Position numbers and translations under genes: made by a program. The notes beneath the pieces are model-generated. The model was not told the origin of the DNA. It saw only the letters and a list, made by a program, of their open reading frames with translations, and made no database searches. Below, one piece after another: positions 1 through 64,000 of a stretch of DNA of 64,000 nucleotides. Location: NCBI GenBank assembly GCA_000092065.1, contig CP000586.1. One strand, 5' to 3'. How positions within the stretch are numbered: position 1 is the stretch's first letter; the number at the start of each line of letters is the position of its first letter. The stretch comes from Ostreococcus lucimarinus (lineage: Eukaryota).

Positions 1-2226
1 GCTTTCGCTGTCGGCGTGACGGATGAATCGTCTCAGAGTCGCGTTGGCGTCGGCCGCACAGTTGGCGTATTGTCGGGAGTACCAGTGCTGCTCCACCGCG
101 CTTGACCGCAACCACGTGGCGACTTCACCTTGGGGAGGAATTCCTAGTTGTCGCTCCATGTCAGCGCGCGAGTTTCGCCACATCAAGCCCTTCAAAATTT
201 TATGAAGAAGTTCGCGCGCGGAGACGTCGCCACTCATGTACGGTATTTCAATCATACGTCGCCACCAAAAGTCACCATGTTGAAACGGAGACACCATCAG
301 AAACGTTAACAGACCGAATATATCCCCTAAACCTCGCGAAATGGGCGTGCCCGTGACTGCCCATCGGTGCACTGTGGGCAGCCGGCGCACCATCTCGGCG
401 GCTTTTGACACCGTGGACTCGACCATTTGCGCCTCGTCCAGAACAACGCGCCACCACTTCAATCGAGTCAGTGGTGTCGGCACCACTTCATACTTCTTTT
501 CATATCGTCGTGCTCTCTCAGCGCCGGCCAAGCCGTGTCCATTGGCGGTGTCGATGTCGATTTCAGTACGAAGCGTGTCGTACGTTGTCAGTACGATGTC
601 GGCGTCGGCGAGCTCCTTGGCGGAAAACACGCCCTTCATCGAGCCCCCAGCGCCACTTCGCTTCGACTGTCCCTCATATGTGATGATTTTCAGCGTGCCC
701 GGGCGTACGTGTTGCTTGCACTCGTCTCGCCATTGTTTGATGATGGCGCTCGGGCAGACGACGAGCGTGGCGCCGCACGTCTCGTCTACTGTTTCGCTCG
801 CGTGCGCGGCGATGCATTTACCACACGTGAAATCTTTGAGCTTTCGTCCCCGCTCTTCCTCAGACATTTTCATAAGTTTTATCTCTTGATTTCTGCTTTG
901 GGCTAGCCCCACGCATCTTGCGTGCATCCACGTCTCGCACTTTTCACATTCGATCCACAAACCGTCGTAGAATGGGTCGTCATGTCGCGCACCGCACGGG
1001 CAGCACACCTTCACGGGCGCTTCATCGTCTTTAATGAGCACAACATCATCGATTTCCTCTTTCATGTCATCTGTCATGGGCGGAGGGACAAATTGAGATC
1101 GACTTTGCGCGCGCCGCGGCTCGCGATTCGCCAACACGAGCATGATTACTTCCACCGTTTTCCCAAGACCCATCTCATCGGCCAAGATACCGCCGCTCAC
1201 AGATTCAAAATCGCATTCGAATCGCGTTTTCGTGAGATGACCCGAGTACGGATTTATGTAGCCACCTCCCTCCGGGAGTTCGCGCCAAAGCGGATGCAAC
1301 TCTGTCTTGTCGACGTCGCCGCCGCGTTTCGCCGACAACGCCCCAGCCGGCGCATCCTTCGCTCGTTCTCTCGCCAGCATCCATCCCACGGCTTGTTTCT
1401 GATATGATCGCGGCGTCGGCAAGAGCGCGTAGTAGTCTCGATCGGCTTCTGGACACGCGTTCTCGTTCGGTTTCACGGCTTCAAAAATACCCGCCAAATC
1501 CAAACCGCCGTCAAATCTACCGGGCGCTTCTCCATCGATACCATCGTCGCACAATCCGGCGTAAACGACCGCTAGCGCCTTAAACACCTTCGCGAACCCT
1601 TTAGTGACGCACCCACCGGCCGTTTGCACCTCCGAACACGCCTCGAAAGCTACCGGTTTCATCTTCACCGTCAACCGTCCGCCCTCCGCGCCATCCTTCG
1701 TCAACCGCGCCGTCGCCATCCCTGACCGCATCACCACCCTAAAAGCCTCCGCGTTCACCCCATCCACGCGATACACCGCATCATTCTCACACTTAAACCG
1801 CAGCGACATCGCGTCCGGCGTCGACGGCGCCGCATCCACTTCCACTTCGCCGCCGACGAAGTCGCCCCGCGCGCTCGTCGTCGCCGTCGCCGTCCCATCG
1901 CGCGTCTCCCCGCGCGTCCGACGCGACGCGCGGACGACCGCGACGACGGTCGACGCCGATGCGTTTGTCACGCTCGCCGCGCCGATCCGCGTCGCGACCG
2001 CGCTCCCGAGCGCGACGCCGTCGTCGTTTTCATCGTCGATGGCGAAATTAATCAAACCGTCGCGCGGCGACGCGGCGACGCGTTTCTTCGCGCGCGACGC
2101 GTCGTTCGCCGCCGCGCGCTTCTCGCCGCGCGGCGCGACGTCCGGACGCCGCGCGGACGAGGGGGGGTCGACGTCCACGCCCGCGACGCGCACGCGCGTC
2201 GGGTTTGGATTTTTCGCGCGAGGCAT
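1..2226 (-). CDS. SHPRH-like SNF2-family helicase with PHD-type zinc finger (partial; 3' end runs off the left edge of the window)
   Basis: Minus-strand frame is open from an ATG at 2226 through position 1. Around 1141-1206 it encodes YINPYSGHLTKTRFECDFESVSGGILADEMGLGKT (SNF2 motif I). Around 925-1030 it encodes DEAPVKVCCPCGARHDDPFYDGLWIECEKCETWMHARCVG (Cys/His/Trp spacing consistent with a PHD/CW-type zinc finger). This is consistent with the SHPRH/Rad5-like architecture. The plus-strand ORFs 341..889, 427..906, 922..1407 and 1604..2233 are antisense shadows. Confidence 0.75.
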   Translation of the reverse strand, partial: MPRAKNPNPTRVRVAGVDVDPPSSARRPDVAPRGEKRAAANDASRAKKRVAASPRDGLINFAIDDENDDGVALGSAVATRIGAASVTNASASTVVAVVRASRRTRGETRDGTATATTSARGDFVGGEVEVDAAPSTPDAMSLRFKCENDAVYRVDGVNAEAFRVVMRSGMATARLTKDGAEGGRLTVKMKPVAFEACSEVQTAGGCVTKGFAKVFKALAVVYAGLCDDGIDGEAPGRFDGGLDLAGIFEAVKPNENACPEADRDYYALLPTPRSYQKQAVGWMLARERAKDAPAGALSAKRGGDVDKTELHPLWRELPEGGGYINPYSGHLTKTRFECDFESVSGGILADEMGLGKTVEVIMLVLANREPRRAQSRSQFVPPPMTDDMKEEIDDVVLIKDDEAPVKVCCPCGARHDDPFYDGLWIECEKCETWMHARCVGLAQSRNQEIKLMKMSEEERGRKLKDFTCGKCIAAHASETVDETCGATLVVCPSAIIKQWRDECKQHVRPGTLKIITYEGQSKRSGAGGSMKGVFSAKELADADIVLTTYDTLRTEIDIDTANGHGLAGAERARRYEKKYEVVPTPLTRLKWWRVVLDEAQMVESTVSKAAEMVRRLPTVHRWAVTGTPISRGLGDIFGLLTFLMVSPFQHGDFWWRRMIEIPYMSGDVSARELLHKILKGLMWRNSRADMERQLGIPPQGEVATWLRSSAVEQHWYSRQYANCAADANATLRRFIRHADSES

Positions 2227-2280
2227 GGTGTGAGTCTGCCCGAGACATTATTATGATTATTACAGTACGCGATACAGTAC

Positions 2281-2320
2281 CGATGATGTTGGTTATTGTT
2301 ATCGATGATGTTGGTTATTG
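2281..2320. repeat. Imperfect tandem repeat (cgatgatgttggttattg x2, 4-nt spacer) in the AT-richer spacer between the C2 gene stop and the SHPRH-like start
   Basis: Direct reading: cgatgatgttggttattgttatcgatgatgttggttattg. Confidence 0.8.
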
Positions 2321-2356
2321 ATGAGAGATAAATATGGGTCGACGATGTCGCGCGCG

Positions 2357-5029
2357 TCATACGCGCCAGGGCTTGACGAATGGGTAACACGCCGGCGCGC
2401 ACCGCGAACGCGGGTTGGGCTCGTCTTCGATGTCTTCTTCGAACGTCGCACGCTTTCTGAAGCGTTTCAAGTTGCCATTTCTGTCGTATCCAGTCTTCGG
2501 GGCGTGACAGATGAGCTTGTTCACGCCCGGGATGACCATCAAAATGAATGGAAACGCGAGAAGGTTGTACAAAGTCTGCCCCCAAAACGCGACGCCGTAA
2601 AGTTGCCAGGTTTCGCCGCGACCCCAGTCGACCCACGCCAGAAATCGGATGGAGCAACCAACGGTGACCGCAAAGGTGACAAGTTCGTAGATCCACAGAA
2701 TGCGCTGTACGCGGCGCGGTTGGATGTGCTTGAGCTTCATAACCGTATACGTCACCGTGCCGAGATCGATTTGATGTCGCTGGTGCGTAAGGTCATCCTT
2801 GTAGTACAACGTGTGCATTCCGCTCGCAACATCGTAGTCCTTGACTTTGGCGATGCGGTGAACGTAATGAAATGATTTGAACGCATTTCGCGCGCGTGCC
2901 GTACCACCACGAATACCTTTGGCCGCCGCCAGACGTTCAAGCTGCAAATTCACGATTCGACGGAACCGTTCGAGCGGCGTTTCTTTGCGCTTAACGAAAA
3001 TATACTTCAAAGCCTTCTTCAACGCGCCGTAGGTCTTATACCGTGAACCGATTCCAACGGTTGTGATTCGAATTCTAGCACCAACCAATCTGTGATCGCT
3101 CGCGATCGCGCGCCCAAACGCGAACGAACGACGGAGCTTGTGAAACGCGTACCAGCACATCATGATACGTACGAGGTACGCGCCGACATTGAGCGCGACA
3201 CAAGTGCTCGAATCAATCGCACACGACTGCATCTCTGTTACCCATGGTCCTGTGGTGTCACACGTGTGCGTGGTGCCAGCGTCACGTACGCCGGCACACT
3301 GGATGAACGCGAACACGCCGGCGAAGACGGAAATCGTTCCCGAAATGAACTGAATTCCCTTGAAAACCATGATGTACTCGAACATCTGCCACTCGTCTCG
3401 CCTATCCACGAGAGCCAGACGAATGAAGAACACAAACGCTTGGAGACCGAGACCAAAGTAGAGCTTTGAAACGAGGAACAACCACCAATAAGGATTTCGC
3501 ACCTTACCGAAGATGGAGAGATCACCCGGAACTTCGTTGTAAAGGTACCAGCACCGAATAGATTCAAATAATCCAAACACCGAACGCTTCATGCTGAAGC
3601 TCTGTGGAACGCTCCTGCGTTTAACCTGCTCTGCGTCATTTTGATCTGCTTGAGCGGATCCTTGCGATTTAGCGCTGTCTAGAATTTTCAAACGAATCCC
3701 CAAGTCGCTCATCAGCCCCTGCTGAATATCCGAGATGTACATGTTCACAACGCCTGCGAGATAGTTTCGGATCACCGACGGCATATCGCGATCCGCCACG
3801 GCGAGTTCACAAACCTTATTCTTCTTTTCCTCAATCGTCGCATCGATGACTTTCAAAGCACGGCGCTTTCCAACGTCGACGGCTTGTTCGACTTTGCTAT
3901 TTAGCCAAAGACCGACTCCAGTTTGGTTGAAGCTCTTTCCAAAGTTTCGTGGGTCGACCAGCTGCTTCGCGAAGGACAACATCGCTTTGGCTTCTTCGAA
4001 TATGAACGACGACGTCCGCGGAGGTCGCAGCTTAAAGTGCACGACCAGCTCGTTTGAGTTGCGTTCGACGAAGTATCCGTCGTCAAAGTGCGTCGGTGCC
4101 CGGTTTTCAGGCGTGTTCTTTACTTTGTGCAAATGTAACGCCGCCGCGGGCACTTGCGATGGTGACTTTGAAAGCGCGTCGGCGAGTGAAGGCGATGGAT
4201 CGATCACCTTTGCGTCGGTGTCCTTCACTGACTTTACGTCTTTAAAGTTGGCTTTCATTTTCGCGAAATGCGTCAGAGGCAACGTCGCCGAGCCCATGGC
4301 GTCGTCGGCTGACATGAGATCGAAGTCGTACACTTCAAACTTCAACGAGCAGTCCTTATATCTCAGTTTTTCGCTACCCATGTAAAACGACTCGTTCCAC
4401 ACCGGATTCGTAGTTTTCGGGCGGTACCCCGTTCGGTGTACTTGACCGTCGACGGCGAGCCCGGCGCTGTTGACGATAGACACCTTCACGTACGGGTCCG
4501 ACGTCTCGCCCGCGTCCATGGCGAGCAAACCGCTCCCGGATTCGACGTTCACTCGTATGAATAAGCCGCTCAAGCACTGGATCATGCGAACGTCGACGAA
4601 AATAGAACCCGCGGAACCGTCCTCGTCCTCGTTCGTCGCCTCGCCCGCCGACGAAAACATCGCCGCCCCCGTCGCGCCGACCTCGTACGCGACTCTCTTG
4701 GCGATCGCCATCCCCCCCGAACCGTCGTCCTCGTCGCCTCGCTTCGTCTCCGACGTCGCCGGCGTCGCCTCGACCTCGCGCTTCGCCCCGCGTTCGCGCT
4801 CCGCCGTCGTCGCGTCCTCCTCCGCGTCGCCGCCGCCCCCGACGTCCGACCGCATCCGCATCGCCATCTCCCTCGCCCCCGACAGGTCGGACATCATCTT
4901 CTCCAGCTCATCCGCGTCCGATTCTCCCACCGCGCGCGCCCACGCGCTCTGCCGTCGCTCCGCGCGCGCGCGCTCCGGCGCGGCGTCCTCGTCCGAATCG
5001 TAATCATCGCTCGAGTCGCTCTCCATCAT
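2357..5029 (-). CDS. C2-domain protein with C-terminal multi-pass transmembrane region (MCTP/QUIRKY-like topology)
   Basis: Start taken at MMESDSSDDYDSDEDAAP (ATG at 5029) within the 1354-aa track ORF. The portion upstream of it (5030..6421) is antisense to the YjbQ gene and Arg-rich. A C2 domain is visible (LFIRVNVESGSGLLAMDAGETSDPYVKVSI ... TTNPVWNESF ... FEVYDFDLMSADDAMGSATLPL). Five or six hydrophobic helices follow near the C-terminus (WWLFLVSKLYFGLGLQAFVFFIRLALV, ISGTISVFAGVFAFIQCAG, ILWIYELVTFAVTVGCSIRFLAWV, LLAFPFILMVIPGV). Confidence 0.65.
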   Translation of the reverse strand: MMESDSSDDYDSDEDAAPERARAERRQSAWARAVGESDADELEKMMSDLSGAREMAMRMRSDVGGGGDAEEDATTAERERGAKREVEATPATSETKRGDEDDGSGGMAIAKRVAYEVGATGAAMFSSAGEATNEDEDGSAGSIFVDVRMIQCLSGLFIRVNVESGSGLLAMDAGETSDPYVKVSIVNSAGLAVDGQVHRTGYRPKTTNPVWNESFYMGSEKLRYKDCSLKFEVYDFDLMSADDAMGSATLPLTHFAKMKANFKDVKSVKDTDAKVIDPSPSLADALSKSPSQVPAAALHLHKVKNTPENRAPTHFDDGYFVERNSNELVVHFKLRPPRTSSFIFEEAKAMLSFAKQLVDPRNFGKSFNQTGVGLWLNSKVEQAVDVGKRRALKVIDATIEEKKNKVCELAVADRDMPSVIRNYLAGVVNMYISDIQQGLMSDLGIRLKILDSAKSQGSAQADQNDAEQVKRRSVPQSFSMKRSVFGLFESIRCWYLYNEVPGDLSIFGKVRNPYWWLFLVSKLYFGLGLQAFVFFIRLALVDRRDEWQMFEYIMVFKGIQFISGTISVFAGVFAFIQCAGVRDAGTTHTCDTTGPWVTEMQSCAIDSSTCVALNVGAYLVRIMMCWYAFHKLRRSFAFGRAIASDHRLVGARIRITTVGIGSRYKTYGALKKALKYIFVKRKETPLERFRRIVNLQLERLAAAKGIRGGTARARNAFKSFHYVHRIAKVKDYDVASGMHTLYYKDDLTHQRHQIDLGTVTYTVMKLKHIQPRRVQRILWIYELVTFAVTVGCSIRFLAWVDWGRGETWQLYGVAFWGQTLYNLLAFPFILMVIPGVNKLICHAPKTGYDRNGNLKRFRKRATFEEDIEDEPNPRSRCAPACYPFVKPWRV

Positions 5030-5296
5030 CAGCGCGTTTCGCTCGACCGCCTTACGGAGCGCGCCGAAAAATCCCAATCGCGCCGCTCGCGCCGTCGCCC
5101 GTCGCTTCCGCGCGCGCTCGACGTCGTCGTCGTCGTCGTCGTCGCGACGTTCGGCATCCGGTCGGTCTCCGGCGTCAGTTCGCGCGGCGTCGCGCGCGCC
5201 GTCGCCGTCGCGCGCGCGCGGCGTCGTCGGCGCGCGCGCGCGACCCTTTTCGTTCGTCCCTCGCGCCGCGCCGCGCGCCATCGCGCGCGCGCGACA

Positions 5297-6559
5297 ATGC
5301 GCGTCGCGACGATCGCGTCGTCGTCGTCCGTCGATTCCCCGCGCGCCGACGTCGCGCGCGCCGCGCTGCGCGTCCGCGCGCGCCCCGGCGAGGCGGTCGC
5401 GATCGATCTTCGCGCCGACGCCGCCCTCGCGGTCGCGCTCGCGCGGTGCGACGAGGGCGTCGTCCACGCGTGCGCGACGGACGACGACGTCGCGCTCGTC
5501 TCGACGCGCGACGGCGCGCGACGGACCGGCGCGGTCGACGCGCTCGCGCGCGTCTTCGCGAGGCACGGCGCCGACGTCGCGAGCGCGGCGGTCGGGCGGA
5601 CGTGGGACGGCGTCGCGCTGGACGGCGGCGCGGGCGCGCGCGGGTGCGCGCTCGTCGCGTTCGGCGACGCGGGAGCGGAGGCGCGCGAACGCGAGGTGGT
5701 GGTGACGCTGACGACGCACGCGCGGGCGGGCGAGCGGACGCGGACGCGGTCGAGGGCGCGGGCGAGCGGGTGCCACTTGGTCGAGGCGCCGGCGTGCGAG
5801 GCGACGCCGCGCGCGGGGACGGCGACGTGGGCGCTGGCGGACGGCGACGCGGCGGCGTCGCTCGCCGTCAACGAGAACTGCGACCCGGACGTGCGCGCGG
5901 ACCTGGACGAGGCGCTGGCGGCGATCGTGCGCGAGGCGAGCGAGGACGAGGCGACGCGCGCGGCGGCGAGGGCGATGCTGGTCGGCGGCGCGGTGCGCGC
6001 GCCGGTGACGAACGGGCGCGCGCGGATGGGGACGTGGCAGGGACTGTACCTGTGCGAACACGGGGCGCGCGGCGAACACGCGCGCGACGTCTTGGCGGTG
6101 TGCGACGCGCGTGAAGCGACGGCGCGGACGACGATCGTGGTGAGCGCGGGAAAGCGCGGCTTGCGAGACATCACGGACGACGTGACGGCGGCGATTCGCG
6201 ACGCGCACCGACCGGGGACGATTGGCACTTTGCACTGCTTTTGCGAACACACGTCGGCGTCGCTCGTCGTCGGACCGTCGGATCCCACGTTCGCGACGCG
6301 CTTTGAGGACGCGTTGAACGACATCGTGCCCGAGTCGTGGAACGACGAGTTCTTCAGACACACGGCGGAGGGCCCAGACGACATGCCCGCGCACGTGAAG
6401 AGCACCATCGTGGGGGCGCACAAGACGGTCCCCGTCGACGCCGACGGCACGTTATCTCCCCTGAACGGCCAACGATTGTACTTGTGCGAACACAGAAACG
6501 TGGGTGGATTCAATTCCGGTCTCGCCCGTCGCGTGACGTTGACGTTACAATGCGACTAG
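5297..6559 (+). CDS. Tandem-duplicated YjbQ/UPF0047 family protein (secondary thiamine-phosphate synthase-like) with N-terminal Ala/Arg-rich presequence
   Basis: The C-terminal copy carries the family hallmarks: LHCFCEHTSASLVVGPSDP, PDDMPAHVKSTIVGAHKTVPV, GQRLYLCEHRNVGG, RRVTLTLQ. The N-terminal copy is degenerate: LAVNENCDPDVRADLDEAL and RARMGTWQGLYLCEHGARGEH, with the HTSAS motif replaced. Head-to-head with the C2 gene (267 bp spacer). Confidence 0.75.
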   Translation: MRVATIASSSSVDSPRADVARAALRVRARPGEAVAIDLRADAALAVALARCDEGVVHACATDDDVALVSTRDGARRTGAVDALARVFARHGADVASAAVGRTWDGVALDGGAGARGCALVAFGDAGAEAREREVVVTLTTHARAGERTRTRSRARASGCHLVEAPACEATPRAGTATWALADGDAAASLAVNENCDPDVRADLDEALAAIVREASEDEATRAAARAMLVGGAVRAPVTNGRARMGTWQGLYLCEHGARGEHARDVLAVCDAREATARTTIVVSAGKRGLRDITDDVTAAIRDAHRPGTIGTLHCFCEHTSASLVVGPSDPTFATRFEDALNDIVPESWNDEFFRHTAEGPDDMPAHVKSTIVGAHKTVPVDADGTLSPLNGQRLYLCEHRNVGGFNSGLARRVTLTLQCD

Positions 6560-6586
6560 CGTTAGCGCCGTGTAACGCGGTTCGGT

Positions 6587-6883
6587 TTAGTACGCGTTCG
6601 CGTGCGCGCCCGCCTTCCAATCCTTCGCCCTCGGCGCGACGTTTTTCGCGTTCGGCACGAACTTCGAGTCCTCGTCCCTCAGCCGCACCTCGTGATTCCT
6701 CAATCGCGCGTGATCGATCCGTCCGTCGTACCCCTCCGTCGTGCGCGTCTTTTCGTACTGCTCCTCCAGGTAACAATCGCGCGCGCTCTTCCCCGCCCAG
6801 TCCCCTTTCGCGCCCCACGCGTGTTCGCTCGCGGGCGGGACGTACGCGACGTGCGGTTCGTGCACGCCGGGCGTGATCGGCAT
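6587..6883 (-). CDS. Small hypothetical protein (about 98 aa), non-repetitive
   Basis: This is the C-terminal part of track ORF 6587..7618(-), beginning at an ATG at 6883: [98 protein letters not shown]. The rest of that ORF upstream is poly-Arg junk. Complex, non-repetitive composition. Its stop lies 28 nt downstream of the YjbQ stop (convergent). No family recognised. Confidence 0.35.
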
Positions 6884-7087
6884 CGCGATTCGCGCTCTTC
6901 GTCGCGCTGTGTCGCGCGTCGTCGTCGTCGCCGCGCGCGCGAAAACGCTCGAGTAACGCTCGAGTCTCACGGTCCGTCCGTTTACAACACGGATTTCAGG
7001 GCACAAACCCTCGGCGGCGTCGCGGGCGCGCCGTCGCGACGCGCGGCGCCGCGCACCGACGCGCGCGCGCGACGCGAACGCGCGCGC

Positions 7088-7170
7088 ATGCACACGACGC
7101 GCCCGTGCGGCGCCGCGCGCGACGCGCGCGCGATGTTCGCGTCGACGATGCGTCGACGCGCGCGATGGAT

Positions 7171-7201
<31 letters not shown>

Positions 7202-9922
7202 ACGACGACGGCGCGGACGCGCGGCGCGCGCGCGGCGACGGCGGCGACGACGGCGACGACGGGACGACGACGAATCGACGCGACGCGACGCGCGGCGATC
7301 GCGAGCGAGAGCGAGCGGACGACGAGCGCGGGGTACGCGTTCGGCGACGTCGAGGCGAAGTGGCAAAAGTTTTGGCGGGAGGAGAAGACGTTCGCGACGC
7401 CGCGCGCGATCGACGCGACGAAGCCGAAATTTTACGCGCTGGACATGTTTCCGTATCCCAGCGGCGCGGGGCTGCACGTCGGACATCCCGAGGGGTACAC
7501 GGCGACGGATATCGTGGCGAGGTATAAGCGAATGACGGGGCACAACGTGTTGCATCCGATGGGATGGGACGCGTTTGGATTGCCGGCGGAGCAGTACGCG
7601 ATCGAAACCGGAACGCATCCGAGAGACACGACGAAAACGAACGTCGGGAGGTTTCGCGAGCAGTTGCAGAGCCTCGGGTTTTCGTACGATTGGGATCGAG
7701 AGGTGGCGACGTGCGACGCGACGTATTACAAGTGGACGCAGTGGATCTTTTTAAAGTTGTTGGAGAAAGATTTGGCGTACCAAGCCGAGGTGCCGGTGAA
7801 TTGGTGTCCAGCGCTCGGAACGGTGCTGGCGAACGAGGAAGTGATCGATGGATTGAGCGAGCGCGGGAACCATCCCGTCATTCGCAAGCCGATGAAGCAG
7901 TGGATGTTGAAAATCACTCAATACGCCGATCGATTGTTGGAGGACTTGGACGAGCTCGACTGGCCGGATTCGATCAAGGAAATGCAACGAAACTGGATCG
8001 GTAAGTCCGAGGGCGCTCAACTCGCGTTCGCCGTGGACGGCTTGGGCGCCGACGCCGAAAAGTTGGAAGTGTACACCACTCGACCGGATACGCTCTTCGG
8101 CGCGACGTACTTGGTCGTCGCCCCGGAGCATCCGATGATCGACGCTCTTTCCGCGGGAGGCGCGCAAAAAGATCAAGTCGCCGAGTATGTTCTCGCGGCA
8201 TCTCGCAAGAGCGATCTCGAGCGCACGGAATTGAGCAAAGAGAAGACGGGTGTCTTTACGGGTTCGTACGCCGTGCACCCGCTTACGGGCGAAAAGCTCC
8301 CCATTTGGGTTGCCGATTACGTGCTCGGATCTTACGGCACCGGTTCCATCATGGCTGTGCCCGCGCACGACGAACGTGACTACGAATTTGCGCAAGCGTT
8401 CGATTTACCCATCGTTGAAGTCGTGCAAAAGCCGAAAGACACCGAAGGCGTGTACTCGGGCGGCGGAAAGATGATGAATAGCAAGTGCGCCGCCATCGAC
8501 GTGGACGGGTTGGACAACGTCCAGGCGGGGCTCAAAATCATCGACTACGTCAACGAAAAGGGCGTCGGGTACAAGAAGACCAACTACAAGCTCCGAGACT
8601 GGCTCTTCGCCCGTCAGCGTTACTGGGGCGAACCGTTCCCGGTTGTGTTCCCCGAAGACGATCCGAACACCGCGGTGCCCATTCCTGAATCTGAGCTTCC
8701 TTTGGTGTTGCCGGAGACGGACAACTTCAAGCCCAGCGGCTCGGGCGAGGGTCCGCTGGCGAACTGCGAAGACTGGGTGAAAACCGTCGATCCGCGCACT
8801 GGAAAGCCCGCGCGCCGGGAGACGAACACCATGCCTCAGTGGGCGGGCTCGTGCTGGTACTACCTGCGCTTCATCGACCCGACGAACGAAGACGCCCTCA
8901 TCGACGGCTCGCTCGAAAAGTATTGGTTGCCGGTTGATTTATACGTCGGTGGCGCCGAGCACGCCGTGTTGCACTTGCTTTACGCGCGGTTTTGGCACAA
9001 AGTGCTGTACGACATCGGCGTCGTGAGCACGAAGGAACCGTTCCAACGATTGGTTTCGCAAGGGATGATTTTGGGCGAAGTCGAGTATTCGGCGCACGTG
9101 GACGCCGACGGCGCGTTCGTCGAAGGTAACAAGACGAGCGGGTTACAAACCATCAAGGTGCCCGCGAGTGATGTCACGAAAAAGGGTGACGGTTTCGTTC
9201 TCACCGCTAACCCGAAGGTTAAGATCTCCGCGCGTGCGCACAAGATGAGCAAGTCTCGCGGCAACGTCGTCAATCCGGATGACGTCGTCGGCGAGTACGG
9301 CGCCGATTCTCTTCGTTTATACGAAATGTTTATGGGTCCGTTGCGAGACACCAAGATTTGGCAAACAAAGGGTGTTGAAGGTTGCTACAGGTTTTTGGCG
9401 CGAACGCACCGTTTGTTGGACAAAGTGACGGATGAAAAGCCCGACGACGAGGGCCTCGTGGCGTTGAACAAGTGCATCGCCAAGGTTACGGAGGAAACCG
9501 AGCAGATGCGTTTCAACACCGCCATCTCCGCGATGATGGAACTCACCAACGCTTGCACAAAAATGGACAAAGTCTCGCGCGACATCCTGGAGCCGTTTTC
9601 TTTACTTTTGTCTCCTTACGCGCCGCACCTTAGCGAAGAGATGTGGGAGCGTCTCGGTCACTCGGGATCAAATTCGCAAACGGCTTGGCCCGTCGCCGAC
9701 GAGAGCTTGCTGGTGCAAGACACGGTGGATATCGGCGTGCAAGTAAATGGTAAGATGCGAGGAACGATTTCGGTTAGCTTAGAAACGTCGCAAGACGATG
9801 CGATGGCGGCGGCGTTGGCGCAAGATTCGGTGAAAAAGTTCACCGAAGGCGTCGACATCAAAAAAATAATCTACGTGCCCGGTAAAATCCTCAACATCGT
9901 CGCCCCTCCGGCGAAGAAGTAA
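7088..9922 (+). CDS. Leucyl-tRNA synthetase, bacterial/organellar type, with N-terminal presequence containing poly-Thr/Ala low complexity
   Basis: Class I aaRS HIGH motif (HVGHPEGY). Further conserved stretches: [70 protein letters not shown] (KMSKS motif) and [18 protein letters not shown]. Start placed at the first ATG (MHTTRPCG...) after the poly-Arg antisense stretch. The 6602..7087 part of the track ORF is an open-frame artefact. Confidence 0.9.
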
Positions 9923-9954
9923 GTTCGCATCGCGCATCGCATTGTAGTCAGTAA

Positions 9955-9984
9955 TCTATTTCATTCTATTTCATTCTATTTCAT
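9955..9984. repeat. Short tandem repeat (ctatttcatt)x3 in the convergent 3' spacer between LeuRS and the 9976..10797 gene
   Basis: Direct reading: ctatttcattctatttcattctatttcat. Confidence 0.85.
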
Positions 9985-10797
9985 GTCAAACTTCTTGAAG
10001 ACGTCCTCAAAATTCATCGCGTCCGAAGTCTCCGCGGGCGAACGCGGTCGATCGTCTCCTCGATCGTCTCCTCGATCGTCTCCTCGATCGTCCTCGTCGT
10101 CCGCGCACCCAACTTTCACGATCCGATTCGTGCGCTCGTCTATCGCGACGTCGTACAATTTCGCATCGCCGTCTCTTTCGAACTCTTTCTTCAGCCACGC
10201 AAACCATTCCTCCGGATCGGCGCCCCGTTCGAGCAGCCACGTCTGCTTCGCCGGCGGCCTCCGCGTCGCGGGGCACCCGTTATCGCAGCAATACGCGAAC
10301 GATCCGAGGTACCCTCTCTTCAAGCACGCCTCAGTCACGCGCGCGTCCCAATCGCATCGCAATCGCTCGCGAAGGTACCGCAAACGATGCTTCACGTGCG
10401 CGTCTCCGCGTCCTCGCGGCGGTCTCGCGATCGTCCCCAACATCGTCTCCGCCCCCAGAGATAGCCCCCAGCGCCCGAGCCGGCCCGCCGAAACTTTCCG
10501 CCACCAGATCTCCATCGGGTCGTCCGCGCGCACGGGGTGCGTGACGTCGACGCGCGCGTCGTCCTCGAACAACCGCACGCGATGCAGCGTCTTCGCTCGC
10601 TCCGGCGCCGCCGCGTTCGTCGCGCGCCGCATCGCGCGGCTCGCGCACCGCGCCATCAACAGCTCCGCGTCCGACAACCGCGCGACGACGCGTTCGCCGT
10701 ACACGCTCGGGTGCTCCGAGACGAACCGTTCGAGCGGCGCGCGCGCGTCGCCGTCGTCGCCGTCGTCGTCGTCGCGCGTCGTCGCGCGCGCGAACAT
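9976..10797 (-). CDS. Hypothetical protein with acidic (DDRG)4 repeat near C-terminus
   Basis: 273-aa ORF with complex composition (…WWRKVSAGRLGRWGLSLGAETMLGTIARPP…CLKRGYLGSFAYCCDNGCPATRRPPAKQTWLLERGADPEEWFAWLKKEFERDGDAKLYDVAIDERTNRIVKVGC…). Convergent with LeuRS. A 12-nt tandem repeat at 10049..10096 encodes DDRGDDRGDDRGDDRP. Confidence 0.5.
   Translation of the reverse strand: MFARATTRDDDDGDDGDARAPLERFVSEHPSVYGERVVARLSDAELLMARCASRAMRRATNAAAPERAKTLHRVRLFEDDARVDVTHPVRADDPMEIWWRKVSAGRLGRWGLSLGAETMLGTIARPPRGRGDAHVKHRLRYLRERLRCDWDARVTEACLKRGYLGSFAYCCDNGCPATRRPPAKQTWLLERGADPEEWFAWLKKEFERDGDAKLYDVAIDERTNRIVKVGCADDEDDRGDDRGDDRGDDRPRSPAETSDAMNFEDVFKKFDMK
10049..10096. repeat. 12-nt tandem repeat (CGATCGTCTCCT)x3-4, coding on minus strand for a (DDRG)n tract
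   Basis: Direct reading of cgatcgtctcct repeated three times, followed by a degenerate copy. Confidence 0.8.
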
Positions 10798-10980
10798 GTT
10801 CGAGTCGGCACTCGAATCGTCACTTCGCGACGTCGGTCGACCGCGCGCGCGTCCGACCGCGACGCGCGCATGCGAGAGGCGCTCGCGCGCGGCGCGACGC
10901 GCGGCGCGGCGTCGCGCGCGTCGAGCGCCGCGCGCGCGACGCGCTCGAGAGTGACGCGGCGACGCGCGCGCGTCTCAGCC

Positions 10981-12336
10981 ATGGCTGCGCGGGCGGCGGA
11001 CGACGCGCGCGCGCGCGCGAATTGCTTCGTCGAGAACCCGCGCGAGGGCGAGATCGCGAACGCGGACGTGGGCGGCGCGCGCGGAGGGCGGCTCCGGGGA
11101 CTGCGCGTCGCGGTGAAGGATAACGTCGCCGTGCGAGGGCTGCGCGCGGGCGCGGGGAACCCGACGTACCTCGAGACGATCGGGAAAGACGCGGCGGAGG
11201 CGCACGCGTCGTGCGCGCGCAAAGTGCTGGACGAGGGAGCGGTGTTCGTCGGGAAGACGCACATGGATGAGCTGGCGTGGAGCTTGCAGGGGGAGAATTT
11301 TCACTACGGGACGCCGAAGAACGCGCGAGGAAACGCGCCGGGGAAGATTCCAGGAGGATCGAGCAGCGGAAGCGCGTCGGCGGTGTGCAATGATTTAGCG
11401 GATATCGCGATCGGGACGGATACGATCGGGAGCGTGCGGTTGCCGGCGAGTTTTTGTGGATTGTACGGCGCGCGGCCGACGCACGGGAGGGTGGAGACGG
11501 ACGGCGTGGTGCCGTTGAGTCATAGTTTCGACACCGTGGGGTGGTTTGCGAAGGACGCGAAGACACTGCGCGTGTTGGGAGACGTTTTACTCGACCCCGA
11601 CACTAAAGACGCGGAGACGAGCGCGAAAATCGGTAAAGGGCGACTGGCGATGTGCAGCGACGCCTTTGCGCTCGTCGATCCCGCTGTGAGGCGCGAGATC
11701 CGTCAAGTTTTATCCTCAGAGGGCGTCAAACGCGTGTTCATCGAGGCGCGGGGTGGCGCGACGCCAGACGCGTTCGGGCTGGTCGATCTCATGCTCTCCG
11801 ACGTCGGTTTGACGGACAAGAGCGGGAGGAGCGCGTTGCCCCCCATAACCGAGTGGAGCGAGACTTTTCGCGTCATTCAAACCGCCGAAGTCTGGGGATC
11901 TCACGGCGCGTGGATCACCGAGCACAGACCGGAATTCGGTCCTGGAATTCGCGATAGGTTTCGTCTCGCCGAGGCCGGGGTCGACGCGGCGACCATGACG
12001 CATCACCGCGAGTTACGCGAACGCATCACCGACCATCTCGACGCGCTCCTCGCCGACGGTTCTATCTTGCTCCTTCCCGCCGCGCGCGGGCCGGCGCCGA
12101 TGGCCACCGATTACGATAGCGAAGAGTCTCTCAGTAAGCTCGCCGAGGCGCGAAACGCGGCGCTCGCGATCGGTGCTCCCGGCTCGATCGCGAGATTACC
12201 GTGCGTCGTTTTGCCCGCTATTGAAATAGCCGGCGAACCCGTCGGCTTGATGCTCATGTCCAGACGAGGCACCGACGAAGCCTTGCTTGCGTTCGCCGAG
12301 AAATTGGCGTGGGTGATCGGGCTCAAAGTTCCGTAG
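10981..12336 (+). CDS. Amidase-signature family enzyme, AMI1/Toc64-type (indole-3-acetamide hydrolase-like)
   Basis: Amidase signature: GKIPGGSSSGSASAVCNDLADIAIGTDTIGSVRLPASFCGLYGARPTHGRVETDGVVPLSHSFDTVGWFAKDAKTLRVLGDVLLD. This closely matches plant AMI1, as I recall it (…GENxHYGTPxNP…PGGSSSGSAVAVAA…SFDTVGWFARD…). Start placed at MAARAADDARARANCF (ATG at 10981). Head-to-head with the 9976..10797 gene (183 bp spacer). Confidence 0.8.
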   Translation: MAARAADDARARANCFVENPREGEIANADVGGARGGRLRGLRVAVKDNVAVRGLRAGAGNPTYLETIGKDAAEAHASCARKVLDEGAVFVGKTHMDELAWSLQGENFHYGTPKNARGNAPGKIPGGSSSGSASAVCNDLADIAIGTDTIGSVRLPASFCGLYGARPTHGRVETDGVVPLSHSFDTVGWFAKDAKTLRVLGDVLLDPDTKDAETSAKIGKGRLAMCSDAFALVDPAVRREIRQVLSSEGVKRVFIEARGGATPDAFGLVDLMLSDVGLTDKSGRSALPPITEWSETFRVIQTAEVWGSHGAWITEHRPEFGPGIRDRFRLAEAGVDAATMTHHRELRERITDHLDALLADGSILLLPAARGPAPMATDYDSEESLSKLAEARNAALAIGAPGSIARLPCVVLPAIEIAGEPVGLMLMSRRGTDEALLAFAEKLAWVIGLKVP

Positions 12337-12444
12337 AGTCGCGCGTCTGGCGCGCGCGCGATGAGCTGTAATGATGAATACGACGACGCGTAAAACGTGT
12401 TTCGTTTCAGTTTTCTATTACAACGCGTTGGTCGTTCGGTCTTC

Positions 12445-13416
12445 CTAAGGGATTTCGAAGTAAGAATTATCTAAGGGATGAATTCTAACGTAACCATCCT
12501 CCCCGCCACTCGTGAACGAGCGACCATCGGGATTGAACGCCAGGGCGTTGATCGGACCGAAGTGTCCGCGAATGCCGCCGATTTCCTCTTCAAAAATCTT
12601 GTGGTAAATTTTAGAGTCAAACTTCCCCGCCTTTGAGCTCGTCGTCGTCACCGCCATCGCGTCTTGACCACCACCGAGCACGATGTGATCTCTAATCGGC
12701 GATAAAATCGCCGCGTTCACCGGACGATCCGCGCTGTACGTCTTCAGGCACTCCAACGTCTCGCTGTCGAACACCTTCGCCGTCTTATCCAACGACGCGC
12801 TGATAAAGTGCGAGCCATCGTCGCTCATCACCAAATGCTGAATCTGCTTCGAATGTTCCTGCGACATCTTCAAGACATCACCCGTCTCGACGTCCCAACT
12901 TCGAATGATCCCGTCCTCGCCCCCCGTGACGACTGTCTTGTTCAGCGGTCCCCACATCACGCGCGTCACCCGCCCTTGCGGTCCCTCAATCCTCTTCACC
13001 ACCTCCCCTCGCTGCGCCGCTCGATCCCCGAGATTCACATTCACGATATGTATCGCGCTCGGCACTCCCATGAACGGATCCGTCGTGATCGCGCACTGCG
13101 TCCCTCCCGCGTTCAGCGCCACCGCCCGCACCGGCTGGTCGAACTCAAACGTAAAGTAACACTCCCCCGTCTTCGTGTCCCACAGCTTCGCCGTCGTGTC
13201 CGCGCTCCCGGTGACGAGCGTCGACGAGTCATCGCTCACGTCGCACGTCCACACCGCGCCGTTGTGTCCGACGTACGTCCCGACGCGTTCGCCGTTATCG
13301 CCGTACCACAGCGTCGGGTGATGATCCTTCGCGCACGTGAACAGCAGATCGCCCTCGCGGTTGTACTTGATGAACGTCAGCGGGCGCTCGTGGCCCTTGA
13401 GCAGGATGGGGCGCAT
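12445..13416 (-). CDS. EIF3I: Eukaryotic translation initiation factor 3 subunit I (eIF3i/TRIP-1), WD40
   Basis: [61 protein letters not shown] aligns nearly residue-for-residue with the human eIF3i N-terminus ([31 protein letters not shown]…). The C-terminus ([33 protein letters not shown]) also matches. Confidence 0.9.
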   Translation of the reverse strand: [323 protein letters not shown]

Positions 13417-13604
13417 GTCGCTCGATCCGTCGGCGTCGCTCGCGCGCGCGCGGCCTCGCGTCGGCGCGTGCGGCGCGACGCGCGGTCGCCGTCGAGGGTT
13501 TGCGCGCGCCGCCGTCGCGACGGTTCGTGTTTTACGCGAGTCTCGAGACGCGTCGCGTCCGCCCGCGACGATTCGAATCGTCGCGCTAAAAATACGCGCG
13601 CGCG

Positions 13605-15395
13605 ATGGCGACGGCGACGGCGACGCGCGCGAGCGACGACGCGTTCGAGTACCGCGCGCGGCGAACGAGCGCGGGGGGGTATTATCGCCCGACGGCGTCG
13701 AGCGATGGACGCGCGGGCGCGACGTACGAGGTCGCGGAACGCGGCGGCGAGCACGCGGAGGAAGAGACGAGGACGCGGAGGTTCGACACGGCGTCGGCGC
13801 GCGGCGTGACGACGTTCGACGCGCGGACGTGCGAGGCGATCGAGTTCGTGCCGATCGACGCGTGGTCGCGGGATAAGGCGAATTTTGAAAAGTTGCGGTC
13901 GATGCGAACGTTTCGACTGCACAGACTGTGGAAGGCGTTCGCGACGATGCGCGCGCACGCGCGAAGGAGAAAGTTTCGGCGCGCGCGCGCGCGGTTTAAG
14001 GAATCGTCCGCGATTTACGGTGATGCGTTCGCGGGATACGCCGTTCCGACGATGATGCGCGTGTACGACGCGTGTCACTCGATCGCGCGAGACGCGCGCG
14101 TGTTTCGGCGCGAGGAAGCGCCGGCGACGAAGGTCGAAGAATCGTACGAGTTCGACGACGAAGCGAATCTCGCGCCGGCGACGTACGACGCGCGAGCTCT
14201 GTTCGAGACTCTGCTACGACTCGCAAACGAAGGCTCGACGCACATTCGTGACGTCGCGTCGGCGATTTCCAGCGATGTGGAAATCGCCAAAGACGCGATC
14301 GAGCGACGATTTCTCGCCGATTTGGATGAGCGTCTACAGCCCATGATCGCGGCGACGAAGCGGTACCGTCGACGATCGAGCGGAACGAACGGTGGAAAGC
14401 CAGCGCTCGCGCCCACGATCGGCGACGATCGACTTGTGACGGCGTCAGAGTCGAGAGACGCGTATCCTTACACCGAGCGCGCGCTCGTGGCGGCGCTTCG
14501 AATGAAGCTGGAATCTTTCGAGCGCTCGATTTGGATGTGTTTTCGAGTCGCGATTTCGCGCGCGAGAGACGCATCGCTCGAAGAACTCACCGCGTACGTG
14601 AGGGATGCGCGTTCGTCGGAGTCAGCGATATTTCAAACCACGTTTGATTTCGAAACGTCCGCGCTCGTACCGAGCTCGGATGCGTTCGAGCGAGCGATTC
14701 GAGACGGCGCCGCCGCCTGGACGTCGTCCTCGCTCGGCGAGCGCGTCGGCGACGCCGTCGATTTGCGCTCGCTCGAGGATGAAGAGTTTGAAAATCGCAT
14801 CGATAAATTTTGTGACCTCGTCCGCGACACGTTCGCGAGCGCGCAAGAGGCGTTGCTGGTCGTCGAGACGCGGTTGCGCGAAAAATCGCCAGACGCCGTC
14901 GCGGACGCAGACGGAGGCGATGACGAATCGTCGATGATTGAACGTTTGAGCGAGATCGTGGCGCGTTCGAATGCGTTCAAGAAGGAAGTCGACGCGTTGC
15001 CAGGATCGATTCGTCCGAACGACGGCGCGATCGCCGTGGACATCGTATCGCTGAAGCGCGCTTTGAAACCGGTGGCGTCGGCGACGATTGACTCCGCGTG
15101 CCGAACCGCCGTGGATTGGGCGGCCGAACGCGCGCAGACGATCGCGCAGAAGTTCACGCGCGTGAAAACCCTCGATGATAACGACGATGAGACCAAGTTG
15201 AGTAAGATCCGTGATCTCCGCGACGAGGCGCGAGAGCTCGAGAATGTGCATTTGGCGATGAAACGACTCGGCGCAAACATTCCGGATTTCGACCGCGCGG
15301 CGTTCAAAGGCGTCGTGGAGGAGATCGAAAACGCGCTCGCGGGTGACGACGGTGGCTACGAAAAAGATGAAACAAAGCACGGCGGCGATCGTTGA
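13605..15395 (+). CDS. Hypothetical protein (596 aa), predominantly alpha-helical/acidic
   Basis: Long ORF with complex composition and no recognised family. Head-to-head with eIF3i (188 bp spacer). A TGTAA element at 15466..15470 lies downstream of the stop. Confidence 0.55.
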   Translation: MATATATRASDDAFEYRARRTSAGGYYRPTASSDGRAGATYEVAERGGEHAEEETRTRRFDTASARGVTTFDARTCEAIEFVPIDAWSRDKANFEKLRSMRTFRLHRLWKAFATMRAHARRRKFRRARARFKESSAIYGDAFAGYAVPTMMRVYDACHSIARDARVFRREEAPATKVEESYEFDDEANLAPATYDARALFETLLRLANEGSTHIRDVASAISSDVEIAKDAIERRFLADLDERLQPMIAATKRYRRRSSGTNGGKPALAPTIGDDRLVTASESRDAYPYTERALVAALRMKLESFERSIWMCFRVAISRARDASLEELTAYVRDARSSESAIFQTTFDFETSALVPSSDAFERAIRDGAAAWTSSSLGERVGDAVDLRSLEDEEFENRIDKFCDLVRDTFASAQEALLVVETRLREKSPDAVADADGGDDESSMIERLSEIVARSNAFKKEVDALPGSIRPNDGAIAVDIVSLKRALKPVASATIDSACRTAVDWAAERAQTIAQKFTRVKTLDDNDDETKLSKIRDLRDEARELENVHLAMKRLGANIPDFDRAAFKGVVEEIENALAGDDGGYEKDETKHGGDR

Positions 15396-15477
15396 AGTGC
15401 TCTAATGTACTCGTGTTGTGTTACAAGACGTCAGCCCCGCGTACTAAAATTAGCGGTCTGTTATTTGTAAATACGAC

Positions 15478-16563
15478 TCACTCGGGATCGTCAAACGGAT
15501 CGAACCCATCGTCCAGAGTCCGCAACGTCGTGTTTTCGCTGTGCGTGTCGCCCAACATATCCTCAAGTCCGCGCTCCGCGGCGTCAAATTCTTCGAGTAA
15601 AGATCGCACGACGCGTCCTCGAGGCCTCGGCGCCGACGAGTCGTCGGCGCCGATTTGACGAGTTCTTCGCGCCTTGAACGGCGTCGCCGGGCACGCCGGC
15701 GCGCTATTCCTCGCGCTAGGCGACGAAGGCGGCGTTCCATACGTATACCCTTCGGCACCGTCACCCATCGTCGCCGTCGCCGCCGGCATCGCCATCGTCG
15801 CCTCGCGCGTCTCCTCGTCTCCCGACTCGCCCCCGAGCGTCGGCGTCCCTCCCGAGCGTTCCGGGCTCTCCAACCCTCCACCGCCCCCGACGCTCGCGCG
15901 CACCGCGACGGGCGACCACAGCGTATCCCCGCCCGCCATCGGCGCTCGAACGACGCTCTCCGGCGTCTCCTTCCCTCGCCCAGCCCCCCCCCCTCGGTCC
16001 GCCGCGCGCGGCGTCGGCGTCGTCATCATCGCCGCCGCCCGTCGTTTCTCCCCGACCCCACCCTTCGCCCGATCCATCGCCCGCGTCGGCGTCGACGCAT
16101 CCCGCGCCATCGCGCCGTCCCGCTCGCGCCGCATCGTCCCGTCTCCGCGCGTCGGCGTCCCGTCCATCGTCGATCCGGTCTCGCCCGCGCGTAATCGTCC
16201 GATCGCGTCGACCGCCCGCGCGTGATCGTCCGCGCCTTCGTCGCGCGCCGGTCTCGCGCGCGATCGAGATTCGCGCGGTTCGAGGCGCCCGCGCGGTTCG
16301 ACGACGCGCGCCGGTCTCGCGCGCGCGCGTCGCGGTGTGCCCAATCGCGTCGGCGCCGCTGACAATCCGCGTTTCCCGCGCTTTCGGGCGTCGTCTCTCA
16401 TGGGCCAAACCTTCGCTTCTGTGCGTCCTTCGCCGGGATTTATGTTTCGCTGTTCTGACGGGTCGTGACTCGACGGGTCGTGACATCTAGGGTTTGCAGA
16501 AGCCGCGGTCGATGTCGGCGGTCGAGCCCTCGCGGGCGGCGCCACACGACGACGCGACGCCAT
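15478..16563 (-). CDS. Low-complexity Pro/Arg/Gly-rich hypothetical protein; true start probably internal (e.g. ATG at 16401)
   Basis: ORF ends with a non-repetitive tail, LLEEFDAAERGLEDMLGDTHSENTTLRTLDDGFDPFDDPE. The remainder is disordered and Arg-rich. It could be an open-frame artefact of GC-rich DNA. Convergent with the 13605..15395 gene. Confidence 0.3.
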   Translation of the reverse strand: MASRRRVAPPARARPPTSTAASANPRCHDPSSHDPSEQRNINPGEGRTEAKVWPMRDDARKRGKRGLSAAPTRLGTPRRARARPARVVEPRGRLEPRESRSRARPARDEGADDHARAVDAIGRLRAGETGSTMDGTPTRGDGTMRRERDGAMARDASTPTRAMDRAKGGVGEKRRAAAMMTTPTPRAADRGGGAGRGKETPESVVRAPMAGGDTLWSPVAVRASVGGGGGLESPERSGGTPTLGGESGDEETREATMAMPAATATMGDGAEGYTYGTPPSSPSARNSAPACPATPFKARRTRQIGADDSSAPRPRGRVVRSLLEEFDAAERGLEDMLGDTHSENTTLRTLDDGFDPFDDPE

Positions 16564-18275
16564 GGCTCACGCGCTCGCGCGCGCGCGCGCGCCCGCGTCG
16601 CGAGGACGCGCGCCGGCGCGCGCGTCCGCGCCGGCGACCGCGCGACGATGCGTCGCGCGCGCGGCGCCGATCGCCGCGCGCGAAAAGGCTGCGCGCCGCG
16701 TCGCGATCGCGACGCGCGCGAGCGCGGACGCGCGCGGTGAATACGCGTCGCTCGGACAAGTGTGCGCGGGTACGATGAGAGCGCGCGATGCGAGGGCGCG
16801 AGGACGCGAACGCGCGCGGTCGGGGGGAGGGAGGACGGGACGCGGGCGAACGCGACCCTACGCGGCGAGCGGGACGAGACGCGAAGGCGAAGCGACGACG
16901 GCCGCGACGATGGAGGGAGGCCGAGGGATTCGAACGCGCGCGCGCGGTGAACGAAGCACGAGGCGATGGGCGCGCGGGGACTGACGGAGAGATTGATGCG
17001 TTTGCGTCGCGCGCGACAGTGCTCGGAAGCCAGTGGGGCGACGAGGGCAAGGGGAAATTAGTGGATATTTTGGCGCGCGAATACGACGTCGTGGCGAGAT
17101 GTCAAGGCGGTGCGAACGCGGGTCACACTATTTATGACGATGATGGGAAGAAGTACGCGCTGCATCTCGTTCCGAGCGGGATTTTGAATGAAAACGCGAC
17201 GTGCGTCGTCGGCAACGGCGTCGTGGTGCACCTTCCGGGGATGTTTGATGAGATTGACGCTTTATTAAAGGCTGGTGTGGACGCTCGAGGGCGTATGATG
17301 GTGTCTGATCGCGCGCATTTGTTGTTCGATCTTCATAAAGAAATCGATGGCTTGCGCGAGGCGGAGTTGAGTGGGAATAAAATCGGTACGACGAAGCGCG
17401 GCATCGGTCCCGCGTACGCCTCCAAAGCGACGCGCAACGGGGTTCGTTTGGGGGATATTCGAGACGCCGATAAGTTTGCGAACGCTTTGCGCACGCTTGC
17501 GGCGGACGCGGCGGCTCGATTCGATGGTTTCGAGTACGATGTCGAGGCGGAGATTGTGCGATACAGAGAAATCGCGTCGCGCATCGAGCCGTTCATCGCG
17601 GACACGGTCGAGTACGTCAACGACGCGCACAGGAACGGGAAGAAGATCTTAGTCGAGGGTGCGAACGCGACCATGCTTGATTTGGATTTCGGTACGTATC
17701 CGTTCGTGACGTCCTCCAACCCAGCGATTGGTGGCGTTAGCAATGGCCTCGGTTTGGCGCCGAGAAAGTTTGAAACCATCATCGGCGTCGCCAAGGCGTA
17801 CACCACGCGCGTCGGTGCGGGTCCGTACCCGACTGAACTTTTCGGTGACGTCGCCGATAAACTCCGCGAACTCGGCTACGAGTACGGCACCACCACCGGT
17901 CGCCCTCGTCGCATCGGTTGGTTGGACATGGTGGCGTTGAACTACGCCAACCAAATCAACGGCTTCACGCACTTGAATATCACCAAGCTCGACGTATTGA
18001 GCGAGATGGACGAGCTCAAAATCGGCGTCGCCTACGAGCTTCCTAACGGAAAGACCACGACTGCGTTCCCGGCCGACATCGCCACCTTGGAAAATGTCAA
18101 GGTGGTTTACGAAACCTTGCCCGGTTGGAAAACCGACATCGCAAACGTGCGCTCTTGGGACGACATGCCCGAAAACGCCAAAAAGTACATTCTTCGCTGC
18201 GAGGAGCTCTCGGGCGTCGAGTGTCGCTACATTGGCGTCGGCCCGGGTCGCGACGCCATGGTAATTAAACCGTAA
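16562..18275 (+). CDS. Adenylosuccinate synthetase, plastid-type. Two exons: 16562..16769 (transit peptide plus first conserved residues) and 17020..18275
   Basis: Exon 2 carries the whole AdSS domain ([37 protein letters not shown] … [14 protein letters not shown] … [13 protein letters not shown] …). Exon 1 encodes a classic Ala/Arg/Ser transit peptide ([69 protein letters not shown]). Splicing 16769^17020 (phase 1) yields …[21 protein letters not shown]. This matches the plant PURA junction …[20 protein letters not shown], as I recall it. The unspliced frame of the track ORF 16788.. instead gives an acidic, non-conserved N-terminus. Confidence 0.85.
16770..17019 (+). other. Spliceosomal intron (250 nt) of adenylosuccinate synthetase: donor GTACGA, branch GGGACTGACGG at 16977..16987, acceptor CGACAG
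   Basis: Frame change between the transit-peptide ORF (frame of 16562) and the AdSS ORF (frame of 16788). Only this donor/acceptor pair restores the conserved junction. The ACTGAC branch motif sits 37 nt upstream of the AG. Confidence 0.55.
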
Positions 18276-18402
18276 TCGTAATAATACCAGTACTTTCGGA
18301 CGTACAACGCGCGCGCGCGTTCGCCGACCTCGCCCCGCCGCACACCACGCCGCTTCTCGCGTCGCCCGACCCGCGACGCCCGACTCGAGCGCTCAAGTCA
18401 CG

Positions 18403-19218
18403 ATGTCGTCTTTCACCGTCTCTTCGGCGTCGCGCGTCACCGCGCGCGCCGCGACGCGCGTCGCGTCGACGCGCGTCCGCGCGAAAACCTCAAAGTTCGC
18501 GTTCGCCGGCGATCGTCGCCCACGCCGCGACGTCGCGCGCTTCGCGAGCGCCGCGGGCGGCGCCGAGGGCGCGGACCCGTACGCCGTGCTCGGCGTCAAG
18601 CCGGACGCGGACGCGCTGGCGGTGAAGAAGGCGTATAACAGCAAGCAAATGCTGTACAAGGGCGAGGGCGACAAGCTCGCGGCGGTCGAGCGGGCGTACG
18701 AAGCCATCCTGCAAGCTGGCCTGAGCGCGCGATTGAGCGGCAAGGGCGCGGTTGACACGAACGTGCGATTCGCGGATAAGGTGATCCGATCGAAGTGGGC
18801 GCCGCGACCGTGTCCGTCGCCGATGAAGGACGTCGTGGTCAATTACGGATTGACGATGGGGTGCGCGCTCGTCACGCTGGTGACGCCGCCGAACATGCGA
18901 ACGCTGCAAGTGACCATCTTCGCCGCGCTTTTGATGGTGTTCAGGTTCTTTGTGAAACTCGTGGACGTCGATCCGGGTCCTAACGCCGTGCTCGATCCGC
19001 CGGCGGCGCAAAAGCATAACAACGCGAGATTTGCGAGATCCTTCGGCGTCGTCTTGGGGACGTTTGTCGCCACGTTGTTCGTCACGTTTTGGTTGCCGCA
19101 GTTCTTCATCGAGGTGTTGGGGCTGACTGTGCCGGCGTGGGTCATGTTGCACCAGGAAGTTTTCGTGAGCTCTGCGTGCGGGTTCGTCTTAGCGTCGCTC
19201 GTGAGCTTTTATCGATGA
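18403..19218 (+). CDS. Chloroplast-targeted J-like domain membrane protein (tentatively CPP1/CDF1-like)
   Basis: Transit-peptide-like N-terminus (MSSFTVSSASRVTARAATRVASTRVRAKTSKFAFAG). J-like domain lacking HPD (DPYAVLGVKPDADALAVKKAYNSKQMLYKGEGDKLAAVERAYEAI). Three or four C-terminal hydrophobic helices follow. Assignment to the CPP1 family is by architecture only. Confidence 0.6.
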   Translation: MSSFTVSSASRVTARAATRVASTRVRAKTSKFAFAGDRRPRRDVARFASAAGGAEGADPYAVLGVKPDADALAVKKAYNSKQMLYKGEGDKLAAVERAYEAILQAGLSARLSGKGAVDTNVRFADKVIRSKWAPRPCPSPMKDVVVNYGLTMGCALVTLVTPPNMRTLQVTIFAALLMVFRFFVKLVDVDPGPNAVLDPPAAQKHNNARFARSFGVVLGTFVATLFVTFWLPQFFIEVLGLTVPAWVMLHQEVFVSSACGFVLASLVSFYR

Positions 19219-19271
19219 GCGTTGTGTAATATCCGACGTCGCGCTTCACATCTCGACTCTCAGCGCCCGAC

Positions 19272-19970
19272 ATGACTTTCTCCTTTGCTTTAGCGTCGTC
19301 CGACCGTTTCGTTCACATTTCTCGCACATCGTCGCCGCAACGCGTCCGAGCGGCCGTTCGCACGAGCGCATCGCACCGCGGCGACCGCCTCGTCGCCGAC
19401 CGTTCACACGTGACGTTCAAGGACCCCACGACGGAACGTTGGACGATGGTGTATCAGGTCAACCTCCCCGCTTCGAACATGGGCTTGGAGTTCAAAGACG
19501 TCGGCTATGGACCACCGGTGGTTGCAAATATTCCACCAGGCGGATACGCGGCTGCGTACACAGACATCAAGGTGGGAGACGTGTTACTTCGTTGCTCGGC
19601 GCTCGAAATCGACGTACATCACCCACACGTAAAGCCGAGAAAGTTTGAATTCGACGCGCTCGAACCCACGCCGACGGGTCGCTTGCCGTCTTTCGAGACG
19701 TGCATGAATGCGTTGAGATCGACGGCGGTGTACTCGGCCGGTTTCAAACATCTTGAGGTCACGTGCGAGTTCAAGCGCGACATCGACGATCGTGCAGAGC
19801 ACGAGGATTACGCGCGTTTGATGGAAACGATGACACGCGTGGGAAGACTCGAAGCCGATCGAGAAAACGCGGGTGACTACGGCCCGCGCGCGCCGGGCGA
19901 GCACCCCGAAGGCACGCCGAGTGAACCTCTTTACGTCCCCGACGATGGAACGTACCCCGTCGACGATTGA
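19272..19970 (+). CDS. Hypothetical protein with PDZ-like segment and Ser/Arg-rich presequence
   Basis: 232-aa ORF. The segment LGLEFKDVGYGPPVVANIPPGGYAAAYTDIKVGDVLLRCSA resembles a PDZ fold. N-terminus is MTFSFALASSDRFVHISRTSSPQRVRAAVRTSASHRG. Confidence 0.5.
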   Translation: MTFSFALASSDRFVHISRTSSPQRVRAAVRTSASHRGDRLVADRSHVTFKDPTTERWTMVYQVNLPASNMGLEFKDVGYGPPVVANIPPGGYAAAYTDIKVGDVLLRCSALEIDVHHPHVKPRKFEFDALEPTPTGRLPSFETCMNALRSTAVYSAGFKHLEVTCEFKRDIDDRAEHEDYARLMETMTRVGRLEADRENAGDYGPRAPGEHPEGTPSEPLYVPDDGTYPVDD

Positions 19971-20175
19971 CGAACTCTTCGGCGACTGATTTTTCGCGAA
20001 GAAACGCTTTCGAAATCACTTCCGAATCGCTGCCTCACTCGCGTTTTCTTTCTCGCTCGCGCTTTAGATGACGTTCTCTCTGTGTTGTTCTAGTTAGATC
20101 GTCTCAGAGCGAACGGCGACGCGCCCGGAAACGTTCGCGGATTCGCCGCGCGAGGCGCGCGCTTCATTTCTATTT

Positions 20176-23091
20176 TTGATGAATGGGCGTTTCCGAGGGA
20201 GACGAACAGTCGCGACACTCCTCGACGCGCGCATCGCTCTCGCGCGCGCGCGCGTCGTCGTCCTCCCTCGCGCGAAACGTCGCGCCGCGAGCTTCGCATC
20301 GCGCGTCATGCCGCTGTGGCGACCGGCGCGCGAGCGGGACGCCGACGCGCCCGCGACGGTTCGCGAGACGGCGATCGACCCGAGCGCGCCCATCGGCGAG
20401 CTCACGACGTCGATCGCGATCATCGAGCCCTCGGCGCCGCCGGCGAGCGAAATCGAAACGCGCGATGGATTCGCGAAGCGCGACACGCGGTACGTGAGTT
20501 CGGCGGAGTCGTTCGAACGCGGGGACTTGACGCCGCTGTCGCTCGCGGAGACGTGCTGGGTGCTCGCGGCGACGTGCGCGCTGACGGCGTCGTACGTCGT
20601 CGCGTTTTCATCCGTCATTGGATTTGGTTCGACGACGTTTCGAGTTTTACGACGGGATCAAAAAGAAAACGTTCTGCTGGCCGTGAGCGCGGTGATTGCG
20701 TTGATGCTTTACGTCACGGATGCTTCGCATTGGAGAGGCGCTCGAACGCGCTTGGCGAGGGACGTCTTCGTGGGCGTCGCCGCGATACTCGCCGCACTAT
20801 CCCTCGGCCTGAGCGCGTATCGCTACCCTCAAGCGCCACCAACGCTGTATTTAGTGGTGTCACCGCTCGTGTACTCGTATATGCGCACGAAAGTGTTCGC
20901 ACATCGATCGCTGTCGAGCTATCTGAGCGCGATAGCTCGAAGCCTGTACGCGTGCGCCGGCATCGTCGTCATGTGCTTCTTCGTCGAGGCATCGCGCGTG
21001 AACGCTTGGTGGTCGACGTCGTTGGAGCTCAAATACCGTGACGCTATTGGATGCGATTTGGACCTCTCCACCGACTGTCTATCGGCGTACATCATGTGGT
21101 TTTCCCCGTGTCTAGCCGCGCTCGCGAGTTTAATCTTCGCCACGTTTTGCGCGTTGCTGGCGTCTTCCATGCGTTCAAACGACAAGCAAAATGTGCTCAA
21201 CTTCACGATCAAGGCCTTCGGCTGCGGTTTAATTTTCGTCTTTCTCGGAATCTGGGTCGCCGTATCCATCGCGGGCGGCGCAAAACCGCTTTCATCCATC
21301 TTGGTGACGTTTTCCATGGCGGCACTCGTCGTGCTCAGCGGCGCCCTCGTGGCGACGATCGGACTCGACACCATCACGTCCAAAGTCACGTCTGTGCCGT
21401 TGTTCGCGTCGATCATGAATGCCGTGACGGAAAAATACGCCAACGTGTTCAAGGCCATCTTAATTTCGACGCCGTTGACATTTGCGTTTGCGCTGTACTT
21501 AGTGTTGTCCATCGTCAATCAACGCGTTCGCGCGATGTTCGGCACGGCGCCGTCGGAGACGAGCGATTCGCGTTGGTTCACCGCCAAGGTTGCCAAGCAA
21601 TTACAGGAGCTCCGCGATTGGAAATGGTCTCGTATCATGATTAATGTGCACTACTGGATCGCTGTCGTTCTCGCCTTCCAAGTTATCGCCGGTTCGTTCA
21701 CGATCGTCTTTCTGAGCTACTTGCGCGTGCAACTTGCGGCGATTCCAATCGCGCTCGTCTACTTCATCTTCGCCCTCGTCGGATTGGCGATGTTTCTTAT
21801 TCCAATCATTCCTGGCTTACCGGTGTACCTTACGGGTGGAATCATTCTGACGGATAAACCTCTGGTGAACGCCCTCGGCGGTGGCAGCCGTGGATACGTG
21901 TGGGCGTGTTTCTGGGCCGTCGTGCTCTGCTTCGTCATCAAGCTCCTCGCCGTCGTGATGCAGCAAAAAGGCATCGGCGAACGTCTTGGCAATCGCGTGT
22001 GGATTCGAAGTATGGTGAACGTGAACAGTACCACGATGCGATCGATTCGGTATTTGCTCACTCGACCAGGCTTGAACTTTCCGAAAGTTGCAATTCTCGT
22101 CGGTGGACCGGATTGGCCCACGAGCGTGACGACTGGCATCTTACGGCTGAGCGTACGAGAGATGCTCATCGGCACGCTGCCGGTGTTCTTTCTTATCGCG
22201 CCTACGACGTTAGCTGGCGCGTTTATGCTCAAGGCGTCGCACGCTGCGAACGCGAGCGGCATTGACACACTCTGTCGCGAAACCGCCGTCTCTTCGCTCG
22301 CAACGGATGATACCAGCGCGTGGACGTCGATCGCAGACATCGGTTTGCTTTGCACCGGACTCGCGCAGGGGCTCGGGCTCGTCTCCGCGGCGTATTACAT
22401 TGAAAAGACCGCCGTCGAAGCGCGCGAAGCGCTCGATGACATACCATACGACGAAGAAGTCCTCGAGGTTGAACGCGAGGAAGCGCATCGAAACGAACTC
22501 TTGCGCGCAATCTTGCAGTGGGACGAATTGTCCAAAACATCGCGGCGAGCCCTCCTCGCGAGTACGCTCATCGTCATCGCCGCTTTTTGGGGCATCATGT
22601 TTGGGCCGTTTTTCCTCGGCGAAGAAGCCATCGTGCGCGAGTACCTTCTCACGGATTGCGTGTCCACGCGGTTGAACGGGAAAGCGTGGAACATTATGAC
22701 GTCGCTTGGCTGGGCTTTGCTCGCCGTCGTGTGCGCGTCGCTCTTCGTCGTCTCGCGCGTGAACGCGAATGCAAAATATGACGTCGATGCCATCATTGCG
22801 GATGAAGAAGCCTTCATGAAAGAGCTCGAGGGAACGCCCAAACGAGTGTGGGACAAGTGCCCGAATCACGACGAGGCGATAAACGAGGAAAAGTTTCGCG
22901 AGAGGATCGCCGCCGCCCTGACGACGATGTCGCGCAGCCAAATCAAAAGAGTCGATGAAACGATGACAGAGCGCGAGCTCGCGCCGTTCTCTGATGAGAC
23001 GAAGAAGTTCATCCTCGAGAGCATCGAGAGCGCTTTGAGCGCGCGCAATAAGGCGTCTGAAACCAACGCCGGCGCCGCGCCGTCGGCTTAA
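20176..23091 (+). CDS. Large multi-pass membrane protein (about 20 predicted TM helices), unknown family
   Basis: 971-aa ORF dominated by hydrophobic helices, with a C-terminal acidic/helical soluble tail. The real start is possibly the internal MPLWRPARERD (around 20309). Confidence 0.6.
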   Translation: MMNGRFRGRRTVATLLDARIALARARVVVLPRAKRRAASFASRVMPLWRPARERDADAPATVRETAIDPSAPIGELTTSIAIIEPSAPPASEIETRDGFAKRDTRYVSSAESFERGDLTPLSLAETCWVLAATCALTASYVVAFSSVIGFGSTTFRVLRRDQKENVLLAVSAVIALMLYVTDASHWRGARTRLARDVFVGVAAILAALSLGLSAYRYPQAPPTLYLVVSPLVYSYMRTKVFAHRSLSSYLSAIARSLYACAGIVVMCFFVEASRVNAWWSTSLELKYRDAIGCDLDLSTDCLSAYIMWFSPCLAALASLIFATFCALLASSMRSNDKQNVLNFTIKAFGCGLIFVFLGIWVAVSIAGGAKPLSSILVTFSMAALVVLSGALVATIGLDTITSKVTSVPLFASIMNAVTEKYANVFKAILISTPLTFAFALYLVLSIVNQRVRAMFGTAPSETSDSRWFTAKVAKQLQELRDWKWSRIMINVHYWIAVVLAFQVIAGSFTIVFLSYLRVQLAAIPIALVYFIFALVGLAMFLIPIIPGLPVYLTGGIILTDKPLVNALGGGSRGYVWACFWAVVLCFVIKLLAVVMQQKGIGERLGNRVWIRSMVNVNSTTMRSIRYLLTRPGLNFPKVAILVGGPDWPTSVTTGILRLSVREMLIGTLPVFFLIAPTTLAGAFMLKASHAANASGIDTLCRETAVSSLATDDTSAWTSIADIGLLCTGLAQGLGLVSAAYYIEKTAVEAREALDDIPYDEEVLEVEREEAHRNELLRAILQWDELSKTSRRALLASTLIVIAAFWGIMFGPFFLGEEAIVREYLLTDCVSTRLNGKAWNIMTSLGWALLAVVCASLFVVSRVNANAKYDVDAIIADEEAFMKELEGTPKRVWDKCPNHDEAINEEKFRERIAAALTTMSRSQIKRVDETMTERELAPFSDETKKFILESIESALSARNKASETNAGAAPSA

Positions 23092-23129
23092 GACTACGCA
23101 AACTCATCTTTTAACCTTTCACAATTACG

Positions 23130-24305
23130 CTAATCGCTATCGCTGTCGTGTCTCCTTCTACCTTCGTCTCGCCGCCGTTTCGGCGATCGAGATCGAGAGC
23201 TCGTCCCGGACGAACTTCTCGAGCGGCTCGAAGAGTCGTCGCGACGGCGTCTGCGCGTTCGGCTGTCGCTTCTCGAATCGCGCCGGCGTCTCGGCGGCGA
23301 ACGACTTCTCGAATCGCTGCTCGAGTAAGACGACGATCTACTATAACTCCGCGAGCGACTGCTGTCGCGCTCGCGCGAGCGGCCGCGCGGCGGCGGAGGC
23401 ACATCCACCTGTCGCGGCGGCGGCGGAGGCACTTCGGCGACGCGGCGCTGCGGCGGCGGCGGAGGCACTTCAGCCACGCGCTGCGATGGCGGCGGAGGCA
23501 CGTCCACGCGTCGGCGCTCGTCAACCACCGCGGATGGACGCGCGTTCGGATCCAAACCTCGACGCTTAATCTCCGCGTCGACGACGTCCAATTCCTCTCG
23601 GAAGCGCGCCGCGTTTCTCTTCGCGTCCTCCGCCTCTCGCTCGCCGCGTCTCTTCGACTTCTCCCTGCGCTCTCTCTCCTTGCGCTCCCTCTTCTCCCGT
23701 TTCTTCGCCCGTTTCTTCGCCTTCTTCTCCCGCTTCTCCGCCCTCCGTCGCTCCCTCGCTCGTCGCCGTTCTTCCTCCTCCCTCGCCGCGCGCTTCTCCT
23801 CTCGCAACGTCTGTTGCAGCTCCCGATCGAACGCGTCCCCCTCCCTCGCGTCTCGCTCCCTCTTATCCACCCCGAACGCCCGCGCCAGGCGTTCCATCTC
23901 TTCCTCTTTCCTCTGCATCACCCCGTGCGTGCTCTCGTCCCTCGCCTCGCTCTTCGCCTTCGTCGCCGTCTCTCGCCTTCGCCGCAGCGCGTCTCGCCCG
24001 TCTCGCCGCGTCTTCTCGATCGCCGCCTCGATCGCCCCCTCGCTCGCCCCCTCGCTCGCCATGCGTTCCTCCAGCTCCGCGCACGCCACCTCGATCGCTC
24101 GCAGCGCGTTGTGCTCGAGGATCGCCGCGCTCGGCCGTCGCGTCGTCGTCGCGCCGGCGCCGCCGTCGCGATCCCTCGCGCGCCATCCCTCGTTCGTTTT
24201 CGCGTCTCGCGTCAGTCTCGACGCGTCGCGATGGAACTTGTTCGTCTGGACGTACCCGGACGTGCCGGAGCCGCGCGCGCTGGCGAGGCCGACGCCGTTG
24301 CGCAT
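23130..24305 (-). CDS. Cwc21/SRRM2-like splicing-associated SR protein (cwf21 N-terminal motif, charged coiled coil, PPPP and RS-rich tail)
   Basis: Start MRNGVGLASARGSGTSGYVQTNKFHRDASRL matches the Cwc21/SRRM2 N-terminal consensus (MYNGIGLxTPRGSGTNGYVQRN). A Glu/Arg/Lys-rich coiled coil follows, then VPPPPSQRVAEVPPPPPQRR and RS dipeptide repeats (SRSRSYSRSSSYSSSDSRSRSPPRRRRDSRS). The 5' part of the track ORF (24306..25499) is antisense to the Mpv17 gene. Confidence 0.65.
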   Translation of the reverse strand: MRNGVGLASARGSGTSGYVQTNKFHRDASRLTRDAKTNEGWRARDRDGGAGATTTRRPSAAILEHNALRAIEVACAELEERMASEGASEGAIEAAIEKTRRDGRDALRRRRETATKAKSEARDESTHGVMQRKEEEMERLARAFGVDKRERDAREGDAFDRELQQTLREEKRAAREEEERRRARERRRAEKREKKAKKRAKKREKRERKERERREKSKRRGEREAEDAKRNAARFREELDVVDAEIKRRGLDPNARPSAVVDERRRVDVPPPPSQRVAEVPPPPPQRRVAEVPPPPPRQVDVPPPPRGRSRERDSSRSRSYSRSSSYSSSDSRSRSPPRRRRDSRSDSRTRRRRRDDSSSRSRSSSGTSSRSRSPKRRRDEGRRRHDSDSD

Positions 24306-24488
24306 CGCGCGCCGTCGCCGTGTGCCGCGCGACGCGATCGCCGACCGCGGCGACGTCCCGCGGTCGGTCGACCTATGGGCAAACAGTGAGGATGTGATCA
24401 CGCGAGACGTATCACACACGGACTTCAGACGCCCGACCGACCGTCGCGCGACGGCGCGCGCGACGTCGCGACGCGCGGCGCGCGCGCG

Positions 24489-25529
24489 ATGCGCGGCGCG
24501 CCGACGGCGACGGGACGCGCGGCGCGCGGGCTCCACCGCGCGCGACGGCGATCGACGTCGGCGCGATGGACGACGACGGCGCGGTCGGCGCGAAGACGCG
24601 TCGGCGGGCGAGGACGGAGGCGCGCGACGACGCGCGCGGACGCGACGCGCTTGACGGAGCTCGCGACGGACGCGACGCTCGGGATGGCGTGCTACGCGGT
24701 GTCGGACGAGATCGCGCAGAGGCTCGGGACGAGGACGCACGCGAGGGAGAGCGCGGAGGCGGACGCGTGCGAGCTGCCGACGGCGACGACGAGGGGGCGG
24801 TTCGTCAGGGATGGGAGGCGCGTGGGAAGGTACGTTGCGTTCGGAGCGATGGATGGGGCGACATCGTACGCGTGGTACGAGTGGGTCGATCGCGTGGTGC
24901 CGGACGACGCGACGAGGTCGGACGCGATGACGACGGCGATGAAGGTGGCGATGGACGCGGCGATTTATAATCCGATATGGGGGGCGTTTTTCATCGTTTC
25001 CATGGGCGTGCTGAGCGCGAAAGACGCGGAGACGATCGCGGGGGATGTGAAGAGGGATTGGAAGGCGCTGATCACGAGTAATTTGACGTTTTGGGTGCCG
25101 ATGAACTTTATCATCTACGGCTTCACGCCGTTGAATTTTAGAGTGCAAGTGCTGTACGCGCTCAACATCATCTACGTGTGTTCGCTGTCGATGTATTCGG
25201 AGCGCAAAACGCTGTTGAAGGACTCGGGGGATACGATGAGCATTCCCGACGTCGTCGCGCGAGTGCTTCCGGACGACGCGCGCGGAGATTGGCGAGCTTT
25301 GACGGGGTGCCCATCGTGCGGAGGCGAAAGGTTCGTGCCGTGTCCGGCGTGCGAGAGCGGACGGGAAACCACCACCGTGGTCGACGTCAACGGACGCACG
25401 CGCACGTTGTCCGTGGATTCGTGCGCGGGTTGTCAGGGCGCGCGACGAATCGCGTGTCCGGAATGTACTAACGTCGGCGCCGGCCGAGCGCCGCTTCAAA
25501 GCGAAGACGAATTCACGCCTACATATTGA
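24489..25529 (+). CDS. Mpv17/PMP22-family membrane protein fused to a C-terminal CxxCxG zinc-finger module
   Basis: Mpv17/PMP22 hallmarks: AWYEWVDRV, NPIWGAFFIVSMGVLSAKD, LTFWVPMNFIIYGFTPLNFRVQVLYALNIIYVCSLS. C-terminal zinc-finger-like module: CPSCGGERFVPCPACESGRETTTVVDVNGRTRTLSVDSCAGCQGARRIACPEC. An alternative start at MACYAVSDE (24684) is possible. TGTAA lies at 25553..25557, downstream of the stop. Confidence 0.65.
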   Translation: MRGAPTATGRAARGLHRARRRSTSARWTTTARSARRRVGGRGRRRATTRADATRLTELATDATLGMACYAVSDEIAQRLGTRTHARESAEADACELPTATTRGRFVRDGRRVGRYVAFGAMDGATSYAWYEWVDRVVPDDATRSDAMTTAMKVAMDAAIYNPIWGAFFIVSMGVLSAKDAETIAGDVKRDWKALITSNLTFWVPMNFIIYGFTPLNFRVQVLYALNIIYVCSLSMYSERKTLLKDSGDTMSIPDVVARVLPDDARGDWRALTGCPSCGGERFVPCPACESGRETTTVVDVNGRTRTLSVDSCAGCQGARRIACPECTNVGAGRAPLQSEDEFTPTY

Positions 25530-25653
25530 TCATGTCACGAGCGCCGTGACTTGTAAACTTATTAGCGAGAGTGAAGAATAGTTGTTATTTTAACCATGGC
25601 CTATCTAGTTAGTCATCACCGACTCCACGTTCGGCGAACTTTGATCGACGAGT

Positions 25654-26777
25654 TTAGCTCTCTTGGTCAAAAATACCAGCGTGAGTATCCGTCGAGCACA
25701 TGAAGAGCGGATTTTCCACCGTCATCACGCGCTTTTCGTTATCGATGAGCGTGCGCAGCGGCTTGGGCAGCGCAAACATGCGCCTGTGCGACACGGTGTC
25801 GTAAAACTTCATCTCTAATCCACGCTTTTTCAAAGTCTCGTCCGCGTCGACGCCGCTCAAGTCGATGCTCGTGTCGTTTACGGCGAGATTGAAACCCCAC
25901 TCTGACGTGAACGACGGCACGCACATGGTGTAACCGTAAACTTTCGGGAACACTTGCGTCAGAGTGTGATGAATCGGTGAGAAGACGTGATGCGCATCGC
26001 GCACGGACGCGCATCCGCTCTGCGTGACGAAGATTCCTCCCGGCGCGAGCTTCTTGCTCAGCAATCGATAGAAATCCGTCGTGTACAGTTGATAGCACGG
26101 CCCCCCATCGAGCGGGTCGCTCAAATCCATGATGATCACGTCAAAGCTCCCATCGGGCTCGTTCGCCAATCCTTCCTTCGCGTCGCCGATGATCAAACGC
26201 GTTCGTTTATCCCCGTACGCCCCCGCGCTGTAAAACGGCGTGTGCTCTCGGCACATGTTCACCACGTCGCCGTCGATGTCCACCATCACGCACTCCTCCA
26301 CGCTCTCGTGCCTCAACACCTCGCGCAGCGTCGCTCCCTCGCCACCGCCACCGATGAACACCCGCTTCGGGTTCGCGTGCGCCACCAGCGCCGGATGCGC
26401 CAGCGACTCGTGATACACGTACTCGTCGTGCTCGCTCGACTGCATCAACCCATCCGTGATGAGAAGCGACCCGAACGGCACCGTCCGCACGACCTCGACC
26501 TCTTGAAACTTCGACGTCCCCTGATACAGCACCTCCTCGACCTATCGCGCGCGCCGTCGTCGTCGTCGTCGTCGTCAGTCCTCCCTCGCGCGCGTCCCGC
26601 GTCGTCGCGTCGCCGCTCGCGTCCCATCGTCCCATCGTCCCGCCCCCTCGCGTCGCGTCGCGTCGCGTCTTCGCGCACCCGATAGCTCAGCGCGAGCCCA
26701 TCCTCGAGGAGTTCGTGGTACCAGTGCCCCTCGGCGAACGTCTCGGCGCCGTACGCGCTCGGCTCGGCGTCCGCCAT
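25654..26777 (-). CDS. Spermidine synthase (aminopropyltransferase). Two exons: 26679..26777 and 25654..26541
   Basis: Exon 2: VEEVLYQGTSKFQEVEVVRTVPFGSLLITDGLMQSSEHDEYVYHESLAHP … VFIGGGGEGATLREVLRH … DVIIMDLSDPLDGGP. Exon 1: MADAEPSAYGAETFAEGHWYHELLEDGLALSYR. The spliced junction …ALSYR|VEEVLYQGTSKFQEV aligns with human SRM …[20 protein letters not shown], as I recall it. Confidence 0.85.
26542..26678 (-). other. Spliceosomal intron (137 nt) of spermidine synthase: donor GTGCGC, branch GGACTGACGACG (plus-strand GTCAGTCC at 26573..26580), acceptor GATAG
   Basis: Exon 1 (frame of track ORF 26445..26894) and exon 2 (frame of 25654..26532) are in different frames. An in-frame TAG sits immediately before exon 2. 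The junction restores conserved ortholog sequence. The branch motif is 31 nt from the AG. Confidence 0.75.
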
Positions 26778-27094
26778 CGCGCGGTGTGTCGAGCGACGCG
26801 TTGTCGCGGTCGCCGCCGCCGCGCGCGCGACGCGCGGGTCGAACCCGCGTCGCGTCGCGCCTTCGCGAAGGGTCTCTCGGTCGATGGTCGTCACTGTTTA
26901 CCCATACGGATCGTGCGTTCGGAGGTGATTTCGAGCGCTTTTGCGACCTCGCGCGCTCGACGCCGCGCGCGTCGCGCCGCGCGCGCGACGCACGCGCGCG
27001 CGCGGCGACCGGTCGAGCGCGCGCGCGCGACCGCGGCGCGCGCGCGAACGCGCGCGACCGCGCGCGACGCGCGCGCGCGCGACGCGAGCGACCG

Positions 27095-30019
27095 ATGGGC
27101 GCGCGCGACGACGATTTGAAACCGAATCGACAGACGGCGTCGATCGCGTCGTTCTTCGCGACGACGCGCGCGACGACGGCGACGCGCGCGACGCGCGACG
27201 ACGGGGGGGACGATGGCGGTGGGAAGCGCGCGCGGACGGGCGAACGCGCGACGGAGGCGATCGCGGTGGACGAGGAGGAGGCGACGCGAGACGACGCGGG
27301 CGCGGCGAGACGCGACGACGCGGTGGATCTCACGATGGAGGGCGAGGAGACGATCGCGACGGCGAGCGGAGGGGGAGGGGGGGGTGGGGACGCGGCGCGC
27401 GACGGCGCGAGGGCGTCGAGGGAGGGCGAGGGATCGAGGGTGAAGGTGCATAGTTTTTTTACGAATTTCGCGAAGAGACGCAAAGCCGCGGCGACGGCGA
27501 GGGAGGGCGAGGGAGGGACGGTGAGGGAGACGCAGGCGGAATTCGTGCGGGTGAAACCGGCACCGATCGAGGAGGCGTTGGGACCGGTGCACGTGGGGTA
27601 CGTGCCGATCGCGTACGAACGGCGGACGGACGCGACGTCGACGACGGTTTCGTTTTCGACTCGCGTCGACGACGGCGAGAGACGTCCGATGACGACGCAC
27701 GCGTTCGAGTTGGTGCAACTCGGGCGAACCGCGCGAGAGGATGTGACGGCGACGCGCGGTGGCGCCGTTTCACGGCCGTCGACGTCGACGGAGTCGGAGG
27801 AGGACGCGTACTTGGCGGACGTCGCCGTCGCGGCGAATCGCGTCGACGTCGAGCTGGACGGTGTCGCGATGGCGACCGAGAGCGAGCTCGCGCGTGCGCG
27901 AGGTGAATGTAGGAATGCGTTGTTAGGGTTGAAGGAACGCGGCGGTCAAAGTCAGGCTGCGTTTCAGTGGGTCGATCGATTCAAGCCGACGCGCGGTTCC
28001 GACACCATCGGTCAAAACGCCGGCGTGGTGGAATCGCTACAGAATTGGTTTCGCGCTTGGCAGGGTCGCATTGCGATGCAGGCGAAAGGGAAAGTACCAC
28101 CATCGCCGTCGCGACCGTGCATCCCTCGTAAGGTGTACGATTCGGACGACGAAGAGTTTTGGCACAGCGACGAAGAAGAGGATGACGGCCTCGGAAGCGG
28201 CGAATCCGTGGCAAACGGCGTTTTGATTAGTGGTCCGGTGGGATGCGGTAAGACGGCCACGGTATACGCGTTGGCGAAGGAGTTTGGATTTAAAGTGCTC
28301 GAGGTGAATGCGTTGGACAGACGCAGTGGTCAAGAAGTCTTGGGGCGATTCACGGAGGCGACTCAATCAAAGCGTTTCGGTAAAAAGGCGAAAGCCGGCG
28401 CTGAGCGGCCGGCGCCGGCGAATGGTGGATTGAAGGCGTTTTTTGGTGGCGCGAGCGATGATGAAACGAAACGAAAAGAAGCGATTGCGGCGAAGACGAA
28501 AGAGGATAACGAAAAAGCAGATGCGCAATCGTTGATTTTGTTTGAAGAGATTGATATTCAACTCGCCTCGGAGCGCGGATTCATGGCGGCGCTTTCGCAA
28601 CTCGTCGAGAACACGAAGCGACCGATTGTTTTTACGTCGAATACGTCAATTTTACCAGATCTTTCGATGAATTTACCTCTGGCGCGTGTGCGATTCGACG
28701 CGCCGGGCATTCGCGAATGTGCGACGTACGCCGCGCTCGTGTCAGCTGCGGCAAAGTCGGCGCTCAGACCGAGCGACGCGACGTCAATTTCGCTCGCGTG
28801 CAAGGGAGATCTGCGTAGAACTTTGCACAACGCTCAATTTGCGTCGTTCAGCGACAGTGAAGTCCACTTTGACTCGATCGCTAGCGATCGTCACTCTACC
28901 GCGCTCATCGACGCCGCTCGCGCCGCTGTGCTCGACGGCGTCAAGCATTTGGGCGCAATACCTGTCGACGCGGCAAAAGAGCTACACGCGAGTTTAGTCG
29001 AGCGAGAGCGAGCTGATTTTGAGTCGATGATGCATGAAGTGGAATGTGGATTGATCAGGCACCAATCGCGGTTGGCGCGTTGGGACGCCATGAAAGAGGC
29101 GAAAAGAATTGAACGAATCGAGGCGAAGAAAAAGTTGCTCGGCATTCCGGCGGACAAAAATCCACTCGATCTCGTGGACTCGACCAAGAAAGAAGTAATC
29201 GTGGACGAACGCACAAAAGAAGACGAGGCCGAAGCTCGGATTCAAGCCGCGCTCGCGGTGTTTGAGCCGCGAGTCCCCTTGCCAGCCCCCGATTGGACGA
29301 CCTTCGACGCCGAGGCGCCCGCGGGCGGGTGGGATCGAGCGCGTGACGAACTCACCGCGCTAGCCGCGCTCGCGCGATCGATGTCGCAAGTTGATGTGTT
29401 GCGATCGGCGACGTGCGTCGGAATCATGGGTCCGTGTCGACGAGACGTGCCGTGGAGTAAGGAAACCATCGGCGACGCGCAAGCGTTAGAAGATTGCGCG
29501 CCGAGTGAAGATTTCTACCTAAGCAACGGACCCGCGCGACAGACGCTCGGTGGAAGCGATAATGTGAGCGTAATGGCGTCTGAATTTATAACGGTCCACT
29601 GCACGCAGCGTTACACGTCCACAAGGCTGTCGCTACGCGAATCTCATCCCGAATCCGAGCCCACGGCGTTGCAACCGATGTGCGCGCCGGCGACGCCAGT
29701 GAAGGCTTCCAAGCGTGCGCGAGGGTCTACTCGAGCTCCCTTGATCATTCAGAGCGGATCTATGCACTCGACGTGGCGCGCGCGAGTTCTCGCCGAATCC
29801 GCGGGTGGGCACACGGTAAATTCGAAGGAGACGACTGATCGATTGGGATTCTTGTCGCGAATGGTTCGCCTTCAGAGCGCGCCAAAGGCGCTCTCGTCGC
29901 CCAACTCTCGAGACTCGCGACGCCGCACCAGAAATAGACGAAAACACTTGGCATTAGCTAGCGAAACGCACGCCGATTTGCTCGACATTTCGAACTTTGG
30001 CGGTAGCAATCATATGTAG
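27095..30019 (+). CDS. ATAD5/Elg1-like RFC-like AAA+ ATPase (putative PCNA unloader) with N-terminal PIP-box-like motif
   Basis: Walker A segment GVLISGPVGCGKTATVYALAKEFGFKVLEVNALDRRSG. Walker B-like LILFEEIDIQ. Sensor region RPIVFTSN. Long acidic/basic disordered N-terminus starting MGARDDDLKPNRQTASIASFF. The part of the track ORF upstream of 27095 is an Arg-rich shadow. The C-terminal 150 aa are of low quality, and the stop is only 18 nt from the next gene's ATG, so the 3' end is uncertain. Confidence 0.6.
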   Translation: MGARDDDLKPNRQTASIASFFATTRATTATRATRDDGGDDGGGKRARTGERATEAIAVDEEEATRDDAGAARRDDAVDLTMEGEETIATASGGGGGGGDAARDGARASREGEGSRVKVHSFFTNFAKRRKAAATAREGEGGTVRETQAEFVRVKPAPIEEALGPVHVGYVPIAYERRTDATSTTVSFSTRVDDGERRPMTTHAFELVQLGRTAREDVTATRGGAVSRPSTSTESEEDAYLADVAVAANRVDVELDGVAMATESELARARGECRNALLGLKERGGQSQAAFQWVDRFKPTRGSDTIGQNAGVVESLQNWFRAWQGRIAMQAKGKVPPSPSRPCIPRKVYDSDDEEFWHSDEEEDDGLGSGESVANGVLISGPVGCGKTATVYALAKEFGFKVLEVNALDRRSGQEVLGRFTEATQSKRFGKKAKAGAERPAPANGGLKAFFGGASDDETKRKEAIAAKTKEDNEKADAQSLILFEEIDIQLASERGFMAALSQLVENTKRPIVFTSNTSILPDLSMNLPLARVRFDAPGIRECATYAALVSAAAKSALRPSDATSISLACKGDLRRTLHNAQFASFSDSEVHFDSIASDRHSTALIDAARAAVLDGVKHLGAIPVDAAKELHASLVERERADFESMMHEVECGLIRHQSRLARWDAMKEAKRIERIEAKKKLLGIPADKNPLDLVDSTKKEVIVDERTKEDEAEARIQAALAVFEPRVPLPAPDWTTFDAEAPAGGWDRARDELTALAALARSMSQVDVLRSATCVGIMGPCRRDVPWSKETIGDAQALEDCAPSEDFYLSNGPARQTLGGSDNVSVMASEFITVHCTQRYTSTRLSLRESHPESEPTALQPMCAPATPVKASKRARGSTRAPLIIQSGSMHSTWRARVLAESAGGHTVNSKETTDRLGFLSRMVRLQSAPKALSSPNSRDSRRRTRNRRKHLALASETHADLLDISNFGGSNHM

Positions 30020-30037
30020 CAAGTACGTACCGGCGCG

Positions 30038-31031
30038 ATGAAATCAGAAAGTCAACCGATGTCGGCGCCGCACTTCGAGGCGCACATGACGTTCGAGCTC
30101 ACGCCCCGCGCGCTCAAACGCGCGTGCTTAGATCAAAACGGGTGCGTCAAACGAATGCGCGGCTGCGACCCTTCGAAATTCGCGCACGCGAGCCGCGCGA
30201 ATGCCACCGCTGAACGCTCTCGTTTGACTCGCGCGCAGATATTCCACTCCAGAGCTCAACGAGGTGCTCTACCTTCATCACAGAGGCATCGTCGAGCTGC
30301 GGCACTTCGAGCCGTATTCAAATTTACGGTGCTTGCACCTCGAGTGCAACGCCATATCTTCGCTCGACGGTTTGCGAGCTTTGACCGAGCTCTCGCAGCT
30401 GTGCGTCGACGGCAACGCGTTGCGCGACTTGCGCGGCGTCGAACGCTTGACAAAACTTCGGCATCTCAACGCGAACGATAACGTGATCGAGACCTTGGAA
30501 CACGCGCGCGGCCACGGGGCGTTAGAAACGCTGTGCGTGCGCGGGAACCGTCTTCGAGACGTGGGCAAGGCGTTGGAGCCGCTGCGAGCGTGCGCGGCGC
30601 TGCGATCGCTCGACGTCTCTCGCAACGACATCGACATCGACGCGGCCACGGACGACGACGCCCGCCGAGGCTTGCTCGAGGCGTTATCACACGTCTCAAA
30701 CGTCGAACTGCTGTATTTCGCCGACGGTAACCCCGCGTCGCGCTCGACCGAGGCCTATCGCGCCGTCGTCGTCGAAGCCCTCCCTCGCCTCCGCTGGCTC
30801 GACGACGCGCCCGTCGACGCCACCTCCCGCCGACTCGCCGCCGCTCGCCTCCTCGACGGCGTTCGAGGCGAAATCCAAGCCCAACGAGACGTCGCCGTCG
30901 AGCGTCGTCGCCGCGCCGACGCCGAGCACGCCGCCTTCCCCGTCGCGTGCGCCGCCGTCGCGCGCGCCCGCCGCGCGCGTCCCGTCGCCGACGTCGACGC
31001 CCTCGACGCCCTCGACGCCCATCTCGCGTGA
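30038..31031 (+). CDS. Dynein axonemal assembly factor 1 (DNAAF1/LRRC50/ODA7)-like leucine-rich-repeat protein. Two exons: 30038..30141 and 30239..31031
   Basis: Spliced product …RACLDQNGYSTPELNEVLYLHHRGIVELRHFEPYSNLRCLHLECNAISSLDGL… aligns with human DNAAF1 …[46 protein letters not shown]…, as I recall it. LRRs continue (LSQLCVDGNALRDL, LRHLNANDNVIETL, LETLCVRGNRLRDV, LRSLDVSRNDIDID) with an LRR-cap-like LLYFADGNPASR. Confidence 0.7.
30142..30238 (+). other. Spliceosomal intron (97 nt) of DNAAF1-like gene: donor GTGCGT, branch-like CTGAAC/TTGACTC, acceptor GCGCGCAG
   Basis: Exon 1 is in the frame of track ORF 30038..30481 and exon 2 in the frame of 30264..31031. Only the 30141^30239 junction (phase 2) recreates the conserved YxTPxLNxxLYLH block. 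Confidence 0.7.
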
Positions 31032-31119
31032 CCGCGCGCGCCGCCTCATTTTTCCTCGCGCGTCCCTCGCGCGTCGCGCCCCACCGCCGTCGCGCGTTCC
31101 TCCAATCGTCGAAATCATC

Positions 31120-31154
31120 AAATCTCAAATCTCAAATCTCAAATCTCAAATCTC
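31120..31154. repeat. Microsatellite (AAATCTC)x5 in the DNAAF1–PROPPIN intergenic spacer
   Basis: Direct reading: aaatctcaaatctcaaatctcaaatctcaaatctc. Confidence 0.9.
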
Positions 31155-31211
31155 AAATCCAAAAGTCGTTACGCATCCGCGTCCGAGCCGTCGTTCGCAC
31201 TCACCGCCGCG

Positions 31212-32675
31212 ATGCCCGCCGTCGCCGTCAACGCCGCGTCGCACAACCAGGACTTCACGTACGTCGCCCTGGCGACGTCTCGCGGGTACGTCATCCACAG
31301 CACGCTCGACGGCCAGCGGTACCACGGCGACGACGCGCTCGGCGGTTTAAAACTCGTCGAGATGCTCTTCACGTCGTCGCTGTTGTGCGTCGTCGGCGAC
31401 GGCGACAGCGCGCGCATGAGCCCGAGACGGGTGAAAATACTCGACGCGCGATGCCGACGCGTGCTGGGGGAGATCGCGTGCGCGAGCACGGTGCTGGCGG
31501 TGCGATTGAACCGAGCGAGGGTGATCGCGCGAGAGCGAACGCGGTGCACGATATACGAATTGGGGACGCTGGCGAGACAACAGACGATCGATACGGTGGC
31601 GTGCGAACGAGGATTGGTGGCGCTGAGCGCGGATGCGGAGAGCTCGGTGCTGGCGTTCGCGGGAAGCGCGAGCGAGGGGAAGGTGGTGGTGCACGATGCG
31701 TTGAATTTGTGCGAGATTTGCGAGGTGCGAGCGCACCGAACGCCGCTGGCGGCGTTGGCGTTGAACGCGGATGGGACGATGTTGGCCACGGCGAGCGTGA
31801 AAGGAACGGTGATTCGAGTGACGGCGCTGCCGAGTGGGACGAAGATGTGGAGTTTTCGACGAGGGGCGACGAGTTCGGTGATACAGAGTTTGAATTTTGG
31901 GGCGACGGCGTTTCAACCGCCGCTGTTGTGCGTTTCGAGCGATAAAGGAACGGCGCACGTGTTCGCGATTGAGGGCGAACCGAAGGAGTGCGAATCGTTC
32001 GAGGATCGCGTCGGAGAGACCATCGATGGTGCGCGCGAGACGTCTAACGGGGAAAGTGCGGACGATGTCGCGCCAACAGTGCTCTCGACGGCGGCGACGA
32101 CGGTTTCGAACGCGCTCGCGAAGTCGCGCGCGGGCGTCTTTGGCAAGCTTGCCAACGCCGCTGGGGCCACTGTGCGAGGCATATCGAGCCGTGTGAAACC
32201 TGTTAAAATGTTTGCCGCCGCGCGAAACGCCATGGAACCATCTCGCGCGATCGCGACGGTGAAACTTCCGCACACTTCTTCCACGAAGTGGTCGCTGTGC
32301 GCGCTGCAACCGACGCCGGGCACCGCGGCGGATAAGTGGGCGCCACCCTCGCTCGATTCTTCCCAGCCCGCGCGTCAGCTCGAGGCGCAAGTCTCAGTCG
32401 TGACATCAGACGCTGTTTTTTACGATTACAACGTCCGTCTGACCTCAGATCGCGCTGGATTCTTCTCTCGCGGCGAGGAAGCCGTCGCGCGACTCGAGCG
32501 CGAGTGCAAACTCATCGACGAGACGGACTCGTTCGGCACTTCATCCACCGTCGGTGATTTACCGTCCAACGGACGGTGGATCGAAAGCGCCATCGCCGCC
32601 GGTTCAAATCCCGAGTCGGCGCAGGAGTTGCGCACGAACGTCAGCGAGTCCATGTCGCAGTCCATGTTCGGCTGA
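31212..32675 (+). CDS. PROPPIN (WD40 beta-propeller, WIPI/Hsv2/Atg18-family paralog) with FRRG phosphoinositide-binding motif
   Basis: MLATASVKGTVIRVTALPSGTKMWSFRRGATSSVIQSLNF carries the (L/F)RRG motif in the usual blade context. Multiple WD-like blades upstream. Serine-rich C-terminal extension. Confidence 0.75.
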   Translation: MPAVAVNAASHNQDFTYVALATSRGYVIHSTLDGQRYHGDDALGGLKLVEMLFTSSLLCVVGDGDSARMSPRRVKILDARCRRVLGEIACASTVLAVRLNRARVIARERTRCTIYELGTLARQQTIDTVACERGLVALSADAESSVLAFAGSASEGKVVVHDALNLCEICEVRAHRTPLAALALNADGTMLATASVKGTVIRVTALPSGTKMWSFRRGATSSVIQSLNFGATAFQPPLLCVSSDKGTAHVFAIEGEPKECESFEDRVGETIDGARETSNGESADDVAPTVLSTAATTVSNALAKSRAGVFGKLANAAGATVRGISSRVKPVKMFAAARNAMEPSRAIATVKLPHTSSTKWSLCALQPTPGTAADKWAPPSLDSSQPARQLEAQVSVVTSDAVFYDYNVRLTSDRAGFFSRGEEAVARLERECKLIDETDSFGTSSTVGDLPSNGRWIESAIAAGSNPESAQELRTNVSESMSQSMFG

Positions 32676-32899
32676 GCGCGAGCCGACGCCGACGCCGACG
32701 AACATTCTTTCCTTTCCCATCATCACTTTTACCGACGACGACGACCAACGACGACGATCGCGCATCATTCATTTCATTTCACGCCCCGTCGGCACTCCGC
32801 GCGTCGATCGCTCGCTCGACCGACGCTTTGTAAAACGCAGCCTCGCCGTCGCCGCGTCCGCACAGTCTCGCTCGCCATGCCTCCCGCACGCCGACGAAC

Positions 32900-33625
32900 A
32901 TGATCCCCGACCACTACGCCGTCCTCGGCGTCTCTCCCACGGCGACGTCGTCGGAGATCAAGCGCGCGTACCTCAGGCTCGCCAAGGAGCACCACCCCGA
33001 CGTCGCGTCGTCGGGACGTTCGGACGACCAAACCTTTGCCTTGATATCCCACGCGTACGACGTGCTGAAGAACCCAGCGTCGAGGCGCGCGTACGATGGG
33101 TCGAGAGGCGACGTCGCGTCGTCGTCGTCCGCGCGCGCGAGCGGCGCGGGCGGCGCGGAGGCGTGGCGCGCGCAGTGGAGGTCGAACGCGAACTGGCGAC
33201 GACGACCGGGCGGCGACGGCGCGGGCGGGACAAAGTCGAATTCGTACGCGTTCGACGACGACGAGGACTGGGATGGGAACACGTCGTATACCGCGGCTGA
33301 GGTCGAGCGAAGGAACGCGAGCGAGCGGACGCGGGCGCGGGAGAAGGCGGACGCGGCGAGGTGGTGGAAGCACGAACGGTTGAGCGCCGAGCGGCGACGA
33401 CGACAGTTTCGAGAAGCGGACGCGGCGAAAACAGCGAGGCGTAGCGAACGCACGCTGCATAAAGTTTCAAGTTTATGGCACGCGCGCGCGAGGGTGGTTT
33501 GGCAGGATGTCGCCGTGCTCGCCGTCGGCGCGGCGGTGTGTCTGTACGCTGGGTTCAGATACGCCGGCGCCGGTGCGCGGAATGGTGGCGAACGCGAACG
33601 CGAACGCGGCGACGATCGTTCGTGA
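32900..33625 (+). CDS. DnaJ (J-domain, HPD present) protein with C-terminal transmembrane anchor
   Basis: J domain with HPD: HYAVLGVSPTATSSEIKRAYLRLAKEHHPDV … AYDVLKNPASRRAYD. Charged middle region. Hydrophobic tail VAVLAVGAAVCLYAGF. Confidence 0.7.
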   Translation: MIPDHYAVLGVSPTATSSEIKRAYLRLAKEHHPDVASSGRSDDQTFALISHAYDVLKNPASRRAYDGSRGDVASSSSARASGAGGAEAWRAQWRSNANWRRRPGGDGAGGTKSNSYAFDDDEDWDGNTSYTAAEVERRNASERTRAREKADAARWWKHERLSAERRRRQFREADAAKTARRSERTLHKVSSLWHARARVVWQDVAVLAVGAAVCLYAGFRYAGAGARNGGERERERGDDRS

Positions 33626-34278
33626 TCCTAGTCGCGAATCTTAGAATATTTCATTTCAATCGTAGCATAGCGTTCATAGAGCACCGCTCGCTCAACCGCA
33701 ATGAAATTTCTCGCGCGAAAATGTTGAAAATCGATAGCTTGCATATACATATACCCGAGTGTCCGATAAACACGTTGCGGTGTCGCGAGAAAAAGCGCAC
33801 TTCGTAAAGTGCCGCATTGCGTCGCGAACGCGCCCGCGCGTCGACGTCTCGCCCCGCGCGAGCGCACGCGCGCGCGCGAACGATCGAGCGAAACACTCCC
33901 GTCCGTCTTTCGCCCATCGCGCGCATCGCGCGTCGTCGCGCGCGTCGTCGCGCGCGATGTTTCACCACGCCGCGACCGGCGCGTTCGCGCCGCGGCGAAT
34001 GCCGACGCCGCGCGACGACGCGCGCGGGAACGCGAGCGCGCGCGCGTCGAACGACGCGATGCAACGCATTTCGTGCGACGCGCGCGTGGGATCGGAGGGC
34101 ATCGTCAGGCGACCGACGCCGAGACTCGGCGGGAAAGGTGCGACGAGGGACAATCCGACGTGGACGCGCGGCGAGGGTTTCCTGGACGCGAACGCGAACG
34201 CGAACGCGAACGCGGACTGACGACGCGCGAGCGAGCGATGACGCAGGACCGAGCGCGCTGGAACGAGAGTTGAAGGCG

Positions 34279-35181
34279 ATGCAACGAGGAGGGAGCGAAC
34301 GGGACGGCGGGGACGCGTCGGGGCGAGAGGCGGAGCGAGCGTTTCACAGCGTGCACGATTTGGTGCACTACGCGATTTTGTCGCAACCGAACGCGTTGGC
34401 GAGCCTGCGGATGATTTATTCGATTTGTCAGCGCGCGGGGAGGATCGCGAGCAAGCATGGTGCGGGATCGAGGTTGATCACGGCGAATGAACACTGGAAA
34501 TCGCAGATTAGACACGCGTTGTATACGTCGCCGAGGTTTAAGAGAATCGGGAGCGACGATTGGGGCGTCGCCGCGGGGCACTCGGCGATGCCGGATACGA
34601 CGACGGTCTACGTGAGTAAGGATGAACGGAAGAACGCAGAAAAGACGCATGCGGTGAGTCGCGCTTCGACGGTTTCATCGTATTCGCATAAGTCGCTCTC
34701 GTCGCCGAAAAAGCGACGCTTGTCGACGAGCGCGTCTGTGAAGCCGGCGTCCAAGGCCGATGAATATAGATCATCCACTGAGCCGGAGACGGTTTCCATG
34801 CTCGCGCTCGAGGGCGAGAAAGCGTTAAAACTACTTCATTCGGCGAGTGGGCACTCAGGAAGCGCGCAAAGCGCGTTGTCGATGGAAGACGCCGTTGGCG
34901 CCGGATCGAGAACGGGCCGAACGATGACGAAGAGTCCGAGCCCAAGACAGCGTTCGCACTCACGCTCGCGCTCGCGCTCGTGCTCGCCCGAGCCACGTGA
35001 AAGCTCCACGCTCGTGGTCGTGGCAGGGCTATTAGAGCACGAGGGCAAGGTTCTGCCACGCGATTTTCGTCGAAACAGACGTAAACCTTTCGGTGGAGGG
35101 CATCACGCCGCCATGCCCGCGGACAGCGAGTGCCGCGTGGACCAGTCGCCCTGCCCCGTGACCGGGCTAGATTCGTACTAG
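34279..35181 (+). CDS. Forkhead-like winged-helix domain protein with Ser/Arg-rich C-terminal region (start uncertain; possible upstream exon)
   Basis: Encodes HSVHDLVHYAILSQPNALASLRMIYSICQRAGRIASKHGAGSRLITANEHWKSQIRHALYTSPRFKRIG. This parallels forkhead helices H1–H3 (…[36 protein letters not shown]…WQNSIRHNLSLNDCFVKV). Start placed at MQRGG (ATG at 34279). The upstream part of the track ORF (33817..34278) is Arg-rich and shadow-like. Confidence 0.5.
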   Translation: MQRGGSERDGGDASGREAERAFHSVHDLVHYAILSQPNALASLRMIYSICQRAGRIASKHGAGSRLITANEHWKSQIRHALYTSPRFKRIGSDDWGVAAGHSAMPDTTTVYVSKDERKNAEKTHAVSRASTVSSYSHKSLSSPKKRRLSTSASVKPASKADEYRSSTEPETVSMLALEGEKALKLLHSASGHSGSAQSALSMEDAVGAGSRTGRTMTKSPSPRQRSHSRSRSRSCSPEPRESSTLVVVAGLLEHEGKVLPRDFRRNRRKPFGGGHHAAMPADSECRVDQSPCPVTGLDSY

Positions 35182-35361
35182 CCAACCATTTTTTGCTTGA
35201 TTTTGATTGTTTTGGTCTGCATCCTCGCGATGTCGAATGACATTTTGTACCATTTTTGTAGCCTACTTTTGCGGAGGGAAGAGCTGACCGTAAAAAAGAA
35301 TTCTTTTGCAATGAAGAAATTTTTTCATTAAACGACTCGTTGCCGTTGTCCTACGTTTCTA

Positions 35362-36324
35362 TCACGCGCACGCCCCGAGCGATGCGCCTTGTACTGCCGC
35401 CTGAAGAAGTTCTTTGGGCGTCATCTTATCGCTCGATCCCGTTTCACGCCAACTCGCCTGCTTCGATCTCCACTCGCGCGCGAGCTTGGCGAGACGCAAA
35501 AATCGTTCCTCCTCGCTATCTTCAATCGCTTTAATCGTCGAGTAGTGCACGCCGGTGTGCGCTTCTTCATCGGGCGATACTTCCGGTGCCTCCATGCGCG
35601 CCTTGATGTTCCTCTTACGATGCAAACCCTCCAATTGCGCGCTCAAAGCGTCGTGCGCCGAGTTCGTGCTACTCCTACTCGCCCGCCCTTTCCCAAACGA
35701 CGTCTTCGCGTTCGAATCCATCGCCGCGATCTCCTCCGCGCTCGGTATCCTCTGCGCCGCGATCGGCTTAATCACCCGTTTACCGCGCTTCTTCGCCGCC
35801 CCCAGATCCCCAGCCTTCATCCGATTCAACTGCGCCGCCACCTCGCCGCGTCGCTCCTCCTCCGTCTTTCGCCTCGACGTCGCCTCCTCCCGCCCATCCC
35901 CATACCGCGCCTTCCACCGCCAATCGTGCTCCGCCCACTCCACGTCGCCCTCCCCTAGCACCGCCGCCGCGCTCGGCGACCCCTCGCGCTCGAGCAAAGC
36001 CACCCGGAGCGTTCGATACGCGCTCTGCGCGCGCTTAAACGCCTCCCCGCTCGCGTCGCCCGCGATGTCCGGGTGCGTTCGCATCGCGCTCGCTCGAAAC
36101 GCCCGTTTCAGTTTCCGTTCATCCTGCGCGTCGCCCATCGATATCTCTAATTCCGCGCACGCCTTCTCCACCGCGTCTCGCGTGCGTATCTCGCACGTCG
36201 TCGTCGTCGTCGTCGTCGCGCGTCCACCCCGCCTCGCCGTTCGTCGCGCGTTCCCGCGTTCCCTCGCGCTCGCGCGCGGGAATTCGCGCGCGTTCGACAC
36301 CGCGCGCGCGAAGCTCAGGCGCAT
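35362..36324 (-). CDS. J-domain (HPD) co-chaperone with basic, coiled-coil C-terminal region
   Basis: J domain DERKLKRAFRASAMRTHPDIAGDASGEAFKRAQSAYRTL. Start placed at MRLSFARAVSN (ATG at 36324). The upstream part of the track ORF (36325..37287) is antisense to HOP. Head-to-head with HOP (243 bp spacer). Confidence 0.65.
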   Translation of the reverse strand: MRLSFARAVSNAREFPRASARERGNARRTARRGGRATTTTTTTCEIRTRDAVEKACAELEISMGDAQDERKLKRAFRASAMRTHPDIAGDASGEAFKRAQSAYRTLRVALLEREGSPSAAAVLGEGDVEWAEHDWRWKARYGDGREEATSRRKTEEERRGEVAAQLNRMKAGDLGAAKKRGKRVIKPIAAQRIPSAEEIAAMDSNAKTSFGKGRASRSSTNSAHDALSAQLEGLHRKRNIKARMEAPEVSPDEEAHTGVHYSTIKAIEDSEEERFLRLAKLAREWRSKQASWRETGSSDKMTPKELLQAAVQGASLGACA

Positions 36325-36567
36325 CGTCGCCCGTCGCCGCGCGTCGCCGCGCGCGAGGCCGTCGCGGCGTCGTCCGCGGCGCCCCGACGCGGCGTCCGAG
36401 GGGGGCGCGAGGGGCGCGCAGTCGGTCCGTGTGTTAAAGTGCCTCCGTGGTCTCCCATAAACGCCCGCGCACTGTTTGCCGAGCGCGGCGGCGGCGGTCG
36501 GTCGTGGAACGCGATGGAAGCCATCGGACGTCGCGATCGCACACGGCGACGCGCGCGCGATCGCGCC

Positions 36568-38265
36568 ATGACGACGGCGAACGAGCTCAAGGATGTCGGC
36601 AACGGGCATTTCAAAAACGGCGCGTACGACGACGCCGTCGCGGCGTTCACGCGCGCGATCGAGCTCGACGCGACGAATCACGTGCTGCACAGCAATCGAA
36701 GCGCGGCGCACGCGGGCGCGGAGCGATGGAGCGACGCGCTGCGAGACGCGGAGCGCACGATCGAGCTGAAATCTGATTGGGGGAAGGGATACGGACGAAA
36801 GGGCGCGGCGCTGTTCGGCGCGGGCGATCTGGAGGGGGCGCGAGAGGCGTACGCGGCGGGGCTGGCGCTGGAGCCGGAAAACGCGATGCTGCGGAGCGGA
36901 TTGGAGGACGTGGAGTTCGCGATGAAGCGAAAGGGAGAGAGCGACGCGGGGATGAATCAAATCGGAGACATGTTCCGCGCGCCGGATCTCATGGCGAAGT
37001 TGGCGATGAATCCGGCGACGCGGGAATACGTGAGTCAACCGGATTTCTTGGCGATGATGGAGGAGGTGAAAAGAAACCCGTCGGCGCTTAATAATCACCT
37101 GAGAGATCCGAGAATGATGAACGTGTTGAGCGTGGCGATGGGCGTGAAGGTGATGAGCGGCGACGACGCGGCGAAGGAGTTCGGGGAGCACGAGGCAGAT
37201 TCGAAAAAGACGGAACCCGCGCCGAAGGCGCCGGTCGAGGAACCGGCGAAAGCGCCCGAACCCGAGGTCTCCGAGACTCGTAAGCAAGCGTTGGAGGCCA
37301 AGGAGGCGGGCAACGCTGCGTATAAGAAGCGTGATTTTGACACCGCTATCGCGAATTACGACAAGGCGATAGAGTTAGATCCCGAGGACGTATCGTTTCT
37401 GAACAATCGCGCGGCGGCCAACTTGGAGAAGGGCGATTTGGACGCGTGCATCGCCGATTGCGAATCCGCCATCGAGAAAGGACGATCGATTCGTGCCGAC
37501 TACACCATCATCGCCAAGGCGATGACTCGCAAGGGGAACGCGCTCGTGAAGCAGGGCAAGCTTGAGGCGGCGATTGACACGTACCAGCGCTCGCTCACCG
37601 AGCACCGCACCGCGGATACTCTCAAGCGATTGAATGACACGGAAAAGGCGCTCAAAGACGCCGCGACCGCGGCGTATTTGGATCCAGTGAAGGGAGAGGA
37701 AGCGCGCGAGCGTGGTAACGCCTTTTTCAAGGATCAAAAGTTCCCCGAGGCGGTGAAGGAGTACAGCGAAGCCATCGCTCGGAACCCGAACGATCACAAG
37801 GCGTACTCCAATCGCTCCGCCTCGTACACCAAGCTCGCCGCGTTCAACGAAGCGTTGAAAGATGCGGAGAAGTGCATCGAACTCGAGCCCACCTTCGCGA
37901 AGGGTTACACGCGCAAAGGGCACGTGCAGTTTTTCACCAAGAGCTACGACGACGCCGTGGAGACGTACACCGAAGGCTTGAAGCACGACCCGAACAACGA
38001 AGAACTCAAGGATGGTTTGCGACGGTGCCACGAGCAAATCAACCGCGGCGCGATGGGACAGCTCAGCGAAGAAGAGATGAAGGCTCGTCAAGAACGCGCG
38101 ATGGCGAACCCGGAGATTCAAGGCATCCTGAGCGACCCCGTGATGCGCCAAGTCTTACAAGACATGTCCACCGATCCCAAGGCGGCGGCCGAGCACCAGA
38201 AAAACCCCATAATCATGGCCAAGGTGCAAAAGCTCATCAACGCCGGCATCGTGCAGGTTCGATAG
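36568..38265 (+). CDS. Hsp70/Hsp90-organizing protein (HOP/STI1): TPR1–DP1–TPR2A–TPR2B–DP2
   Basis: MTTANELKDVGNGHFKNGAYDDAVAAFTRAIELD (TPR1). Further TPR blocks include KEAGNAAYKKRDFDTAIANYDKAIELD. STI1/DP domain MANPEIQGILSDPVMRQVLQDMSTDPKAAAEHQKNPIIMAKVQKLINAGIV at the C-terminus. Confidence 0.9.
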   Translation: MTTANELKDVGNGHFKNGAYDDAVAAFTRAIELDATNHVLHSNRSAAHAGAERWSDALRDAERTIELKSDWGKGYGRKGAALFGAGDLEGAREAYAAGLALEPENAMLRSGLEDVEFAMKRKGESDAGMNQIGDMFRAPDLMAKLAMNPATREYVSQPDFLAMMEEVKRNPSALNNHLRDPRMMNVLSVAMGVKVMSGDDAAKEFGEHEADSKKTEPAPKAPVEEPAKAPEPEVSETRKQALEAKEAGNAAYKKRDFDTAIANYDKAIELDPEDVSFLNNRAAANLEKGDLDACIADCESAIEKGRSIRADYTIIAKAMTRKGNALVKQGKLEAAIDTYQRSLTEHRTADTLKRLNDTEKALKDAATAAYLDPVKGEEARERGNAFFKDQKFPEAVKEYSEAIARNPNDHKAYSNRSASYTKLAAFNEALKDAEKCIELEPTFAKGYTRKGHVQFFTKSYDDAVETYTEGLKHDPNNEELKDGLRRCHEQINRGAMGQLSEEEMKARQERAMANPEIQGILSDPVMRQVLQDMSTDPKAAAEHQKNPIIMAKVQKLINAGIVQVR

Positions 38266-38342
38266 CGCGCTAAATTGAATACATCATCATCACAAACATT
38301 TTTTACTCGCGTCGCGTCGTCGCTCGTCGTCGCGCGCCCGTC

Positions 38343-39110
38343 TCAATCCTCCACGCTCGCCGTCCCGCGCTGCGCCGCCCATCGATCGTACGTCCGCTGC
38401 GCCGCGTCATCGATCCCTCCTCCCACGATATCGATCGACCTTCCGATCGTCATCGTCGCCGCTTTCGAGAACCCCGGAATCGCTCTCAGCAACCGCGGCA
38501 CCTCCGCCGCGATCTTCACCCGCACCTCCGTCTCCACGACCGTCTCCGTCGCGCTCGACCGCGATTCATCGATCCCCACTCGCGCGTCGATGTGCGCCCA
38601 CACCCCCATCGTCGCGAATCCCGGCGGCAGCTTCGCTTTATCGCCCGCGAATCGCAACTCGTCGCCCACCAACCGCGCTCGCCCGTCCACCCGTCCCGCG
38701 CCGTCCGCCGCGATCGCCTCGATCGCGAACGCCGGCGCGATCTCCCACGCCAGCAGCGCTCTCGGCGCGACCGCGACGTCGTACGCGCGTCCGCCCCGCG
38801 GTCCTCGGTGCTCGCGCTCGCGCGCGTCCGCCGCGCCGAAGACGAGCTCGACAAAGTTCGCGGGCTCGGCGAGCCACGCGCGCACGCTCGCGTCGCGCCC
38901 GCAACCGGCGTCGCGCACCGCGAGCGCGATGACGCGCTCGACCGCGAAGGCGTCGTAGCCGGGCGGCGGCGCCGGCGGCGGCGCGTCGACGTCGATGACG
39001 TCGCGCGAGGACGACGCGCGGCGGCGCGACGGCGCGCGCGCGACGCGGCGCGGGACGGACGCGGACGCGCGCGGCGCGCGAGCGACGCGGGGCGTCGCGC
39101 GGACGCGCAT
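38343..39110 (-). CDS. SRPBCC/START-like (polyketide cyclase/COQ10-like) protein with organellar presequence
   Basis: Start MRVRATPRVARAPRASASVPRRVARAPSRRRASSSRD (presequence-like). The domain is non-repetitive, with mixed hydrophobic and charged residues (…AYDVAVAPRALLAWEIAPAFAIEAIAADGAGRVDGRARLVGDELRFAG…MGVWAHIDARVGIDE…TETVVETEVRVKIAAEVPRLLRAIPGFSKAATMTIGRS). The upstream part of the track ORF is antisense to GRWD1. Confidence 0.55.
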   Translation of the reverse strand: MRVRATPRVARAPRASASVPRRVARAPSRRRASSSRDVIDVDAPPPAPPPGYDAFAVERVIALAVRDAGCGRDASVRAWLAEPANFVELVFGAADAREREHRGPRGGRAYDVAVAPRALLAWEIAPAFAIEAIAADGAGRVDGRARLVGDELRFAGDKAKLPPGFATMGVWAHIDARVGIDESRSSATETVVETEVRVKIAAEVPRLLRAIPGFSKAATMTIGRSIDIVGGGIDDAAQRTYDRWAAQRGTASVED

Positions 39111-39267
39111 CGCGCGCGCGGCGAGCGCGCGGCGAGCGCGCGGCGCAGTGCGCGAGGCGAGCGCGCGCCGCCGCCATTTCGCGACGCGACGCGAATCGTC
39201 GAACGTCGCGCGAGCGCTCGATCGCGCGCGAAAGCGAGCGAGAGAAGGACGCGCGGGAGCGACGCAC

Positions 39268-39360
39268 ATGCCGCGATTGCCCGAGCGCGCGCGCGCGCGC
39301 GAGGGCGAGGACGAGGACGAGGAGGACGAGTACAAGGCGGTCGGCGAGGGCGAAGAGGAA

Positions 39361-39391
<31 letters not shown>

Positions 39392-40719
39392 CGATGGACG
39401 CCGATCGAGGCGACGGAGAGGCGCGAGAGGCGCGGCGTAAAAGACCCGAGGTGTGGCGACCGGGATCGGCGGAAGACGAGGACGTGGAGCTGGAGTACGA
39501 CGAGAGCGCGTACGACGCGCTGCACGCGTTTTCGCACGAGTGGCCGTGCCTGTCGCTGGACGTGATGAGGGATGATTTAGGCGAAGGAAGGGAGGTGTTC
39601 CCGCACGAGATGACGATCGTGACGGGAACGCAAGCGATGGAGGCGACGAAGAACGTGCTGAGCGTGATTAGGGTGAGTCGGATTAAGAAGACGCGGCGAG
39701 ACGCGGACGCGGACGAGGACATGGAGGCGAGCGATAGCGACGACGACGAGGACGGTGGGTCAGACGCGCCGACGTTGACGGTGGCGAGCGTGGTGCATCA
39801 TGGATGCGTGAATAGATTGCGAGCGATGCCGCAAAGACCGAGCACGTGCGCGAGTTGGAGCGATTCTGGGCACGTGATGATTTGGGATTTGAGCGCGCAG
39901 TTGAAAAAGGTGATGACGTCGACGAACGATTCCAAGGGCAAGATCGATCCACCGTCTCGAGTGACGCCTACGCAAGTGTTCACGGGTCATAAAGACGAAG
40001 GCTACGCCCTTGATTGGTCCTCGGTGTGCGAGGGAAGGCTCGCGAGTGGTGATTGCGCCGGGGCGATTCACACGTGGGACATGGTGCAAGGTAAGTGGGA
40101 CGTCGGCGCGACGCCGTACACCGGGCACTATTCGAGCGTGGAGGACATCCAGTGGTCCCCGACCGAGCGAGATGTGTTCATATCGTGCTCTGCCGATCAA
40201 ACGGTGTGCGTGTGGGACACGCGACAGCGCGCAAAGCCGGCGTTGCGCGTCAAGACGCACGACTCGGACGTCAACGTTCTGTCGTGGAACAGACTCGCCA
40301 ACAGCATGGTCGCCACAGGCGCCGACGACGGATCGTTGCGAATCTGGGATCTTCGCAACTTTAACGAAACCAACGCGCAATTCGTGGCCAACTTCACCTT
40401 CCACCGTGCCGCGGTGACGTCCGTGGATTGGGCGCCGTTCGACTCAGCCATGCTCGCCTCTTCCTCCGCCGACAACACCGTCTGCGTGTGGGATTTAGCC
40501 GTCGAGCGCGACGCCGAGGAAGAAGCCGCCGCGCTCGCGGCGAAGGATAACGCCGCGCCGCCCGAGGACCTTCCTCCGCAGCTCATGTTCGTCCATCAAG
40601 GCTTGAAGGATCCAAAGGAAATCAAGTGGCACCGTCAAATCCCGGGCGCGTGCGTCACCACCGCCGCCGACGGCTTCAACATTTTCAAAGCCTACAACGT
40701 CGGCCCCGCCGTGCCGTGA
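39268..40719 (+). CDS. GRWD1: Glutamate-rich WD-repeat protein 1 (GRWD1/Rrb1), ribosome biogenesis
   Basis: Acidic N-terminus, then VFTGHKDEGYALDWSSVCEGRLASGDCAGAIHTWD, SVEDIQWSPTERDVFISCSADQTVCVWDTR, GADDGSLRIWDLRNF, VCVWDLAVERDAEEEAA and LPPQLMFVHQG. These are colinear with human GRWD1 blocks as I recall them (FAGHMGEGFALDWS…SVEDLQWSPTE…IWDLRQF…WDLAVERDPEAG…LPQQLLFVHQG). Start placed at MPRLPERA (ATG at 39268). Confidence 0.85.
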
Positions 40720-40760
40720 TTCGAGCCTACAACGTCGGCCCCGCCGTGCCGTGATTCGAG
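40691..40760. repeat. Perfect 35-bp tandem duplication (cctacaacgtcggccccgccgtgccgtgattcgag x2) spanning the GRWD1 stop codon
   Basis: Copy 1 (40691..40725) encodes the last residues …AYNVGPAVP plus the TGA at 40717..40719. Copy 2 (40726..40760) is an exact repeat in the 3' UTR. Confidence 0.85.
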
Positions 40761-40883
40761 CGCGCGCGCGTCGACGCATATCGCACGTCGCGCTAGAGCT
40801 CTATAATATCAATACAACACACTACGACTACCACGCTACGTTTCTACGTCTCTCGGTTCCGTCCCGAACCGCGAGGTCTCCAT

Positions 40884-41177
40884 CTACCCCCACGCCGGCG
40901 TCGTCGAGTAAAACACCACCAACCGTCCGCCCTCATCGTTCCGCTCCCCGTATCCATCGCACAGCGCCCCCACGCGCGCGTCGTAGCTCGGCGTGAACGC
41001 CGCGCCGAGGTACGCGAACGCGCGCTCGCGCTTGATGAGTTTGCTCAGGTGCGCGACGACGTCCTCGAACCGCGCGTCCGCGCGCACGCGTACCTTGTTC
41101 TGACGCAAGATCGGCGCGTCGCCCGTGGCTTTGAAGAGCACGACGACGCGCCGCGACGGGTCGAGGTCGGGAGGCAT
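40884..41177 (-). CDS. ATG12: Ubiquitin-like autophagy protein ATG12
   Basis: MPPDLDPSRRVVVLFKATGDAPILRQNKVRVRADARFEDVVAHLSKLIKRERAFAYLGAAFTPSYDARVGALCDGYGERNDEGGRLVVFYSTTPAWG. It ends with the conjugation Gly and aligns with plant ATG12 ([22 protein letters not shown]…LFVYVNSAFSPNPDE…GKLVVNYACSMAWG). The start is placed at the second Met of the track ORF. The first Met (41255) would leave only 4 bp to the upstream GST stop. Confidence 0.8.
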   Translation of the reverse strand: MPPDLDPSRRVVVLFKATGDAPILRQNKVRVRADARFEDVVAHLSKLIKRERAFAYLGAAFTPSYDARVGALCDGYGERNDEGGRLVVFYSTTPAWG

Positions 41178-41259
41178 CGAGCGAGGGTCGCGAAGTGCGG
41201 CGCGTCGCGAGCGTCGGCGAAAAGACAAAACGGCGTCGGAAGTTACAAAGCTCATCTCC

Positions 41260-42288
41260 TCATCTCGGGTACGGACCGTCGCGACCGTGCGCGGCGTCTA
41301 AATCGACGTTCGGACCGCACGGTACGATGGCGTGCGGGTTCAGGCTCGGATGACTGGCGAAGTAGTGCTGTTTGATGTGCGCGAAATCCGTCGCTCGTCG
41401 CAGCGCCGGCATCTGATAGAGCTCTCGCACGTACGCCCCCATGTGCTCGTATTGGTGGATGAATTTTTTGTTCGTCTTGAAGTACACGACGTAGACTTCG
41501 TCGAATCTGATCAAAGTCATGAAAAGTCGAACGTCGGCTTCGGTGAAGACATCGCCGGCGATGTACCGCGAGCGCGCGAGCAACTCCTCGCATCGGTCCA
41601 ACGCTGAAAACAGATTCTTCACCGCTTCGTCGTACGCGCTCTGCGATACGGCGAACCCGCACTTGTACACGCCGTTGTTGATATCATCGTAAACCCACTG
41701 ATTGATCTCGTCGATCTTGGGACGTAAGTGCTCGGGATATAAATCCACCTCTCGCGCCGCGTCGCTCGAGCAAAAATCTTGAAATTTTGTATTCAATTCT
41801 CTCAATATCTCGCTGCTCTCGTTATTCACGATCGTTTTTCGTAAAGTGTCCCAAATCAAAGGCACCGTGAATCGCTGTTCGGTCGGTGCGCCACAGATCT
41901 CGTACAAATCTCTCACGAATTCCGCGCCCTCGCACGCCGTCGCGGAGCACCGAGCGTCGGCCTCAAACGCTCCTCTCCCGCTCGGTCCCGTCACGACGGT
42001 TCCCGGCTTCACGAACCGCCATCCCGCGTGCGCGTCGTTCGGGTCGTTCGGTCGAGTCTTACCCCACACGGGATGCGTCACCGCGACGTCGAGGACGTCC
42101 TCGAGGCCTTTCGCGCGCAAAGCGGCCAGGCACCTCGTGGCCCACGGGCACGCTAAACTGACGACTAAGACGTAGCGGTGCGCCTCGGGCGGGTGCGCGC
42201 CGTTCGCGTCGAACGCGTTTCTGAACGTCGACGCTTTCCTGGCGAAAGCGCCGGTGGGGGAGACGTCGGCGACGGCGGTGCGATCCAT
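41260..42288 (-). CDS. Xi-class glutathione transferase / glutathionyl-hydroquinone reductase (ECM4/YqjG-like)
   Basis: CPWA active-site context YVLVVSLACPWATRCLAALRAKGLEDVLDVAVTHPVWGK. Further conserved blocks: TVPLIWDTLRKTIVNNESSEILRELN, NNGVYKCGFAVSQSAYDEAVKNLFSALDRCEELLARSRYIAGDVFTEADVRLFMTLIRFDEVYVVYFKTN. Confidence 0.9.
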   Translation of the reverse strand: MDRTAVADVSPTGAFARKASTFRNAFDANGAHPPEAHRYVLVVSLACPWATRCLAALRAKGLEDVLDVAVTHPVWGKTRPNDPNDAHAGWRFVKPGTVVTGPSGRGAFEADARCSATACEGAEFVRDLYEICGAPTEQRFTVPLIWDTLRKTIVNNESSEILRELNTKFQDFCSSDAAREVDLYPEHLRPKIDEINQWVYDDINNGVYKCGFAVSQSAYDEAVKNLFSALDRCEELLARSRYIAGDVFTEADVRLFMTLIRFDEVYVVYFKTNKKFIHQYEHMGAYVRELYQMPALRRATDFAHIKQHYFASHPSLNPHAIVPCGPNVDLDAAHGRDGPYPR

Positions 42289-42558
42289 GGCGATGAATGA
42301 ATGGCCGCCGCGGCGCGGTGTGCGGCGCTCGGGACGCGTCTTCGGGACGGGGTCGGACGGTGAAATAAGTCTTGAGAACGATCGTTACAAGGAATGAGAG
42401 AACGATCGGTGCCGTGAGATATTGATAGATGCGCGCGGTGACTCGGAGAGTTCGATTCTGCGGGAGGAGACGAAACGCGGCGCGCGTCAGTCAAAGCTCT
42501 CGGCGATTCGCGTCGGGACGCCGTCGAATAGTCGAGTAGGGGCGCATCGCGGTTAATT

Positions 42559-44008
42559 TTACGTACACGCTTCGTCCAAGGCGGCGACACCCGGCAAGAC
42601 CTTGCCCTCGAGTAATTCGAGGGAGGCACCACCGCCGGTGGAGATGTGAGACATCTTGTCCGCGAGGCCAGCCTTTTCGACGGCGGCGACGGAGTCGCCA
42701 CCACCGATGATCGTGATGCCGTTCAAGTTCGCGAGGGTGTCGGCGATACCGAAGGTACCCTTGGCGAAGGCGTCCATTTCGAACACACCCATCGGACCGT
42801 TCCAGATGACGGACTTGCACTCGTTGAGTTCGCCTTGGAACGCCTTGAGGGAGTCCGGACCGATGTCGAGACCCATCCAGCCTTCCGGAATGTTGTCGAC
42901 GGAGACGATTTGCGTCTTGGCATCTTCGGCGAACTTGTCCGCGACGACGACGTCGGTCGGGAGCAAGATCTTCACGCCCTTGGCTTCAGCCTTGGCCATG
43001 AGTTCCTTGGCGAGGTCGATCTTGTCGTCTTCAACGAGGGACGCGCCGACGGACTTGCCGAGCGCCTTGTAGAAGGTGAAAATCATACCGCCGCCGAGGA
43101 TAATCTTGTCCGTCTTTTGCAACAAGGACTCGATGACGCCGATCTTGGAGGACACCTTAGAGCCACCGACGATGGCGCAGAACGGGCGTTCCGGGTTGGA
43201 GACCGCACCGTCGAGGTAGTCGAGTTCCTTTTGGAGCAAGAAACCGGCGACGTTCGTCTTGCAGTACTTGGTCACGCCCTCGGTGGAGGCGTGCGCGCGG
43301 TGCGCGGTTCCGAACGCGTCGTTCACGAAGATCGTCGCGCTGCCCGCGAGCTTCTTCGCGAAGTCAGAGTCGTTCTTCTCTTCTTCCTTGTAGAAGCGCG
43401 TGTTCTCGAGCAAGCACACGGAGCCGTTCGGCATGGACGCGACCGCCTTCGCGACTTCGTCGCCGACGCAGTCGTCCACCTTCGTCACCGGGCACGACAA
43501 CTTCTCGGACAATCGCGCCCCGACCGGGGTCAATCGGAACTTATCCTCCGGTCCGTTCTTCGGTCGGCCCTATTTTTGCGCGCGTCGTCGTCCCCCTCGT
43601 CAGTCGCTCGCGTCTCGTCGCCCCTCGTTCGTCTCGATCCGATTCGCGGATAAGTGGATAAACCACCCTCTCGTCGCGCGCGCGCCGATCGCGATGATCA
43701 CGCACCAAGTGCGACGTCACGAGCACCTTGGCGCCGTTCTTCGCCAGGTACTCGAGCGTCGGGATCGCCGCGCGAATGCGCGTGTCGTCCGTGATGTTCA
43801 GGTCCGCGTCCATCGGCACGTTCAGGTCGCATCGCACGAACACGGTTTGGCCCTTGAGGTCGCTCTCGGCGAGGTCGCCGACGGATTTCTTCTTCGCCTC
43901 GACGACGACGGCGGCGCGCGTCGCCGCGGGGCGCGCGCGGGGCGCGGAGAGTCGTTGGCGGGGCGCCGCGGCGGGCTTGAAGCCGGTGAACGTGGCGAGC
44001 GATTGCAT
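42559..44008 (-). CDS. PGK: Phosphoglycerate kinase, plastid-targeted. Two exons: 43706..44008 and 42559..43570
   Basis: Exon 1: [101 protein letters not shown]. Exon 2: [25 protein letters not shown]…[29 protein letters not shown]…[19 protein letters not shown]…[42 protein letters not shown]. The junction SHL|GRPK is the universally conserved PGK sequence. Confidence 0.9.
43571..43705 (-). other. Spliceosomal intron (135 nt) of PGK: donor GTGCGT, branch GACTGACGAGG (plus-strand GTCAGTC at 43600..43606), acceptor AAAATAG
   Basis: Exon 1 (frame of track ORF 43541..44095) and exon 2 (frame of 42559..43533) are in different frames. The unspliced read-through gives non-PGK sequence ([12 protein letters not shown]…). 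The branch motif is 29 nt from the AG. Confidence 0.75.
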
Positions 44009-44231
44009 GGCGTGCGGATAGTGCGGGGCGATCGCGGCGCGATCGCCCATCCGGCGCGCGCGGCGACCGACCGGATTTAGGATTTCGATGTACACGCGAT
44101 CTATGTACGCGGGGCGCCGGCGTACGCGCGCGGGACGGCGAGTCGAGCGCGCGAACGCGTCGCGGGCGCCGACGCCGAGCGACGCGCGCGCGAAAGAGGA
44201 CGTTGGACGCGTCGCGACGCGTCGCGACGCG

Positions 44232-45368
44232 TCAGGACGCGGCGGAGGCGTTGGCGGCGGTGGCGTTGGGGTCGGCGACGTCGCCGGGCGGCGCGGGCGG
44301 GGGGGGCGGCGGCGCGTACTGATCGCAGTCGTTCACGTTGGGAAGGCCGAAGGACGCGCACCAGTGGTCGGTGGCGAAGGTTTCGCAGCCCGTTTTGCAG
44401 AGACGGGCGCGGTAGTCGTCGATGCCGTCGTCGGTGTAGGAAATTCGAGGGCGAGCGCGCGCGAGCTCGAGCGCGTCGTACGCGCCTCTGGCCCGGACGG
44501 CGTCGGCGGCGCAAGAGAGGAGGGCGATCGGGCACACCTGCCAGCACTCGGTGGATCCGATGGCGTTGTTGGATTCACCCGCGGCGCACGGGATGCAGCT
44601 GTCGATGGAGGCGCCGCCGGAGAGAACGCTGTACGTGCCGACTGGACACGGCGTGCACGTCTCGGCGCGCGCCGCCGAGTAATACCCGGGCGCGCACGGC
44701 GTGCACGCGTCCCCGGCGCCTCCTCCGGACGTTCCCGCGGGACAGTCTGTGCACGAAGTCGCGGCTAACGTCGAATCGAACGTCGATCCATCCCCCGTCG
44801 CCGGCGCTCGCCACGAGCGCGTCGTCTTTTCGTAATAATCCTCCAGCGTGCTCTTCCCCGACGTCCCCGCTCCGCACGCCGTGCACCCGACCGTGTTCCC
44901 AACCTTCGTGCTAAAAGTCCCCACCGGACACGGTTCGCACGTCGCCTGCCCCGTCCGCGAGTTGAACCATCCCGCCGGGCACGACACGCACGTCTTTTGC
45001 GCCGCCAGCGGCTGCACCGTCCCCGCCGCGCACGGTTCGCACTTGCAACTGTAAAACCGCGACGTCGAGTCTCCTTCGCACGCCTTACACACCGATCCCG
45101 GGCAGCATCCGACGCCGCGTCCGCCTCCCGCGAGGCACCCGTCGTCGCTGCGAAACACCGCGTCGGGCGCGTTCTCCGAAAACGCCACGAAAATCGCCGT
45201 CTGTTCCGCCGCCACGCAGTTCCCATCGCTCGCCTGCGCCTCAGCGCGCGTCACGCCGTCGCGTCCGAGCGCGAGCGCGCACGCGATCGACAGCGCGCGC
45301 GCCGCGCGCCGTCGAATCCGTCCCGCGGGCATCCTTCGAACGCGCGCGCGACCGCGCGTCGTCTTCAT
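44232..45368 (-). CDS. Secreted cysteine-rich protein with ephrin-receptor-like/TNFR-like CxxCxxGxY repeats and a Pro-rich C-terminus
   Basis: Start [35 protein letters not shown] (signal-peptide-like). Repeated modules: [100 protein letters not shown]-terminus [10 protein letters not shown]. The upstream part of the track ORF (45369..45695) is Arg-rich. Confidence 0.65.
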
Positions 45369-45579
45369 CGCGAGGTCGTCTTCATCGGGAGCGTCGCTCG
45401 CGCGATGCGTCGCGCCGCGACCGCGCGTCGCGCCCTCGCGCGACGCGTCGCGCGGCGTCGCGCGCGCGGCGTCGCGGTGTGCCGACGCCTCGCCGGCGGC
45501 TGCAGATCTCGACGCGCGACTTCCGCGTCGCCGCGTCGCGACTCGCCGCGCGCGCGCCGCGAGCGACGCGCGGTCGAAC

Positions 45580-47721
45580 TTGGCGTCGCGCGCGTCGCTC
45601 GAATCGTCGAACGCGCGCGCGCGAGCGACGCGAGGGACGCGAATCCGCGGGACGAATCTGATTGCGTCGCTCATCCGAAGCGCCGCGACCGACATGTACG
45701 CGATGACGGCGGCGCTGGACTACGGCATCGTCGAGGACGACGACGGGGGGGACTACGATCTCGCGATGGACGCGCTGGCGATCGAGCGACGGGCGACGGA
45801 GTTTTTGCTGGACGACGACGGGTCGACGACGAGCGAAGGCGGCGAAGGCGAAGGCGAAGGCGAAGGTGGCGCGAGATCGGGCGAACGAAGACATCGCGGT
45901 GAACACGGCTCGAACGGAGAGTTTCGGGACGCGAGCGTGCGATATCGATTGCTGTGCCCGACGACGAGGATCGGGAGGGTGATCGGGAAGGAGGGACGGG
46001 TGATCAAGGCGACGCGCGCGGAGACGGGGGCGCGGGTCAAGGTGGCGCCGACGACGCGAGGGGCGGACGAACGCGTGATATTAGTCGCGAGCGGGGACGA
46101 TCTGACGGTCGGAGAAGATGGAGAGGGGATGACGACGGCTGAGGTGGCGCTGTTCAGGATATTTGATACGATCACGGGAGAGGAGGGGGTGACGGCGGCG
46201 CGAGGCGGCGAAGGCGAAGGCGAAGGCGAGGCGAGCGGAGGGTCCACGCGGGGGGCGTCGACGCCGATTTGTCGACTATTAGTGCCGCGCGTGCAGGTCG
46301 GGAGCTTGATTGGGAAAGGAGGGACGGTGATCAGCGCCATACGTGCGAGTTCTGGGGCCACGGTGCGCGTGATGCCGGCGAATATGTTGCCCGCGTGCGC
46401 GAGTCAAGGCGACGAGCTGTTGCAAATCACCGCGCCTTCGCGAGACGCGGATGGCGCCGAGCGCGATCAGAAACTATCCATGGCGAGCGTGAAGAACGCG
46501 TTGAGAATGATCGCGAAGCACTTGAGAGAGTACCCGTCGAAGAACGCGGCCACGGAGTCGAATCGGAGCCCGTTTGAGGCATTTATGATCGGGAATAAAA
46601 CTGCCCCGCACGCGGGCGTCGAGTCGCCGGGCGCGAAGAACGGCGGGCACATGTCGACCAGGATGAACCTTAACGGCGTCTACGTCCCGGGAGGGACGGA
46701 AATCACGTTCAGGTTGCTCTGTCCGGTGTCGAAGACAGGAAGTGTCATCGGACGCAACGGCGAAGTAATTCAACAAATTCGCAGTCAAACCGGCGCCAAG
46801 GTGAAGGTTTGCGAGCAAGTCAACGGTGCGGAGGAACGCATCATCTGCGTGAGCTCGAGCGATGATGGCTTGGCTCCTATGCTCGCCGCACAAGTGGCTT
46901 TGTTCAGAGTCTACCGATGCATCGTCGAAAGCGCTGGAAACGAGATACCGCTGCCGTTTAGATTGCTCGTGCAGACGTCTCAAATCGGGTGCTTGATCGG
47001 CAAGGGCGGGAGCATCATCAAGCAAATTCGCAACGAAACCGGGGCGACGGTGCGCGTGTTGCCCTCCGAGGCGCTCCCATCGTGTGCGAATGACGATGAG
47101 CTTCTTGAAATCGGTCAATGGCCTGCCGATGCGTGTGCGCTCGGGATTCGCATCGTCAGCGGCCGTCTTCGCGGCAACATTCGGCACAAGGCGGCGGAGC
47201 GATTGACATCCACGGCAGACGCTCAAAACACGCAAACGATGGGTTTCGACGCCACTTGGCAGCAAGCCGAGCTGATACCGTATGGTATGACGCAAACCGC
47301 GTACGGATCGCCGGAAACGGTGATGATGTCGAAAACAAAGTCCACTGGAGGCGCGCGAGCGCCTCCGGTCGAAATTGCCCCGGGCGTGTCCGTTGTGAAC
47401 AGCGTGCAGATGGCCATCTCATCTCAACACATCGGTAGCGTCCTCGGTCGCGGTGGATGCAATATCTCGCTCGCTCGTCAAGTCAGTGGCGCGAGAATCA
47501 AGCTCTATCCCGGCGCCGCGGGCTCGCGCCGTACGGCTGACCGCTCCGTCGATTCCGACCGCTTGTTGGAGATTAGCGGCTCGAGCGAGCAAGTCGCCTC
47601 CGCGCAAGACATCATCCAGCGCTTCATCGCGTCCTCTGGCGCAATGCTTCCAGAATTTGCCAGCTTTACCGCAACTGGCAAGCAGCACGAGCCCGAAACC
47701 GCGATGTTCGTCGTCTCCTAA
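45580..47721 (+). CDS. RNA-binding protein with five KH domains (HEN4/FLK/PEPPER-like)
   Basis: Five GxxG-containing KH cores: RLLCPTTRIGRVIGKEGRVIKATRAETGARVKV; RLLVPRVQVGSLIGKGGTVISAIRASSGATVRV; RLLCPVSKTGSVIGRNGEVIQQIRSQTGAKVKV; RLLVQTSQIGCLIGKGGSIIKQIRNETGATVRV; QMAISSQHIGSVLGRGGCNISLARQVSGARIKL. (GGCGAA)n repeats encode EGEGEG linkers. The start may be the internal MYAMTAAL (45694). Confidence 0.75.
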   Translation: MASRASLESSNARARATRGTRIRGTNLIASLIRSAATDMYAMTAALDYGIVEDDDGGDYDLAMDALAIERRATEFLLDDDGSTTSEGGEGEGEGEGGARSGERRHRGEHGSNGEFRDASVRYRLLCPTTRIGRVIGKEGRVIKATRAETGARVKVAPTTRGADERVILVASGDDLTVGEDGEGMTTAEVALFRIFDTITGEEGVTAARGGEGEGEGEASGGSTRGASTPICRLLVPRVQVGSLIGKGGTVISAIRASSGATVRVMPANMLPACASQGDELLQITAPSRDADGAERDQKLSMASVKNALRMIAKHLREYPSKNAATESNRSPFEAFMIGNKTAPHAGVESPGAKNGGHMSTRMNLNGVYVPGGTEITFRLLCPVSKTGSVIGRNGEVIQQIRSQTGAKVKVCEQVNGAEERIICVSSSDDGLAPMLAAQVALFRVYRCIVESAGNEIPLPFRLLVQTSQIGCLIGKGGSIIKQIRNETGATVRVLPSEALPSCANDDELLEIGQWPADACALGIRIVSGRLRGNIRHKAAERLTSTADAQNTQTMGFDATWQQAELIPYGMTQTAYGSPETVMMSKTKSTGGARAPPVEIAPGVSVVNSVQMAISSQHIGSVLGRGGCNISLARQVSGARIKLYPGAAGSRRTADRSVDSDRLLEISGSSEQVASAQDIIQRFIASSGAMLPEFASFTATGKQHEPETAMFVVS

Positions 47722-48047
47722 GACGGCGACGAATCGCGCGGCTCGTCTCAATTTTTTCCAGTTCATTTCTTTTGTCTTCCTCGCGCGCGAACAGCCGCGA
47801 CGCGAAGCTTCACCATCGCGCACTACTACTCTAGTCACCAAGTCACCACCGACTCCACCGATGACAACTTCACCTATCAAGGCACCACTTAAAACGTAGA
47901 AGTCGCGTTGTCACAGTACGAATCGCGCCTCGAAAAACGTCCCCGCGCCGGGTCGACGCGCGAACACGATCACGCGCCGACGACGCGTTCATTCGACGAC
48001 GAGCTCGCCATTACACTACAATCAATCGCTAACGGGCGGGTGCACCA

Positions 48048-48434
48048 CTAAAACGTAAAATTAATCCCCTTCCCGACCTCGAATCCGGCGATCTCCAACA
48101 ACCCCTTCCCCGCGACGGCTTCCACGAGCAGCAGGCTCCACCACCCAATCATGCTCGCCCGCGAGTTTTGTCGCTCGGCGTTCTCCACGAATCCGAACGT
48201 CGCCGGTTCGATGACGGGGACGATGGGCGGCGGCGGCACTCCCGGCGGGGACGCGCGCGCGTTGGACGCTTTCGTCGCTTGTTGCTTTTTGTTTTCCGCG
48301 ATGGCGTCGCCGATGGCGTCGAACGGGCCGGCGCGCGGCGCCGCGCGGGCGGCGCGGCGCGGCGCGCGGGCGGGAGTGACGCGGGACGTCACGGGGGACG
48401 CCACGAGCGCGCGAGAGGTGAGCGCGAACGACAT
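48048..48434 (-). CDS. One-helix protein of the ELIP/OHP/HLIP (chlorophyll a/b-binding-like) family, chloroplast-targeted
   Basis: Transit peptide MSFALTSRALVASPVTSRVTPARAPRRAARAAPRAG. The Lhc-type motif FGFVENAERQNSRASMIGWWSLLLVEAVAGKGLLE matches the ELIP/OHP consensus FGFTELAExxNGRxAMxGF…E..TGKG. Confidence 0.75.
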   Translation of the reverse strand: MSFALTSRALVASPVTSRVTPARAPRRAARAAPRAGPFDAIGDAIAENKKQQATKASNARASPPGVPPPPIVPVIEPATFGFVENAERQNSRASMIGWWSLLLVEAVAGKGLLEIAGFEVGKGINFTF

Positions 48435-48631
48435 GTCGAAGCGTTCGGGGCGCGTAGTGACGACGCGGGGCGGGACTTTCGTGACGTCGACGTCATCTGG
48501 ATCACGGTATGGGCATACAGTGAGGAAAGAGAAGGTCGAACGCGCGCGAGGGAAGAACGCGACGCGCGACGGCGACGGTCGGCGCGGTGGTTCGGAAGTG
48601 TGCTTTATTTTCGTTTCGTCGTCCGCGTGCG

Positions 48632-49837
48632 CTACGTGAGTCGGTCGTCGTCGTCGTCGCGCGCGTCGTCGTCGACGGCGGCGCGGTCGGCGAAGTCGAA
48701 ACGCTCGACGAGAGACATTTTGCCGCCACCGCCGAGGTCAAAGATGAGGCGGGAGTACTCGCCGCGCTCGCTGATGATGATGCACGAATCGGGATCGGCG
48801 GCGGGGAAGGTGACGAGCGACCGCGCGGTGGACGGAAGCTTGAACTGCGCGAGCGACCACTCGCTGCTAAAGTATTTGGGGAGGAGTTTCTTGACGAAAC
48901 CGGCGGCGGGTGAAGAAGAGGAAGGCGTGCGGGCGCCGTTCGAGGACGGTGTCGGTATCGGTGACGCCGTCGGTGCGCTCGAAGACGCGCTGGGGGTTTC
49001 TGGAATCCTGAACACGTGCACCGTGCCCTTGTCGCTCGTGACACAGAGCAAATTCTTCTTCGGCGAAAACGCGAGCGAGTACACTCGAGCTCGATCCGAG
49101 CCGCGACGGAATTCGTGCACGAGCGACGCCGTGTGCGTATCGAAGATCCGAATGAGCGTTCCTTTCTCGCTCGCCGTGGCTAATAACGAACCATCCGCGC
49201 TCAATCCCAAGCACGCCAACGCCGTCTCGTGCGCGGCGATGAACTTCGTCGTCCCTAAATCAAACAATTCCACCCGTACCTGCCCTCTATTCAACCCCGG
49301 GCACGCCATCACCGTGCGTTCCGTTGTGGGCGATATCGCGCACAACCCGCGCTCGTTCGCCGCCGTATCAATCTGCTGTTCCATCTTTAAATCTGAAAAA
49401 TTGTACACAAAAATTTTATGCGCCAAAGCGACGACCACCTTATCCCGCCGCAAACGCACCCCGCGCACCGGCACCTTGAACCCAAGCTCGCCGATGCATC
49501 TTCCTTGATGATCGTCCCATATCATCACCTTATTCGGCGAGAACTTCGGTTCGTCGCCGCCTCCAACCAGCGCTAATATATTGCACCTAAAGAGCATCTC
49601 CACGATTCCCACGCCGCCGTCTCGAAACTTCCGTCCAAAGGTTTCGCGGTACGGCGACGTGTTGTACACTGAAAACCCACGCGCGCGTCCGTCGCGCCGC
49701 GCGACGGCGAAGCACGCGCCGTCTTGGTTGTACGATATCGACAGCGGTTCGCCCATGGCGAATGCGAATCTAAATCTAACGAAACAAACGACGCGTCGCG
49801 CGCGATCGTCGCGTCGGCGAAGCGGTCGACGCGTCAA
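48632..49837 (-). CDS. PROPPIN Atg18/WIPI1-2-like WD40 protein with FRRG motif
   Basis: SLLATASEKGTLIRIFDTHTASLVHEFRRGSDRARVYSLAFSP and LLCVTSDKGTVHVFRI match Atg18/WIPI blades 5–6, including the PtdIns3P-binding FRRG. N-terminus MGEPLSISYNQDGACFAVARRDG. Confidence 0.8.
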   Translation of the reverse strand: MTRRPLRRRDDRARRVVCFVRFRFAFAMGEPLSISYNQDGACFAVARRDGRARGFSVYNTSPYRETFGRKFRDGGVGIVEMLFRCNILALVGGGDEPKFSPNKVMIWDDHQGRCIGELGFKVPVRGVRLRRDKVVVALAHKIFVYNFSDLKMEQQIDTAANERGLCAISPTTERTVMACPGLNRGQVRVELFDLGTTKFIAAHETALACLGLSADGSLLATASEKGTLIRIFDTHTASLVHEFRRGSDRARVYSLAFSPKKNLLCVTSDKGTVHVFRIPETPSASSSAPTASPIPTPSSNGARTPSSSSPAAGFVKKLLPKYFSSEWSLAQFKLPSTARSLVTFPAADPDSCIIISERGEYSRLIFDLGGGGKMSLVERFDFADRAAVDDDARDDDDDRLT

Positions 49838-49952
49838 ACGGCGCGTGAAGGGGTGTTCTCGCTATGGATACGCTGCTAGGGCGGCTAAGACGCGCGAGGC
49901 GCGGGCGGGTGTGCGGGAGCTCGTCGCGGCGGTTGGCGATGGCTACGGTTGG

Positions 49953-50636
49953 CTACGCGCCGCGAGCGACGCACTTCCAAACCGCGAATTTCGCGTCGTC
50001 GGTGCCCTGGCGGGTGATTTTGAGCGTGTCTGCTGTGGTGCCAGCGGCGATGGCGCGCACCGGGACGTATCGCTGGGCGACGAAGTACGCGATGCCGTCG
50101 GGACGGCGGAGCCGCCGAGCCAAACCGGCGAGGAATTCTCGAATCGGCACAAAGTCCACGGCGAGGCCCAAGTGCACGGGAGGGTTGGATAAGATCAGGT
50201 CGAACGCGCGATCGCTTTTCTCTAGGGCGCGCCAGCCGTCGGAGAGAATGAACTCGACGTCGTCAGAGAGATTTCTTTTCGCCGCTTCGAGCGCGCACGC
50301 ATCCGCGTCGAGAAGCCAGAGCCTTGATTTCTTCGCCTTGGCGCGCACGGCGGCGGCGATTTGACCGGCACCGGAGCAGTAATCTAACACTTTCAGTTTG
50401 GATTTTCGCTCGATCGTCGGAAGCACGCTTCGAAGGAGTAGCGTAGTCATGACATCCAAGCCGCCGCCGGCGAACAATCCGGGGTAGGCGACCCACGGTA
50501 CTGAATGTTCGGTCGTCATGACGTCGCTCAAGTCGAGCGTTTTCTTTTCTCTCCACTTCTTCAACTCTTTACCTTTCTTGTCCGGTTGTGCGCTAGAGCG
50601 CACGCAGTGCACGACGCCGTATTTATCGTCGTGCAT
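49953..50636 (-). CDS. RsmC/RlmG-like SAM-dependent methyltransferase (MTS small domain, NPPxH motif)
   Basis: SAM-binding region VLDYCSGAGQIAAAV. LLDADACALEAAKRNL. Catalytic-type motif FDLILSNPPVHLG. These are consistent with rRNA guanine-N2 methyltransferases. Confidence 0.7.
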   Translation of the reverse strand: MHDDKYGVVHCVRSSAQPDKKGKELKKWREKKTLDLSDVMTTEHSVPWVAYPGLFAGGGLDVMTTLLLRSVLPTIERKSKLKVLDYCSGAGQIAAAVRAKAKKSRLWLLDADACALEAAKRNLSDDVEFILSDGWRALEKSDRAFDLILSNPPVHLGLAVDFVPIREFLAGLARRLRRPDGIAYFVAQRYVPVRAIAAGTTADTLKITRQGTDDAKFAVWKCVARGA

Positions 50637-50758
50637 GACTAATCTCGTTCGCTCGAATAATCCCTTCGGACAAAAAAAGCGGTGTCAGTCATCGGTATCC
50701 ATCCATCGTCTCGAGAAATGTAGCGAACGTTACGAACTCGAAAGTCGCTCGGTGACGT

Positions 50759-52837
50759 TCAGTCGAGGCTCATTATTATTCGCCAGACGGACGACGCGCG
50801 CTCGGGGTTGGATGGCCCCTTTAGCGAGCAGCAGCAGTCGCGACCCGTCAGTAATTTTGCATCGTCCGCTTGGGCTTCACACGCGCGCATTGACGGCGCG
50901 CGGCGAAGTATGCCGATGCTTGACAAAAGTCGAGTTCGATAATGACGTACCTTTGGTAAATCTGCAATGACACCGCGTATCCCTTCTGTGATGCCGCCAT
51001 AAATCCATATTCGCCCACCGAAACGCACGTTGGCGGCGACGGCGTGTAAAATCATCGCGAGCGATGCCTTGGTCGGCGGTGCTCGCACCATCGCCGCAGC
51101 GTAAAATTCATCAGGAGTCTCGGGCCAGCTCGTCCCTGTTCCGTGATCGCCACAGCTGAAACGCTGCCAGTTACTGACGCTCCATCCGACACGGCGCAGG
51201 CGCTTCGTGATCAAGCGGTGCTTGTCGTCGACGATGAGCACCCTCGCGCTCAACTCGTCGAACGGCGCCGTGATCTCCTGCGCCAACAGCGCGTCTGCGC
51301 TCCCCCGTTCGATGTGCATGCGATTCGCGTCAGTTTCTTCGCACACCGCGGTGCCTCGTACGCTGAGCTTTTCACGAATCGACTGCGCTTCGTCGTCGTC
51401 GAACACGTCGTCGATGACAAAGTCTAATCTCCCGACGGTTTGCCAATCGAAACCACCCATTCCACGTTCGATGGCGTTTATTATAGCCATCTTGAGCTGC
51501 GCCCCATCACTCATGCTAGTGCCCAATTTCAACGCGTGCGTTGCTTCGACGACAGCGGCGAGATCGGCACCCGTGAGCGTTGCTGCGTGCGTCTTCAAGC
51601 CCTTGGACGCGAATTTTGCGCAGTCGGCAAGCATTCTCGAGTCGACGACGACGGCACCGGCGGCATACATCACGTGCGCAAAACCTTGCGCGGAGAGACT
51701 CAAGTTTTTCGCGATCGGTATCAAGAGCGTGATGAGCTGTTTAGCATCACCCAACTCGACGTTTGGGTCGTTCGTCGCGAGTTTCCCCGCCGCCCAGGCG
51801 GCGTTGGCGACGGCTTGCGCATTCCAATCCTTTGGCTGCTTCTTTGCCATGTCCTTTGCGCGTTTCGCCAGTGGCTCCGCATACGTTGCGGCTTCTTTCC
51901 AACCATCACCGCCAAACGTCGCGATCGCCCACAGAGAAGAGGAAACCTCTTCCGTGCGAACTTCACCCGACGCCAACACGTGGACGAGCGCCGTCACGCA
52001 CTGCTCGTGCAACATTTTCCGCAGCTTCGCAGCGCCCCAAAGCGCGTTCGCCGCGTCTTGCGCGTTCGCCGTCGTCGCGCAAGTATTCAATCTATTTGCC
52101 GCTCCGCTCACCGCGCGGCGCAATAAAGCATCGTCGACGTGAGCGGCACATTTCGTCTTTAAAATCGTCGCGATTGACCAAATCGTCGTGCTCGCGGCGC
52201 GCGCGTCCATCGCGTCCTCGCCCATATCCACCATTCGCCTCGCCAGCGCGTTCATCGCACGGCCCAACGCCTTCACGACACCGTCGTACGCTTCAACACC
52301 GATTTGTCCCTCCGGCACCATCTTTGCCAGCTTCGCCACCGCCCACATTCCGGCGTTGCAGGACTTTCCATCGACGCGCTCCGCGTCGCTCGCCGTCTCC
52401 GTTGCCGCGCGCGAAACCTCACCCTCGTCCCCCAGCCCCTCATTTTTCGCCATCGAATGCAAGCGCCACAAGCTTACGCTCTTCACCGTCTTTCCTATCG
52501 CGCGATTCGCGCGCGCGTGCTTCGCGCGTCGTTCATCCTCCAGTCGTCGCGCTTCGCCCTCGCGGCGTCGCTTCTCGTCTCTCGCGCTCGCCGCTCTCGC
52601 GTCCGAGCCTCGCGCGTTCACCACCTCCTGGTCGCTCGCCCGCACCCCGATGGCGTCGAGCGCGTCGAGCGATCGCGCGATCGTCTCTTCCGCGCGCGCG
52701 CGACGCTCGGCGGCGGTTTTCGCGTCGACAGTTGATGTCCCGGCGGCGTCGAGTTCGACGAGCTTGGCGCTCGCCTGGCGCAGTTTCTTGATCAGCGCGC
52801 GCTTGTACGACGCATCGGGGGCTTTGTCGAGCGTCAT
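50759..52837 (-). CDS. Helical-repeat protein (OPR/FAST-like repeats with recurrent xxLW[AS][IA]AKL motif); putative organellar RNA-metabolism factor
   Basis: Recurrent degenerate repeats: GMWAVAKLAKM, STTIWSIATILK, ANALWGAAKLRK, SSSLWAIATFG, ANAAWAAGKLAT, each separated by about 35-40 aa of helical sequence. Coiled-coil/basic N-terminus. Functional assignment is weak. Confidence 0.5.
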   Translation of the reverse strand: MTLDKAPDASYKRALIKKLRQASAKLVELDAAGTSTVDAKTAAERRARAEETIARSLDALDAIGVRASDQEVVNARGSDARAASARDEKRRREGEARRLEDERRAKHARANRAIGKTVKSVSLWRLHSMAKNEGLGDEGEVSRAATETASDAERVDGKSCNAGMWAVAKLAKMVPEGQIGVEAYDGVVKALGRAMNALARRMVDMGEDAMDARAASTTIWSIATILKTKCAAHVDDALLRRAVSGAANRLNTCATTANAQDAANALWGAAKLRKMLHEQCVTALVHVLASGEVRTEEVSSSLWAIATFGGDGWKEAATYAEPLAKRAKDMAKKQPKDWNAQAVANAAWAAGKLATNDPNVELGDAKQLITLLIPIAKNLSLSAQGFAHVMYAAGAVVVDSRMLADCAKFASKGLKTHAATLTGADLAAVVEATHALKLGTSMSDGAQLKMAIINAIERGMGGFDWQTVGRLDFVIDDVFDDDEAQSIREKLSVRGTAVCEETDANRMHIERGSADALLAQEITAPFDELSARVLIVDDKHRLITKRLRRVGWSVSNWQRFSCGDHGTGTSWPETPDEFYAAAMVRAPPTKASLAMILHAVAANVRFGGRIWIYGGITEGIRGVIADLPKVRHYRTRLLSSIGILRRAPSMRACEAQADDAKLLTGRDCCCSLKGPSNPERASSVWRIIMSLD

Positions 52838-52939
52838 GTCGCGTCTTGGAGGCGAGAAGCGAGCGGGCGCGGGCGCGCGGGCATCGGGTCGGCGCGTTGT
52901 GCGGCGAGCGGCGAGCGGCGAGCGCTTCTATACTAAATT

Positions 52940-54526
52940 CTATTCCTGCGCCTCGCAACGCCGCGTCGCGGCGTCGGCGTCGCGCGCGTACACTAATAAT
53001 CGACGCTGCAGCTCGCGGTCGACCTCGACGTGGGCGTGATGGAAATCGGCCTCGAGGGTGAAATTCCAACTCGCGAGCCAGGCGCTCGCTCGAAGGGCGT
53101 CGGCGTCGAAGAGAACGAGTCGGCTCGGTGCCAACGCCGCGGCCACAGCGCAGGCGTGCGCGTCATTCGCGCTCGGCGTCGCGCCGTACTTTTGTTCGAG
53201 CCACGCATGTGGGTCGGCGGTGAACTTGGCGGAATCGTCCTCGCCCGGCGCGCGGTCGGGCGAGCAGTCGAGAAACGTCATGCGAATCTCGCGATGGATG
53301 TGCGAATAAAACGGCGTCTGGTGGCACGGCGTGGCGAAAAGTACGCCCCCGTGGGTTATTAAGCCACTTTTCGCCAAGCGCGCGATGTGTGGCATGACGG
53401 CGATCGTACCGGCTTGATGCCACACGGACAAGTACAGCGCCGCGGGGACGTTGGTGACGACCAACGCGGCGACGACGAAACGTCGACGCGACGGCGTCAT
53501 GGACGATAGCACCGAGGCCGCACTCACGAGCGAGACGCCGAGACACGGCAGTAAGAACCTGAATTCTTTGTGCGCGGCGAAAGAGTACCCCAAAATAGTC
53601 CAAAACGTCGCTATAAACGCCTCTGGCTTGGTCGCGCGATGGCGCCAAAATCCAATCGCCGCGAGCGGCAGCATCGTGCCCATCACCGCCGGATACCCTT
53701 GCGTGAGATACCAGTGCCAAGGATGTGAGCCATATATCGCGCTTCCACCTTCAAATACATTAAACCGCACGAAATTACACACCACACACGTCCACTCGCC
53801 GTAAAAATACCTATCGACGCACGCCGAGGCGCCGAGCGCAGCAAGCGCCGTCGGCGCCGCTTCGAGCGCCGCAAATCGCGCCTTCTCCCCGATCGTCGCC
53901 TTCGCCTTGATCAACGTCCGCACGCCGAGCGCGAGCCACAAAACGCCACTCGTCGGTCGCATCACGCACGCCAACGCCGCTAAAACCAACGCCTTGAACC
54001 GCCGTCGGCGTCCGCCCGCGCCTGTCCCGAGCGTCGTCCCGAGCGGCCAAAACGTCAACGCCCACGTCGTCGCGCAGGCCTCCACGCAATTCGAGAAGCT
54101 CCGCGTCTCGCAGTAAAACACGAACCAATTCAAAAATCTCAACACGATCACCGCCCTCGCGCACGCGTCGCCGTGCAATCGCAGCGCCAGGCGATAACAT
54201 CCGACGTCGTGCGTCCCGCTCAGCGCCGCGTGCGTCGCCCGCGGCGCGTGTCTCACGAACCAAGCCGACCGCGCGCCGACCGCGTCGCCCAGCTTATACA
54301 CCAGCGCATAGATTAAGGGATGCGCGTACCCTCGCAGCTTGGCGCGCCACTCCCACGTCGCGTGGCCGTAGCCGTAGACGATTTTGTGCGCGATTTCTGG
54401 CCCTTGCCAAAACTCGTCGGCGTTGAAAAACGTGCGCACGACGACGGCGTTGAAGGCGCGGAAGATCAGGCAACACGCGAGGACGGAGGTGAGTAAGTGT
54501 GAGGCGTGCCGGCGCGCCTCGCGCAT
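52940..54526 (-). CDS. GT22-family GPI mannosyltransferase (PIG-B/GPI-MT-III-like)
   Basis: N-terminal block LACCLIFRAFNAVVVRTFFNADEFWQGPEIAHKIVYGYGHATWEWRAKLRGYAHPLIYALVYKL matches the PIG-B/ALG9-family consensus (FFxPDEYWQSLEVAHxxVFGYGxLTWEW…R). Multiple TM helices follow. Confidence 0.8.
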   Translation of the reverse strand: MREARRHASHLLTSVLACCLIFRAFNAVVVRTFFNADEFWQGPEIAHKIVYGYGHATWEWRAKLRGYAHPLIYALVYKLGDAVGARSAWFVRHAPRATHAALSGTHDVGCYRLALRLHGDACARAVIVLRFLNWFVFYCETRSFSNCVEACATTWALTFWPLGTTLGTGAGGRRRRFKALVLAALACVMRPTSGVLWLALGVRTLIKAKATIGEKARFAALEAAPTALAALGASACVDRYFYGEWTCVVCNFVRFNVFEGGSAIYGSHPWHWYLTQGYPAVMGTMLPLAAIGFWRHRATKPEAFIATFWTILGYSFAAHKEFRFLLPCLGVSLVSAASVLSSMTPSRRRFVVAALVVTNVPAALYLSVWHQAGTIAVMPHIARLAKSGLITHGGVLFATPCHQTPFYSHIHREIRMTFLDCSPDRAPGEDDSAKFTADPHAWLEQKYGATPSANDAHACAVAAALAPSRLVLFDADALRASAWLASWNFTLEADFHHAHVEVDRELQRRLLVYARDADAATRRCEAQE

Positions 54527-54602
54527 GGCGACCGACCGCCCGACCGCGAGTGCGGTAGTGAGGCTAACTGTCTCTATTTCCAGCGGCGGTATTAAAATTC
54601 TA

Positions 54603-55463
54603 CTATTCGATGCGCGTCTTGCTCTCCACGCGCGAAAGCCGAGTCGGGCTCGCCGGCGTCACCACGACGCGCGGTGCGCGCGAAGGCGCGCTCTGTCGCG
54701 CGTTCGCTTCGATTTGCCTGCGATCGCTCGAGTTTAATAAATTCCGAAAGCTTTCGCGCACGGCGGGCTGCGACGCGAGAGCCAACGCGCACGCGACGAC
54801 CAAACTAAAAACAACTTGGAACAAGAATAACCGAAAATTTGCCCCGTCCAGCGCGCGCTTCACGGTCTCCAGCATATCTCTCAATTCTCCAGCGTCTTGA
54901 AGGTACGTGGCGTCGTCGCCGCGAGTCGCCTTGAGCGCCTTTTCGCACGCCGCGCTCGCGTCCAACGCCACCAACGTGGACGCGCGTTCATCCGCCAGCG
55001 CGCTCGCGCACGCCTTCAACGTTTTCGGCGTCGGCATCGCATCTTTACCCGACATTCTCGCCGTCTGTCGGACCCCAGCCTTCATCGCGCGCGCGTCGCT
55101 TCGGCTCGTCGCCAACGCGTCTTCGCACCGCGCGAACGACGTCCTCAACCGCGATATTTCGCGCCCACGCCCGCGCGCGACCACGCCTACGACGACGAGC
55201 GCGCACAGGGCCACCTTGAGCGCCGTCTTCGCGCGCGCGCGCGACGCGCGCGACGCGCGCACTTCAGTTTCTTTCACCTTGGAGTAGTCTTCAGCCGCGC
55301 GCGAAGCGAGCGCGCGCGCCTCGAGCACGGCGAGCTCGGCTTTGACGGCGCGGCGCTCGAGTTCGCTCTGCTCGGGCGTTCGCGGCGGCGTCGCGCGCGC
55401 GGGCGACGATGGCGGATCGGGCGTCGACATCGGCGTCGAGCAGTGAGGCGCGTAGTTTGTCAA
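54603..55463 (-). CDS. Hypothetical coiled-coil protein with C-terminal TM segment
   Basis: 286-aa ORF. Ala/Arg-rich helical segments (AVKAELAVLEARALASRAAEDYSKVKETE) with two hydrophobic stretches (ALCALVVVGVVA; LFLFQVVFSLVVACALALA). Moderate complexity. Could be spurious. Confidence 0.45.
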   Translation of the reverse strand: MTNYAPHCSTPMSTPDPPSSPARATPPRTPEQSELERRAVKAELAVLEARALASRAAEDYSKVKETEVRASRASRARAKTALKVALCALVVVGVVARGRGREISRLRTSFARCEDALATSRSDARAMKAGVRQTARMSGKDAMPTPKTLKACASALADERASTLVALDASAACEKALKATRGDDATYLQDAGELRDMLETVKRALDGANFRLFLFQVVFSLVVACALALASQPAVRESFRNLLNSSDRRQIEANARQSAPSRAPRVVVTPASPTRLSRVESKTRIE

Positions 55464-55496
55464 CTCAGTCGCGCGCGCCGTTCGAGGCCGAGAGAA

Positions 55497-58400
55497 CTAT
55501 TCTACACAATCGCTAGGTTTCAAATCGTTCGCGAACACGCGACGTAGCAGCCACAGCGCGGCTTTTTTGTTGATGTGCGCGTTGTGCGCGTCGCACGACA
55601 GGCGCTGGACGCATCGAGGACAGCCGTCGGCGCGGGCGCACGCGCAGTGCTCGACGAGAGCCACGGCGACGCGAGCGAGGTCGGAGAAGAGCGCGGACGC
55701 GCGCTTGGCGATGCCGACGCCGCCGAGGTGGCGGTCGTAGATCAAGAACCGAAACGGAGCGTATCGCGAGGTGTGTCGGTACAGGTCAGCGGAGAAGCAC
55801 TCGCAGCCGACGTCGGCGTCGCCGCATGGAACGCTTAGGGGAAGCGCGTTGAGCAAGGCGTGCGACGCGGCGTGCACGCCGGCGCGAAGGTCAATTCCGG
55901 CGTCGGATGCGTCGGTGACGACGTCGTCGGGAATACGAAGCCACGTGCCGACGGTTCGGAATTCGGTCGTTCTGGGAGGGAACGCCTCGTGATCAAACTT
56001 TGCTTGCGATCCGCGAGCGACTCGCGAGAAACCCGTGAAAGTCGTTCGGATGTCGACTTGATCGCATTTGATCGACAGCGCATCTTTCGTCTCTTCGTAC
56101 GCACGCATGCCACCGGGCACCGCACACGTCGTCTCATGTTTCACGCGAGTGAAATATTTCACATCCGCCATACGCACGAATGCTCGACGGCGCGGGATAT
56201 CGAGTTTGGTGCACAGCAAGGTGCGCCCTTGGTGCGTGTACACCGCCCCTTCGTACACTTCAAAGAATGCCTTGGACGCCTCGATACTCGCGATGACTTT
56301 TTCACGAGCTCCACCGATATCTATGACTTCGTAGCGTTCCTCTTCGATGGTGCGCACGCTCACGTCGAGCGCGGGCGTCTTGTCCGTCGCCGCGAGAAGC
56401 GGTTGCGCGATGGCGGCGTTTAGATCCCACGCGACTAAAGATCGCGCATCTCGCATGAGCTTGTTGCGTGCGAGCTTTCCAGCGATTTCCCGCGTCTTTG
56501 GGCCAAAGTATACCTCGTCGACGTCGGGATTCGCGAACAAAGGGCGCTCGTACGCCGCGCACGCCAGGTGTTGCTCTACGATGGTTGGATTCTCGGCCCA
56601 CACGTAACTCATCTCCAGCGGGGCATCAAAGAGCGCGCGCGGTTGTCGCATGAAATGCTGGTCTAAAGGGCCATCAAACGCGACGTAGACTGAAAGTGCG
56701 TGCCCTTCACGCCGACCAGCACGACCAGCTTGCTGCCAAAGTGATGCGACGGAGCCTGGAAACCCGAGGTGCAGCGTCACGTCAAGCGAACCGACGTCGA
56801 TGCCGAGTTCGAGCGCGTTCGTCGTGGCAACGCCGAGAAGGACACCCGAGAATAGCTCCTTTTCAATCGCTCGTCGCTCAATCGCTTCGTATCCACCTCT
56901 ATACGACGCGACTTTGTCGGCCAAATGTGGCGCCGAGGAGCGCAAAATCTCTCGCGTGTACACGAGCACGAGCTCACAGAGCTTCCGCGTCTTGCAAAAG
57001 GCGAGACAGCGTAGGTTGTGCTGCACGCACTCGGCAAGGAGCTGTGAAATTTCTACCACTGGAGACGTTCTTGCGCCATCCTTTGCATCGTTTTCGTCGT
57101 GCTTTTCATCTTCTACATTTTCATTAGCACCATGCTGCTCGCGGAGTCTTCTTGCGAGCGCCGCCTTGCCGCGCTCGATCACAGTCTCGCGTCTAAATTT
57201 GCGTTCGGTGTTCGTTTGCTTCGATTGCCCGGGTTTTAGCATCGGGTTCCACAGTAAAAATGTCTTCACGCCGCGAGGCGCGCCATCGTTTGTTACCGCC
57301 TCGATGACATCGCGCTCTGGGTGCACGCCGTCGTATCCAATCAAATCTCGCGCGTGCTCGAGCGGGTTGGCCACCGTCGCCGAACTGATTATGAACTGTG
57401 GCGACGATCCGTAGAGTTCCGAGCACAACCGTCGCAAACGTCTGATTATGAGCGCGACGTGCGAACCAAAGACACCCGAATATGCGTGTGCCTCGTCGAC
57501 GACGACATATCGTAACCCAGATAATACGCGCGCCCACGCCTTGTGTGACGGTAACATGCTTACGTGCAACATGTCTGGATTAGTGATGATTAAACGTGCG
57601 TTTTCGCGGACTTCCGTGCGTGCGTCCTCGCGAACGTCCCCGTCGTACATCCCGATCTCAAACACCGTCTCTTCGCTCCTCGGAATATTCGACAGTATGT
57701 TGCGTAGCGCTCGTAGCTGATCTTGCGCGAGAGCCTTGGTGGGAAACATGTACAAAGCCGTCGCCGTTGGGTCCGCGAGTAATGTTTCAATCGTTGGCAC
57801 GTTATAGCACACCGATTTACCAGAAGCCGTACCAGAGGCGACGATGACGTGTTTTCGCGGTTCGCGCTCGTCGAGCACGGTTTCAATCGCGCGCGCCTGG
57901 TGACTGAACAATTTTCTTTCGATATCAATACCCGCACTGGCGAAGGCCGCGAGCGTGACGTCGCTCAACTTTGACGCGAGAGGCGTACGCGCCGCCGGTT
58001 TCGCGGGAATGTTCTCCACGTGCACGATTTGCCCGCTCGACGCCAAGGTCGTTTTGAGATGATCCACGAATGTGTCCACATCCATGGGTTCTGTGCTACA
58101 ACACGGCCCATCGTCGGCGTTTTGCTTTTTCCTTTTCGCCCGTATACGCGGCGGCGCAGGCGGCCGGTCCATCGCCTCGGGGGGCACGGCGAGGCCGCCG
58201 CGCGGCGCGTTTCTCGTCGCCGCCGACTCCGCCGCGCGAATTTCCAGTACGGCATCCAAAATCTCTCGCAAATTCGTGTCTTCTTTCACGTCAAACGGCA
58301 CGTGTTCTATGACTTCGCGCAAGCCGCGATCAAAAGCGGTCGCAAACGTCGCCAACGCGCGATTGAAATTCGCCCCAAAACGATTCGTCATCTCGCCCAA

Positions 58401-59216
58401 CAACCGCGAGTACCCACCTATAGAACGCATCGACCGCCGCGCGCCCTGCAACGCCACCGCAGCGCTCGCGTCGTCGTCGTCATCACCGACGCTCAGGTTC
58501 GTCAAATATCTGGGCGTCACGAACGCGCTCGGTCCATCCTCATCCGGCGCCGTGACGTCGACGACGATTTCCTCCTCGTCGTTTTCCGCCGACTTCCTCC
58601 TCTTGATCAATCGTATGCTTCCCGGACACAGAATCGACATCGCGCGCGCGTCATCGACCGTCACCCTATCATCTTTCACCGCGTTCGCGATCACGCGCAT
58701 CGTCGGCTGCATGTGCTGCCTGTGCAAAAACATGCACGCGCGCGTAATCGCCTCGAAGCCCGCGCTCAACCGTCGAAGCGCCGCGCACGCGCGCGTCCCC
58801 CCTCCTTCGCTCGTCGACGCGCCCGCGCCCGTCACGATTTCATACGATCGATCGCTCGCACCGTTCGCGTCCCTTTCTGTGTCCTCGACGTCGTCATCGT
58901 CGCCGCGCGTCGCCGTCGTCTCGCGCCGCTCGCGCCGTCGCCGCCGCGTCTTCACCGCCGCGAACCCAAAAACCATCACCTCCGTCGCGTCGCCGCTCGC
59001 GCTCGCCCACGACGCCGTCCCTCGAAGCTCACCGTCGCGTCCGGTCGCGCAGACGCGCGCGCGGTGTTCGGGGAAGCCGTACGCGCGCGCGATGGCGCGT
59101 CGAACGTCGTCGATGGAAGATGTCCCAAAGTCATCCAACTCGACGCTTTTGACGACGCCGCGGACGTCCTTGGCGACGATGGTCGCGCGCGCGCGCGGCT
59201 CCGGCGTTGTGTTCAT
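55497..59216 (-). CDS. Hrq1/RecQ4-like ATP-dependent DNA helicase (DEAD/DEAH core, helicase C, MrfA-type Zn-binding DUF1998 C-terminus)
   Basis: Motif I region LFSHQARAIETVLDEREPRKHVIVASGTASGKSVCYNVP. DExH: LRYVVVDEAHAYSGVFGSHV. Helicase C motif VI region: LGFPGSVASLWQQAGRAGRREG. C-terminal Cys cluster: CGDADVGCECFSADLY…CACARADGCPRCVQRLSCDAHN. Ubiquitin-like N-terminal segment. Confidence 0.85.
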   Translation of the reverse strand: MNTTPEPRARATIVAKDVRGVVKSVELDDFGTSSIDDVRRAIARAYGFPEHRARVCATGRDGELRGTASWASASGDATEVMVFGFAAVKTRRRRRERRETTATRGDDDDVEDTERDANGASDRSYEIVTGAGASTSEGGGTRACAALRRLSAGFEAITRACMFLHRQHMQPTMRVIANAVKDDRVTVDDARAMSILCPGSIRLIKRRKSAENDEEEIVVDVTAPDEDGPSAFVTPRYLTNLSVGDDDDDASAAVALQGARRSMRSIGGYSRLLGEMTNRFGANFNRALATFATAFDRGLREVIEHVPFDVKEDTNLREILDAVLEIRAAESAATRNAPRGGLAVPPEAMDRPPAPPRIRAKRKKQNADDGPCCSTEPMDVDTFVDHLKTTLASSGQIVHVENIPAKPAARTPLASKLSDVTLAAFASAGIDIERKLFSHQARAIETVLDEREPRKHVIVASGTASGKSVCYNVPTIETLLADPTATALYMFPTKALAQDQLRALRNILSNIPRSEETVFEIGMYDGDVREDARTEVRENARLIITNPDMLHVSMLPSHKAWARVLSGLRYVVVDEAHAYSGVFGSHVALIIRRLRRLCSELYGSSPQFIISSATVANPLEHARDLIGYDGVHPERDVIEAVTNDGAPRGVKTFLLWNPMLKPGQSKQTNTERKFRRETVIERGKAALARRLREQHGANENVEDEKHDENDAKDGARTSPVVEISQLLAECVQHNLRCLAFCKTRKLCELVLVYTREILRSSAPHLADKVASYRGGYEAIERRAIEKELFSGVLLGVATTNALELGIDVGSLDVTLHLGFPGSVASLWQQAGRAGRREGHALSVYVAFDGPLDQHFMRQPRALFDAPLEMSYVWAENPTIVEQHLACAAYERPLFANPDVDEVYFGPKTREIAGKLARNKLMRDARSLVAWDLNAAIAQPLLAATDKTPALDVSVRTIEEERYEVIDIGGAREKVIASIEASKAFFEVYEGAVYTHQGRTLLCTKLDIPRRRAFVRMADVKYFTRVKHETTCAVPGGMRAYEETKDALSIKCDQVDIRTTFTGFSRVARGSQAKFDHEAFPPRTTEFRTVGTWLRIPDDVVTDASDAGIDLRAGVHAASHALLNALPLSVPCGDADVGCECFSADLYRHTSRYAPFRFLIYDRHLGGVGIAKRASALFSDLARVAVALVEHCACARADGCPRCVQRLSCDAHNAHINKKAALWLLRRVFANDLKPSDCVE

Positions 59217-59251
59217 CGCATGACGCGACGCGCGACGCGCGCGGGGAAGTG

Positions 59252-59253
<2 letters not shown>

Positions 59254-59303
<50 letters not shown>
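59254..59303. repeat. Microsatellite (GTC)n, about 17 units, in the spacer between the Hrq1 start and the kinase stop
   Basis: Direct reading: gtcgtcgtc… uninterrupted for about 50 nt. Confidence 0.9.
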
Positions 59304-59323
59304 TACAAGAGGACGCGAACGCG

Positions 59324-61006
59324 CTAGGCGAGTAAGAATGGGTGCGCGAGCGCGGCGCCGACGTCGAGCCTGCCGCGACGCAAAATATTACGCTTGGTGA
59401 CGAGCCTGCAAGCTAAATCCCACGCGATGCCGCCGTTGACGTCGAGGGCGGAAAAGTCCCAGTTGAGAGCCGACTCGACGTCGGCGCGCCACTTGCGTAA
59501 ATCGTAACCGGCGTCTTCGAGACGCCTTTGAAAGGCGCCGTTCGGAGCCATGACGTTCTTCCCGCGAAGCTGCGGAACGCCGAGCTGGAGGAGAATCAAA
59601 CCCGCGGAGTACGAGTCGAACAGTTGCGGCTGCGCGATGGTCCACAGAAGCGGGGCGAGGACGCCGGCGACGAGCGGGGGCGGCGCGGGCGTCTTTTCAG
59701 ACATGATGAATTGCTCGGGCGGAGAGTATTTGGGATCTAACAACCCTTGCTCGGGGTCGTAATTCTCTCCGCTTCGCAGATCGCACGCCGCGCCGAAATC
59801 GATGAGCTTGAATCGCTTGCCCATGAGCACCAAATTCGACGGTTTCAAGTCTCGATGCACGATGCCGATGTCGTGCAGCGCGGCGACGGTGCCCAACAAG
59901 TCTCTCATAATCTTCTTCGCGCACCGATTCGCGCGCTTCGCCTCGTCGTCGCCGTCGCGCGCGCGAATCCCCAGCGCGTCCTCCAGCGCGTCGGGAAACC
60001 CGCGGTCCTCCAGAAAGTCCTCCAGCGTCGCGTCGCCCTCTTCGCGCGCCCAGACCAAGCACGGCGACCGCGCGCCCTCGACTTCGTAATACGTCCCCAA
60101 AAATTTCGCGCACCCCGCCGCGACGAGCGGCGCGCGCGCGACGCGTCTATTGATGTACGCCTCGGCGTTCTGCAGCTCGCTCGCGCCCTCCACCGCGTTC
60201 GACTGCTTCACCACCACCGTTCGCCCGCTCTTCGAATCCTCCGCCTCGAACACCGTCCCGAAACTCCCCGCCCCCAACCTTCGCCCTCGACGCACGCTCG
60301 CCGCGTCGAACCTTCGCTCCAGCGCCCGCCCCACCGCGTTCGCCACCGTCTGATCGAACGCCCACGGCACGACTCCCGGCTTCGCGATCAGATAAAACGC
60401 CGCCGCCGCGTAAATCGCCAGCTCCGCCTCCGGTCCCAAGTCGCCCGCGTACAGCGCGTACCCGCTCGCTCGCTCCGCGCGCGCCTGCGCCGCGACCGTC
60501 TCTCGCACCCGCGCCGGCGCGTACCGCTCCCACGCCGGTCCGAGCGTTCGTTCGATCGCGATCGACGCCCGCGCGCTCGCGTCGACGACGGGCGCCGGCG
60601 CGTCGGGCAGCGCGCGCCGTAGCTCGCGCGCGCGACGCGTCTCCGTCGTCGTCGTCGTCGCGAGACGCGACGCCGCGTCGGCGCGCGCCGTCGTCGCGAT
60701 TTCATTATCGTTGCGACGCGTCGTCGTCTCGGTCGTCTCGGTCGTCGTCGTCGTCGTCGTCGTCGTTTCGGTCGTCGCGGATAACCTCGTCGACGTCGCG
60801 CGTCGTCGCGCCGCGCGACGCGCGCCGCGCGCGACGCGCGGCGCGCGCGCGACGCGGCGAAACGTTCGCGCGTCGGCGCGTGCGCTCGGCATCGCGACGC
60901 GCGACGCGTCGAAGCGTGCGGCGTCGAAGTGCGCGGCGTCGGCGGGACGGACGACGGCAGACGATGGCGCGCGCCGTCGCGGCGCGGTCGAGCGCGACGC
61001 GGTCAA
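59324..61006 (-). CDS. STN7/STN8-type thylakoid serine/threonine protein kinase (state-transition kinase-like) with transit peptide and poly-Thr linker
   Basis: Kinase subdomains: LGAGSFGTVFEAEDSKSGRTVVVKQ; IVHRDLKPSNLVLMGKRFKLIDFGAACDLRSGENYDPEQGLLDPKYSPPEQFIMSEKTPAPPPLVAGVLAPLLWTIAQPQLFDSYSAGLILLQLGVPQLR; GGIAWDLACRLV…AALAHPFL. These align colinearly with Arabidopsis STN7, as I recall it ([83 protein letters not shown]…GGIGWELL…AALAHPYF). The start may be the internal MPSARADARTF. Confidence 0.8.
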   Translation of the reverse strand: MTASRSTAPRRRAPSSAVVRPADAAHFDAARFDASRVAMPSARADARTFRRVARAPRVARGARRAARRRATSTRLSATTETTTTTTTTTETTETTTRRNDNEIATTARADAASRLATTTTTETRRARELRRALPDAPAPVVDASARASIAIERTLGPAWERYAPARVRETVAAQARAERASGYALYAGDLGPEAELAIYAAAAFYLIAKPGVVPWAFDQTVANAVGRALERRFDAASVRRGRRLGAGSFGTVFEAEDSKSGRTVVVKQSNAVEGASELQNAEAYINRRVARAPLVAAGCAKFLGTYYEVEGARSPCLVWAREEGDATLEDFLEDRGFPDALEDALGIRARDGDDEAKRANRCAKKIMRDLLGTVAALHDIGIVHRDLKPSNLVLMGKRFKLIDFGAACDLRSGENYDPEQGLLDPKYSPPEQFIMSEKTPAPPPLVAGVLAPLLWTIAQPQLFDSYSAGLILLQLGVPQLRGKNVMAPNGAFQRRLEDAGYDLRKWRADVESALNWDFSALDVNGGIAWDLACRLVTKRNILRRGRLDVGAALAHPFLLA

Positions 61007-63498
61007 GCGCGACGCGTCGACGCGCGCGGACGAGGCCGCGCGTCGTCGCGTCGCGGTCGAGCGCGGCGTCGCGCGCGCGCGGGCGCGCGACGACGCGATG
61101 GACGCGCGCGGCGGTTGACGACGACGACGACGGCGCGACGCGCGACGACGACGGCGCGACGCGCGGGACGACGCGCGCGACGACGACGGACGGCGACGGC
61201 GACGTCTCGGACGACGGCGACGACGAAACCGACGAGTTCGAGGAATACGAAGTCGAGGTGGATTACGAGCTGCGCGATTACGTCGACGACGCGCGCGCGA
61301 GCCTGGAGCGGTTGAGACCGGATTTCACGTGGGGCGCGTGCGAGGCGCGCGCGAGGGCGCGCGCGGAGGGGGGAGTGATGGGGTACGCGAGCGCGGCGGC
61401 GAGTAGCGGCGCGGCGGCGAGCGAACGGTTGGACGCGCACTCGGCGGTGGGGACGGCGGTGGCGCTGGGAGCGCTGTGGAGCGCGCGGGCGATTAGGATT
61501 GAGCTGGAGAAGCGAGGGCGGGCGGGGGGGGGGGCGGTGGTGGGGAAGGAGATGTCAGAGGAGGAGCGGGCGCGAGAGGCGGAACTGCGAGCGGAGCGAC
61601 GCGCGAGGGAAGCCGAGGCGGAGAAGGAGCGTCGACGCGCGAGAGACGAGGAAGAAGCCGCGGAGAAGGCTCGAGAGGAAGAGAGAATGCGTTTGCGAGC
61701 GGAAGCCGAGGCGAGAGCGGCGGAGGAGGAGGAAAAACGTCGAGAAGAAATGCGCGCGGAATTGCGCCGACGAAACGCCGAGGAAAAGGAACGGTTGGAG
61801 GCGAGGTTGAAAGCCGAGGCCGAGGCAAAGGCGGCGCAGCTCGCGGCGGAGCGCGCGGAGCGCGAGAAAGAGCGACTCGCGAGAGAAAAAGCGGAAGCAG
61901 AAGAGCTCGCCCGGCGCCAAGTCATCTGCGACGAGCGCGGCGAAGTCGAAATGACGGTGAGCGCGGACACAGAGGTGGTGATGAAGCGCGACAACGCCAC
62001 GGCGCCCGTGGAAGTCATCGTGACCGCGCGCGTCGGTATCAGCGAAGGTGCGACAGAAAGCGCGTCTTTCCGAAGCGCCGACGAAGCGCGCGTGGCGTCA
62101 CTTCCGCTGTGTTCCACCGTCGCCGCGAAAGCCATGACGGCGTACGGCTCGGACGCGCGCCTGCAAGACATGATGGGGAACGGGCCTTTGAGTCGACTTC
62201 CGGGCATGGACGATCTCGAGTTCGAACATTGGACGCGTGTCATGCAAGCGCGCATGGATAGCGAAATGCGGACGGCCATCGTGCGCTGCGGCGCCGCACT
62301 CGAAGTGAAGCTCCGTGAGAGTAAACGCGGCGGCACGGAGAAGAGCAAGGCGACGATTCGCTTCAAGCGCCGATGTCTACCGGCGGAAGACGAAGAGAAC
62401 ATCGTGCATCGAATGGAGTCCGCGGTGGACGCGGTGGCGGGTGAAATCATAGAAGAGATCGAAGGTCCGAGCGGTGGTTGCGATGCCGCGTCGGACATTC
62501 TCGCCGCGGTCGAGTTTTATGAGCTCGGACAACTGCACGGCTTGCATCCCTCCGTCGTATTCCCGGCAGAGCATCCGAAGACGGGGCTTTCTGGTGCGCT
62601 CATGGCGTCCATTTTGACGCTGTCGCACTTCATCAAGCGCGCTGAACGTGCGTACGCTGACGATATCCGCGTCGGCGAACGTGCGAGACAGCTCGCAGCC
62701 ACGCTCGTCGGCCGCTCCGCGAGCAAGCAAGGATCTTGGCGAGCGATGTATTTGGACGGTTTTACCGGCGACGCATTGACGTCAGCAGCGGCTATGGCGG
62801 ACACCGTGCTTCCAGAGGACGACGCCATTCGTATGTTTCTCAACGGCGCCGTCGAAGAACAGCGCCGAAGACTCGCGGGCGAAGAGCGCGCGTTCGAAGA
62901 AGAGTGGCCCGACGAAGACGAAGTTCGGAAGAAGCGCCTTAAGGAAATGCGAGAGAGTCAGCCCATCACGGAGCGTTTATACGCGTTGCGCAACTCAGCC
63001 TTACAACTCGCACAATCTGGTTCGAAAGACCAAGCGCGAATGATGCTCGAGGAAGCGTATGCGTTGCGCAAAAATGACGTAGCAAAGAACAACAAGGATC
63101 CAGAGAATACGGCGGAGACACTTCCAGAACTCATTGCTCTCGTACATTTGTTCGAAACACGTCAAGATTGGGCTGATGATTTACGAGCTATTCGACGAGA
63201 AGTTTTGAAAAGTGTTCGCGTCGCGACTGATGAAATCTCAGCCGATGGCGACGCGATCGCCGCTGTTGCGTTGCTTGAATCCGCTGTAGACGAATACGAA
63301 CCGTTTCTCGGCGAAGATGACGAATGTGTCGTCGCGTATCGAGCAGACGTCGATGCGATGTGGACGACAGCGGGTATCGACCCGGTCGAGCGCGACGAAT
63401 GTGGGGACGAGTGTATGGCGAACATCGTCGGCAGCGCCGGGGCCATCTCGATGCTTACGGAAAAATACACGAAAGAAATCGAAGTTCGTCGACGTTAG
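60964..63498 (+). CDS. Hypothetical protein with Arg/Ser-rich presequence, long Glu/Arg/Ala coiled coil and a globular C-terminal domain
   Basis: Start placed at MARAVAARSSATRSSATRRRARTRP (ATG at 60964). The 872-aa track ORF begins earlier in an Arg-rich stretch. The coiled-coil block is EAELRAERRAREAEAEKERRRARDEEEAAEKAREEERMRLRAEAEA…. The C-terminal 450 aa are of complex composition with no recognised family. The annotated start overlaps the kinase's first Met on the opposite strand, so at least one start is wrong. Confidence 0.5.
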   Translation: MARAVAARSSATRSSATRRRARTRPRVVASRSSAASRARGRATTRWTRAAVDDDDDGATRDDDGATRGTTRATTTDGDGDVSDDGDDETDEFEEYEVEVDYELRDYVDDARASLERLRPDFTWGACEARARARAEGGVMGYASAAASSGAAASERLDAHSAVGTAVALGALWSARAIRIELEKRGRAGGGAVVGKEMSEEERAREAELRAERRAREAEAEKERRRARDEEEAAEKAREEERMRLRAEAEARAAEEEEKRREEMRAELRRRNAEEKERLEARLKAEAEAKAAQLAAERAEREKERLAREKAEAEELARRQVICDERGEVEMTVSADTEVVMKRDNATAPVEVIVTARVGISEGATESASFRSADEARVASLPLCSTVAAKAMTAYGSDARLQDMMGNGPLSRLPGMDDLEFEHWTRVMQARMDSEMRTAIVRCGAALEVKLRESKRGGTEKSKATIRFKRRCLPAEDEENIVHRMESAVDAVAGEIIEEIEGPSGGCDAASDILAAVEFYELGQLHGLHPSVVFPAEHPKTGLSGALMASILTLSHFIKRAERAYADDIRVGERARQLAATLVGRSASKQGSWRAMYLDGFTGDALTSAAAMADTVLPEDDAIRMFLNGAVEEQRRRLAGEERAFEEEWPDEDEVRKKRLKEMRESQPITERLYALRNSALQLAQSGSKDQARMMLEEAYALRKNDVAKNNKDPENTAETLPELIALVHLFETRQDWADDLRAIRREVLKSVRVATDEISADGDAIAAVALLESAVDEYEPFLGEDDECVVAYRADVDAMWTTAGIDPVERDECGDECMANIVGSAGAISMLTEKYTKEIEVRRR

Positions 63499-63554
63499 GT
63501 GCGAGCGACGTTTCAATGAATATTCCTCTACGTATATGTACAACTTTCTAAGCG

Positions 63555-64000
63555 CTAACCCTCTTTCGACGAGCGCGAAAACATTCGCGAAAGACTTCTA
63601 TTGATTTCTGAGAATGCGTTTTGCGTCGCCTCGCCTACGGCTACCGCTGCTCGTTTTGTCGACTCTCCCGCCGCTACCAATGTCTTCTTCGCGGACTCAT
63701 CCCAAGTCTCCGGCGCTTGTTCGATGGTTTCTTGATCCTCCGATGCTGCTTCGCGAGCGATTTGCTCGGCGGCGGCGACAGATTCCGGCAACATGCACGT
63801 CATCGCCGTCGTCGCGGCGCGAATGGTGAGATACGACGACACCGCAGGGACTAACTCAGCGACAAGAATCGGTAAATTGTCCGCCGTGAAGACGCACTCC
63901 GACATGCGCTCGTAGAGCGACACAGGCAGCGCTTTGGCGAAGGCTTCTTCGGCGGCTCGATTCGCCTCCCCAGGGCTTCCTCCTTGCGCCTTTACGAAGA
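63555..64000 (-). CDS. Hypothetical protein, partial (5' end beyond the right window edge)
   Basis: Minus-strand frame is open from the window edge to the stop at 63555: …GSPGEANRAAEEAFAKALPVSLYERMSECVFTADNLPILVAELVPAVSSYLTIRAATTAMTCMLPESVAAAEQIAREAASEDQETIEQAPETWDESAKKTLVAAGESTKRAAVAVGEATQNAFSEINRSLSRMFSRSSKEG. The track ORF start at 63923 is a GTG. Confidence 0.4.
   Translation of the reverse strand, partial: FVKAQGGSPGEANRAAEEAFAKALPVSLYERMSECVFTADNLPILVAELVPAVSSYLTIRAATTAMTCMLPESVAAAEQIAREAASEDQETIEQAPETWDESAKKTLVAAGESTKRAAVAVGEATQNAFSEINRSLSRMFSRSSKEG

What the first reader, a model, noticed from the sequence alone, without database searches (positions are those of the whole stretch)
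16562..17022. AdSS intron rescues a canonical plastid transit-peptide exon that the six-frame track misses
Track ORF 16788..18275 gives AdSS an acidic, non-conserved 65-aa N-terminus. Track ORF 16562..16984, in another frame, begins with a textbook Ala/Arg/Ser transit peptide. Splicing 16769^17020 (phase 1) joins them into …[21 protein letters not shown]. That reproduces the plant plastidic PURA junction …[20 protein letters not shown], as I recall it. This supports plastid-localised purine biosynthesis. It also shows that real first exons can be hidden in apparently junk overlapping ORFs.
Basis: partly seen in the sequence, partly recalled or inferred. Interest (0 to 1): 0.55.

Follow-up and report, generated by a model that had tools for sequence, protein, structure and literature searches.

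The report
Missed first exon of algal AdSS
The adenylosuccinate synthetase gene of the tiny green alga Ostreococcus lucimarinus has a 250-base intron, and its real first exon encodes an organelle-targeting peptide; the public gene model misses this exon, but the biology is ordinary and already annotated in the sister species.

Summary
Window 16562-16769 (ATG, 69 codons plus 1 base) joins through a GT...AG intron (16770-17019, 250 nt, phase 1, branch-like ACTGAC 35 nt before the acceptor) to 17020-18275. The product is a 487-aa adenylosuccinate synthetase (AdSS).

- **Direct support.** This exact protein is encoded on a public Logan contig (SRR28369075_86343). That contig aligns to the window with exactly these 250 nt missing.
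- **Conservation.** The junction rebuilds ...[20 protein letters not shown]. The same block is found in O. tauri (curated v2 model), Bathycoccus, Micromonas, Mantoniella, other green algae and land plants.
- **Second species.** A genomic contig from another Ostreococcus species has the same intron position, phase, GTACG donor and ACTGAC...CAG acceptor.
- **Public model.** The window is O. lucimarinus CCE9901. Its RefSeq/UniProt model (XP_001418148.1 / A4RYD2, 428 aa) starts at ATG 16788 inside the intron, uses a weak donor at 16818/16819 and lacks any presequence.
- **Targeting.** The first 40 residues have 17 Ala, 9 Arg and no acidic residue, which fits a transit peptide. Plastid rather than mitochondrial targeting is inferred, not tested.
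- **Corrections.** The unspliced N-terminus is 77 aa and net basic, not 65 aa and acidic.

Verdict: correct, ordinary gene-model repair with low novelty.

The parts
16562..16769 (+). Exon 1 of the AdSS gene: ATG plus 69 codons plus the first base of the split Val codon. It encodes the presequence and the conserved ...[11 protein letters not shown] block.
   Evidence: sequence, ORF, translation. It is identical in the intron-less contig L001. The block aligns to orthologs.
16562..16711 (+). Predicted organelle (plastid) transit peptide, about residues 1-50. The cleavage region is inferred near ...VAIATRA|SADARGEY.
   Evidence: the first 40 aa have 17 Ala, 9 Arg, 0 Asp/Glu, and the first acidic residue is at position 41; the mature Arabidopsis 1DJ2 chain starts aligning at query residue 50, and E. 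coli PurA at residue 68. The cleavage site is inferred, not tested.
16770..17019 (+). Spliceosomal intron, 250 nt, phase 1. Donor G|GTACGA (16770-16775), branch-like ACTGAC (16980-16985, A at 16984, 35 nt before the 3' end), acceptor CAG (17017-17019).
   Evidence: It is precisely absent from L001. The same position, phase and signals occur in L004, and ACTGAC...CAG|T also occurs in L002, L003, L005 and L006.
16788..16818 (+). Mis-annotated first exon of the public O. lucimarinus model ([10 protein letters not shown] plus G, donor GCG|GTCGGG). It lies inside the real intron.
   Evidence: P0126 = XP_001418148.1/A4RYD2, 428 aa; enumeration reproduces [11 protein letters not shown]. The sequence is on record only from genome annotation.
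17020..18275 (+). Exon 2: the rest of the AdSS catalytic domain through stop TAA (18273-18275). The P-loop GDEGKGK is at 17037-17057.
   Evidence: PF00709 covers residues 69-483, profile 1-415/416, E=1.4e-176; 1DJ3 and 1DJ2 at E about 1e-184.

Best explanation
This is the nuclear gene for adenylosuccinate synthetase (PurA/AdSS, IMP + Asp + GTP to adenylosuccinate) of Ostreococcus lucimarinus CCE9901. It has two exons. Exon 1 (16562-16769) encodes an Ala/Arg-rich N-terminal presequence of about 50 aa, followed by the start of the mature enzyme (...[11 protein letters not shown]). A 250-nt GT-AG intron (16770-17019, phase 1) is removed. Exon 2 (17020-18275) begins inside the Val codon directly before the P-loop ([13 protein letters not shown]). 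The 487-aa precursor is most likely imported into the plastid and the presequence cleaved, giving a mature enzyme with the same N-terminus as the plant plastidic AdSS. Shown: the exon/intron boundaries, the identity of the enzyme, and conservation of the junction block and of the intron position. Inferred: the targeting compartment, the cleavage site, and that contig L001 is RNA-derived.
For: (1) A canonical GT...AG intron with ACTGAC 35 nt upstream of the acceptor joins the frames without a stop. (2) The exact 487-aa product exists in public data (P0122). It sits on Logan contig SRR28369075_86343, which is colinear with window 14811-16769 plus 17020-18440 at over 99% identity, with exactly the 250 nt missing. 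(3) O. tauri curated model Q017T9.2 reads ...AELGNVCAVLGSQWG. Bathycoccus-like, Micromonas and Mantoniella sequences (the last two from MMETSP transcriptomes) read ...LG[QSN]VCAVLGSQWG contiguously. Coccomyxa, Cymbomonas, Picocystis, moss, lycophyte and fern share the block, as do Arabidopsis and wheat crystal-structure chains. (4) Genomic contig L004, from another Ostreococcus species with 87% protein identity, has ...SLGRVCA|G GTACGT, a 289-nt intron, then ACTGAC...ACAG|TG CTC, at the same site and phase. (5) Pfam PF00709 matches full length at E=1.4e-176. (6) The presequence has 17 Ala and 9 Arg in the first 40 aa with no acidic residue. All orthologs carry a non-conserved extension of similar length. 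(7) First-generation Ostreococcus annotations are known to be unreliable for introns: only 7% of the 2006 O. tauri introns were validated by RNA-seq (PMC4378021).
Against: The library type of SRR28369075 could not be established. L001 also spans a divergent intergenic region and neighbouring genes. It could therefore be DNA from a strain that lost the intron precisely, rather than a transcript. PMC4378021 does report that Ostreococcus RNA-seq assemblies concatenate neighbouring transcripts. No RNA-seq from strain CCE9901 itself was examined. No targeting predictor was run, and Ala/Arg-rich green-algal presequences resemble mitochondrial ones. The spliced product predicted for L004 was not found by exact look-up.
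Confidence: 0.9

Rival explanations
1. The public RefSeq/UniProt model is right or is a genuine alternative isoform. Translation starts at ATG 16788, a 10-aa first exon ([10 protein letters not shown]) is spliced from 16818 to 17020, and the result is a presequence-less, cytosolic 428-aa AdSS.
For: The model exists as XP_001418148.1 / A4RYD2. Its donor is a formally valid phase-1 GT that uses the same acceptor.
Against: It deletes the xLGxVCA block that is present in all 14 other full-length orthologs aligned. The donor GCG|GTCGGG does not resemble the GGTACG donors of the window and L004. The sequence is on record only from one genome annotation contig, with no independent contig. Such ab initio intron calls in Ostreococcus were mostly wrong.
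Confidence: 0.03
2. There is no intron, and the protein is the contiguous 495-aa ORF 16788-18275 as called by prokaryote-style gene finders.
For: The ORF is open, and it is the form reported on 389 metagenomic contigs (P0121).
Against: Its 77 N-terminal residues have no counterpart in any ortholog. In O. tauri and two other Ostreococcus lineages the equivalent read-through peptides are entirely different from each other (MDAVCARVW..., MTDEFFSCF..., MTDGRALRE...). Conservation begins exactly at the acceptor in every lineage. The 250 nt are precisely excised in L001.
Confidence: 0.02
3. The gene structure is as proposed, but the presequence directs the enzyme to mitochondria or to both organelles, not specifically to the plastid.
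For: The peptide is Ala/Arg-rich with few Ser/Thr (2 Ser and 1 Thr in the first 40 aa). This composition is also typical of mitochondrial presequences, and green-algal plastid transit peptides are known to be hard to distinguish from them (general knowledge).
Against: Plant AdSS is plastidic, and UniProt names the Viridiplantae orthologs 'chloroplastic' (names). Bathycoccus-like orthologs carry Ser/Thr-rich extensions that are more typical of plastid transit peptides. No member of the green lineage is known to have a mitochondrial AdSS (general knowledge, not tested here).
Confidence: 0.1
4. Contig L001 is genomic DNA of a related strain that has lost the intron (an intron presence/absence polymorphism), not a spliced transcript.
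For: L001 covers 3.4 kb, including a divergent intergenic region and parts of three genes. It differs from the window at 17 positions, so it is another strain. The library type is unknown.
Against: The unspliced form is seen on hundreds of contigs and the spliced form on one. RNA-seq assemblies of Ostreococcus are reported to concatenate neighbouring transcripts. L001 ends 165 nt after the stop codon, which is a plausible 3' UTR end. Even if true, precise loss still marks 16770-17019 as the intron.
Confidence: 0.1

Closest known systems
Ostreococcus tauri adenylosuccinate synthetase, chloroplastic (UniProt Q017T9.2; CEF98222.1 / XP_022839144.1, 480 aa)
   Same: It falls in the same 90%-identity cluster. 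It has the same architecture: a non-conserved basic presequence, then ...[21 protein letters not shown]. The O. tauri genomic read-through ORF diverges exactly at the same acceptor...TTCGCAG|TG CTC, with ACTGAC upstream. This implies the same intron.
   Different: The presequence sequence is unrelated (MATARVMVADRARAF... versus [15 protein letters not shown]...). The O. tauri model comes from the RNA-seq-guided, manually curated re-annotation described in PMC4378021. No corrected O. lucimarinus model was found in the annotated sources searched.
Arabidopsis thaliana and wheat plastidic AdSS (PDB 1DJ2, 1DJ3)
   Same: E about 1e-184 over the whole mature enzyme. The N-terminal block ...[20 protein letters not shown] (Arabidopsis) and ...[20 protein letters not shown] (wheat) aligns with [20 protein letters not shown].
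   Different: The crystal chains are mature proteins without the transit peptide. The land-plant presequences are not homologous to this one.
Public O. lucimarinus CCE9901 model XP_001418148.1 / UniProt A4RYD2 (428 aa)
   Same: Identical from VLGSQWG to the C-terminus, and it uses the same acceptor at 17019/17020.
   Different: It starts at ATG 16788 inside the intron with a 10-aa exon. It lacks the presequence and the conserved xLGxVCA block, although UniProt names it 'chloroplastic'.
Bacterial PurA (E. coli 1ADE)
   Same: Same fold family and the same P-loop and catalytic motifs. The alignment starts at query residue 68.
   Different: It has no N-terminal extension and no intron.

Membership tests
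Adenylosuccinate synthetase (Pfam PF00709, EC 6.3.4.4) | Full-length match to the family profile above the curated cut-off | tested here: met
   587.8 bits against a cut-off of 27, covering residues 69-483 and profile positions 1-415 of 416.
Adenylosuccinate synthetase (Pfam PF00709, EC 6.3.4.4) | N-terminal GTP-binding P-loop GDEGKGK and the GGxNAGHT motif | tested here: met
   G76 D77 E78 G79 K80 G81 K82 and G99 G100 N102 A103 G104 H105 T106 are invariant columns across 16 sequences.
Adenylosuccinate synthetase (Pfam PF00709, EC 6.3.4.4) | Enzymatic activity (IMP + Asp + GTP to adenylosuccinate) | not testable with these tools
   Inferred from about 60% identity to structurally characterised plant enzymes.
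Plant-type plastidic AdSS (HAMAP/UniProt 'Adenylosuccinate synthetase, chloroplastic') | Closest relatives are Viridiplantae AdSS, and it shares the mature N-terminal block xLxQVxxVLGxQWG | tested here: met
Plant-type plastidic AdSS (HAMAP/UniProt 'Adenylosuccinate synthetase, chloroplastic') | N-terminal extension with transit-peptide character: no acidic residues at the start, net positive charge, poorly conserved among orthologs | tested here: met
   for composition. One search shows extensions in all orthologs with no conserved columns. Composition alone does not separate plastid from mitochondrial targeting.
Plant-type plastidic AdSS (HAMAP/UniProt 'Adenylosuccinate synthetase, chloroplastic') | Predicted or demonstrated import into the plastid | not testable with these tools
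   No TargetP or PredAlgo was available, and no localisation data were found.
Spliceosomal GT-AG intron | GT donor, AG acceptor, and a branch-site-like CTRAY 20-40 nt upstream of the acceptor | tested here: met
   GTACGA...ACTGAC(N31)CAG.
Spliceosomal GT-AG intron | Precise removal seen in an independent sequence | tested here: met
   L001 lacks exactly 16770-17019. It was not established whether L001 is RNA or an intron-less allele.
Spliceosomal GT-AG intron | Position and phase conserved in a related species | tested here: met
   L004 has a 289-nt intron at the same codon and phase. Acceptor and branch motifs are conserved in L002, L003, L005 and L006.
Spliceosomal GT-AG intron | Junction reads from RNA of the same strain | not tested
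   No read-level data are accessible with these tools.

The most novel reading that the evidence does not exclude
The locus makes two AdSS isoforms. One is a presequence-bearing organellar form from ATG 16562. The other is a presequence-less cytosolic form from an internal promoter and ATG 16788 within intron 1, which is the RefSeq model. Alternatively, the intron is polymorphic (present or absent) among natural O. lucimarinus strains, with L001 being an intron-less genomic allele.
Probability: 0.05. Interest if true: 0.3.

Novelty: already known. Interest (0 to 1): 0.12.

Why it matters
The practical value is a corrected gene model. The RefSeq/UniProt entry for O. lucimarinus AdSS (XP_001418148.1 / A4RYD2) lacks its true first exon. 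It therefore lacks both the targeting peptide and a conserved part of the mature N-terminus. This would mislead localisation predictions and metabolic reconstructions of purine synthesis in this model picoalga. It also illustrates a known weakness of first-generation Ostreococcus annotations and of six-frame ORF tracks in GC-rich genomes. No new biology is implied. Plastid-targeted AdSS is the norm in the green lineage, and the O. tauri ortholog is already annotated this way.

Tried and rejected
- I searched the literature for SRR28369075 to learn whether the intron-less contig is RNA-derived. There were no hits.
- I built the spliced product for the second Ostreococcus species (L004) in two variants and looked it up exactly. 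Neither is in the collection, probably because of strain variation in exon 1. This is not evidence against the model.
- I could not inspect O. tauri exon 1 genomically, because contigs L005 and L006 end inside the intron.
- L002 and L003 also lack enough upstream sequence.
- L007 and L008 (485-aa contiguous form, GC about 53%) could be transcripts or an intron-less species. This is unresolved.
- A fixed-spacing search for ACTGAC-N29-CAG returned nothing, because the true spacing is 31 nt. It is uninformative.
- I considered and rejected the unspliced 495-aa ORF and the RefSeq 428-aa model (see rivals).
- Structure prediction was not run, because near-identical solved structures already exist.

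Full report
**Observation**

The window is GC-rich (62.7%; exon 1 81%, intron 72%, exon 2 57%). Around the finding it carries open reading frames in all six frames.
- 16562..16984 (+, ATG, 140 aa, [24 protein letters not shown]...)
- 16788..18275 (+, ATG, 495 aa)

The DNA shows ...GTG TGC GCG G|GTACGATG at 16769/16770 and ...GCGCGACAG|TG CTC GGA AGC CAG TGG at 17019/17020. Exon 1 is 208 nt (phase 1) and the intron is 250 nt. A branch-site-like ACTGAC lies at 16980-16985, 35 nt before the acceptor. The joined CDS translates cleanly to 487 aa with ...[24 protein letters not shown].

Two details in the finding are inexact. The intron-derived N-terminus of the 495-aa ORF is 77 aa, not 65. It is net basic (+7) despite 15 acidic residues, so it is not acidic.

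**Identity of the locus**

- Pfam PF00709 (adenylosuccinate synthetase) covers residues 69-483 of the spliced protein, profile positions 1-415 of 416, E=1.4e-176.
- The best solved relatives are the wheat and Arabidopsis plastidic enzymes 1DJ3 and 1DJ2, at E about 1e-184.
- Exact look-up identifies the organism. The public model XP_001418148.1 / UniProt A4RYD2 of Ostreococcus lucimarinus CCE9901 (428 aa) reads [17 protein letters not shown]... and is identical to the window from V onward.
- That model therefore starts at ATG 16788, uses a donor at 16818/16819 (GCG|GTCGGG) and shares the acceptor at 17019/17020. This is reproduced in the enumeration.
- It carries neither a presequence nor the conserved block, although UniProt names it 'chloroplastic'.

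The exact 487-aa spliced protein is in the public collection as P0122. It sits on a 3381-bp Logan contig, SRR28369075_86343, fetched as L001.

L001 aligns to window 14811-16769 and 17020-18440 at 99.3% and 99.8% identity. Exactly the 250 nt 16770-17019 are missing, and the junction reads ...GTGTGCGCGG|TGCTCGGAAGC.

The differences between L001 and the window fall in two places. Fourteen lie in the non-coding stretch 16248-16486. Three are single-base changes in exon 2 that leave the protein unchanged. The source is therefore a different strain.

I could not establish whether the run is RNA. The contig spans several genes. This is expected of Ostreococcus RNA-seq assemblies, which "concatenate transcripts due to overlapping UTRs" (PMC4378021). 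A precise intron loss in a related strain is not excluded. Either way, the boundaries of the intron are defined.

**Comparative evidence**

The block rebuilt by the splice is conserved across the green lineage:

| Source | Junction block |
|---|---|
| O. tauri curated v2 model Q017T9.2 | ...AELGNVCAVLGSQWG |
| Bathycoccus-like metagenomic ORFs (contiguous) | ...KKLG[NQ]VCAVLGSQWG |
| Mantoniella (MMETSP transcriptome) | ...SLGSVCAVLGSQWG |
| Micromonas (MMETSP transcriptome) | ...TLGSVCAVLGSQWG |
| Picocystis, Cymbomonas, moss, Selaginella, fern, Klebsormidium | block present |
| Arabidopsis 1DJ2 | [20 protein letters not shown] |

The read-through peptides upstream of VLGSQWG behave the opposite way. 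They are unrelated among Ostreococcus lineages...IDAFASRAT (window), MDAVCARVW... (O. tauri), MTDEFFSCF... and MTDGRALRE.... Conservation begins exactly at the acceptor.

In all four lineages the 60 nt before the acceptor contain GACTGACG followed by CAG|T.

Genomic contig L004 comes from another Ostreococcus species with 87% protein identity, and it has enough upstream sequence to show the whole structure. An ATG ORF ends ...ADEWGSLGRVCA|G. It is followed by GTACGT, a 289-nt intron, and ACTGAC...ACAG|TG CTC, at the same codon and phase.

There are 19 ATG/GT combinations in the window that are formally compatible with the acceptor. Only 16562/16769 yields the conserved block.

**Presequence**

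- Residues 1-40 contain 17 Ala, 9 Arg and no Asp or Glu. The first acidic residue is at position 41.
- Orthologs all have extensions of similar length with no conserved columns, as expected for targeting peptides.
- The mature Arabidopsis chain begins aligning at residue 50, and E. coli PurA at residue 68.
- Cleavage therefore most likely falls around ...VAIATRA|SADARGEY. This is an inference.
- Plastid targeting follows from established knowledge that plant AdSS and de novo purine synthesis are plastidic. It was not tested here.
- By composition alone, a mitochondrial or dual destination cannot be excluded. I give that about 0.1.

**Mechanism**

This is an ordinary two-exon nuclear gene.
1. 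Transcription starts upstream of 16562, in the 430-nt divergent intergenic region shared with a minus-strand neighbour.
2. The spliceosome removes 16770-17019.
3. The 487-aa precursor is translated from ATG 16562.
4. The precursor is imported and its presequence is cleaved.
5. The mature AdSS has a plant-type N-terminus.

Steps 2 and 3 are shown by sequence evidence. Steps 1, 4 and 5 are inferred.

**Comparison with what is known, and novelty**

The architecture is the same as the curated O. tauri ortholog and plant PURA. The only new element is that the public O. lucimarinus model is wrong at its 5' end. Such errors are typical of first-generation Ostreococcus annotations. Only 7% of the 2006 O. 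tauri introns were validated by RNA-seq, against 89% after re-annotation (PMC4378021). The finding is correct and useful as an annotation fix, but it is not surprising to a specialist. Interest is 0.12 and novelty is 'already known'.

**Surroundings**

- The downstream neighbour at 18403-19218 (+) is a CPP1-like / DnaJ-like protein (PF11833, E=2e-10). It has its own Ser/Thr/Ala/Arg-rich N-terminus.
- The AdSS-CPP1 gene order is conserved in L004, L005 and L006.
- The minus-strand ORFs that overlap exon 1 and the intron (for example 16487..17050) have no family match or conservation evidence. They look like GC-driven spurious ORFs.

Noticed in passing
window 18403-19218 (+): The downstream neighbour encodes a CPP1-like (CHAPERONE-LIKE PROTEIN OF POR1) / DnaJ-like membrane protein (PF11833, E=2e-10). 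Its N-terminus is transit-peptide-like (MSSFTVSSASRVTARAATRVASTRVRA...). The AdSS-CPP1 gene order is conserved in contigs from two other Ostreococcus lineages: L004 and O. tauri-like L005/L006.
   Followed up: partly
window 7058-7130 (-) and 26971-27064 (-): ARAGORN calls tRNA-Ala(CGC) and a 94-nt tRNA-Pro(CGG). Rfam finds no tRNA match at gathering threshold in the whole window, and none at E<=1 around either site. These are probably false positives in GC-rich sequence.
   Followed up: partly
window 16248-16486: All 14 upstream differences between the window and the near-identical contig L001, including 5 indels, cluster in this 240-nt stretch of the divergent intergenic / 5' UTR region. Exon 1 (16562-16769) is identical. 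This is consistent with relaxed constraint on the shared promoter region.
   Followed up: no
L007 and L008 (JGI 3300057058 and Logan SRR27841044): A more distant Ostreococcus-like AdSS (485 aa, GC about 53%) has a His6-containing, Ser-rich presequence. It is encoded contiguously through the junction (...EWKDLGRVCAVLGSQWG). It is either a transcript or a lineage without this intron. Bathycoccus-like contigs are also contiguous here, so the intron may be restricted to a subset of Ostreococcus.
   Followed up: partly
window 15478-16563 (-), 16487-17050 (-), 15655-16225 (+): Many long overlapping ORFs in several frames are rich in Arg, Ala and Gly and have no family matches. This is typical of a GC-rich (GCG)n-like sequence, and ORF length alone is not evidence of coding here.
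   Followed up: no

Follow-up and report, generated by a model that had tools for sequence, protein, structure and literature searches.

Evidence that seven segments in 64 kb of Ostreococcus lucimarinus nuclear DNA are strong-signal U2-type introns

The window analysed here is a 64-kb stretch of nuclear DNA from Ostreococcus lucimarinus CCE9901, with a GC content of about 62% and introns that are sparse and long; its source chromosome measures 818,664 bp. The genes of interest encode a chloroplast-type adenylosuccinate synthetase (AdSS), a spermidine/thermospermine synthase (SpdS/ACL5), an LRR/DNAAF1-like protein, a forkhead-domain protein, PGK and an RsmC-like methyltransferase (Table 1). A sequence-only reading had proposed one intron in each of the AdSS, SpdS, LRR/DNAAF1-like and PGK genes, and the donors it had named for them (GTACGA, GTGCGC and, for the latter two, GTGCGT) were all found where it had placed them. 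It had also suggested that the shared signals could be used for re-annotation, and a scan of the window with these signals did locate three further introns, in the forkhead gene, at the 3' end of PGK and in the methyltransferase gene. All seven removed segments begin with GT and end with AG. The branch motifs listed are candidate branch sites, assigned by consensus.

Table 1. Exons, introns and signal look-alikes in the window, with candidate branch motifs
Feature	Position	Strand	Length (nt)	Donor	Candidate branch (position)	Branch to AG (nt)	3' end	Remarks
AdSS exon 1	16562..16769	+	208					ATG 16562; phase-1 end
Decoy donor	16762..16767	+		GTGCGC				consensus-like, unused; 8 nt upstream of real AdSS donor
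AdSS intron	16770..17019	+	250	GTACGA	GGACTGACG (16978..16986)	34	CAG	spacing from branch A
Exonic full-grammar match	24189..24255	-	67	GTACGT	GAGACTGACGCG	22	AG	false positive within Cwc21/SRRM2-like CDS 24305..23130
SpdS/ACL5 exon 1	26679..26777	-						
SpdS/ACL5 intron	26542..26678	-	137	GTGCGC	GGACTGACG (26581..26573)	32	TAG	
SpdS/ACL5 exon 2	25654..26541	-						
LRR/DNAAF1-like exon 1	30086..30141	+						likely true start ATG 30086; MTFELTPRALKRACLDQNG
LRR/DNAAF1-like intron	30142..30238	+	97	GTGCGT	TTGACTC (30224..30230)	10	CAG	phase 2
LRR/DNAAF1-like exon 2	30239..31031	+						
Forkhead exon 1	33957..34137	+						
Forkhead intron	34138..34246	+	109	GTGCGA	GGACTGACG (34214..34222)	25	CAG	phase 1; absent from earlier reading
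Forkhead exon 2	34247..35181	+						
PGK exon 1	43706..44008	-						
PGK 5' intron	43570..43705	-	136	GTGCGT	GACTGACG (43605..43598)	29	TAG	phase 0
PGK exon 2	42567..43569	-						
PGK 3' intron	42458..42566	-	109	GTACGT	GACTGACG (42492..42485)	28	CAG	absent from earlier reading
Methyltransferase exon 1	50951..52837	-						
Methyltransferase intron	50664..50950	-	287	GTACGT	GACTGAC (50690..50684)	20	AAG	phase 0; absent from earlier reading
Methyltransferase exon 2	49953..50663	-						

Five of the seven introns (AdSS, SpdS, both PGK introns and forkhead) were observed to be removed exactly in transcript-like contigs (L001 and L006-L012). In the Logan contig L001 the AdSS intron is missing to the nucleotide and exon 1 runs directly into exon 2; since this contig retains the exon through position 16769, the decoy donor is skipped. 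The SpdS intron is missing from L006 and the forkhead intron from L011 and L012, and its splicing passes over two nearer AGs, located +10 and +14 from the branch A. Both PGK introns are missing from four JGI contigs (L007-L010; 3' junction 42567|42457), each from a separate sample; they match the window at 100% identity, begin at the PGK ATG and finish 54-97 nt past the stop codon. The RNA origin of L001, L006, L011 and L012 is deduced from their lack of the introns. A transcript contig was also sought for the methyltransferase intron and none was obtained.

Protein evidence agrees with these junctions. Splicing of the four proposed introns restores the reading frame, and the unspliced frames hit stops or shift frame. 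The spliced AdSS (487 aa) and forkhead (371 aa) products each have an exact match in the protein collection, and the SpdS (328 aa; XP_001418368.1), PGK (435 aa, ending '...ALDEA'; XP_001418373.1) and fused methyltransferase (865 aa; XP_001418376.1) products are identical to RefSeq proteins of O. lucimarinus CCE9901. Alignments with PDB orthologues are free of gaps over the AdSS, SpdS and PGK junctions, the best match of SpdS being thermospermine synthase 6bq2, and the alignment of the methyltransferase to the T. thermophilus RsmC-like protein 2zul spans its junction with a one-residue gap. Furthermore, reading through the methyltransferase intron gives a frame shift in a related strain (P0068), and the NCBI model ABO96450.1 has the same forkhead junction. 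The O. tauri orthologue lies on CAID01000006.2; the O. tauri AdSS model (P0022) has an identical junction, with 'VCA|' before the join, and the AdSS intron of that species (GTGCGT..TGGACTGACGAG..TAG) carries the same signals.

The first exon of the GenBank model ABO96441.1 falls within the true AdSS intron, so the earlier AdSS model corrects it and bears out the annotation value of the signals. The 5' intron of PGK is real as proposed, though its claimed extent of 43571..43705 was off by one at the start; 43570..43705 alone restores the SHL|GRPK frame and matches the transcript contigs. PGK had been taken to be otherwise intronless, which is contradicted by its transcript-confirmed second intron (42458..42566), whose splicing forms the stop codon by joining T|AA.

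Of the four introns proposed originally, those of AdSS, SpdS and PGK are thus spliced out in transcript-like contigs, and the LRR/DNAAF1-like intron is supported by the conservation of its position in related loci. The exon-1 peptide of this gene is kept in the window and in four related loci (L004, L013, L014 and L015), all beginning at the equivalent ATG. The intron position, its phase and the GG|GT..AG|R-TAC context are common to all five loci, and the intron body has diverged. A search for a transcript or annotation match for this intron found none. ACTGAC does not occur in this intron, where the branch candidate with the best conservation is TTGACTC, 10 nt from the AG and outside the usual 20-35 nt; TTGAY lies 10-14 nt upstream of the AG in the window and in all four related loci.

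The shared signals were formulated as a GTGCGTG donor, an ACTGAC/GACTGACG branch and 20-35 nt to the AG, and the window was scanned on both strands (128 kb). All seven donors fit GT[GA]CG. ACTGAC was found in six of the seven introns and GACTGACG in five, and in the same six, with the LRR intron as the exception, the branch lies 34, 32, 25, 29, 28 or 20 nt from the AG. Donor pentamers were observed at chance frequency in the window (GTGCG 333 times against 331 expected; GTACG 193 against 194), at a density of about 4 per kb per strand, and therefore the donor alone is uninformative. As a chance donor occurs about every 240 nt per strand in this CG-rich genome, it is the branch heptamer, together with its distance from the AG, that carries most of the discriminating information. 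GACTGACG occurs 6 times in the window (3.1 expected), and six of the seven copies of the heptamer GACTGAC on both strands are the candidate branch sites of the introns. The strict full grammar gave 7 matches where 2.7 +/- 1.6 were expected (P about 0.02), 6 of which are at independently verified splice junctions, and the branch-anchored scan recovered six of the seven introns with one false positive. A pyrimidine tract is missing between branch and AG in four of the seven introns, which are purine-rich.

The false positive (24189..24255) is exonic: its GTACGT codes for G-Y-V of the conserved N-terminal 'GSGTSGYVQ' motif of a Cwc21/SRRM2-like protein. It was rejected as an intron because removal of the 67 nt breaks the frame and the read-through N-terminus is that of ABO96660.1 (NCBI) and of a JGI 'SRRM2' cluster. 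This one exonic match to the full grammar shows that the signals alone are insufficient.

Introns close to the 5' end are usual in intron-poor unicellular genomes and are generally ascribed to 3'-biased, reverse-transcript-mediated intron loss. The 5'-proximal location that had been proposed holds for five of the seven introns, and fails for two that lie towards the 3' end of their CDS, namely the PGK 3' intron and the methyltransferase intron. With the latter located at nt 1887 of a 2598-nt CDS (73%), a position close to the 5' end is a tendency and not a rule. A 5' bias of introns in intron-poor unicells is stated in PMC3488318.

Taken together, the four proposed segments and the three added ones are almost certainly U2-type (GT-AG) spliceosomal introns of the strong-signal class found outside the atypical half of chromosome 2. 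For 319 EST-confirmed O. lucimarinus introns outside chromosome 2, Irimia & Roy (2008; PMC2483917) reported ACTGAC in 87.2% and GACTGACG in 66.5%, a GTGCGTG donor (4.8 bits), a branch-to-AG distance of 20-35 bp and a preference for CGCAG. The window introns agree with this class in donor, branch motif and spacing, with the LRR intron excepted for the last two. They are also alike in species, in length (about 100-300 nt), in the CGCAG-type 3' end (three of seven here) and in their intron-poor, GC-rich context, and no essential difference was noticed; the LRR intron would belong to the ~13% minority without ACTGAC, with a spacing of 10 nt. The donor, branch and AG signals were thus already described for O. 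lucimarinus in 2008, so the observation is correct yet ordinary, and not new.

Several other explanations were weighed. If there were no splicing, the motifs would fall together by chance, and sequencing errors or pseudogenes would account for the frame breaks, as the chance-level donor pentamers, the roughly 2.7 strict matches expected and the exonic full-grammar match might suggest. This is already refuted for AdSS, SpdS, both PGK introns and forkhead, the five introns absent to the nucleotide from 8-9 independent contigs (L001 and L006-L012 by name); spliced products equal RefSeq proteins, orthologues align over the junctions, and the likelihood of this explanation is virtually nil. The intron-less contigs might instead be genomic DNA from strains that have lost the introns (a presence/absence polymorphism), given that L001 and L011 cover several neighbouring genes on both strands and that L001 is just 99.3-99.8% identical to the window. 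However, overlapping transcripts are expected in a very compact genome, the four PGK contigs are mRNA-like in identity, sample origin, ends and the loss of both introns, and every one of the five introns tested would need to be absent from nature but kept in the reference. We consider such losses extremely unlikely, and even then their exactness would still mark true intron boundaries. Another explanation is that the introns are mobile 'introner' copies, as in Micromonas, with signals in common through shared ancestry. Introner elements are known in Mamiellales, the group of O. lucimarinus, and four of the seven introns do look alike by eye, being G/A-rich with many GACGCG-type runs. In an all-against-all BLAST of the seven introns, nevertheless, the only matches were short or out of register, at ~75% within low-complexity GACGCG runs; apart from the donor and branch motifs no homology was in register, and intron lengths are spread over 97-287 nt. 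In addition, the AdSS and LRR positions are conserved across species with diverged bodies, which argues for old introns rather than recent insertions, and we give the introner explanation hardly any credence.

A further alternative concerns recognition: strict-signal introns could be read by a modified U2/SF1 interface or an additional snRNP set, apart from the weak-signal splicing of chromosome 2, a possibility that Irimia & Roy (PMC2483917) raised and called worth exploring. Canonical U1 does not pair with the C at donor position +4, nor does canonical U2 with the flanking Gs of the branch octamer, and the missing pyrimidine tract in four of the seven introns points the same way. On the other side, the one U1 of Mamiellales carries the standard ACUUAC pairing region despite GTGCGY-type donors ('GYGCGY' in the source; bioRxiv 10.1101/2022.06.08.495308), O. 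tauri snRNAs were found as single copies only, and Irimia & Roy favour a single spliceosome (PMC2483917). A search of the 64-kb window for snRNA genes found none. Specialised recognition is regarded as very unlikely.

For the U2-type introns proposed here, general knowledge of the spliceosome would have the 5' end, GU(G/A)CG(U/C/A), recognised by U1 and then by U6, and the extended branch (G)ACUGAC(G) bound by SF1/BBP and then paired to the GUAGUA box of U2. The second A of the branch motif would be bulged as the nucleophile, and the acceptor would be the AG some 20-35 nt downstream. It is conceivable, if unlikely, that introns are defined primarily by the branch octamer GACUGACG and its AG spacing, and not by the 5' splice site or any pyrimidine tract; the SF1/U2 (or U2AF) interface might have changed in this lineage to read such a signal. 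A primary signal of this kind would fit the chance-level donor, the four purine-rich introns and the six candidate branch sites among the seven GACTGAC copies.

Known systems resemble these introns to different degrees. Introns of hemiascomycete yeasts (GTATGT ... TACTAAC ... AG) share the intron-poor genome, the near-invariant donor and branch motifs, the incomplete pairing of the donor with canonical U1 and the 5'-biased gene position. They differ in the motifs themselves (GTATGT and ACTAAC against GTGCGT and ACTGAC), and O. lucimarinus has a GC-rich genome, with two of the seven window introns placed towards the 3' end of their CDS. The introner elements of Micromonas, reportedly described by Worden in 2009 and Simmons in 2015 (PMC4540971), likewise occur in Mamiellales green algae as GC-rich introns with GTGCG-type donors, but there the bodies are multi-copy and alignable, whereas the window introns share splice signals and low-complexity composition only. 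The small, atypical introns of Ostreococcus chromosome 2 share the genome and presumably the spliceosome; they are dense, 40-65 bp long and weak in donor (GTRNGT, 1.9 bits) and branch, against 97-287 nt and strong signals here. Minor (U12-type) introns, with a RTATCCTT donor and a TCCTTAAC branch, were rejected as the window donors and branch motifs are unlike this consensus.

The discovery value of these observations is small: a 2008 paper on O. lucimarinus already gave the donor, the branch motif and the spacing and tied them to intron poverty, and a 2022 report found no compensating change in the U1 of Mamiellales. In the CG-rich O. lucimarinus genome, scanning by donor alone is of no use. 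The practical use is in annotation, where a branch-anchored scan works and where a GenBank model was shown to begin inside a real intron.

The introns of the AdSS, SpdS, LRR/DNAAF1-like and PGK genes are canonical U2-type introns. Unspliced, each of these genes meets stop codons or the wrong frame. Introns were absent from transcript-like contigs and intron positions were conserved; the joins in contigs L001 (AdSS), L006 (SpdS) and L007-L010 (PGK), together with the conserved LRR and AdSS positions, support the spliceosomal reading. The donor, branch and AG motifs proposed for the four introns are present where the sequence-only reading had placed them, and its coordinates stand for AdSS, SpdS and LRR while the PGK intron is longer by one base (43570..43705, not 43571..43705). 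Three further introns were located by following the remaining motif matches in the window.

Introns and rejected intron candidates, with their signals
Feature	Coordinates	Strand	Signals and remarks
AdSS intron	16770..17019	+	GTACGA, GGACTGACG at 16978..16986, branch A to AG 34 nt, 250 nt, phase 1
SpdS intron	26542..26678	-	GTGCGC, GGACTGACG, branch to AG 32 nt, 137 nt, phase 0
LRR/DNAAF1-like intron	30142..30238	+	GTGCGT, TTGACTC 10 nt before AG, 97 nt, phase 2
Forkhead-domain gene intron	34138..34246	+	GTGCGA ... GGACTGACG ... 25 nt ... CAG; preceded by 181 nt of coding sequence
PGK second intron	42458..42566	-	GTACGT ... TTGACTGACGCG ... 28 nt ... CAG; L007-L010 junction
PGK 5' intron	43570..43705	-	GTGCGT, GACTGACG, branch to AG 29 nt, 136 nt
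Methyltransferase intron	50664..50950	-	GTACGT ... GATGACTGACACC ... 20 nt ... AAG
False positive of full grammar	24189..24255	-	exonic; GTACGT ... GAGACTGACGCG ... 22 nt ... AG
Rejected ACTGAC+AG candidate	4088..4247	+	antisense to gene
Rejected ACTGAC+AG candidate	42028..42175	+	antisense to gene
Rejected ACTGAC+AG candidate	9906..10108	-	after stop codon
Rejected ACTGAC+AG candidate	51300..51361	-	exonic, in CDS of exactly matching XP_001418376.1
ACTGAC+AG candidates	457..708, 47474..47534	-	no frame break

The Logan contig L001 aligns to 14811..16769 and then to 17019/17020..18440, and the AdSS junction is spanned without a gap by plant AdSS (1dj2/1dj3) in the PDB orthologue alignment. The O. 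tauri AdSS intron is found at the same codon position with GTGCGT ... TGGACTGACGAG ... TAG as its signals. A consensus-like GTGCGC located 8 nt upstream of the true donor is unused. The GenBank/UniProt model ABO96441.1/A4RYD2 (428 aa, ...VLGSQ... at the junction) starts at an ATG within the true intron (16788..17019, +), so that the 69-residue, transit-peptide-like N-terminal exon backed by L001 and the O. tauri model is missing from it. The suggestion that the grammar is useful for re-annotation was borne out here as the proposed 487-aa model, with which L001 and the O. tauri model agree, corrects ABO96441.1.

The spliced SpdS model (26777..26679 with 26541..25654, -) is identical at every residue to XP_001418368.1. 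L006 joins 26679 to 26541 and the junction aligned gap-free to PDB orthologues, the best match being thermospermine synthase 6bq2. The nearest relative of this 'spermidine synthase' gene (25654..26777, -) is thermospermine synthase ACAULIS5 (PDB 6bq2, E = 2e-74), matches to spermidine synthases being weaker (E about 1e-45), and its UniRef name is thermospermine synthase.

In PGK, only an acceptor at 43570 restores 'VTSHL/GRPKNG', which makes the 5' intron one base longer than earlier stated. In contigs L007-L010 (JGI, four different samples), which match the window at 100% identity, 43706 is followed directly by 43569, and this junction is gap-free in the alignment to the PDB orthologue 7zy7. 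The description of the genes as otherwise intronless fails for PGK, where the same contigs reveal the second intron. Its donor and the stop codon of the unspliced frame overlap; once the intron is removed, T (42567) meets AA (42457..42456) so that the protein ends in '...ALDEA' and stop, and the 435-aa product is XP_001418373.1. The unspliced 3' end would add Cys-Thr before an in-frame TAA and the two products differ by these two residues only. The 5' ends of the PGK contigs L007-L010 (44008/44009, -) and of L006 (26778, -) lie at the start codon or 1 nt upstream, reflecting either a near-absent 5' UTR or an assembly or coverage artefact.

The spliced forkhead product (371 aa) gave an exact match and the intron is missing from contigs L011 and L012. 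Splicing bypasses two earlier AGs, at +10 and +14 relative to the branch A. Positions 1..1911 of L012 (Logan, SRR23599312) have no match to the window while the remainder is the spliced forkhead gene from 33927 on; this first 1.9 kb points to chimeric assembly or to a neighbourhood rearranged in that sample.

Removal of the methyltransferase intron fuses a 692-aa ORF with a 227-aa RsmC-like one, the junction falling at nt 1887 in a CDS of 2598 nt. This intron is supported by the identity of the 865-aa product with XP_001418376.1, by an alignment to the Thermus RsmC-like protein 2zul that spans the junction and by a related strain (P0068) in which the read-through is frame-shifted. The 2zul match came from a PDB sequence search; Pfam did not detect the RsmC N-terminal domain across the junction. 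A look-up of XP_001418376.1 gave no contigs that could serve as transcript support. Inside this intron, another branch and acceptor pair, ATTACTGACGGG ... 28 nt ... AAAG, occurs at 50819 and may be an alternative 3' splice site. With it, an in-frame segment of 132 nt (50819..50950, -) would be spliced out, and the protein would stop after 20 more residues and lack the methyltransferase domain; this 648-aa product is absent from the protein collection.

Exact look-ups of three spliced LRR/DNAAF1-like models gave no matching transcript or annotated protein. The start codon and the exon-1 peptide M-x-F-E-L-T-P-R-A-L-x-R-A-C-L-D-Q-x-G, ending GG at the junction, are common to the window and four related loci (L004, L013, L014 and L015), as are a GT(G/A/T)CG donor, TTGAY 10-14 nt before the AG and the exon 2 start R-TAC-GCC, with intron bodies that cannot be aligned. 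The LRR intron is thus supported by the conserved start, donor, TTGAY and junction context, which also move the likely start codon to ATG 30086. As the branch candidate, TTGACTC is favoured over CTGAAC, which lies 23-24 nt from the AG.

JGI names one relative of this gene (30086..31031, +) 'dynein assembly factor 1, axonemal', and the DNAAF1-like label, which rests on LRR Pfam matches, is best read as putative. Ostreococcus has no flagellum. The DNAAF1-like gene is nonetheless present and kept with its intron in all four loci. As far as their flanks extend, L004 and L013 have the same neighbouring genes: a PROPPIN gene lies downstream, and an upstream Rad17/AAA gene was called in L004 only.

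From general knowledge of the spliceosome, U1/U6 would act at the GUGCGU donor and SF1, then U2, at ACUGAC with its bulged A, with the AG picked 20-35 nt downstream of the branch. Bodies of the seven introns are mutually unrelated apart from low-complexity GACGCG runs, which rules out introner-type repeats. In four introns (16770..17019, 26542..26678, 34138..34246 and 43570..43705) the sense strand is rich in purines (62-69% R, only 4-12% T) and the stretch from branch to AG lacks a pyrimidine tract (26-44% Y); in the remaining three this tail is pyrimidine-rich (62-73% Y). The proposed 5'-proximal placement holds for five of the seven introns, none of which lies beyond 23% of the CDS, and fails for two at 73% and 100%.

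Donors GTGCG (333 copies vs 331 expected) and GTACG (193 vs 194) and their hexamers occur on both strands at the frequency of second-order Markov shuffles, about 4 per kb per strand, so that no enrichment exists and a donor alone is no evidence of an intron. The window has 6 copies of GACTGACG, with 3.1 expected, and 7 of GACTGAC; the strict donor, branch and AG combination gives 7 matches vs 2.7 +/- 1.6 expected, of which six sit 20-34 nt upstream of independently verified splice acceptors. The intron information is carried by the branch motif, not the donor, and the window alone suggests a sensitivity of about 6/7 and a false-discovery rate of about 1/7 for a branch-anchored scan. A relaxed grammar (GT[GA]CG + YTGAC + AG) was unusable, giving dozens of in-ORF false positives. 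A 110-nt gap between two minus-strand ORFs (2247..2357) was rejected as an intron: it is intergenic and AT-rich, and it has a new ATG.

The single non-intronic copy of GACTGAC (about 5 expected) raised the question of selection against the motif there. It is absent from antisense strands too and the shorter ACTGAC shows no such shortage (about 10 copies outside introns vs 12.8 expected), and selection was therefore dropped in favour of chance or composition. The one false match, at 24189..24255, falls within the roughly 2.7 expected by chance; its GTACGT codes G-Y-V of the N-terminal 'NGVGLASARGSGTSGYVQ' motif of a Cwc21/SRRM2-like protein. Loss of the 67 nt would disrupt the reading frame, and the NCBI model has them as coding sequence. 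The simplest reading is chance, with unproductive regulatory splicing as a less likely alternative. The sole exonic full-grammar match lies in a spliceosome-component gene, whose cluster members JGI names SRRM2.

With spliced products that are O. lucimarinus CCE9901 proteins (the gene for XP_001418368.1 lies on a chromosome of 818,664 bp), a G+C content of ~62% on average and an O. tauri AdSS orthologue on scaffold CAID01000006.2, the window belongs to the ordinary portion of a prasinophyte genome, where introns are few. Six intron-containing genes were identified in the 64 kb (gene total approximate), the same order as the genome-wide share of about 16-20% of O. lucimarinus genes with introns (PMC2367439). 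No Rfam family reached the gathering threshold anywhere in the window, hence no snRNA gene for a co-evolution test.

Irimia and Roy (2008, 'The Peculiar Case of Ostreococcus', PMC2483917) described 319 introns of O. lucimarinus that are confirmed by ESTs and lie outside chromosome 2, with ACTGAC in 87.2% and GACTGACG in 66.5%, GTGCGTG (4.8 bits) as an atypical consensus at the donor, a branch-to-AG peak at ~20-35 bp and a preference for CGCAG. Mamiellales prefer a GTGCGY-type donor (spelled 'GYGCGY' in the source) and their U1 retains the standard pairing sequence (2022 preprint, 10.1101/2022.06.08.495308), and a 5' bias of introns is textbook knowledge for unicellular eukaryotes with few introns (PMC3488318). 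Every element of the grammar was therefore already described for O. lucimarinus and its novelty is nil. Apart from one coordinate that is wrong by a single base and one over-generalisation, the observations of the sequence-only reading were essentially right. Its interpretation is supported, and its remaining value is modest and lies in annotation, where the AdSS model is corrected.

Follow-up and report, generated by a model that had tools for sequence, protein, structure and literature searches.

DNAAF1 belongs to a family of leucine-rich repeat (LRR) proteins also named ODA7 and LRRC50, and as ODA7 it is known chiefly for the assembly of outer dynein arms. Two other described LRR proteins come close to it: SDS22 (PPP1R7), in which about 11-12 LRRs make up nearly the entire protein, and DRC3 (LRRC48), a structural protein of the axoneme, 520-575 aa in length and containing a long coiled coil, which serves as subunit 3 of the nexin-dynein regulatory complex. 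To our knowledge, cytoplasmic dynein 1, IFT dynein and the axoneme are all absent from Ostreococcus, and the retention of I1/f dynein in this alga was reportedly, for Wickstead and Gull, a most surprising result. Despite the missing axoneme, O. lucimarinus retains IAD-1alpha, IAD-1beta and IC138 (PMC2239267), and WDR92 is retained in Ostreococcus (PMC4831875, PMC6727741); outer-arm dyneins and single-headed dyneins are both absent from O. lucimarinus (PMC2239267, PMC6727741). WDR92 co-purifies with DNAAF1 in Chlamydomonas and Drosophila; DNAAF1/ODA7 is co-precipitated by WDR92 along with inner-arm heavy chains, and DNAAF1 is bound by RuvBL1/2 (PMC6940843). No mention of DNAAF1/ODA7 for Ostreococcus was found in the literature searched.

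In this study, we analysed a stretch of DNA of 64,000 nt (the window, positions of which are used throughout) and found a gene of two exons, 30086-30141 and 30239-31031. We read it as an O. lucimarinus gene for a tail-less, fast-evolving DNAAF1 with a predicted role in dynein assembly, and the probability of this reading is put at about 0.75.

Source organism and gene order

The adenylosuccinate synthetase ORF of the window is identical to XP_001418148.1 of O. lucimarinus at 419 of 422 residues, and the ORF at 30264-31028 is identical to XP_001418154.1 (P0291) of the same alga at all positions (255 of 255). The window is from Ostreococcus lucimarinus CCE9901. The preliminary description of this DNA took the dynein assembly factor as a sign of a flagellated, motile source, Micromonas-like rather than Ostreococcus-like, and these identities contradict it on the organism. 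It also fails on motility, as Ostreococcus builds no axoneme and keeps I1/f heavy chains, IC138 and WDR92 all the same (PMC2239267, PMC6727741, PMC4831875). Since such reasoning led to the wrong organism here, a dynein assembly factor is unusable as a marker of motility.

The gene is located between an ATAD5/Elg1-like gene and a PROPPIN gene (Table 1), and the order AAA, LRR, PROPPIN, DnaJ is common to four related loci (L002, L007, L009 and L013). Judging from the identities of neighbour genes in the relatives (91% for spermidine synthase, 70-77% for PROPPIN), L002, L013 and L007 probably represent further lineages of Ostreococcus or Bathycoccaceae. Around adenylosuccinate synthetase, the gene order is not retained in a flagellate-like relative (L019-L021). 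The members of Ostreococcus-type clusters labeled "NCBI" are Tara metagenome assemblies.

Table 1. Features of the DNAAF1-like locus and its neighbours (window coordinates)
Feature	Position	Strand	Remarks
Upstream neighbour, AAA+/Rad17-type (ATAD5/Elg1-like) gene	26786..30019	+	Pfam AAA and Rad17 P-loop; putative start, conserved stop
In-frame stretch from upstream ATG	30038..30085	+	48 nt; 85% identical to L008
Exon 1, DNAAF1-like gene	30086..30141	+	ATG 30086, 18 codons and first two bases of Gly19
Intron, spliceosomal-type GT-AG	30142..30238	+	97 nt, phase 2; same position and phase in 7 loci
Exon 2	30239..31031	+	TGA stop 31029-31031; equals XP_001418154.1 from 30264 onwards
Six SDS22-type leucine-rich repeats and LRR cap	30258..30812	+	Residues about 26-210; Pfam LRR_4, LRR_8, LRR_9
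Post-cap helix (DDAPVDATSRRLAAARLL...ERRRR...AFP)	30819..30977	+	Family-specific continuation past the LRR cap
Downstream neighbour, PROPPIN (WIPI/Atg18-type) gene	31212..32675	+	Pfam PROPPIN; 3' limit of the locus

Intron and gene boundaries

The intron starts with GTGCGT (30142-30147), ends with CGCGCAG (AG at 30237-30238) and contains a branch-like TTGAC at 30224-30228, in the arrangement TTGAC(N10)AG. Its length of 97 nt is not divisible by 3. The frame of exon 1 meets a stop at 30479-30481 when it is left unspliced, and splicing creates a Gly codon across the junction (GG|A), so that the product there reads ...ACLDQNG-YSTPELNEVLYLHH... A single sequence is insufficient to prove such an intron, because 11 different GT..AG pairs in the window restore an open frame. 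These pairs also favour a gene with no intron at all, in which the single-exon ORF (30264-31031, or from an internal start) is complete and the conserved peptide before it is due to chance or to a small upstream ORF. The NCBI model XP_001418154.1 has this form, being a single-exon "predicted protein, partial"; however, NCBI flags its own model as incomplete, and comparison with the relatives leaves a single-exon gene only a very slight chance.

We found a GT-AG intron at the identical phase-2 position in seven orthologous loci, with lengths of 97 nt in the window, 97 nt in L008, 103 nt in L006, 86 nt in L007, 124 nt in L005, 93 nt in L002 and 135 nt in L004. The lengths thus range over 86-135 nt and leave a remainder of 0, 1 or 2 on division by 3, most of them being non-multiples of 3. 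The 5' splice site has the form GT(G/A/T)CG(C/T) in all of these loci (7 of 7), and a branch-like TTGAC/CTGAC motif is also present in 7 of 7, located 27 nt 5' of the AG in L005 and 10-19 nt 5' of it in the other six. Compared with L008, the window has 95% of its nucleotides identical in exon 1, 90% in the first part of exon 2 and 60% in the intron; the peptide of exon 1 is conserved in seven lineages, and what diverges and varies in length is the intron. Besides, intronless homologues cross the predicted junction uninterrupted from the same Met start, for example P0423 with 'VENDGYAHAPELN', and the 27 residues that are absent from XP_001418154.1 add 35.6 bits to the family score. The ends, the branch point (YTNAY), the shared position and phase, the faster divergence and the free length are all as in U2-type introns. 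This comparative evidence settles that the intron at exactly 30142-30238, which the preliminary description had proposed, is real, and it corrects the public model XP_001418154.1, in which exon 1 and 27 N-terminal residues are missing.

Exon 1 encodes MTFELTPRALKRACLDQN(G), its start reading MTFELTPRAL... The peptide, M(A/T)F(E/V)(L/I/M/C)TP(R/K)A(L/I).RAC(L/V)(D/E)Q.G, is conserved in the 7 loci with mainly synonymous changes, aligns with 'MAFELTNRSLRRHC' of the DNAAF1 homologue in Klebsormidium, beginning at Met1, and contributes 18.2 bits to the DNAAF1 profile score. In L006 a stop codon is found 7 codons upstream of the conserved Met. From this alignment, the conserved initiator is ATG 30086, and the product has 282 aa. 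The ATG at 30038 was rejected as a conserved initiator: the in-frame stretch that it opens contributes 0 bits to the family profile score, 5 of its 6 changed codons relative to L008 are non-synonymous, and it is not present in more distant lineages. This stretch is probably 5' UTR by sequence comparison, and it may alternatively be read as a 16-aa N-terminal extension.

At the 5' side, the stop of the ATAD5-like gene (30017-30019) has a position conserved among relatives, and the C-terminal motif ...ADLLDISNFGG..* together with the stop is conserved in 5 of 6 related lineages and can still be made out in the remaining one (L007). Since this stop is conserved and the gene starts at 30086, the true intergenic gap is 66 nt. 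The suspicion that one of the two gene boundaries had been drawn wrongly was therefore right for the start, which had been set at 30038, and wrong for the ATAD5-like stop. At the 3' side, the spacer between the end of exon 2 and the downstream gene is 180 nt, and there is no space for more exons because the next gene begins at 31212.

Assignment to the DNAAF1 family

We built a DNAAF1 profile of 253 positions from 16 homologues outside the Ostreococcus group, with the candidate excluded. It turned out that the spliced protein matches this profile with 208.8 bits in one domain, covering positions 2-241 of 253, whereas the best single domains among solved LRR proteins reach about 104 bits (DRC3), 91.5 bits (PPP1R7) and 69.8 bits (Roco). 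The N-terminal segment of the family (consensus ..TP..LK..C...KLY.TPELNDVLYLH.KGF) is represented by MTFELTPRALKRACLDQNGYSTPELNEVLYLHHRGI, which aligns to profile positions 2-36 with high posterior probability. The spliced product does restore the DNAAF1 N-terminal block, as had been proposed.

The likeness to DNAAF1 might come from similar 22-residue LRRs in a generic protein of the SDS22 kind, for instance a regulator of PP1. Searches of Pfam, and of PDB by sequence and by fold, indeed gave only generic LRR, SDS22 and internalin matches, with PPP1R7/SDS22 and internalins as the best solved matches by both sequence and fold. However, we know of no DNAAF1 structure in PDB and no dedicated Pfam family, and these searches cannot decide the family for that reason. 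The DNAAF1 profile does discriminate, as its 208.8 bits extend to parts beyond the repeats, namely the N-terminal segment and the helix after the cap; PPP1R7 has more than the six repeats of this protein, and a canonical DNAAF1 has the same gene neighbour. A generic SDS22-like protein is highly unlikely on these grounds.

For homologues in general, a word-indexed search saturates on LRR words and returned close metagenomic relatives only, and no protein of transcriptome source (MMETSP, EukProt) was among the matches of the homologue search with the Ostreococcus-type gene. We also ran an Ostreococcus-type profile against 1.84 billion representatives. The raw ranking is dominated by giant multi-repeat LRR proteins with scores summed over many stretches, and since such scores add up, only single-stretch, end-to-end matches are informative. 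The best single-stretch matches begin at their N-termini, and the matches include Klebsormidium A0A1Y1IR77 and Salpingoeca F2UH28, with the UniRef name "Dynein assembly factor 1, axonemal homolog". A JGI "dynein assembly factor 1" is also among the best full-length matches, and IMG gives members of Ostreococcus-type clusters the name dynein assembly factor 1. By BLASTP, the protein shares 38% identity over 276 aa with the Klebsormidium protein, from Met1 to Met1.

Neighbour-joining trees separate the whole set of DNAAF1-like sequences, with the Ostreococcus group among them, from other LRR-plus-cap proteins with bootstraps of 92-100%. In the tree from uncorrected distances, the Ostreococcus clade is on a long branch and sister to all other DNAAF1 sequences, and in the gamma-corrected tree it falls within the family, close to P0423 and the green lineage, with 30-38% support. 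Since gamma-corrected distances nest the group inside, its place outside all other DNAAF1 is judged to be a long-branch effect, the support for any placement being weak. P0423 itself is a canonical protein of 586 aa, and its gene (locus L012) is found 164 nt from the 3' end of an ATAD5-like orthologue, in inverted orientation; this orthologue is colinear with that of the window over residues 391-1072. As evidence on orthology, the shared neighbourhood and the trees were used; the trees strongly support family membership, and only weakly a position within the family. By its sequence, the protein belongs to DNAAF1/ODA7/LRRC50, a known family to which it adds a new member. The identity given in the preliminary description holds, on the end-to-end profile match, the matches named DNAAF1 and the canonical relative beside an ATAD5-like gene.

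Protein architecture and selection

The AF2 model (pLDDT of 75-92 in the LRR core) shows six turns of beta-strand and the helices of the cap, and its top Foldseek matches are SDS22 and DRC3. The LRR cap (GNP...YR......P.L..LD) is recognised in 'DGNPASRSTEAYRAVVVEALPRLRWLDD', which is aligned to the DNAAF1 profile. It is followed by 'DDAPVDATSRRLAAARLLDGVRGEIQAQRDVAVERRRR', the post-cap helix (DDRPVF..ERRLAEAW.RGG..E..ER), which aligns to profile positions 195-241, 'DdrPvfekerrlaeAwarGg...', and is predicted by AF2 as a helix over residues 213-265. RRLA is retained in this helix and 'EAW.RGG' is degenerate, and the L002/L013 lineage is without the helix. Conservation in the protein is highest in the N-terminal motif and on the LRR surface. 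The ORF stops at residue 282, without the long acidic or low-complexity C-terminal tail that is typical of the family, though not a strict part of its definition.

At least 7 lineages carry the ORF in intact form, its dN/dS is 0.24-0.40, and dS among lineages is up to about 1-1.7, which means saturated synonymous change. By these values the gene is under purifying selection; the protein is fast-evolving and has lost its C-terminal tail. A host without a flagellum and a truncated, fast-evolving protein could suggest a decaying, functionless remnant of a flagellar gene set. However, at least 7 diverged lineages preserve an unbroken ORF together with its splice sites and branch motif, and dN/dS is well below 1, which makes decay extremely improbable.

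Possible role in dynein assembly

The protein would be a cytoplasmic LRR adaptor, like DNAAF1 elsewhere, which helps chaperone machinery of the R2TP/HSP90 type to fold and assemble dynein heavy chains, and its client in Ostreococcus would be the retained I1/f dynein. We infer this DNAAF1-like role because Ostreococcus keeps the two I1/f heavy chains, IC138 and the dynein chaperone WDR92, and because elsewhere WDR92 co-purifies with DNAAF1 and RuvBL1/2 bind it. The predicted assembly of I1/f dynein stands at about even odds. Against it are the absence of the whole C-terminal tail, the degenerate 'EAW.RGG' and the link of ODA7 to outer arms, which Ostreococcus does not have; dN/dS of 0.24-0.40 is also relaxed for a housekeeping chaperone.

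Several of these features would fit a DNAAF1 descendant that took a new job unrelated to dynein after the loss of the flagellum, perhaps that of a general LRR adaptor or of a phosphatase- or chaperone-binding module. Such a change could explain the long branch, the fast evolution and the dN/dS, as well as the lost tail and the degenerate post-cap motif, together with the missing post-cap helix of L002/L013. It is nevertheless unlikely, as the matching client (I1/f heavy chains and IC138) and the partner WDR92 are retained (PMC2239267, PMC6727741), and the regions conserved best are the N-terminal motif and the LRR surface.

With dynein assembly as the preferred reading, the gene falls in with the inner-arm dynein parts already known to be retained and does not speak for motility, because O. 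lucimarinus has no flagellum. It would add a third kind of component to the retained I1/f module, namely an assembly factor of the LRR type next to WDR92 and the motor subunits. If selection maintains the assembly factor, the dynein is probably not only encoded but also folded and put to use. One tentative idea is that the two-headed I1/f dynein is the sole dynein of Ostreococcus and works in the cytoplasm, with the short DNAAF1 and WDR92 as a minimal dedicated assembly line; in a rarer variant, the module may serve a cryptic, never-observed flagellated (gamete) stage. Ostreococcus tauri is amenable to gene targeting by homologous recombination, which would make the short DNAAF1 a small and tractable handle on axonemal dynein outside the axoneme.

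Comparison with known systems

Generally, the locus resembles DNAAF1/ODA7/LRRC50 most: the N-terminal segment (..TP..L...C.....Y.TPELN..LYLH.(K/R)G), six LRRs, cap and post-cap helix align end to end, and the canonical P0423 is in the same ATAD5-like neighbourhood. At 282 aa the protein is shorter than complete canonical homologues, which have 332-1172 aa, so the shortness noted earlier is borne out. It has no tail and hence lacks the ...E-(I/L/M/V)-D end found in 11 of 17 homologues; besides, it has a degenerate 'EAW.RGG' and a long branch, and its host has neither a cilium nor outer dynein arms.

SDS22/PPP1R7 likewise has LRRs of the 22-residue type and an LRR cap and is the best solved-structure match, whereas it covers only positions 26-151 of the DNAAF1 profile (91.5 bits) and aligns neither to the N-terminal segment nor to the post-cap helix. 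Against the Ostreococcus protein, PPP1R7 gives 72 bits in overlapping partial stretches (n=3). It has more repeats, since the six-repeat DNAAF1 profile matches it in three successive stretches, and with six repeats the Ostreococcus protein falls outside SDS22/PPP1R7. DRC3/LRRC48 also has an N-terminal SDS22-type LRR domain, a cap and then a helix, and is the best single-stretch solved match (about 104 bits), but this is half the score of the Ostreococcus protein, and the N-terminal segment of the profile is not aligned.

The I1/f inner-arm module (IAD-1alpha, IAD-1beta, IC138 and WDR92) is the same kind of case in the same organism, that is, parts specific to axonemal dynein without an axoneme (PMC2239267, PMC6727741, PMC4831875). 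It differs in that WDR92 and the motor subunits have been published for Ostreococcus, whereas the link to DNAAF1 is proposed here.

Gene structure and public gene models

The DNAAF1-like gene is a new tail-less member of its family in a known odd context, and its gene model is corrected here. With respect to the preliminary description, the intron observation is confirmed and refined and the family assignment is supported, while the inference of a flagellated organism is refuted.

Features of the DNAAF1-like gene in the window
Feature	Coordinates	Strand	Remarks
First ORF	ATG 30038, second in-frame ATG 30086, stop 30479-30481	+	reads ...MTFELTPRALKRACLDQNG, then unrelated residues
LRR ORF	30264 to TGA 31029-31031	+	different frame from first ORF; encodes leucine-rich repeats
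GT-AG intron	30142-30238 (97 nt)	+	GTGCGT...CGCGCAG

Excision of the intron generates a Gly codon from GG|A and the product ...ACLDQNG-YSTPELNEVLYLHHRG.... Since 11 different GT..AG pairs in this stretch reopen the frame, a single sequence is insufficient for the call, and comparative evidence across loci decides. We searched for homologues and compared the DNA of relatives on metagenome contigs (50-82% identity). It turned out that the peptides M(A/T)F..TP(R/K)A..RAC..Q.G and (Y/F)(A/S)(T/S/A)PELN..LYLHH both occur in seven loci, separated by a phase-2 GT-AG interval inside the Gly codon at an identical position, whose length is 97 nt in the window, 97 in L008, 103 in L006, 86 in L007, 124 in L005, 93 in L002 and 135 in L004. 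All seven have the donor GT(G/A/T)CG(C/T) and a branch-like TTGAC or CTGAC, located 10-19 nt from the AG in six and 27 nt in L005. Two lineages have an interval whose length is divisible by three and which contains no stop codon, and prokaryote-style gene callers translate through it (proteins P0011, P0014, also P0309). Between the window and its closest relative, L008, nucleotide identity drops from 95% in exon 1 to 60% across the intron and is back at 90% where exon 2 begins, and intronless homologues are contiguous at the predicted junction, for example 'VENDGYAHAPELN' in P0423 and 'VENNGYRNPVLN' in P0440. The predicted intron is thus established by comparison, and its coordinates and junction match those first proposed exactly.

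The initiator is likely the second ATG. Its Met (of MTFEL) is kept in every lineage compared and shared by green-lineage homologues (Klebsormidium 'MAFELTNRSL', Bryopsis 'MAFEITPKSL'), and L006 has a stop seven codons upstream of it. Conservation of the 48 nt from 30038 is limited to L008, where 5 of 6 changed codons are non-synonymous, and the family profile scores 208.5 bits with this extension versus 208.8 bits without it. The upstream gene is ATAD5/Elg1-like, with AAA and Rad17 P-loop domains, and its stop (30017-30019) is correct, because the C-terminal motif ...ADLLDISNFGG..* is conserved in 5 of 6 related lineages and recognisable in the sixth. The suspicion that one of the two gene boundaries was wrong therefore holds for the start, which moves from 30038 to 30086, but not for the upstream stop; the spacing is truly 66 nt (110 nt in L002). 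The true start of the ATAD5-like gene is uncertain, as homology begins near residue 220. The 5' third (26786-27700) of this long ORF is Arg/Ala-rich and of low complexity, and several ORFs of equal length overlap it on both strands.

The public protein XP_001418154.1/ABO96447.1 ([quoted passage not shown], 255 aa) is identical to ORF 30264-31028 (255 of 255), and lacks the predicted exon 1 as well as eight codons at the beginning of exon 2. The adenylosuccinate synthetase ORF (16788-18275) falls in one 90% cluster with O. tauri and O. lucimarinus proteins, and is identical at 419 of 422 positions to O. lucimarinus XP_001418148.1 (85% to O. tauri). These two identities show that the window comes from O. 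lucimarinus and rule out the source first proposed, Micromonas-like rather than Ostreococcus-like. Besides, the synthetase ORF is open throughout, while XP_001418148.1 joins its N-terminal residues straight to VLGSQWG by excising about 200 in-frame nt (GTCGGG...GCGACAG); the two N-termini cannot both be right.

Family assignment and orthology

Pfam finds LRR_4, LRR_8 and LRR_9 alone in the protein, and DNAAF1 is absent from PDB, where sequence and fold searches yield SDS22, internalins and DRC3. Because such generic tools cannot discriminate, we ran a two-way profile test. In the forward test, 1.84 billion representatives were scanned exhaustively with a profile of Ostreococcus-type proteins, and giant repeat proteins with scores summed over many stretches were excluded from the ranking. 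Alignments of the best single-stretch matches start within profile positions 1-5 and at the N-terminus of the matched protein; the named ones are "Dynein assembly factor 1, axonemal homolog" of Klebsormidium and Salpingoeca and, from JGI, a "dynein assembly factor 1", and the rest belong to organisms that have a flagellate stage, among them Bryopsis, Entosiphon and the liverwort Calypogeia. In the reverse test, a profile of 16 homologues with zero Ostreococcus-type sequences matched the spliced protein end to end in one domain (208.8 bits; positions 2-241 of 253), compared with 190.6 bits without exon 1 and 173.2 bits for the NCBI partial model. Its best scores per stretch against solved LRR proteins are about 104 bits (DRC3), 91.5 bits (PPP1R7, positions 26-151) and 69.8 bits (Roco). 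The match includes both family-marking non-repeat parts, namely the intron-spanning N-terminal segment and the post-cap helix 'DDAPVDATSRRLAAA...'. In a BLASTP alignment of 276 residues, which starts with Met1 on Met1, the protein is 38% identical to its Klebsormidium homologue, and IMG automatically annotates members of the LRR gene's cluster as "dynein assembly factor 1". The DNAAF1 identity is thus borne out, and sequence comparison supports a new, divergent, tail-less member of this known family.

In neighbour-joining trees, DNAAF1-like sequences including the Ostreococcus group split from other LRR-plus-cap proteins with bootstraps of 92-100%. The Ostreococcus group is a long branch, sister to all other DNAAF1-like sequences with uncorrected distances; with gamma-corrected distances it takes a weakly supported position next to P0423, P0440 and the green lineage. 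Gene neighbourhood is evidence independent of trees. P0423, a canonical intronless DNAAF1 of 586 aa on L012 (1157-5567), a marine metagenome contig of 71% GC, adjoins an orthologue of the window's ATAD5-like gene; the two lie tail to tail on opposite strands, 164 nt apart, and the orthologue is colinear with window residues 391-1072. With several thousand genes in a genome, two specified ones are unlikely to be adjacent by chance, which favours the Ostreococcus-type gene as a positional orthologue of canonical DNAAF1, with a local inversion, over a paralogue.

Possible role and loss of the acidic tail

Ostreococcus is the textbook exception with axonemal dynein genes and no axoneme; it lacks cytoplasmic dynein 1, IFT dynein, outer arms and single-headed inner arms, and retains IAD-1alpha, IAD-1beta and IC138 (PMC2239267). 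WDR92 is also retained (PMC4831875, PMC6727741). DNAAF1/ODA7 co-precipitates with WDR92, alongside inner-arm heavy chains and RuvBL1, and is bound by RuvBL1/2 (PMC6940843). We found no mention of DNAAF1/ODA7 in Ostreococcus in the searchable literature. The economical reading is that the O. lucimarinus protein may serve as an LRR adaptor in a chaperone line, which would fold and assemble the retained I1/f dynein as its client. A relative (L019-L021; synthetase 76% identical) does not share the window's gene order around the synthetase, which there adjoins a dynein heavy chain of 4171 aa and a gene with SHIPPO repeats.

At least 7 lineages, with synonymous sites near saturation, have kept the ORF, both splice sites and the branch motif intact, and pairwise dN/dS is 0.24-0.40, as for a gene under purifying, though relaxed, selection. 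The protein is indeed short (282 aa), and since the next gene, PROPPIN, begins only 180 nt past the stop, it really does lack the long acidic tail found in canonical DNAAF1. This spacer contains a 7-nt microsatellite (AAATCTC, 7.4 copies; 31112-31163). The L002 (6001-6789) and L013 (2991-3662) lineage (P0011, P0012, P0015), near O. lucimarinus by its neighbour genes (spermidine synthase 91%, PROPPIN 77% identity), has shorter proteins still (about 223-231 aa spliced), which stop shortly past the LRR cap without the post-cap helix and AFP motif.

Among canonical DNAAF1 homologues, 11 of 17 end in acidic ...(E/D)-x-(I/L/M/V)-D-COOH (P0423, P0431, P0439, P0440, P0464, P0465, P0470, P0476, P0500, P0503 and P0504). 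This motif resembles the EEVD tail of Hsp70/Hsp90, which is bound by TPR proteins. Ostreococcus-type proteins lack the entire tail.
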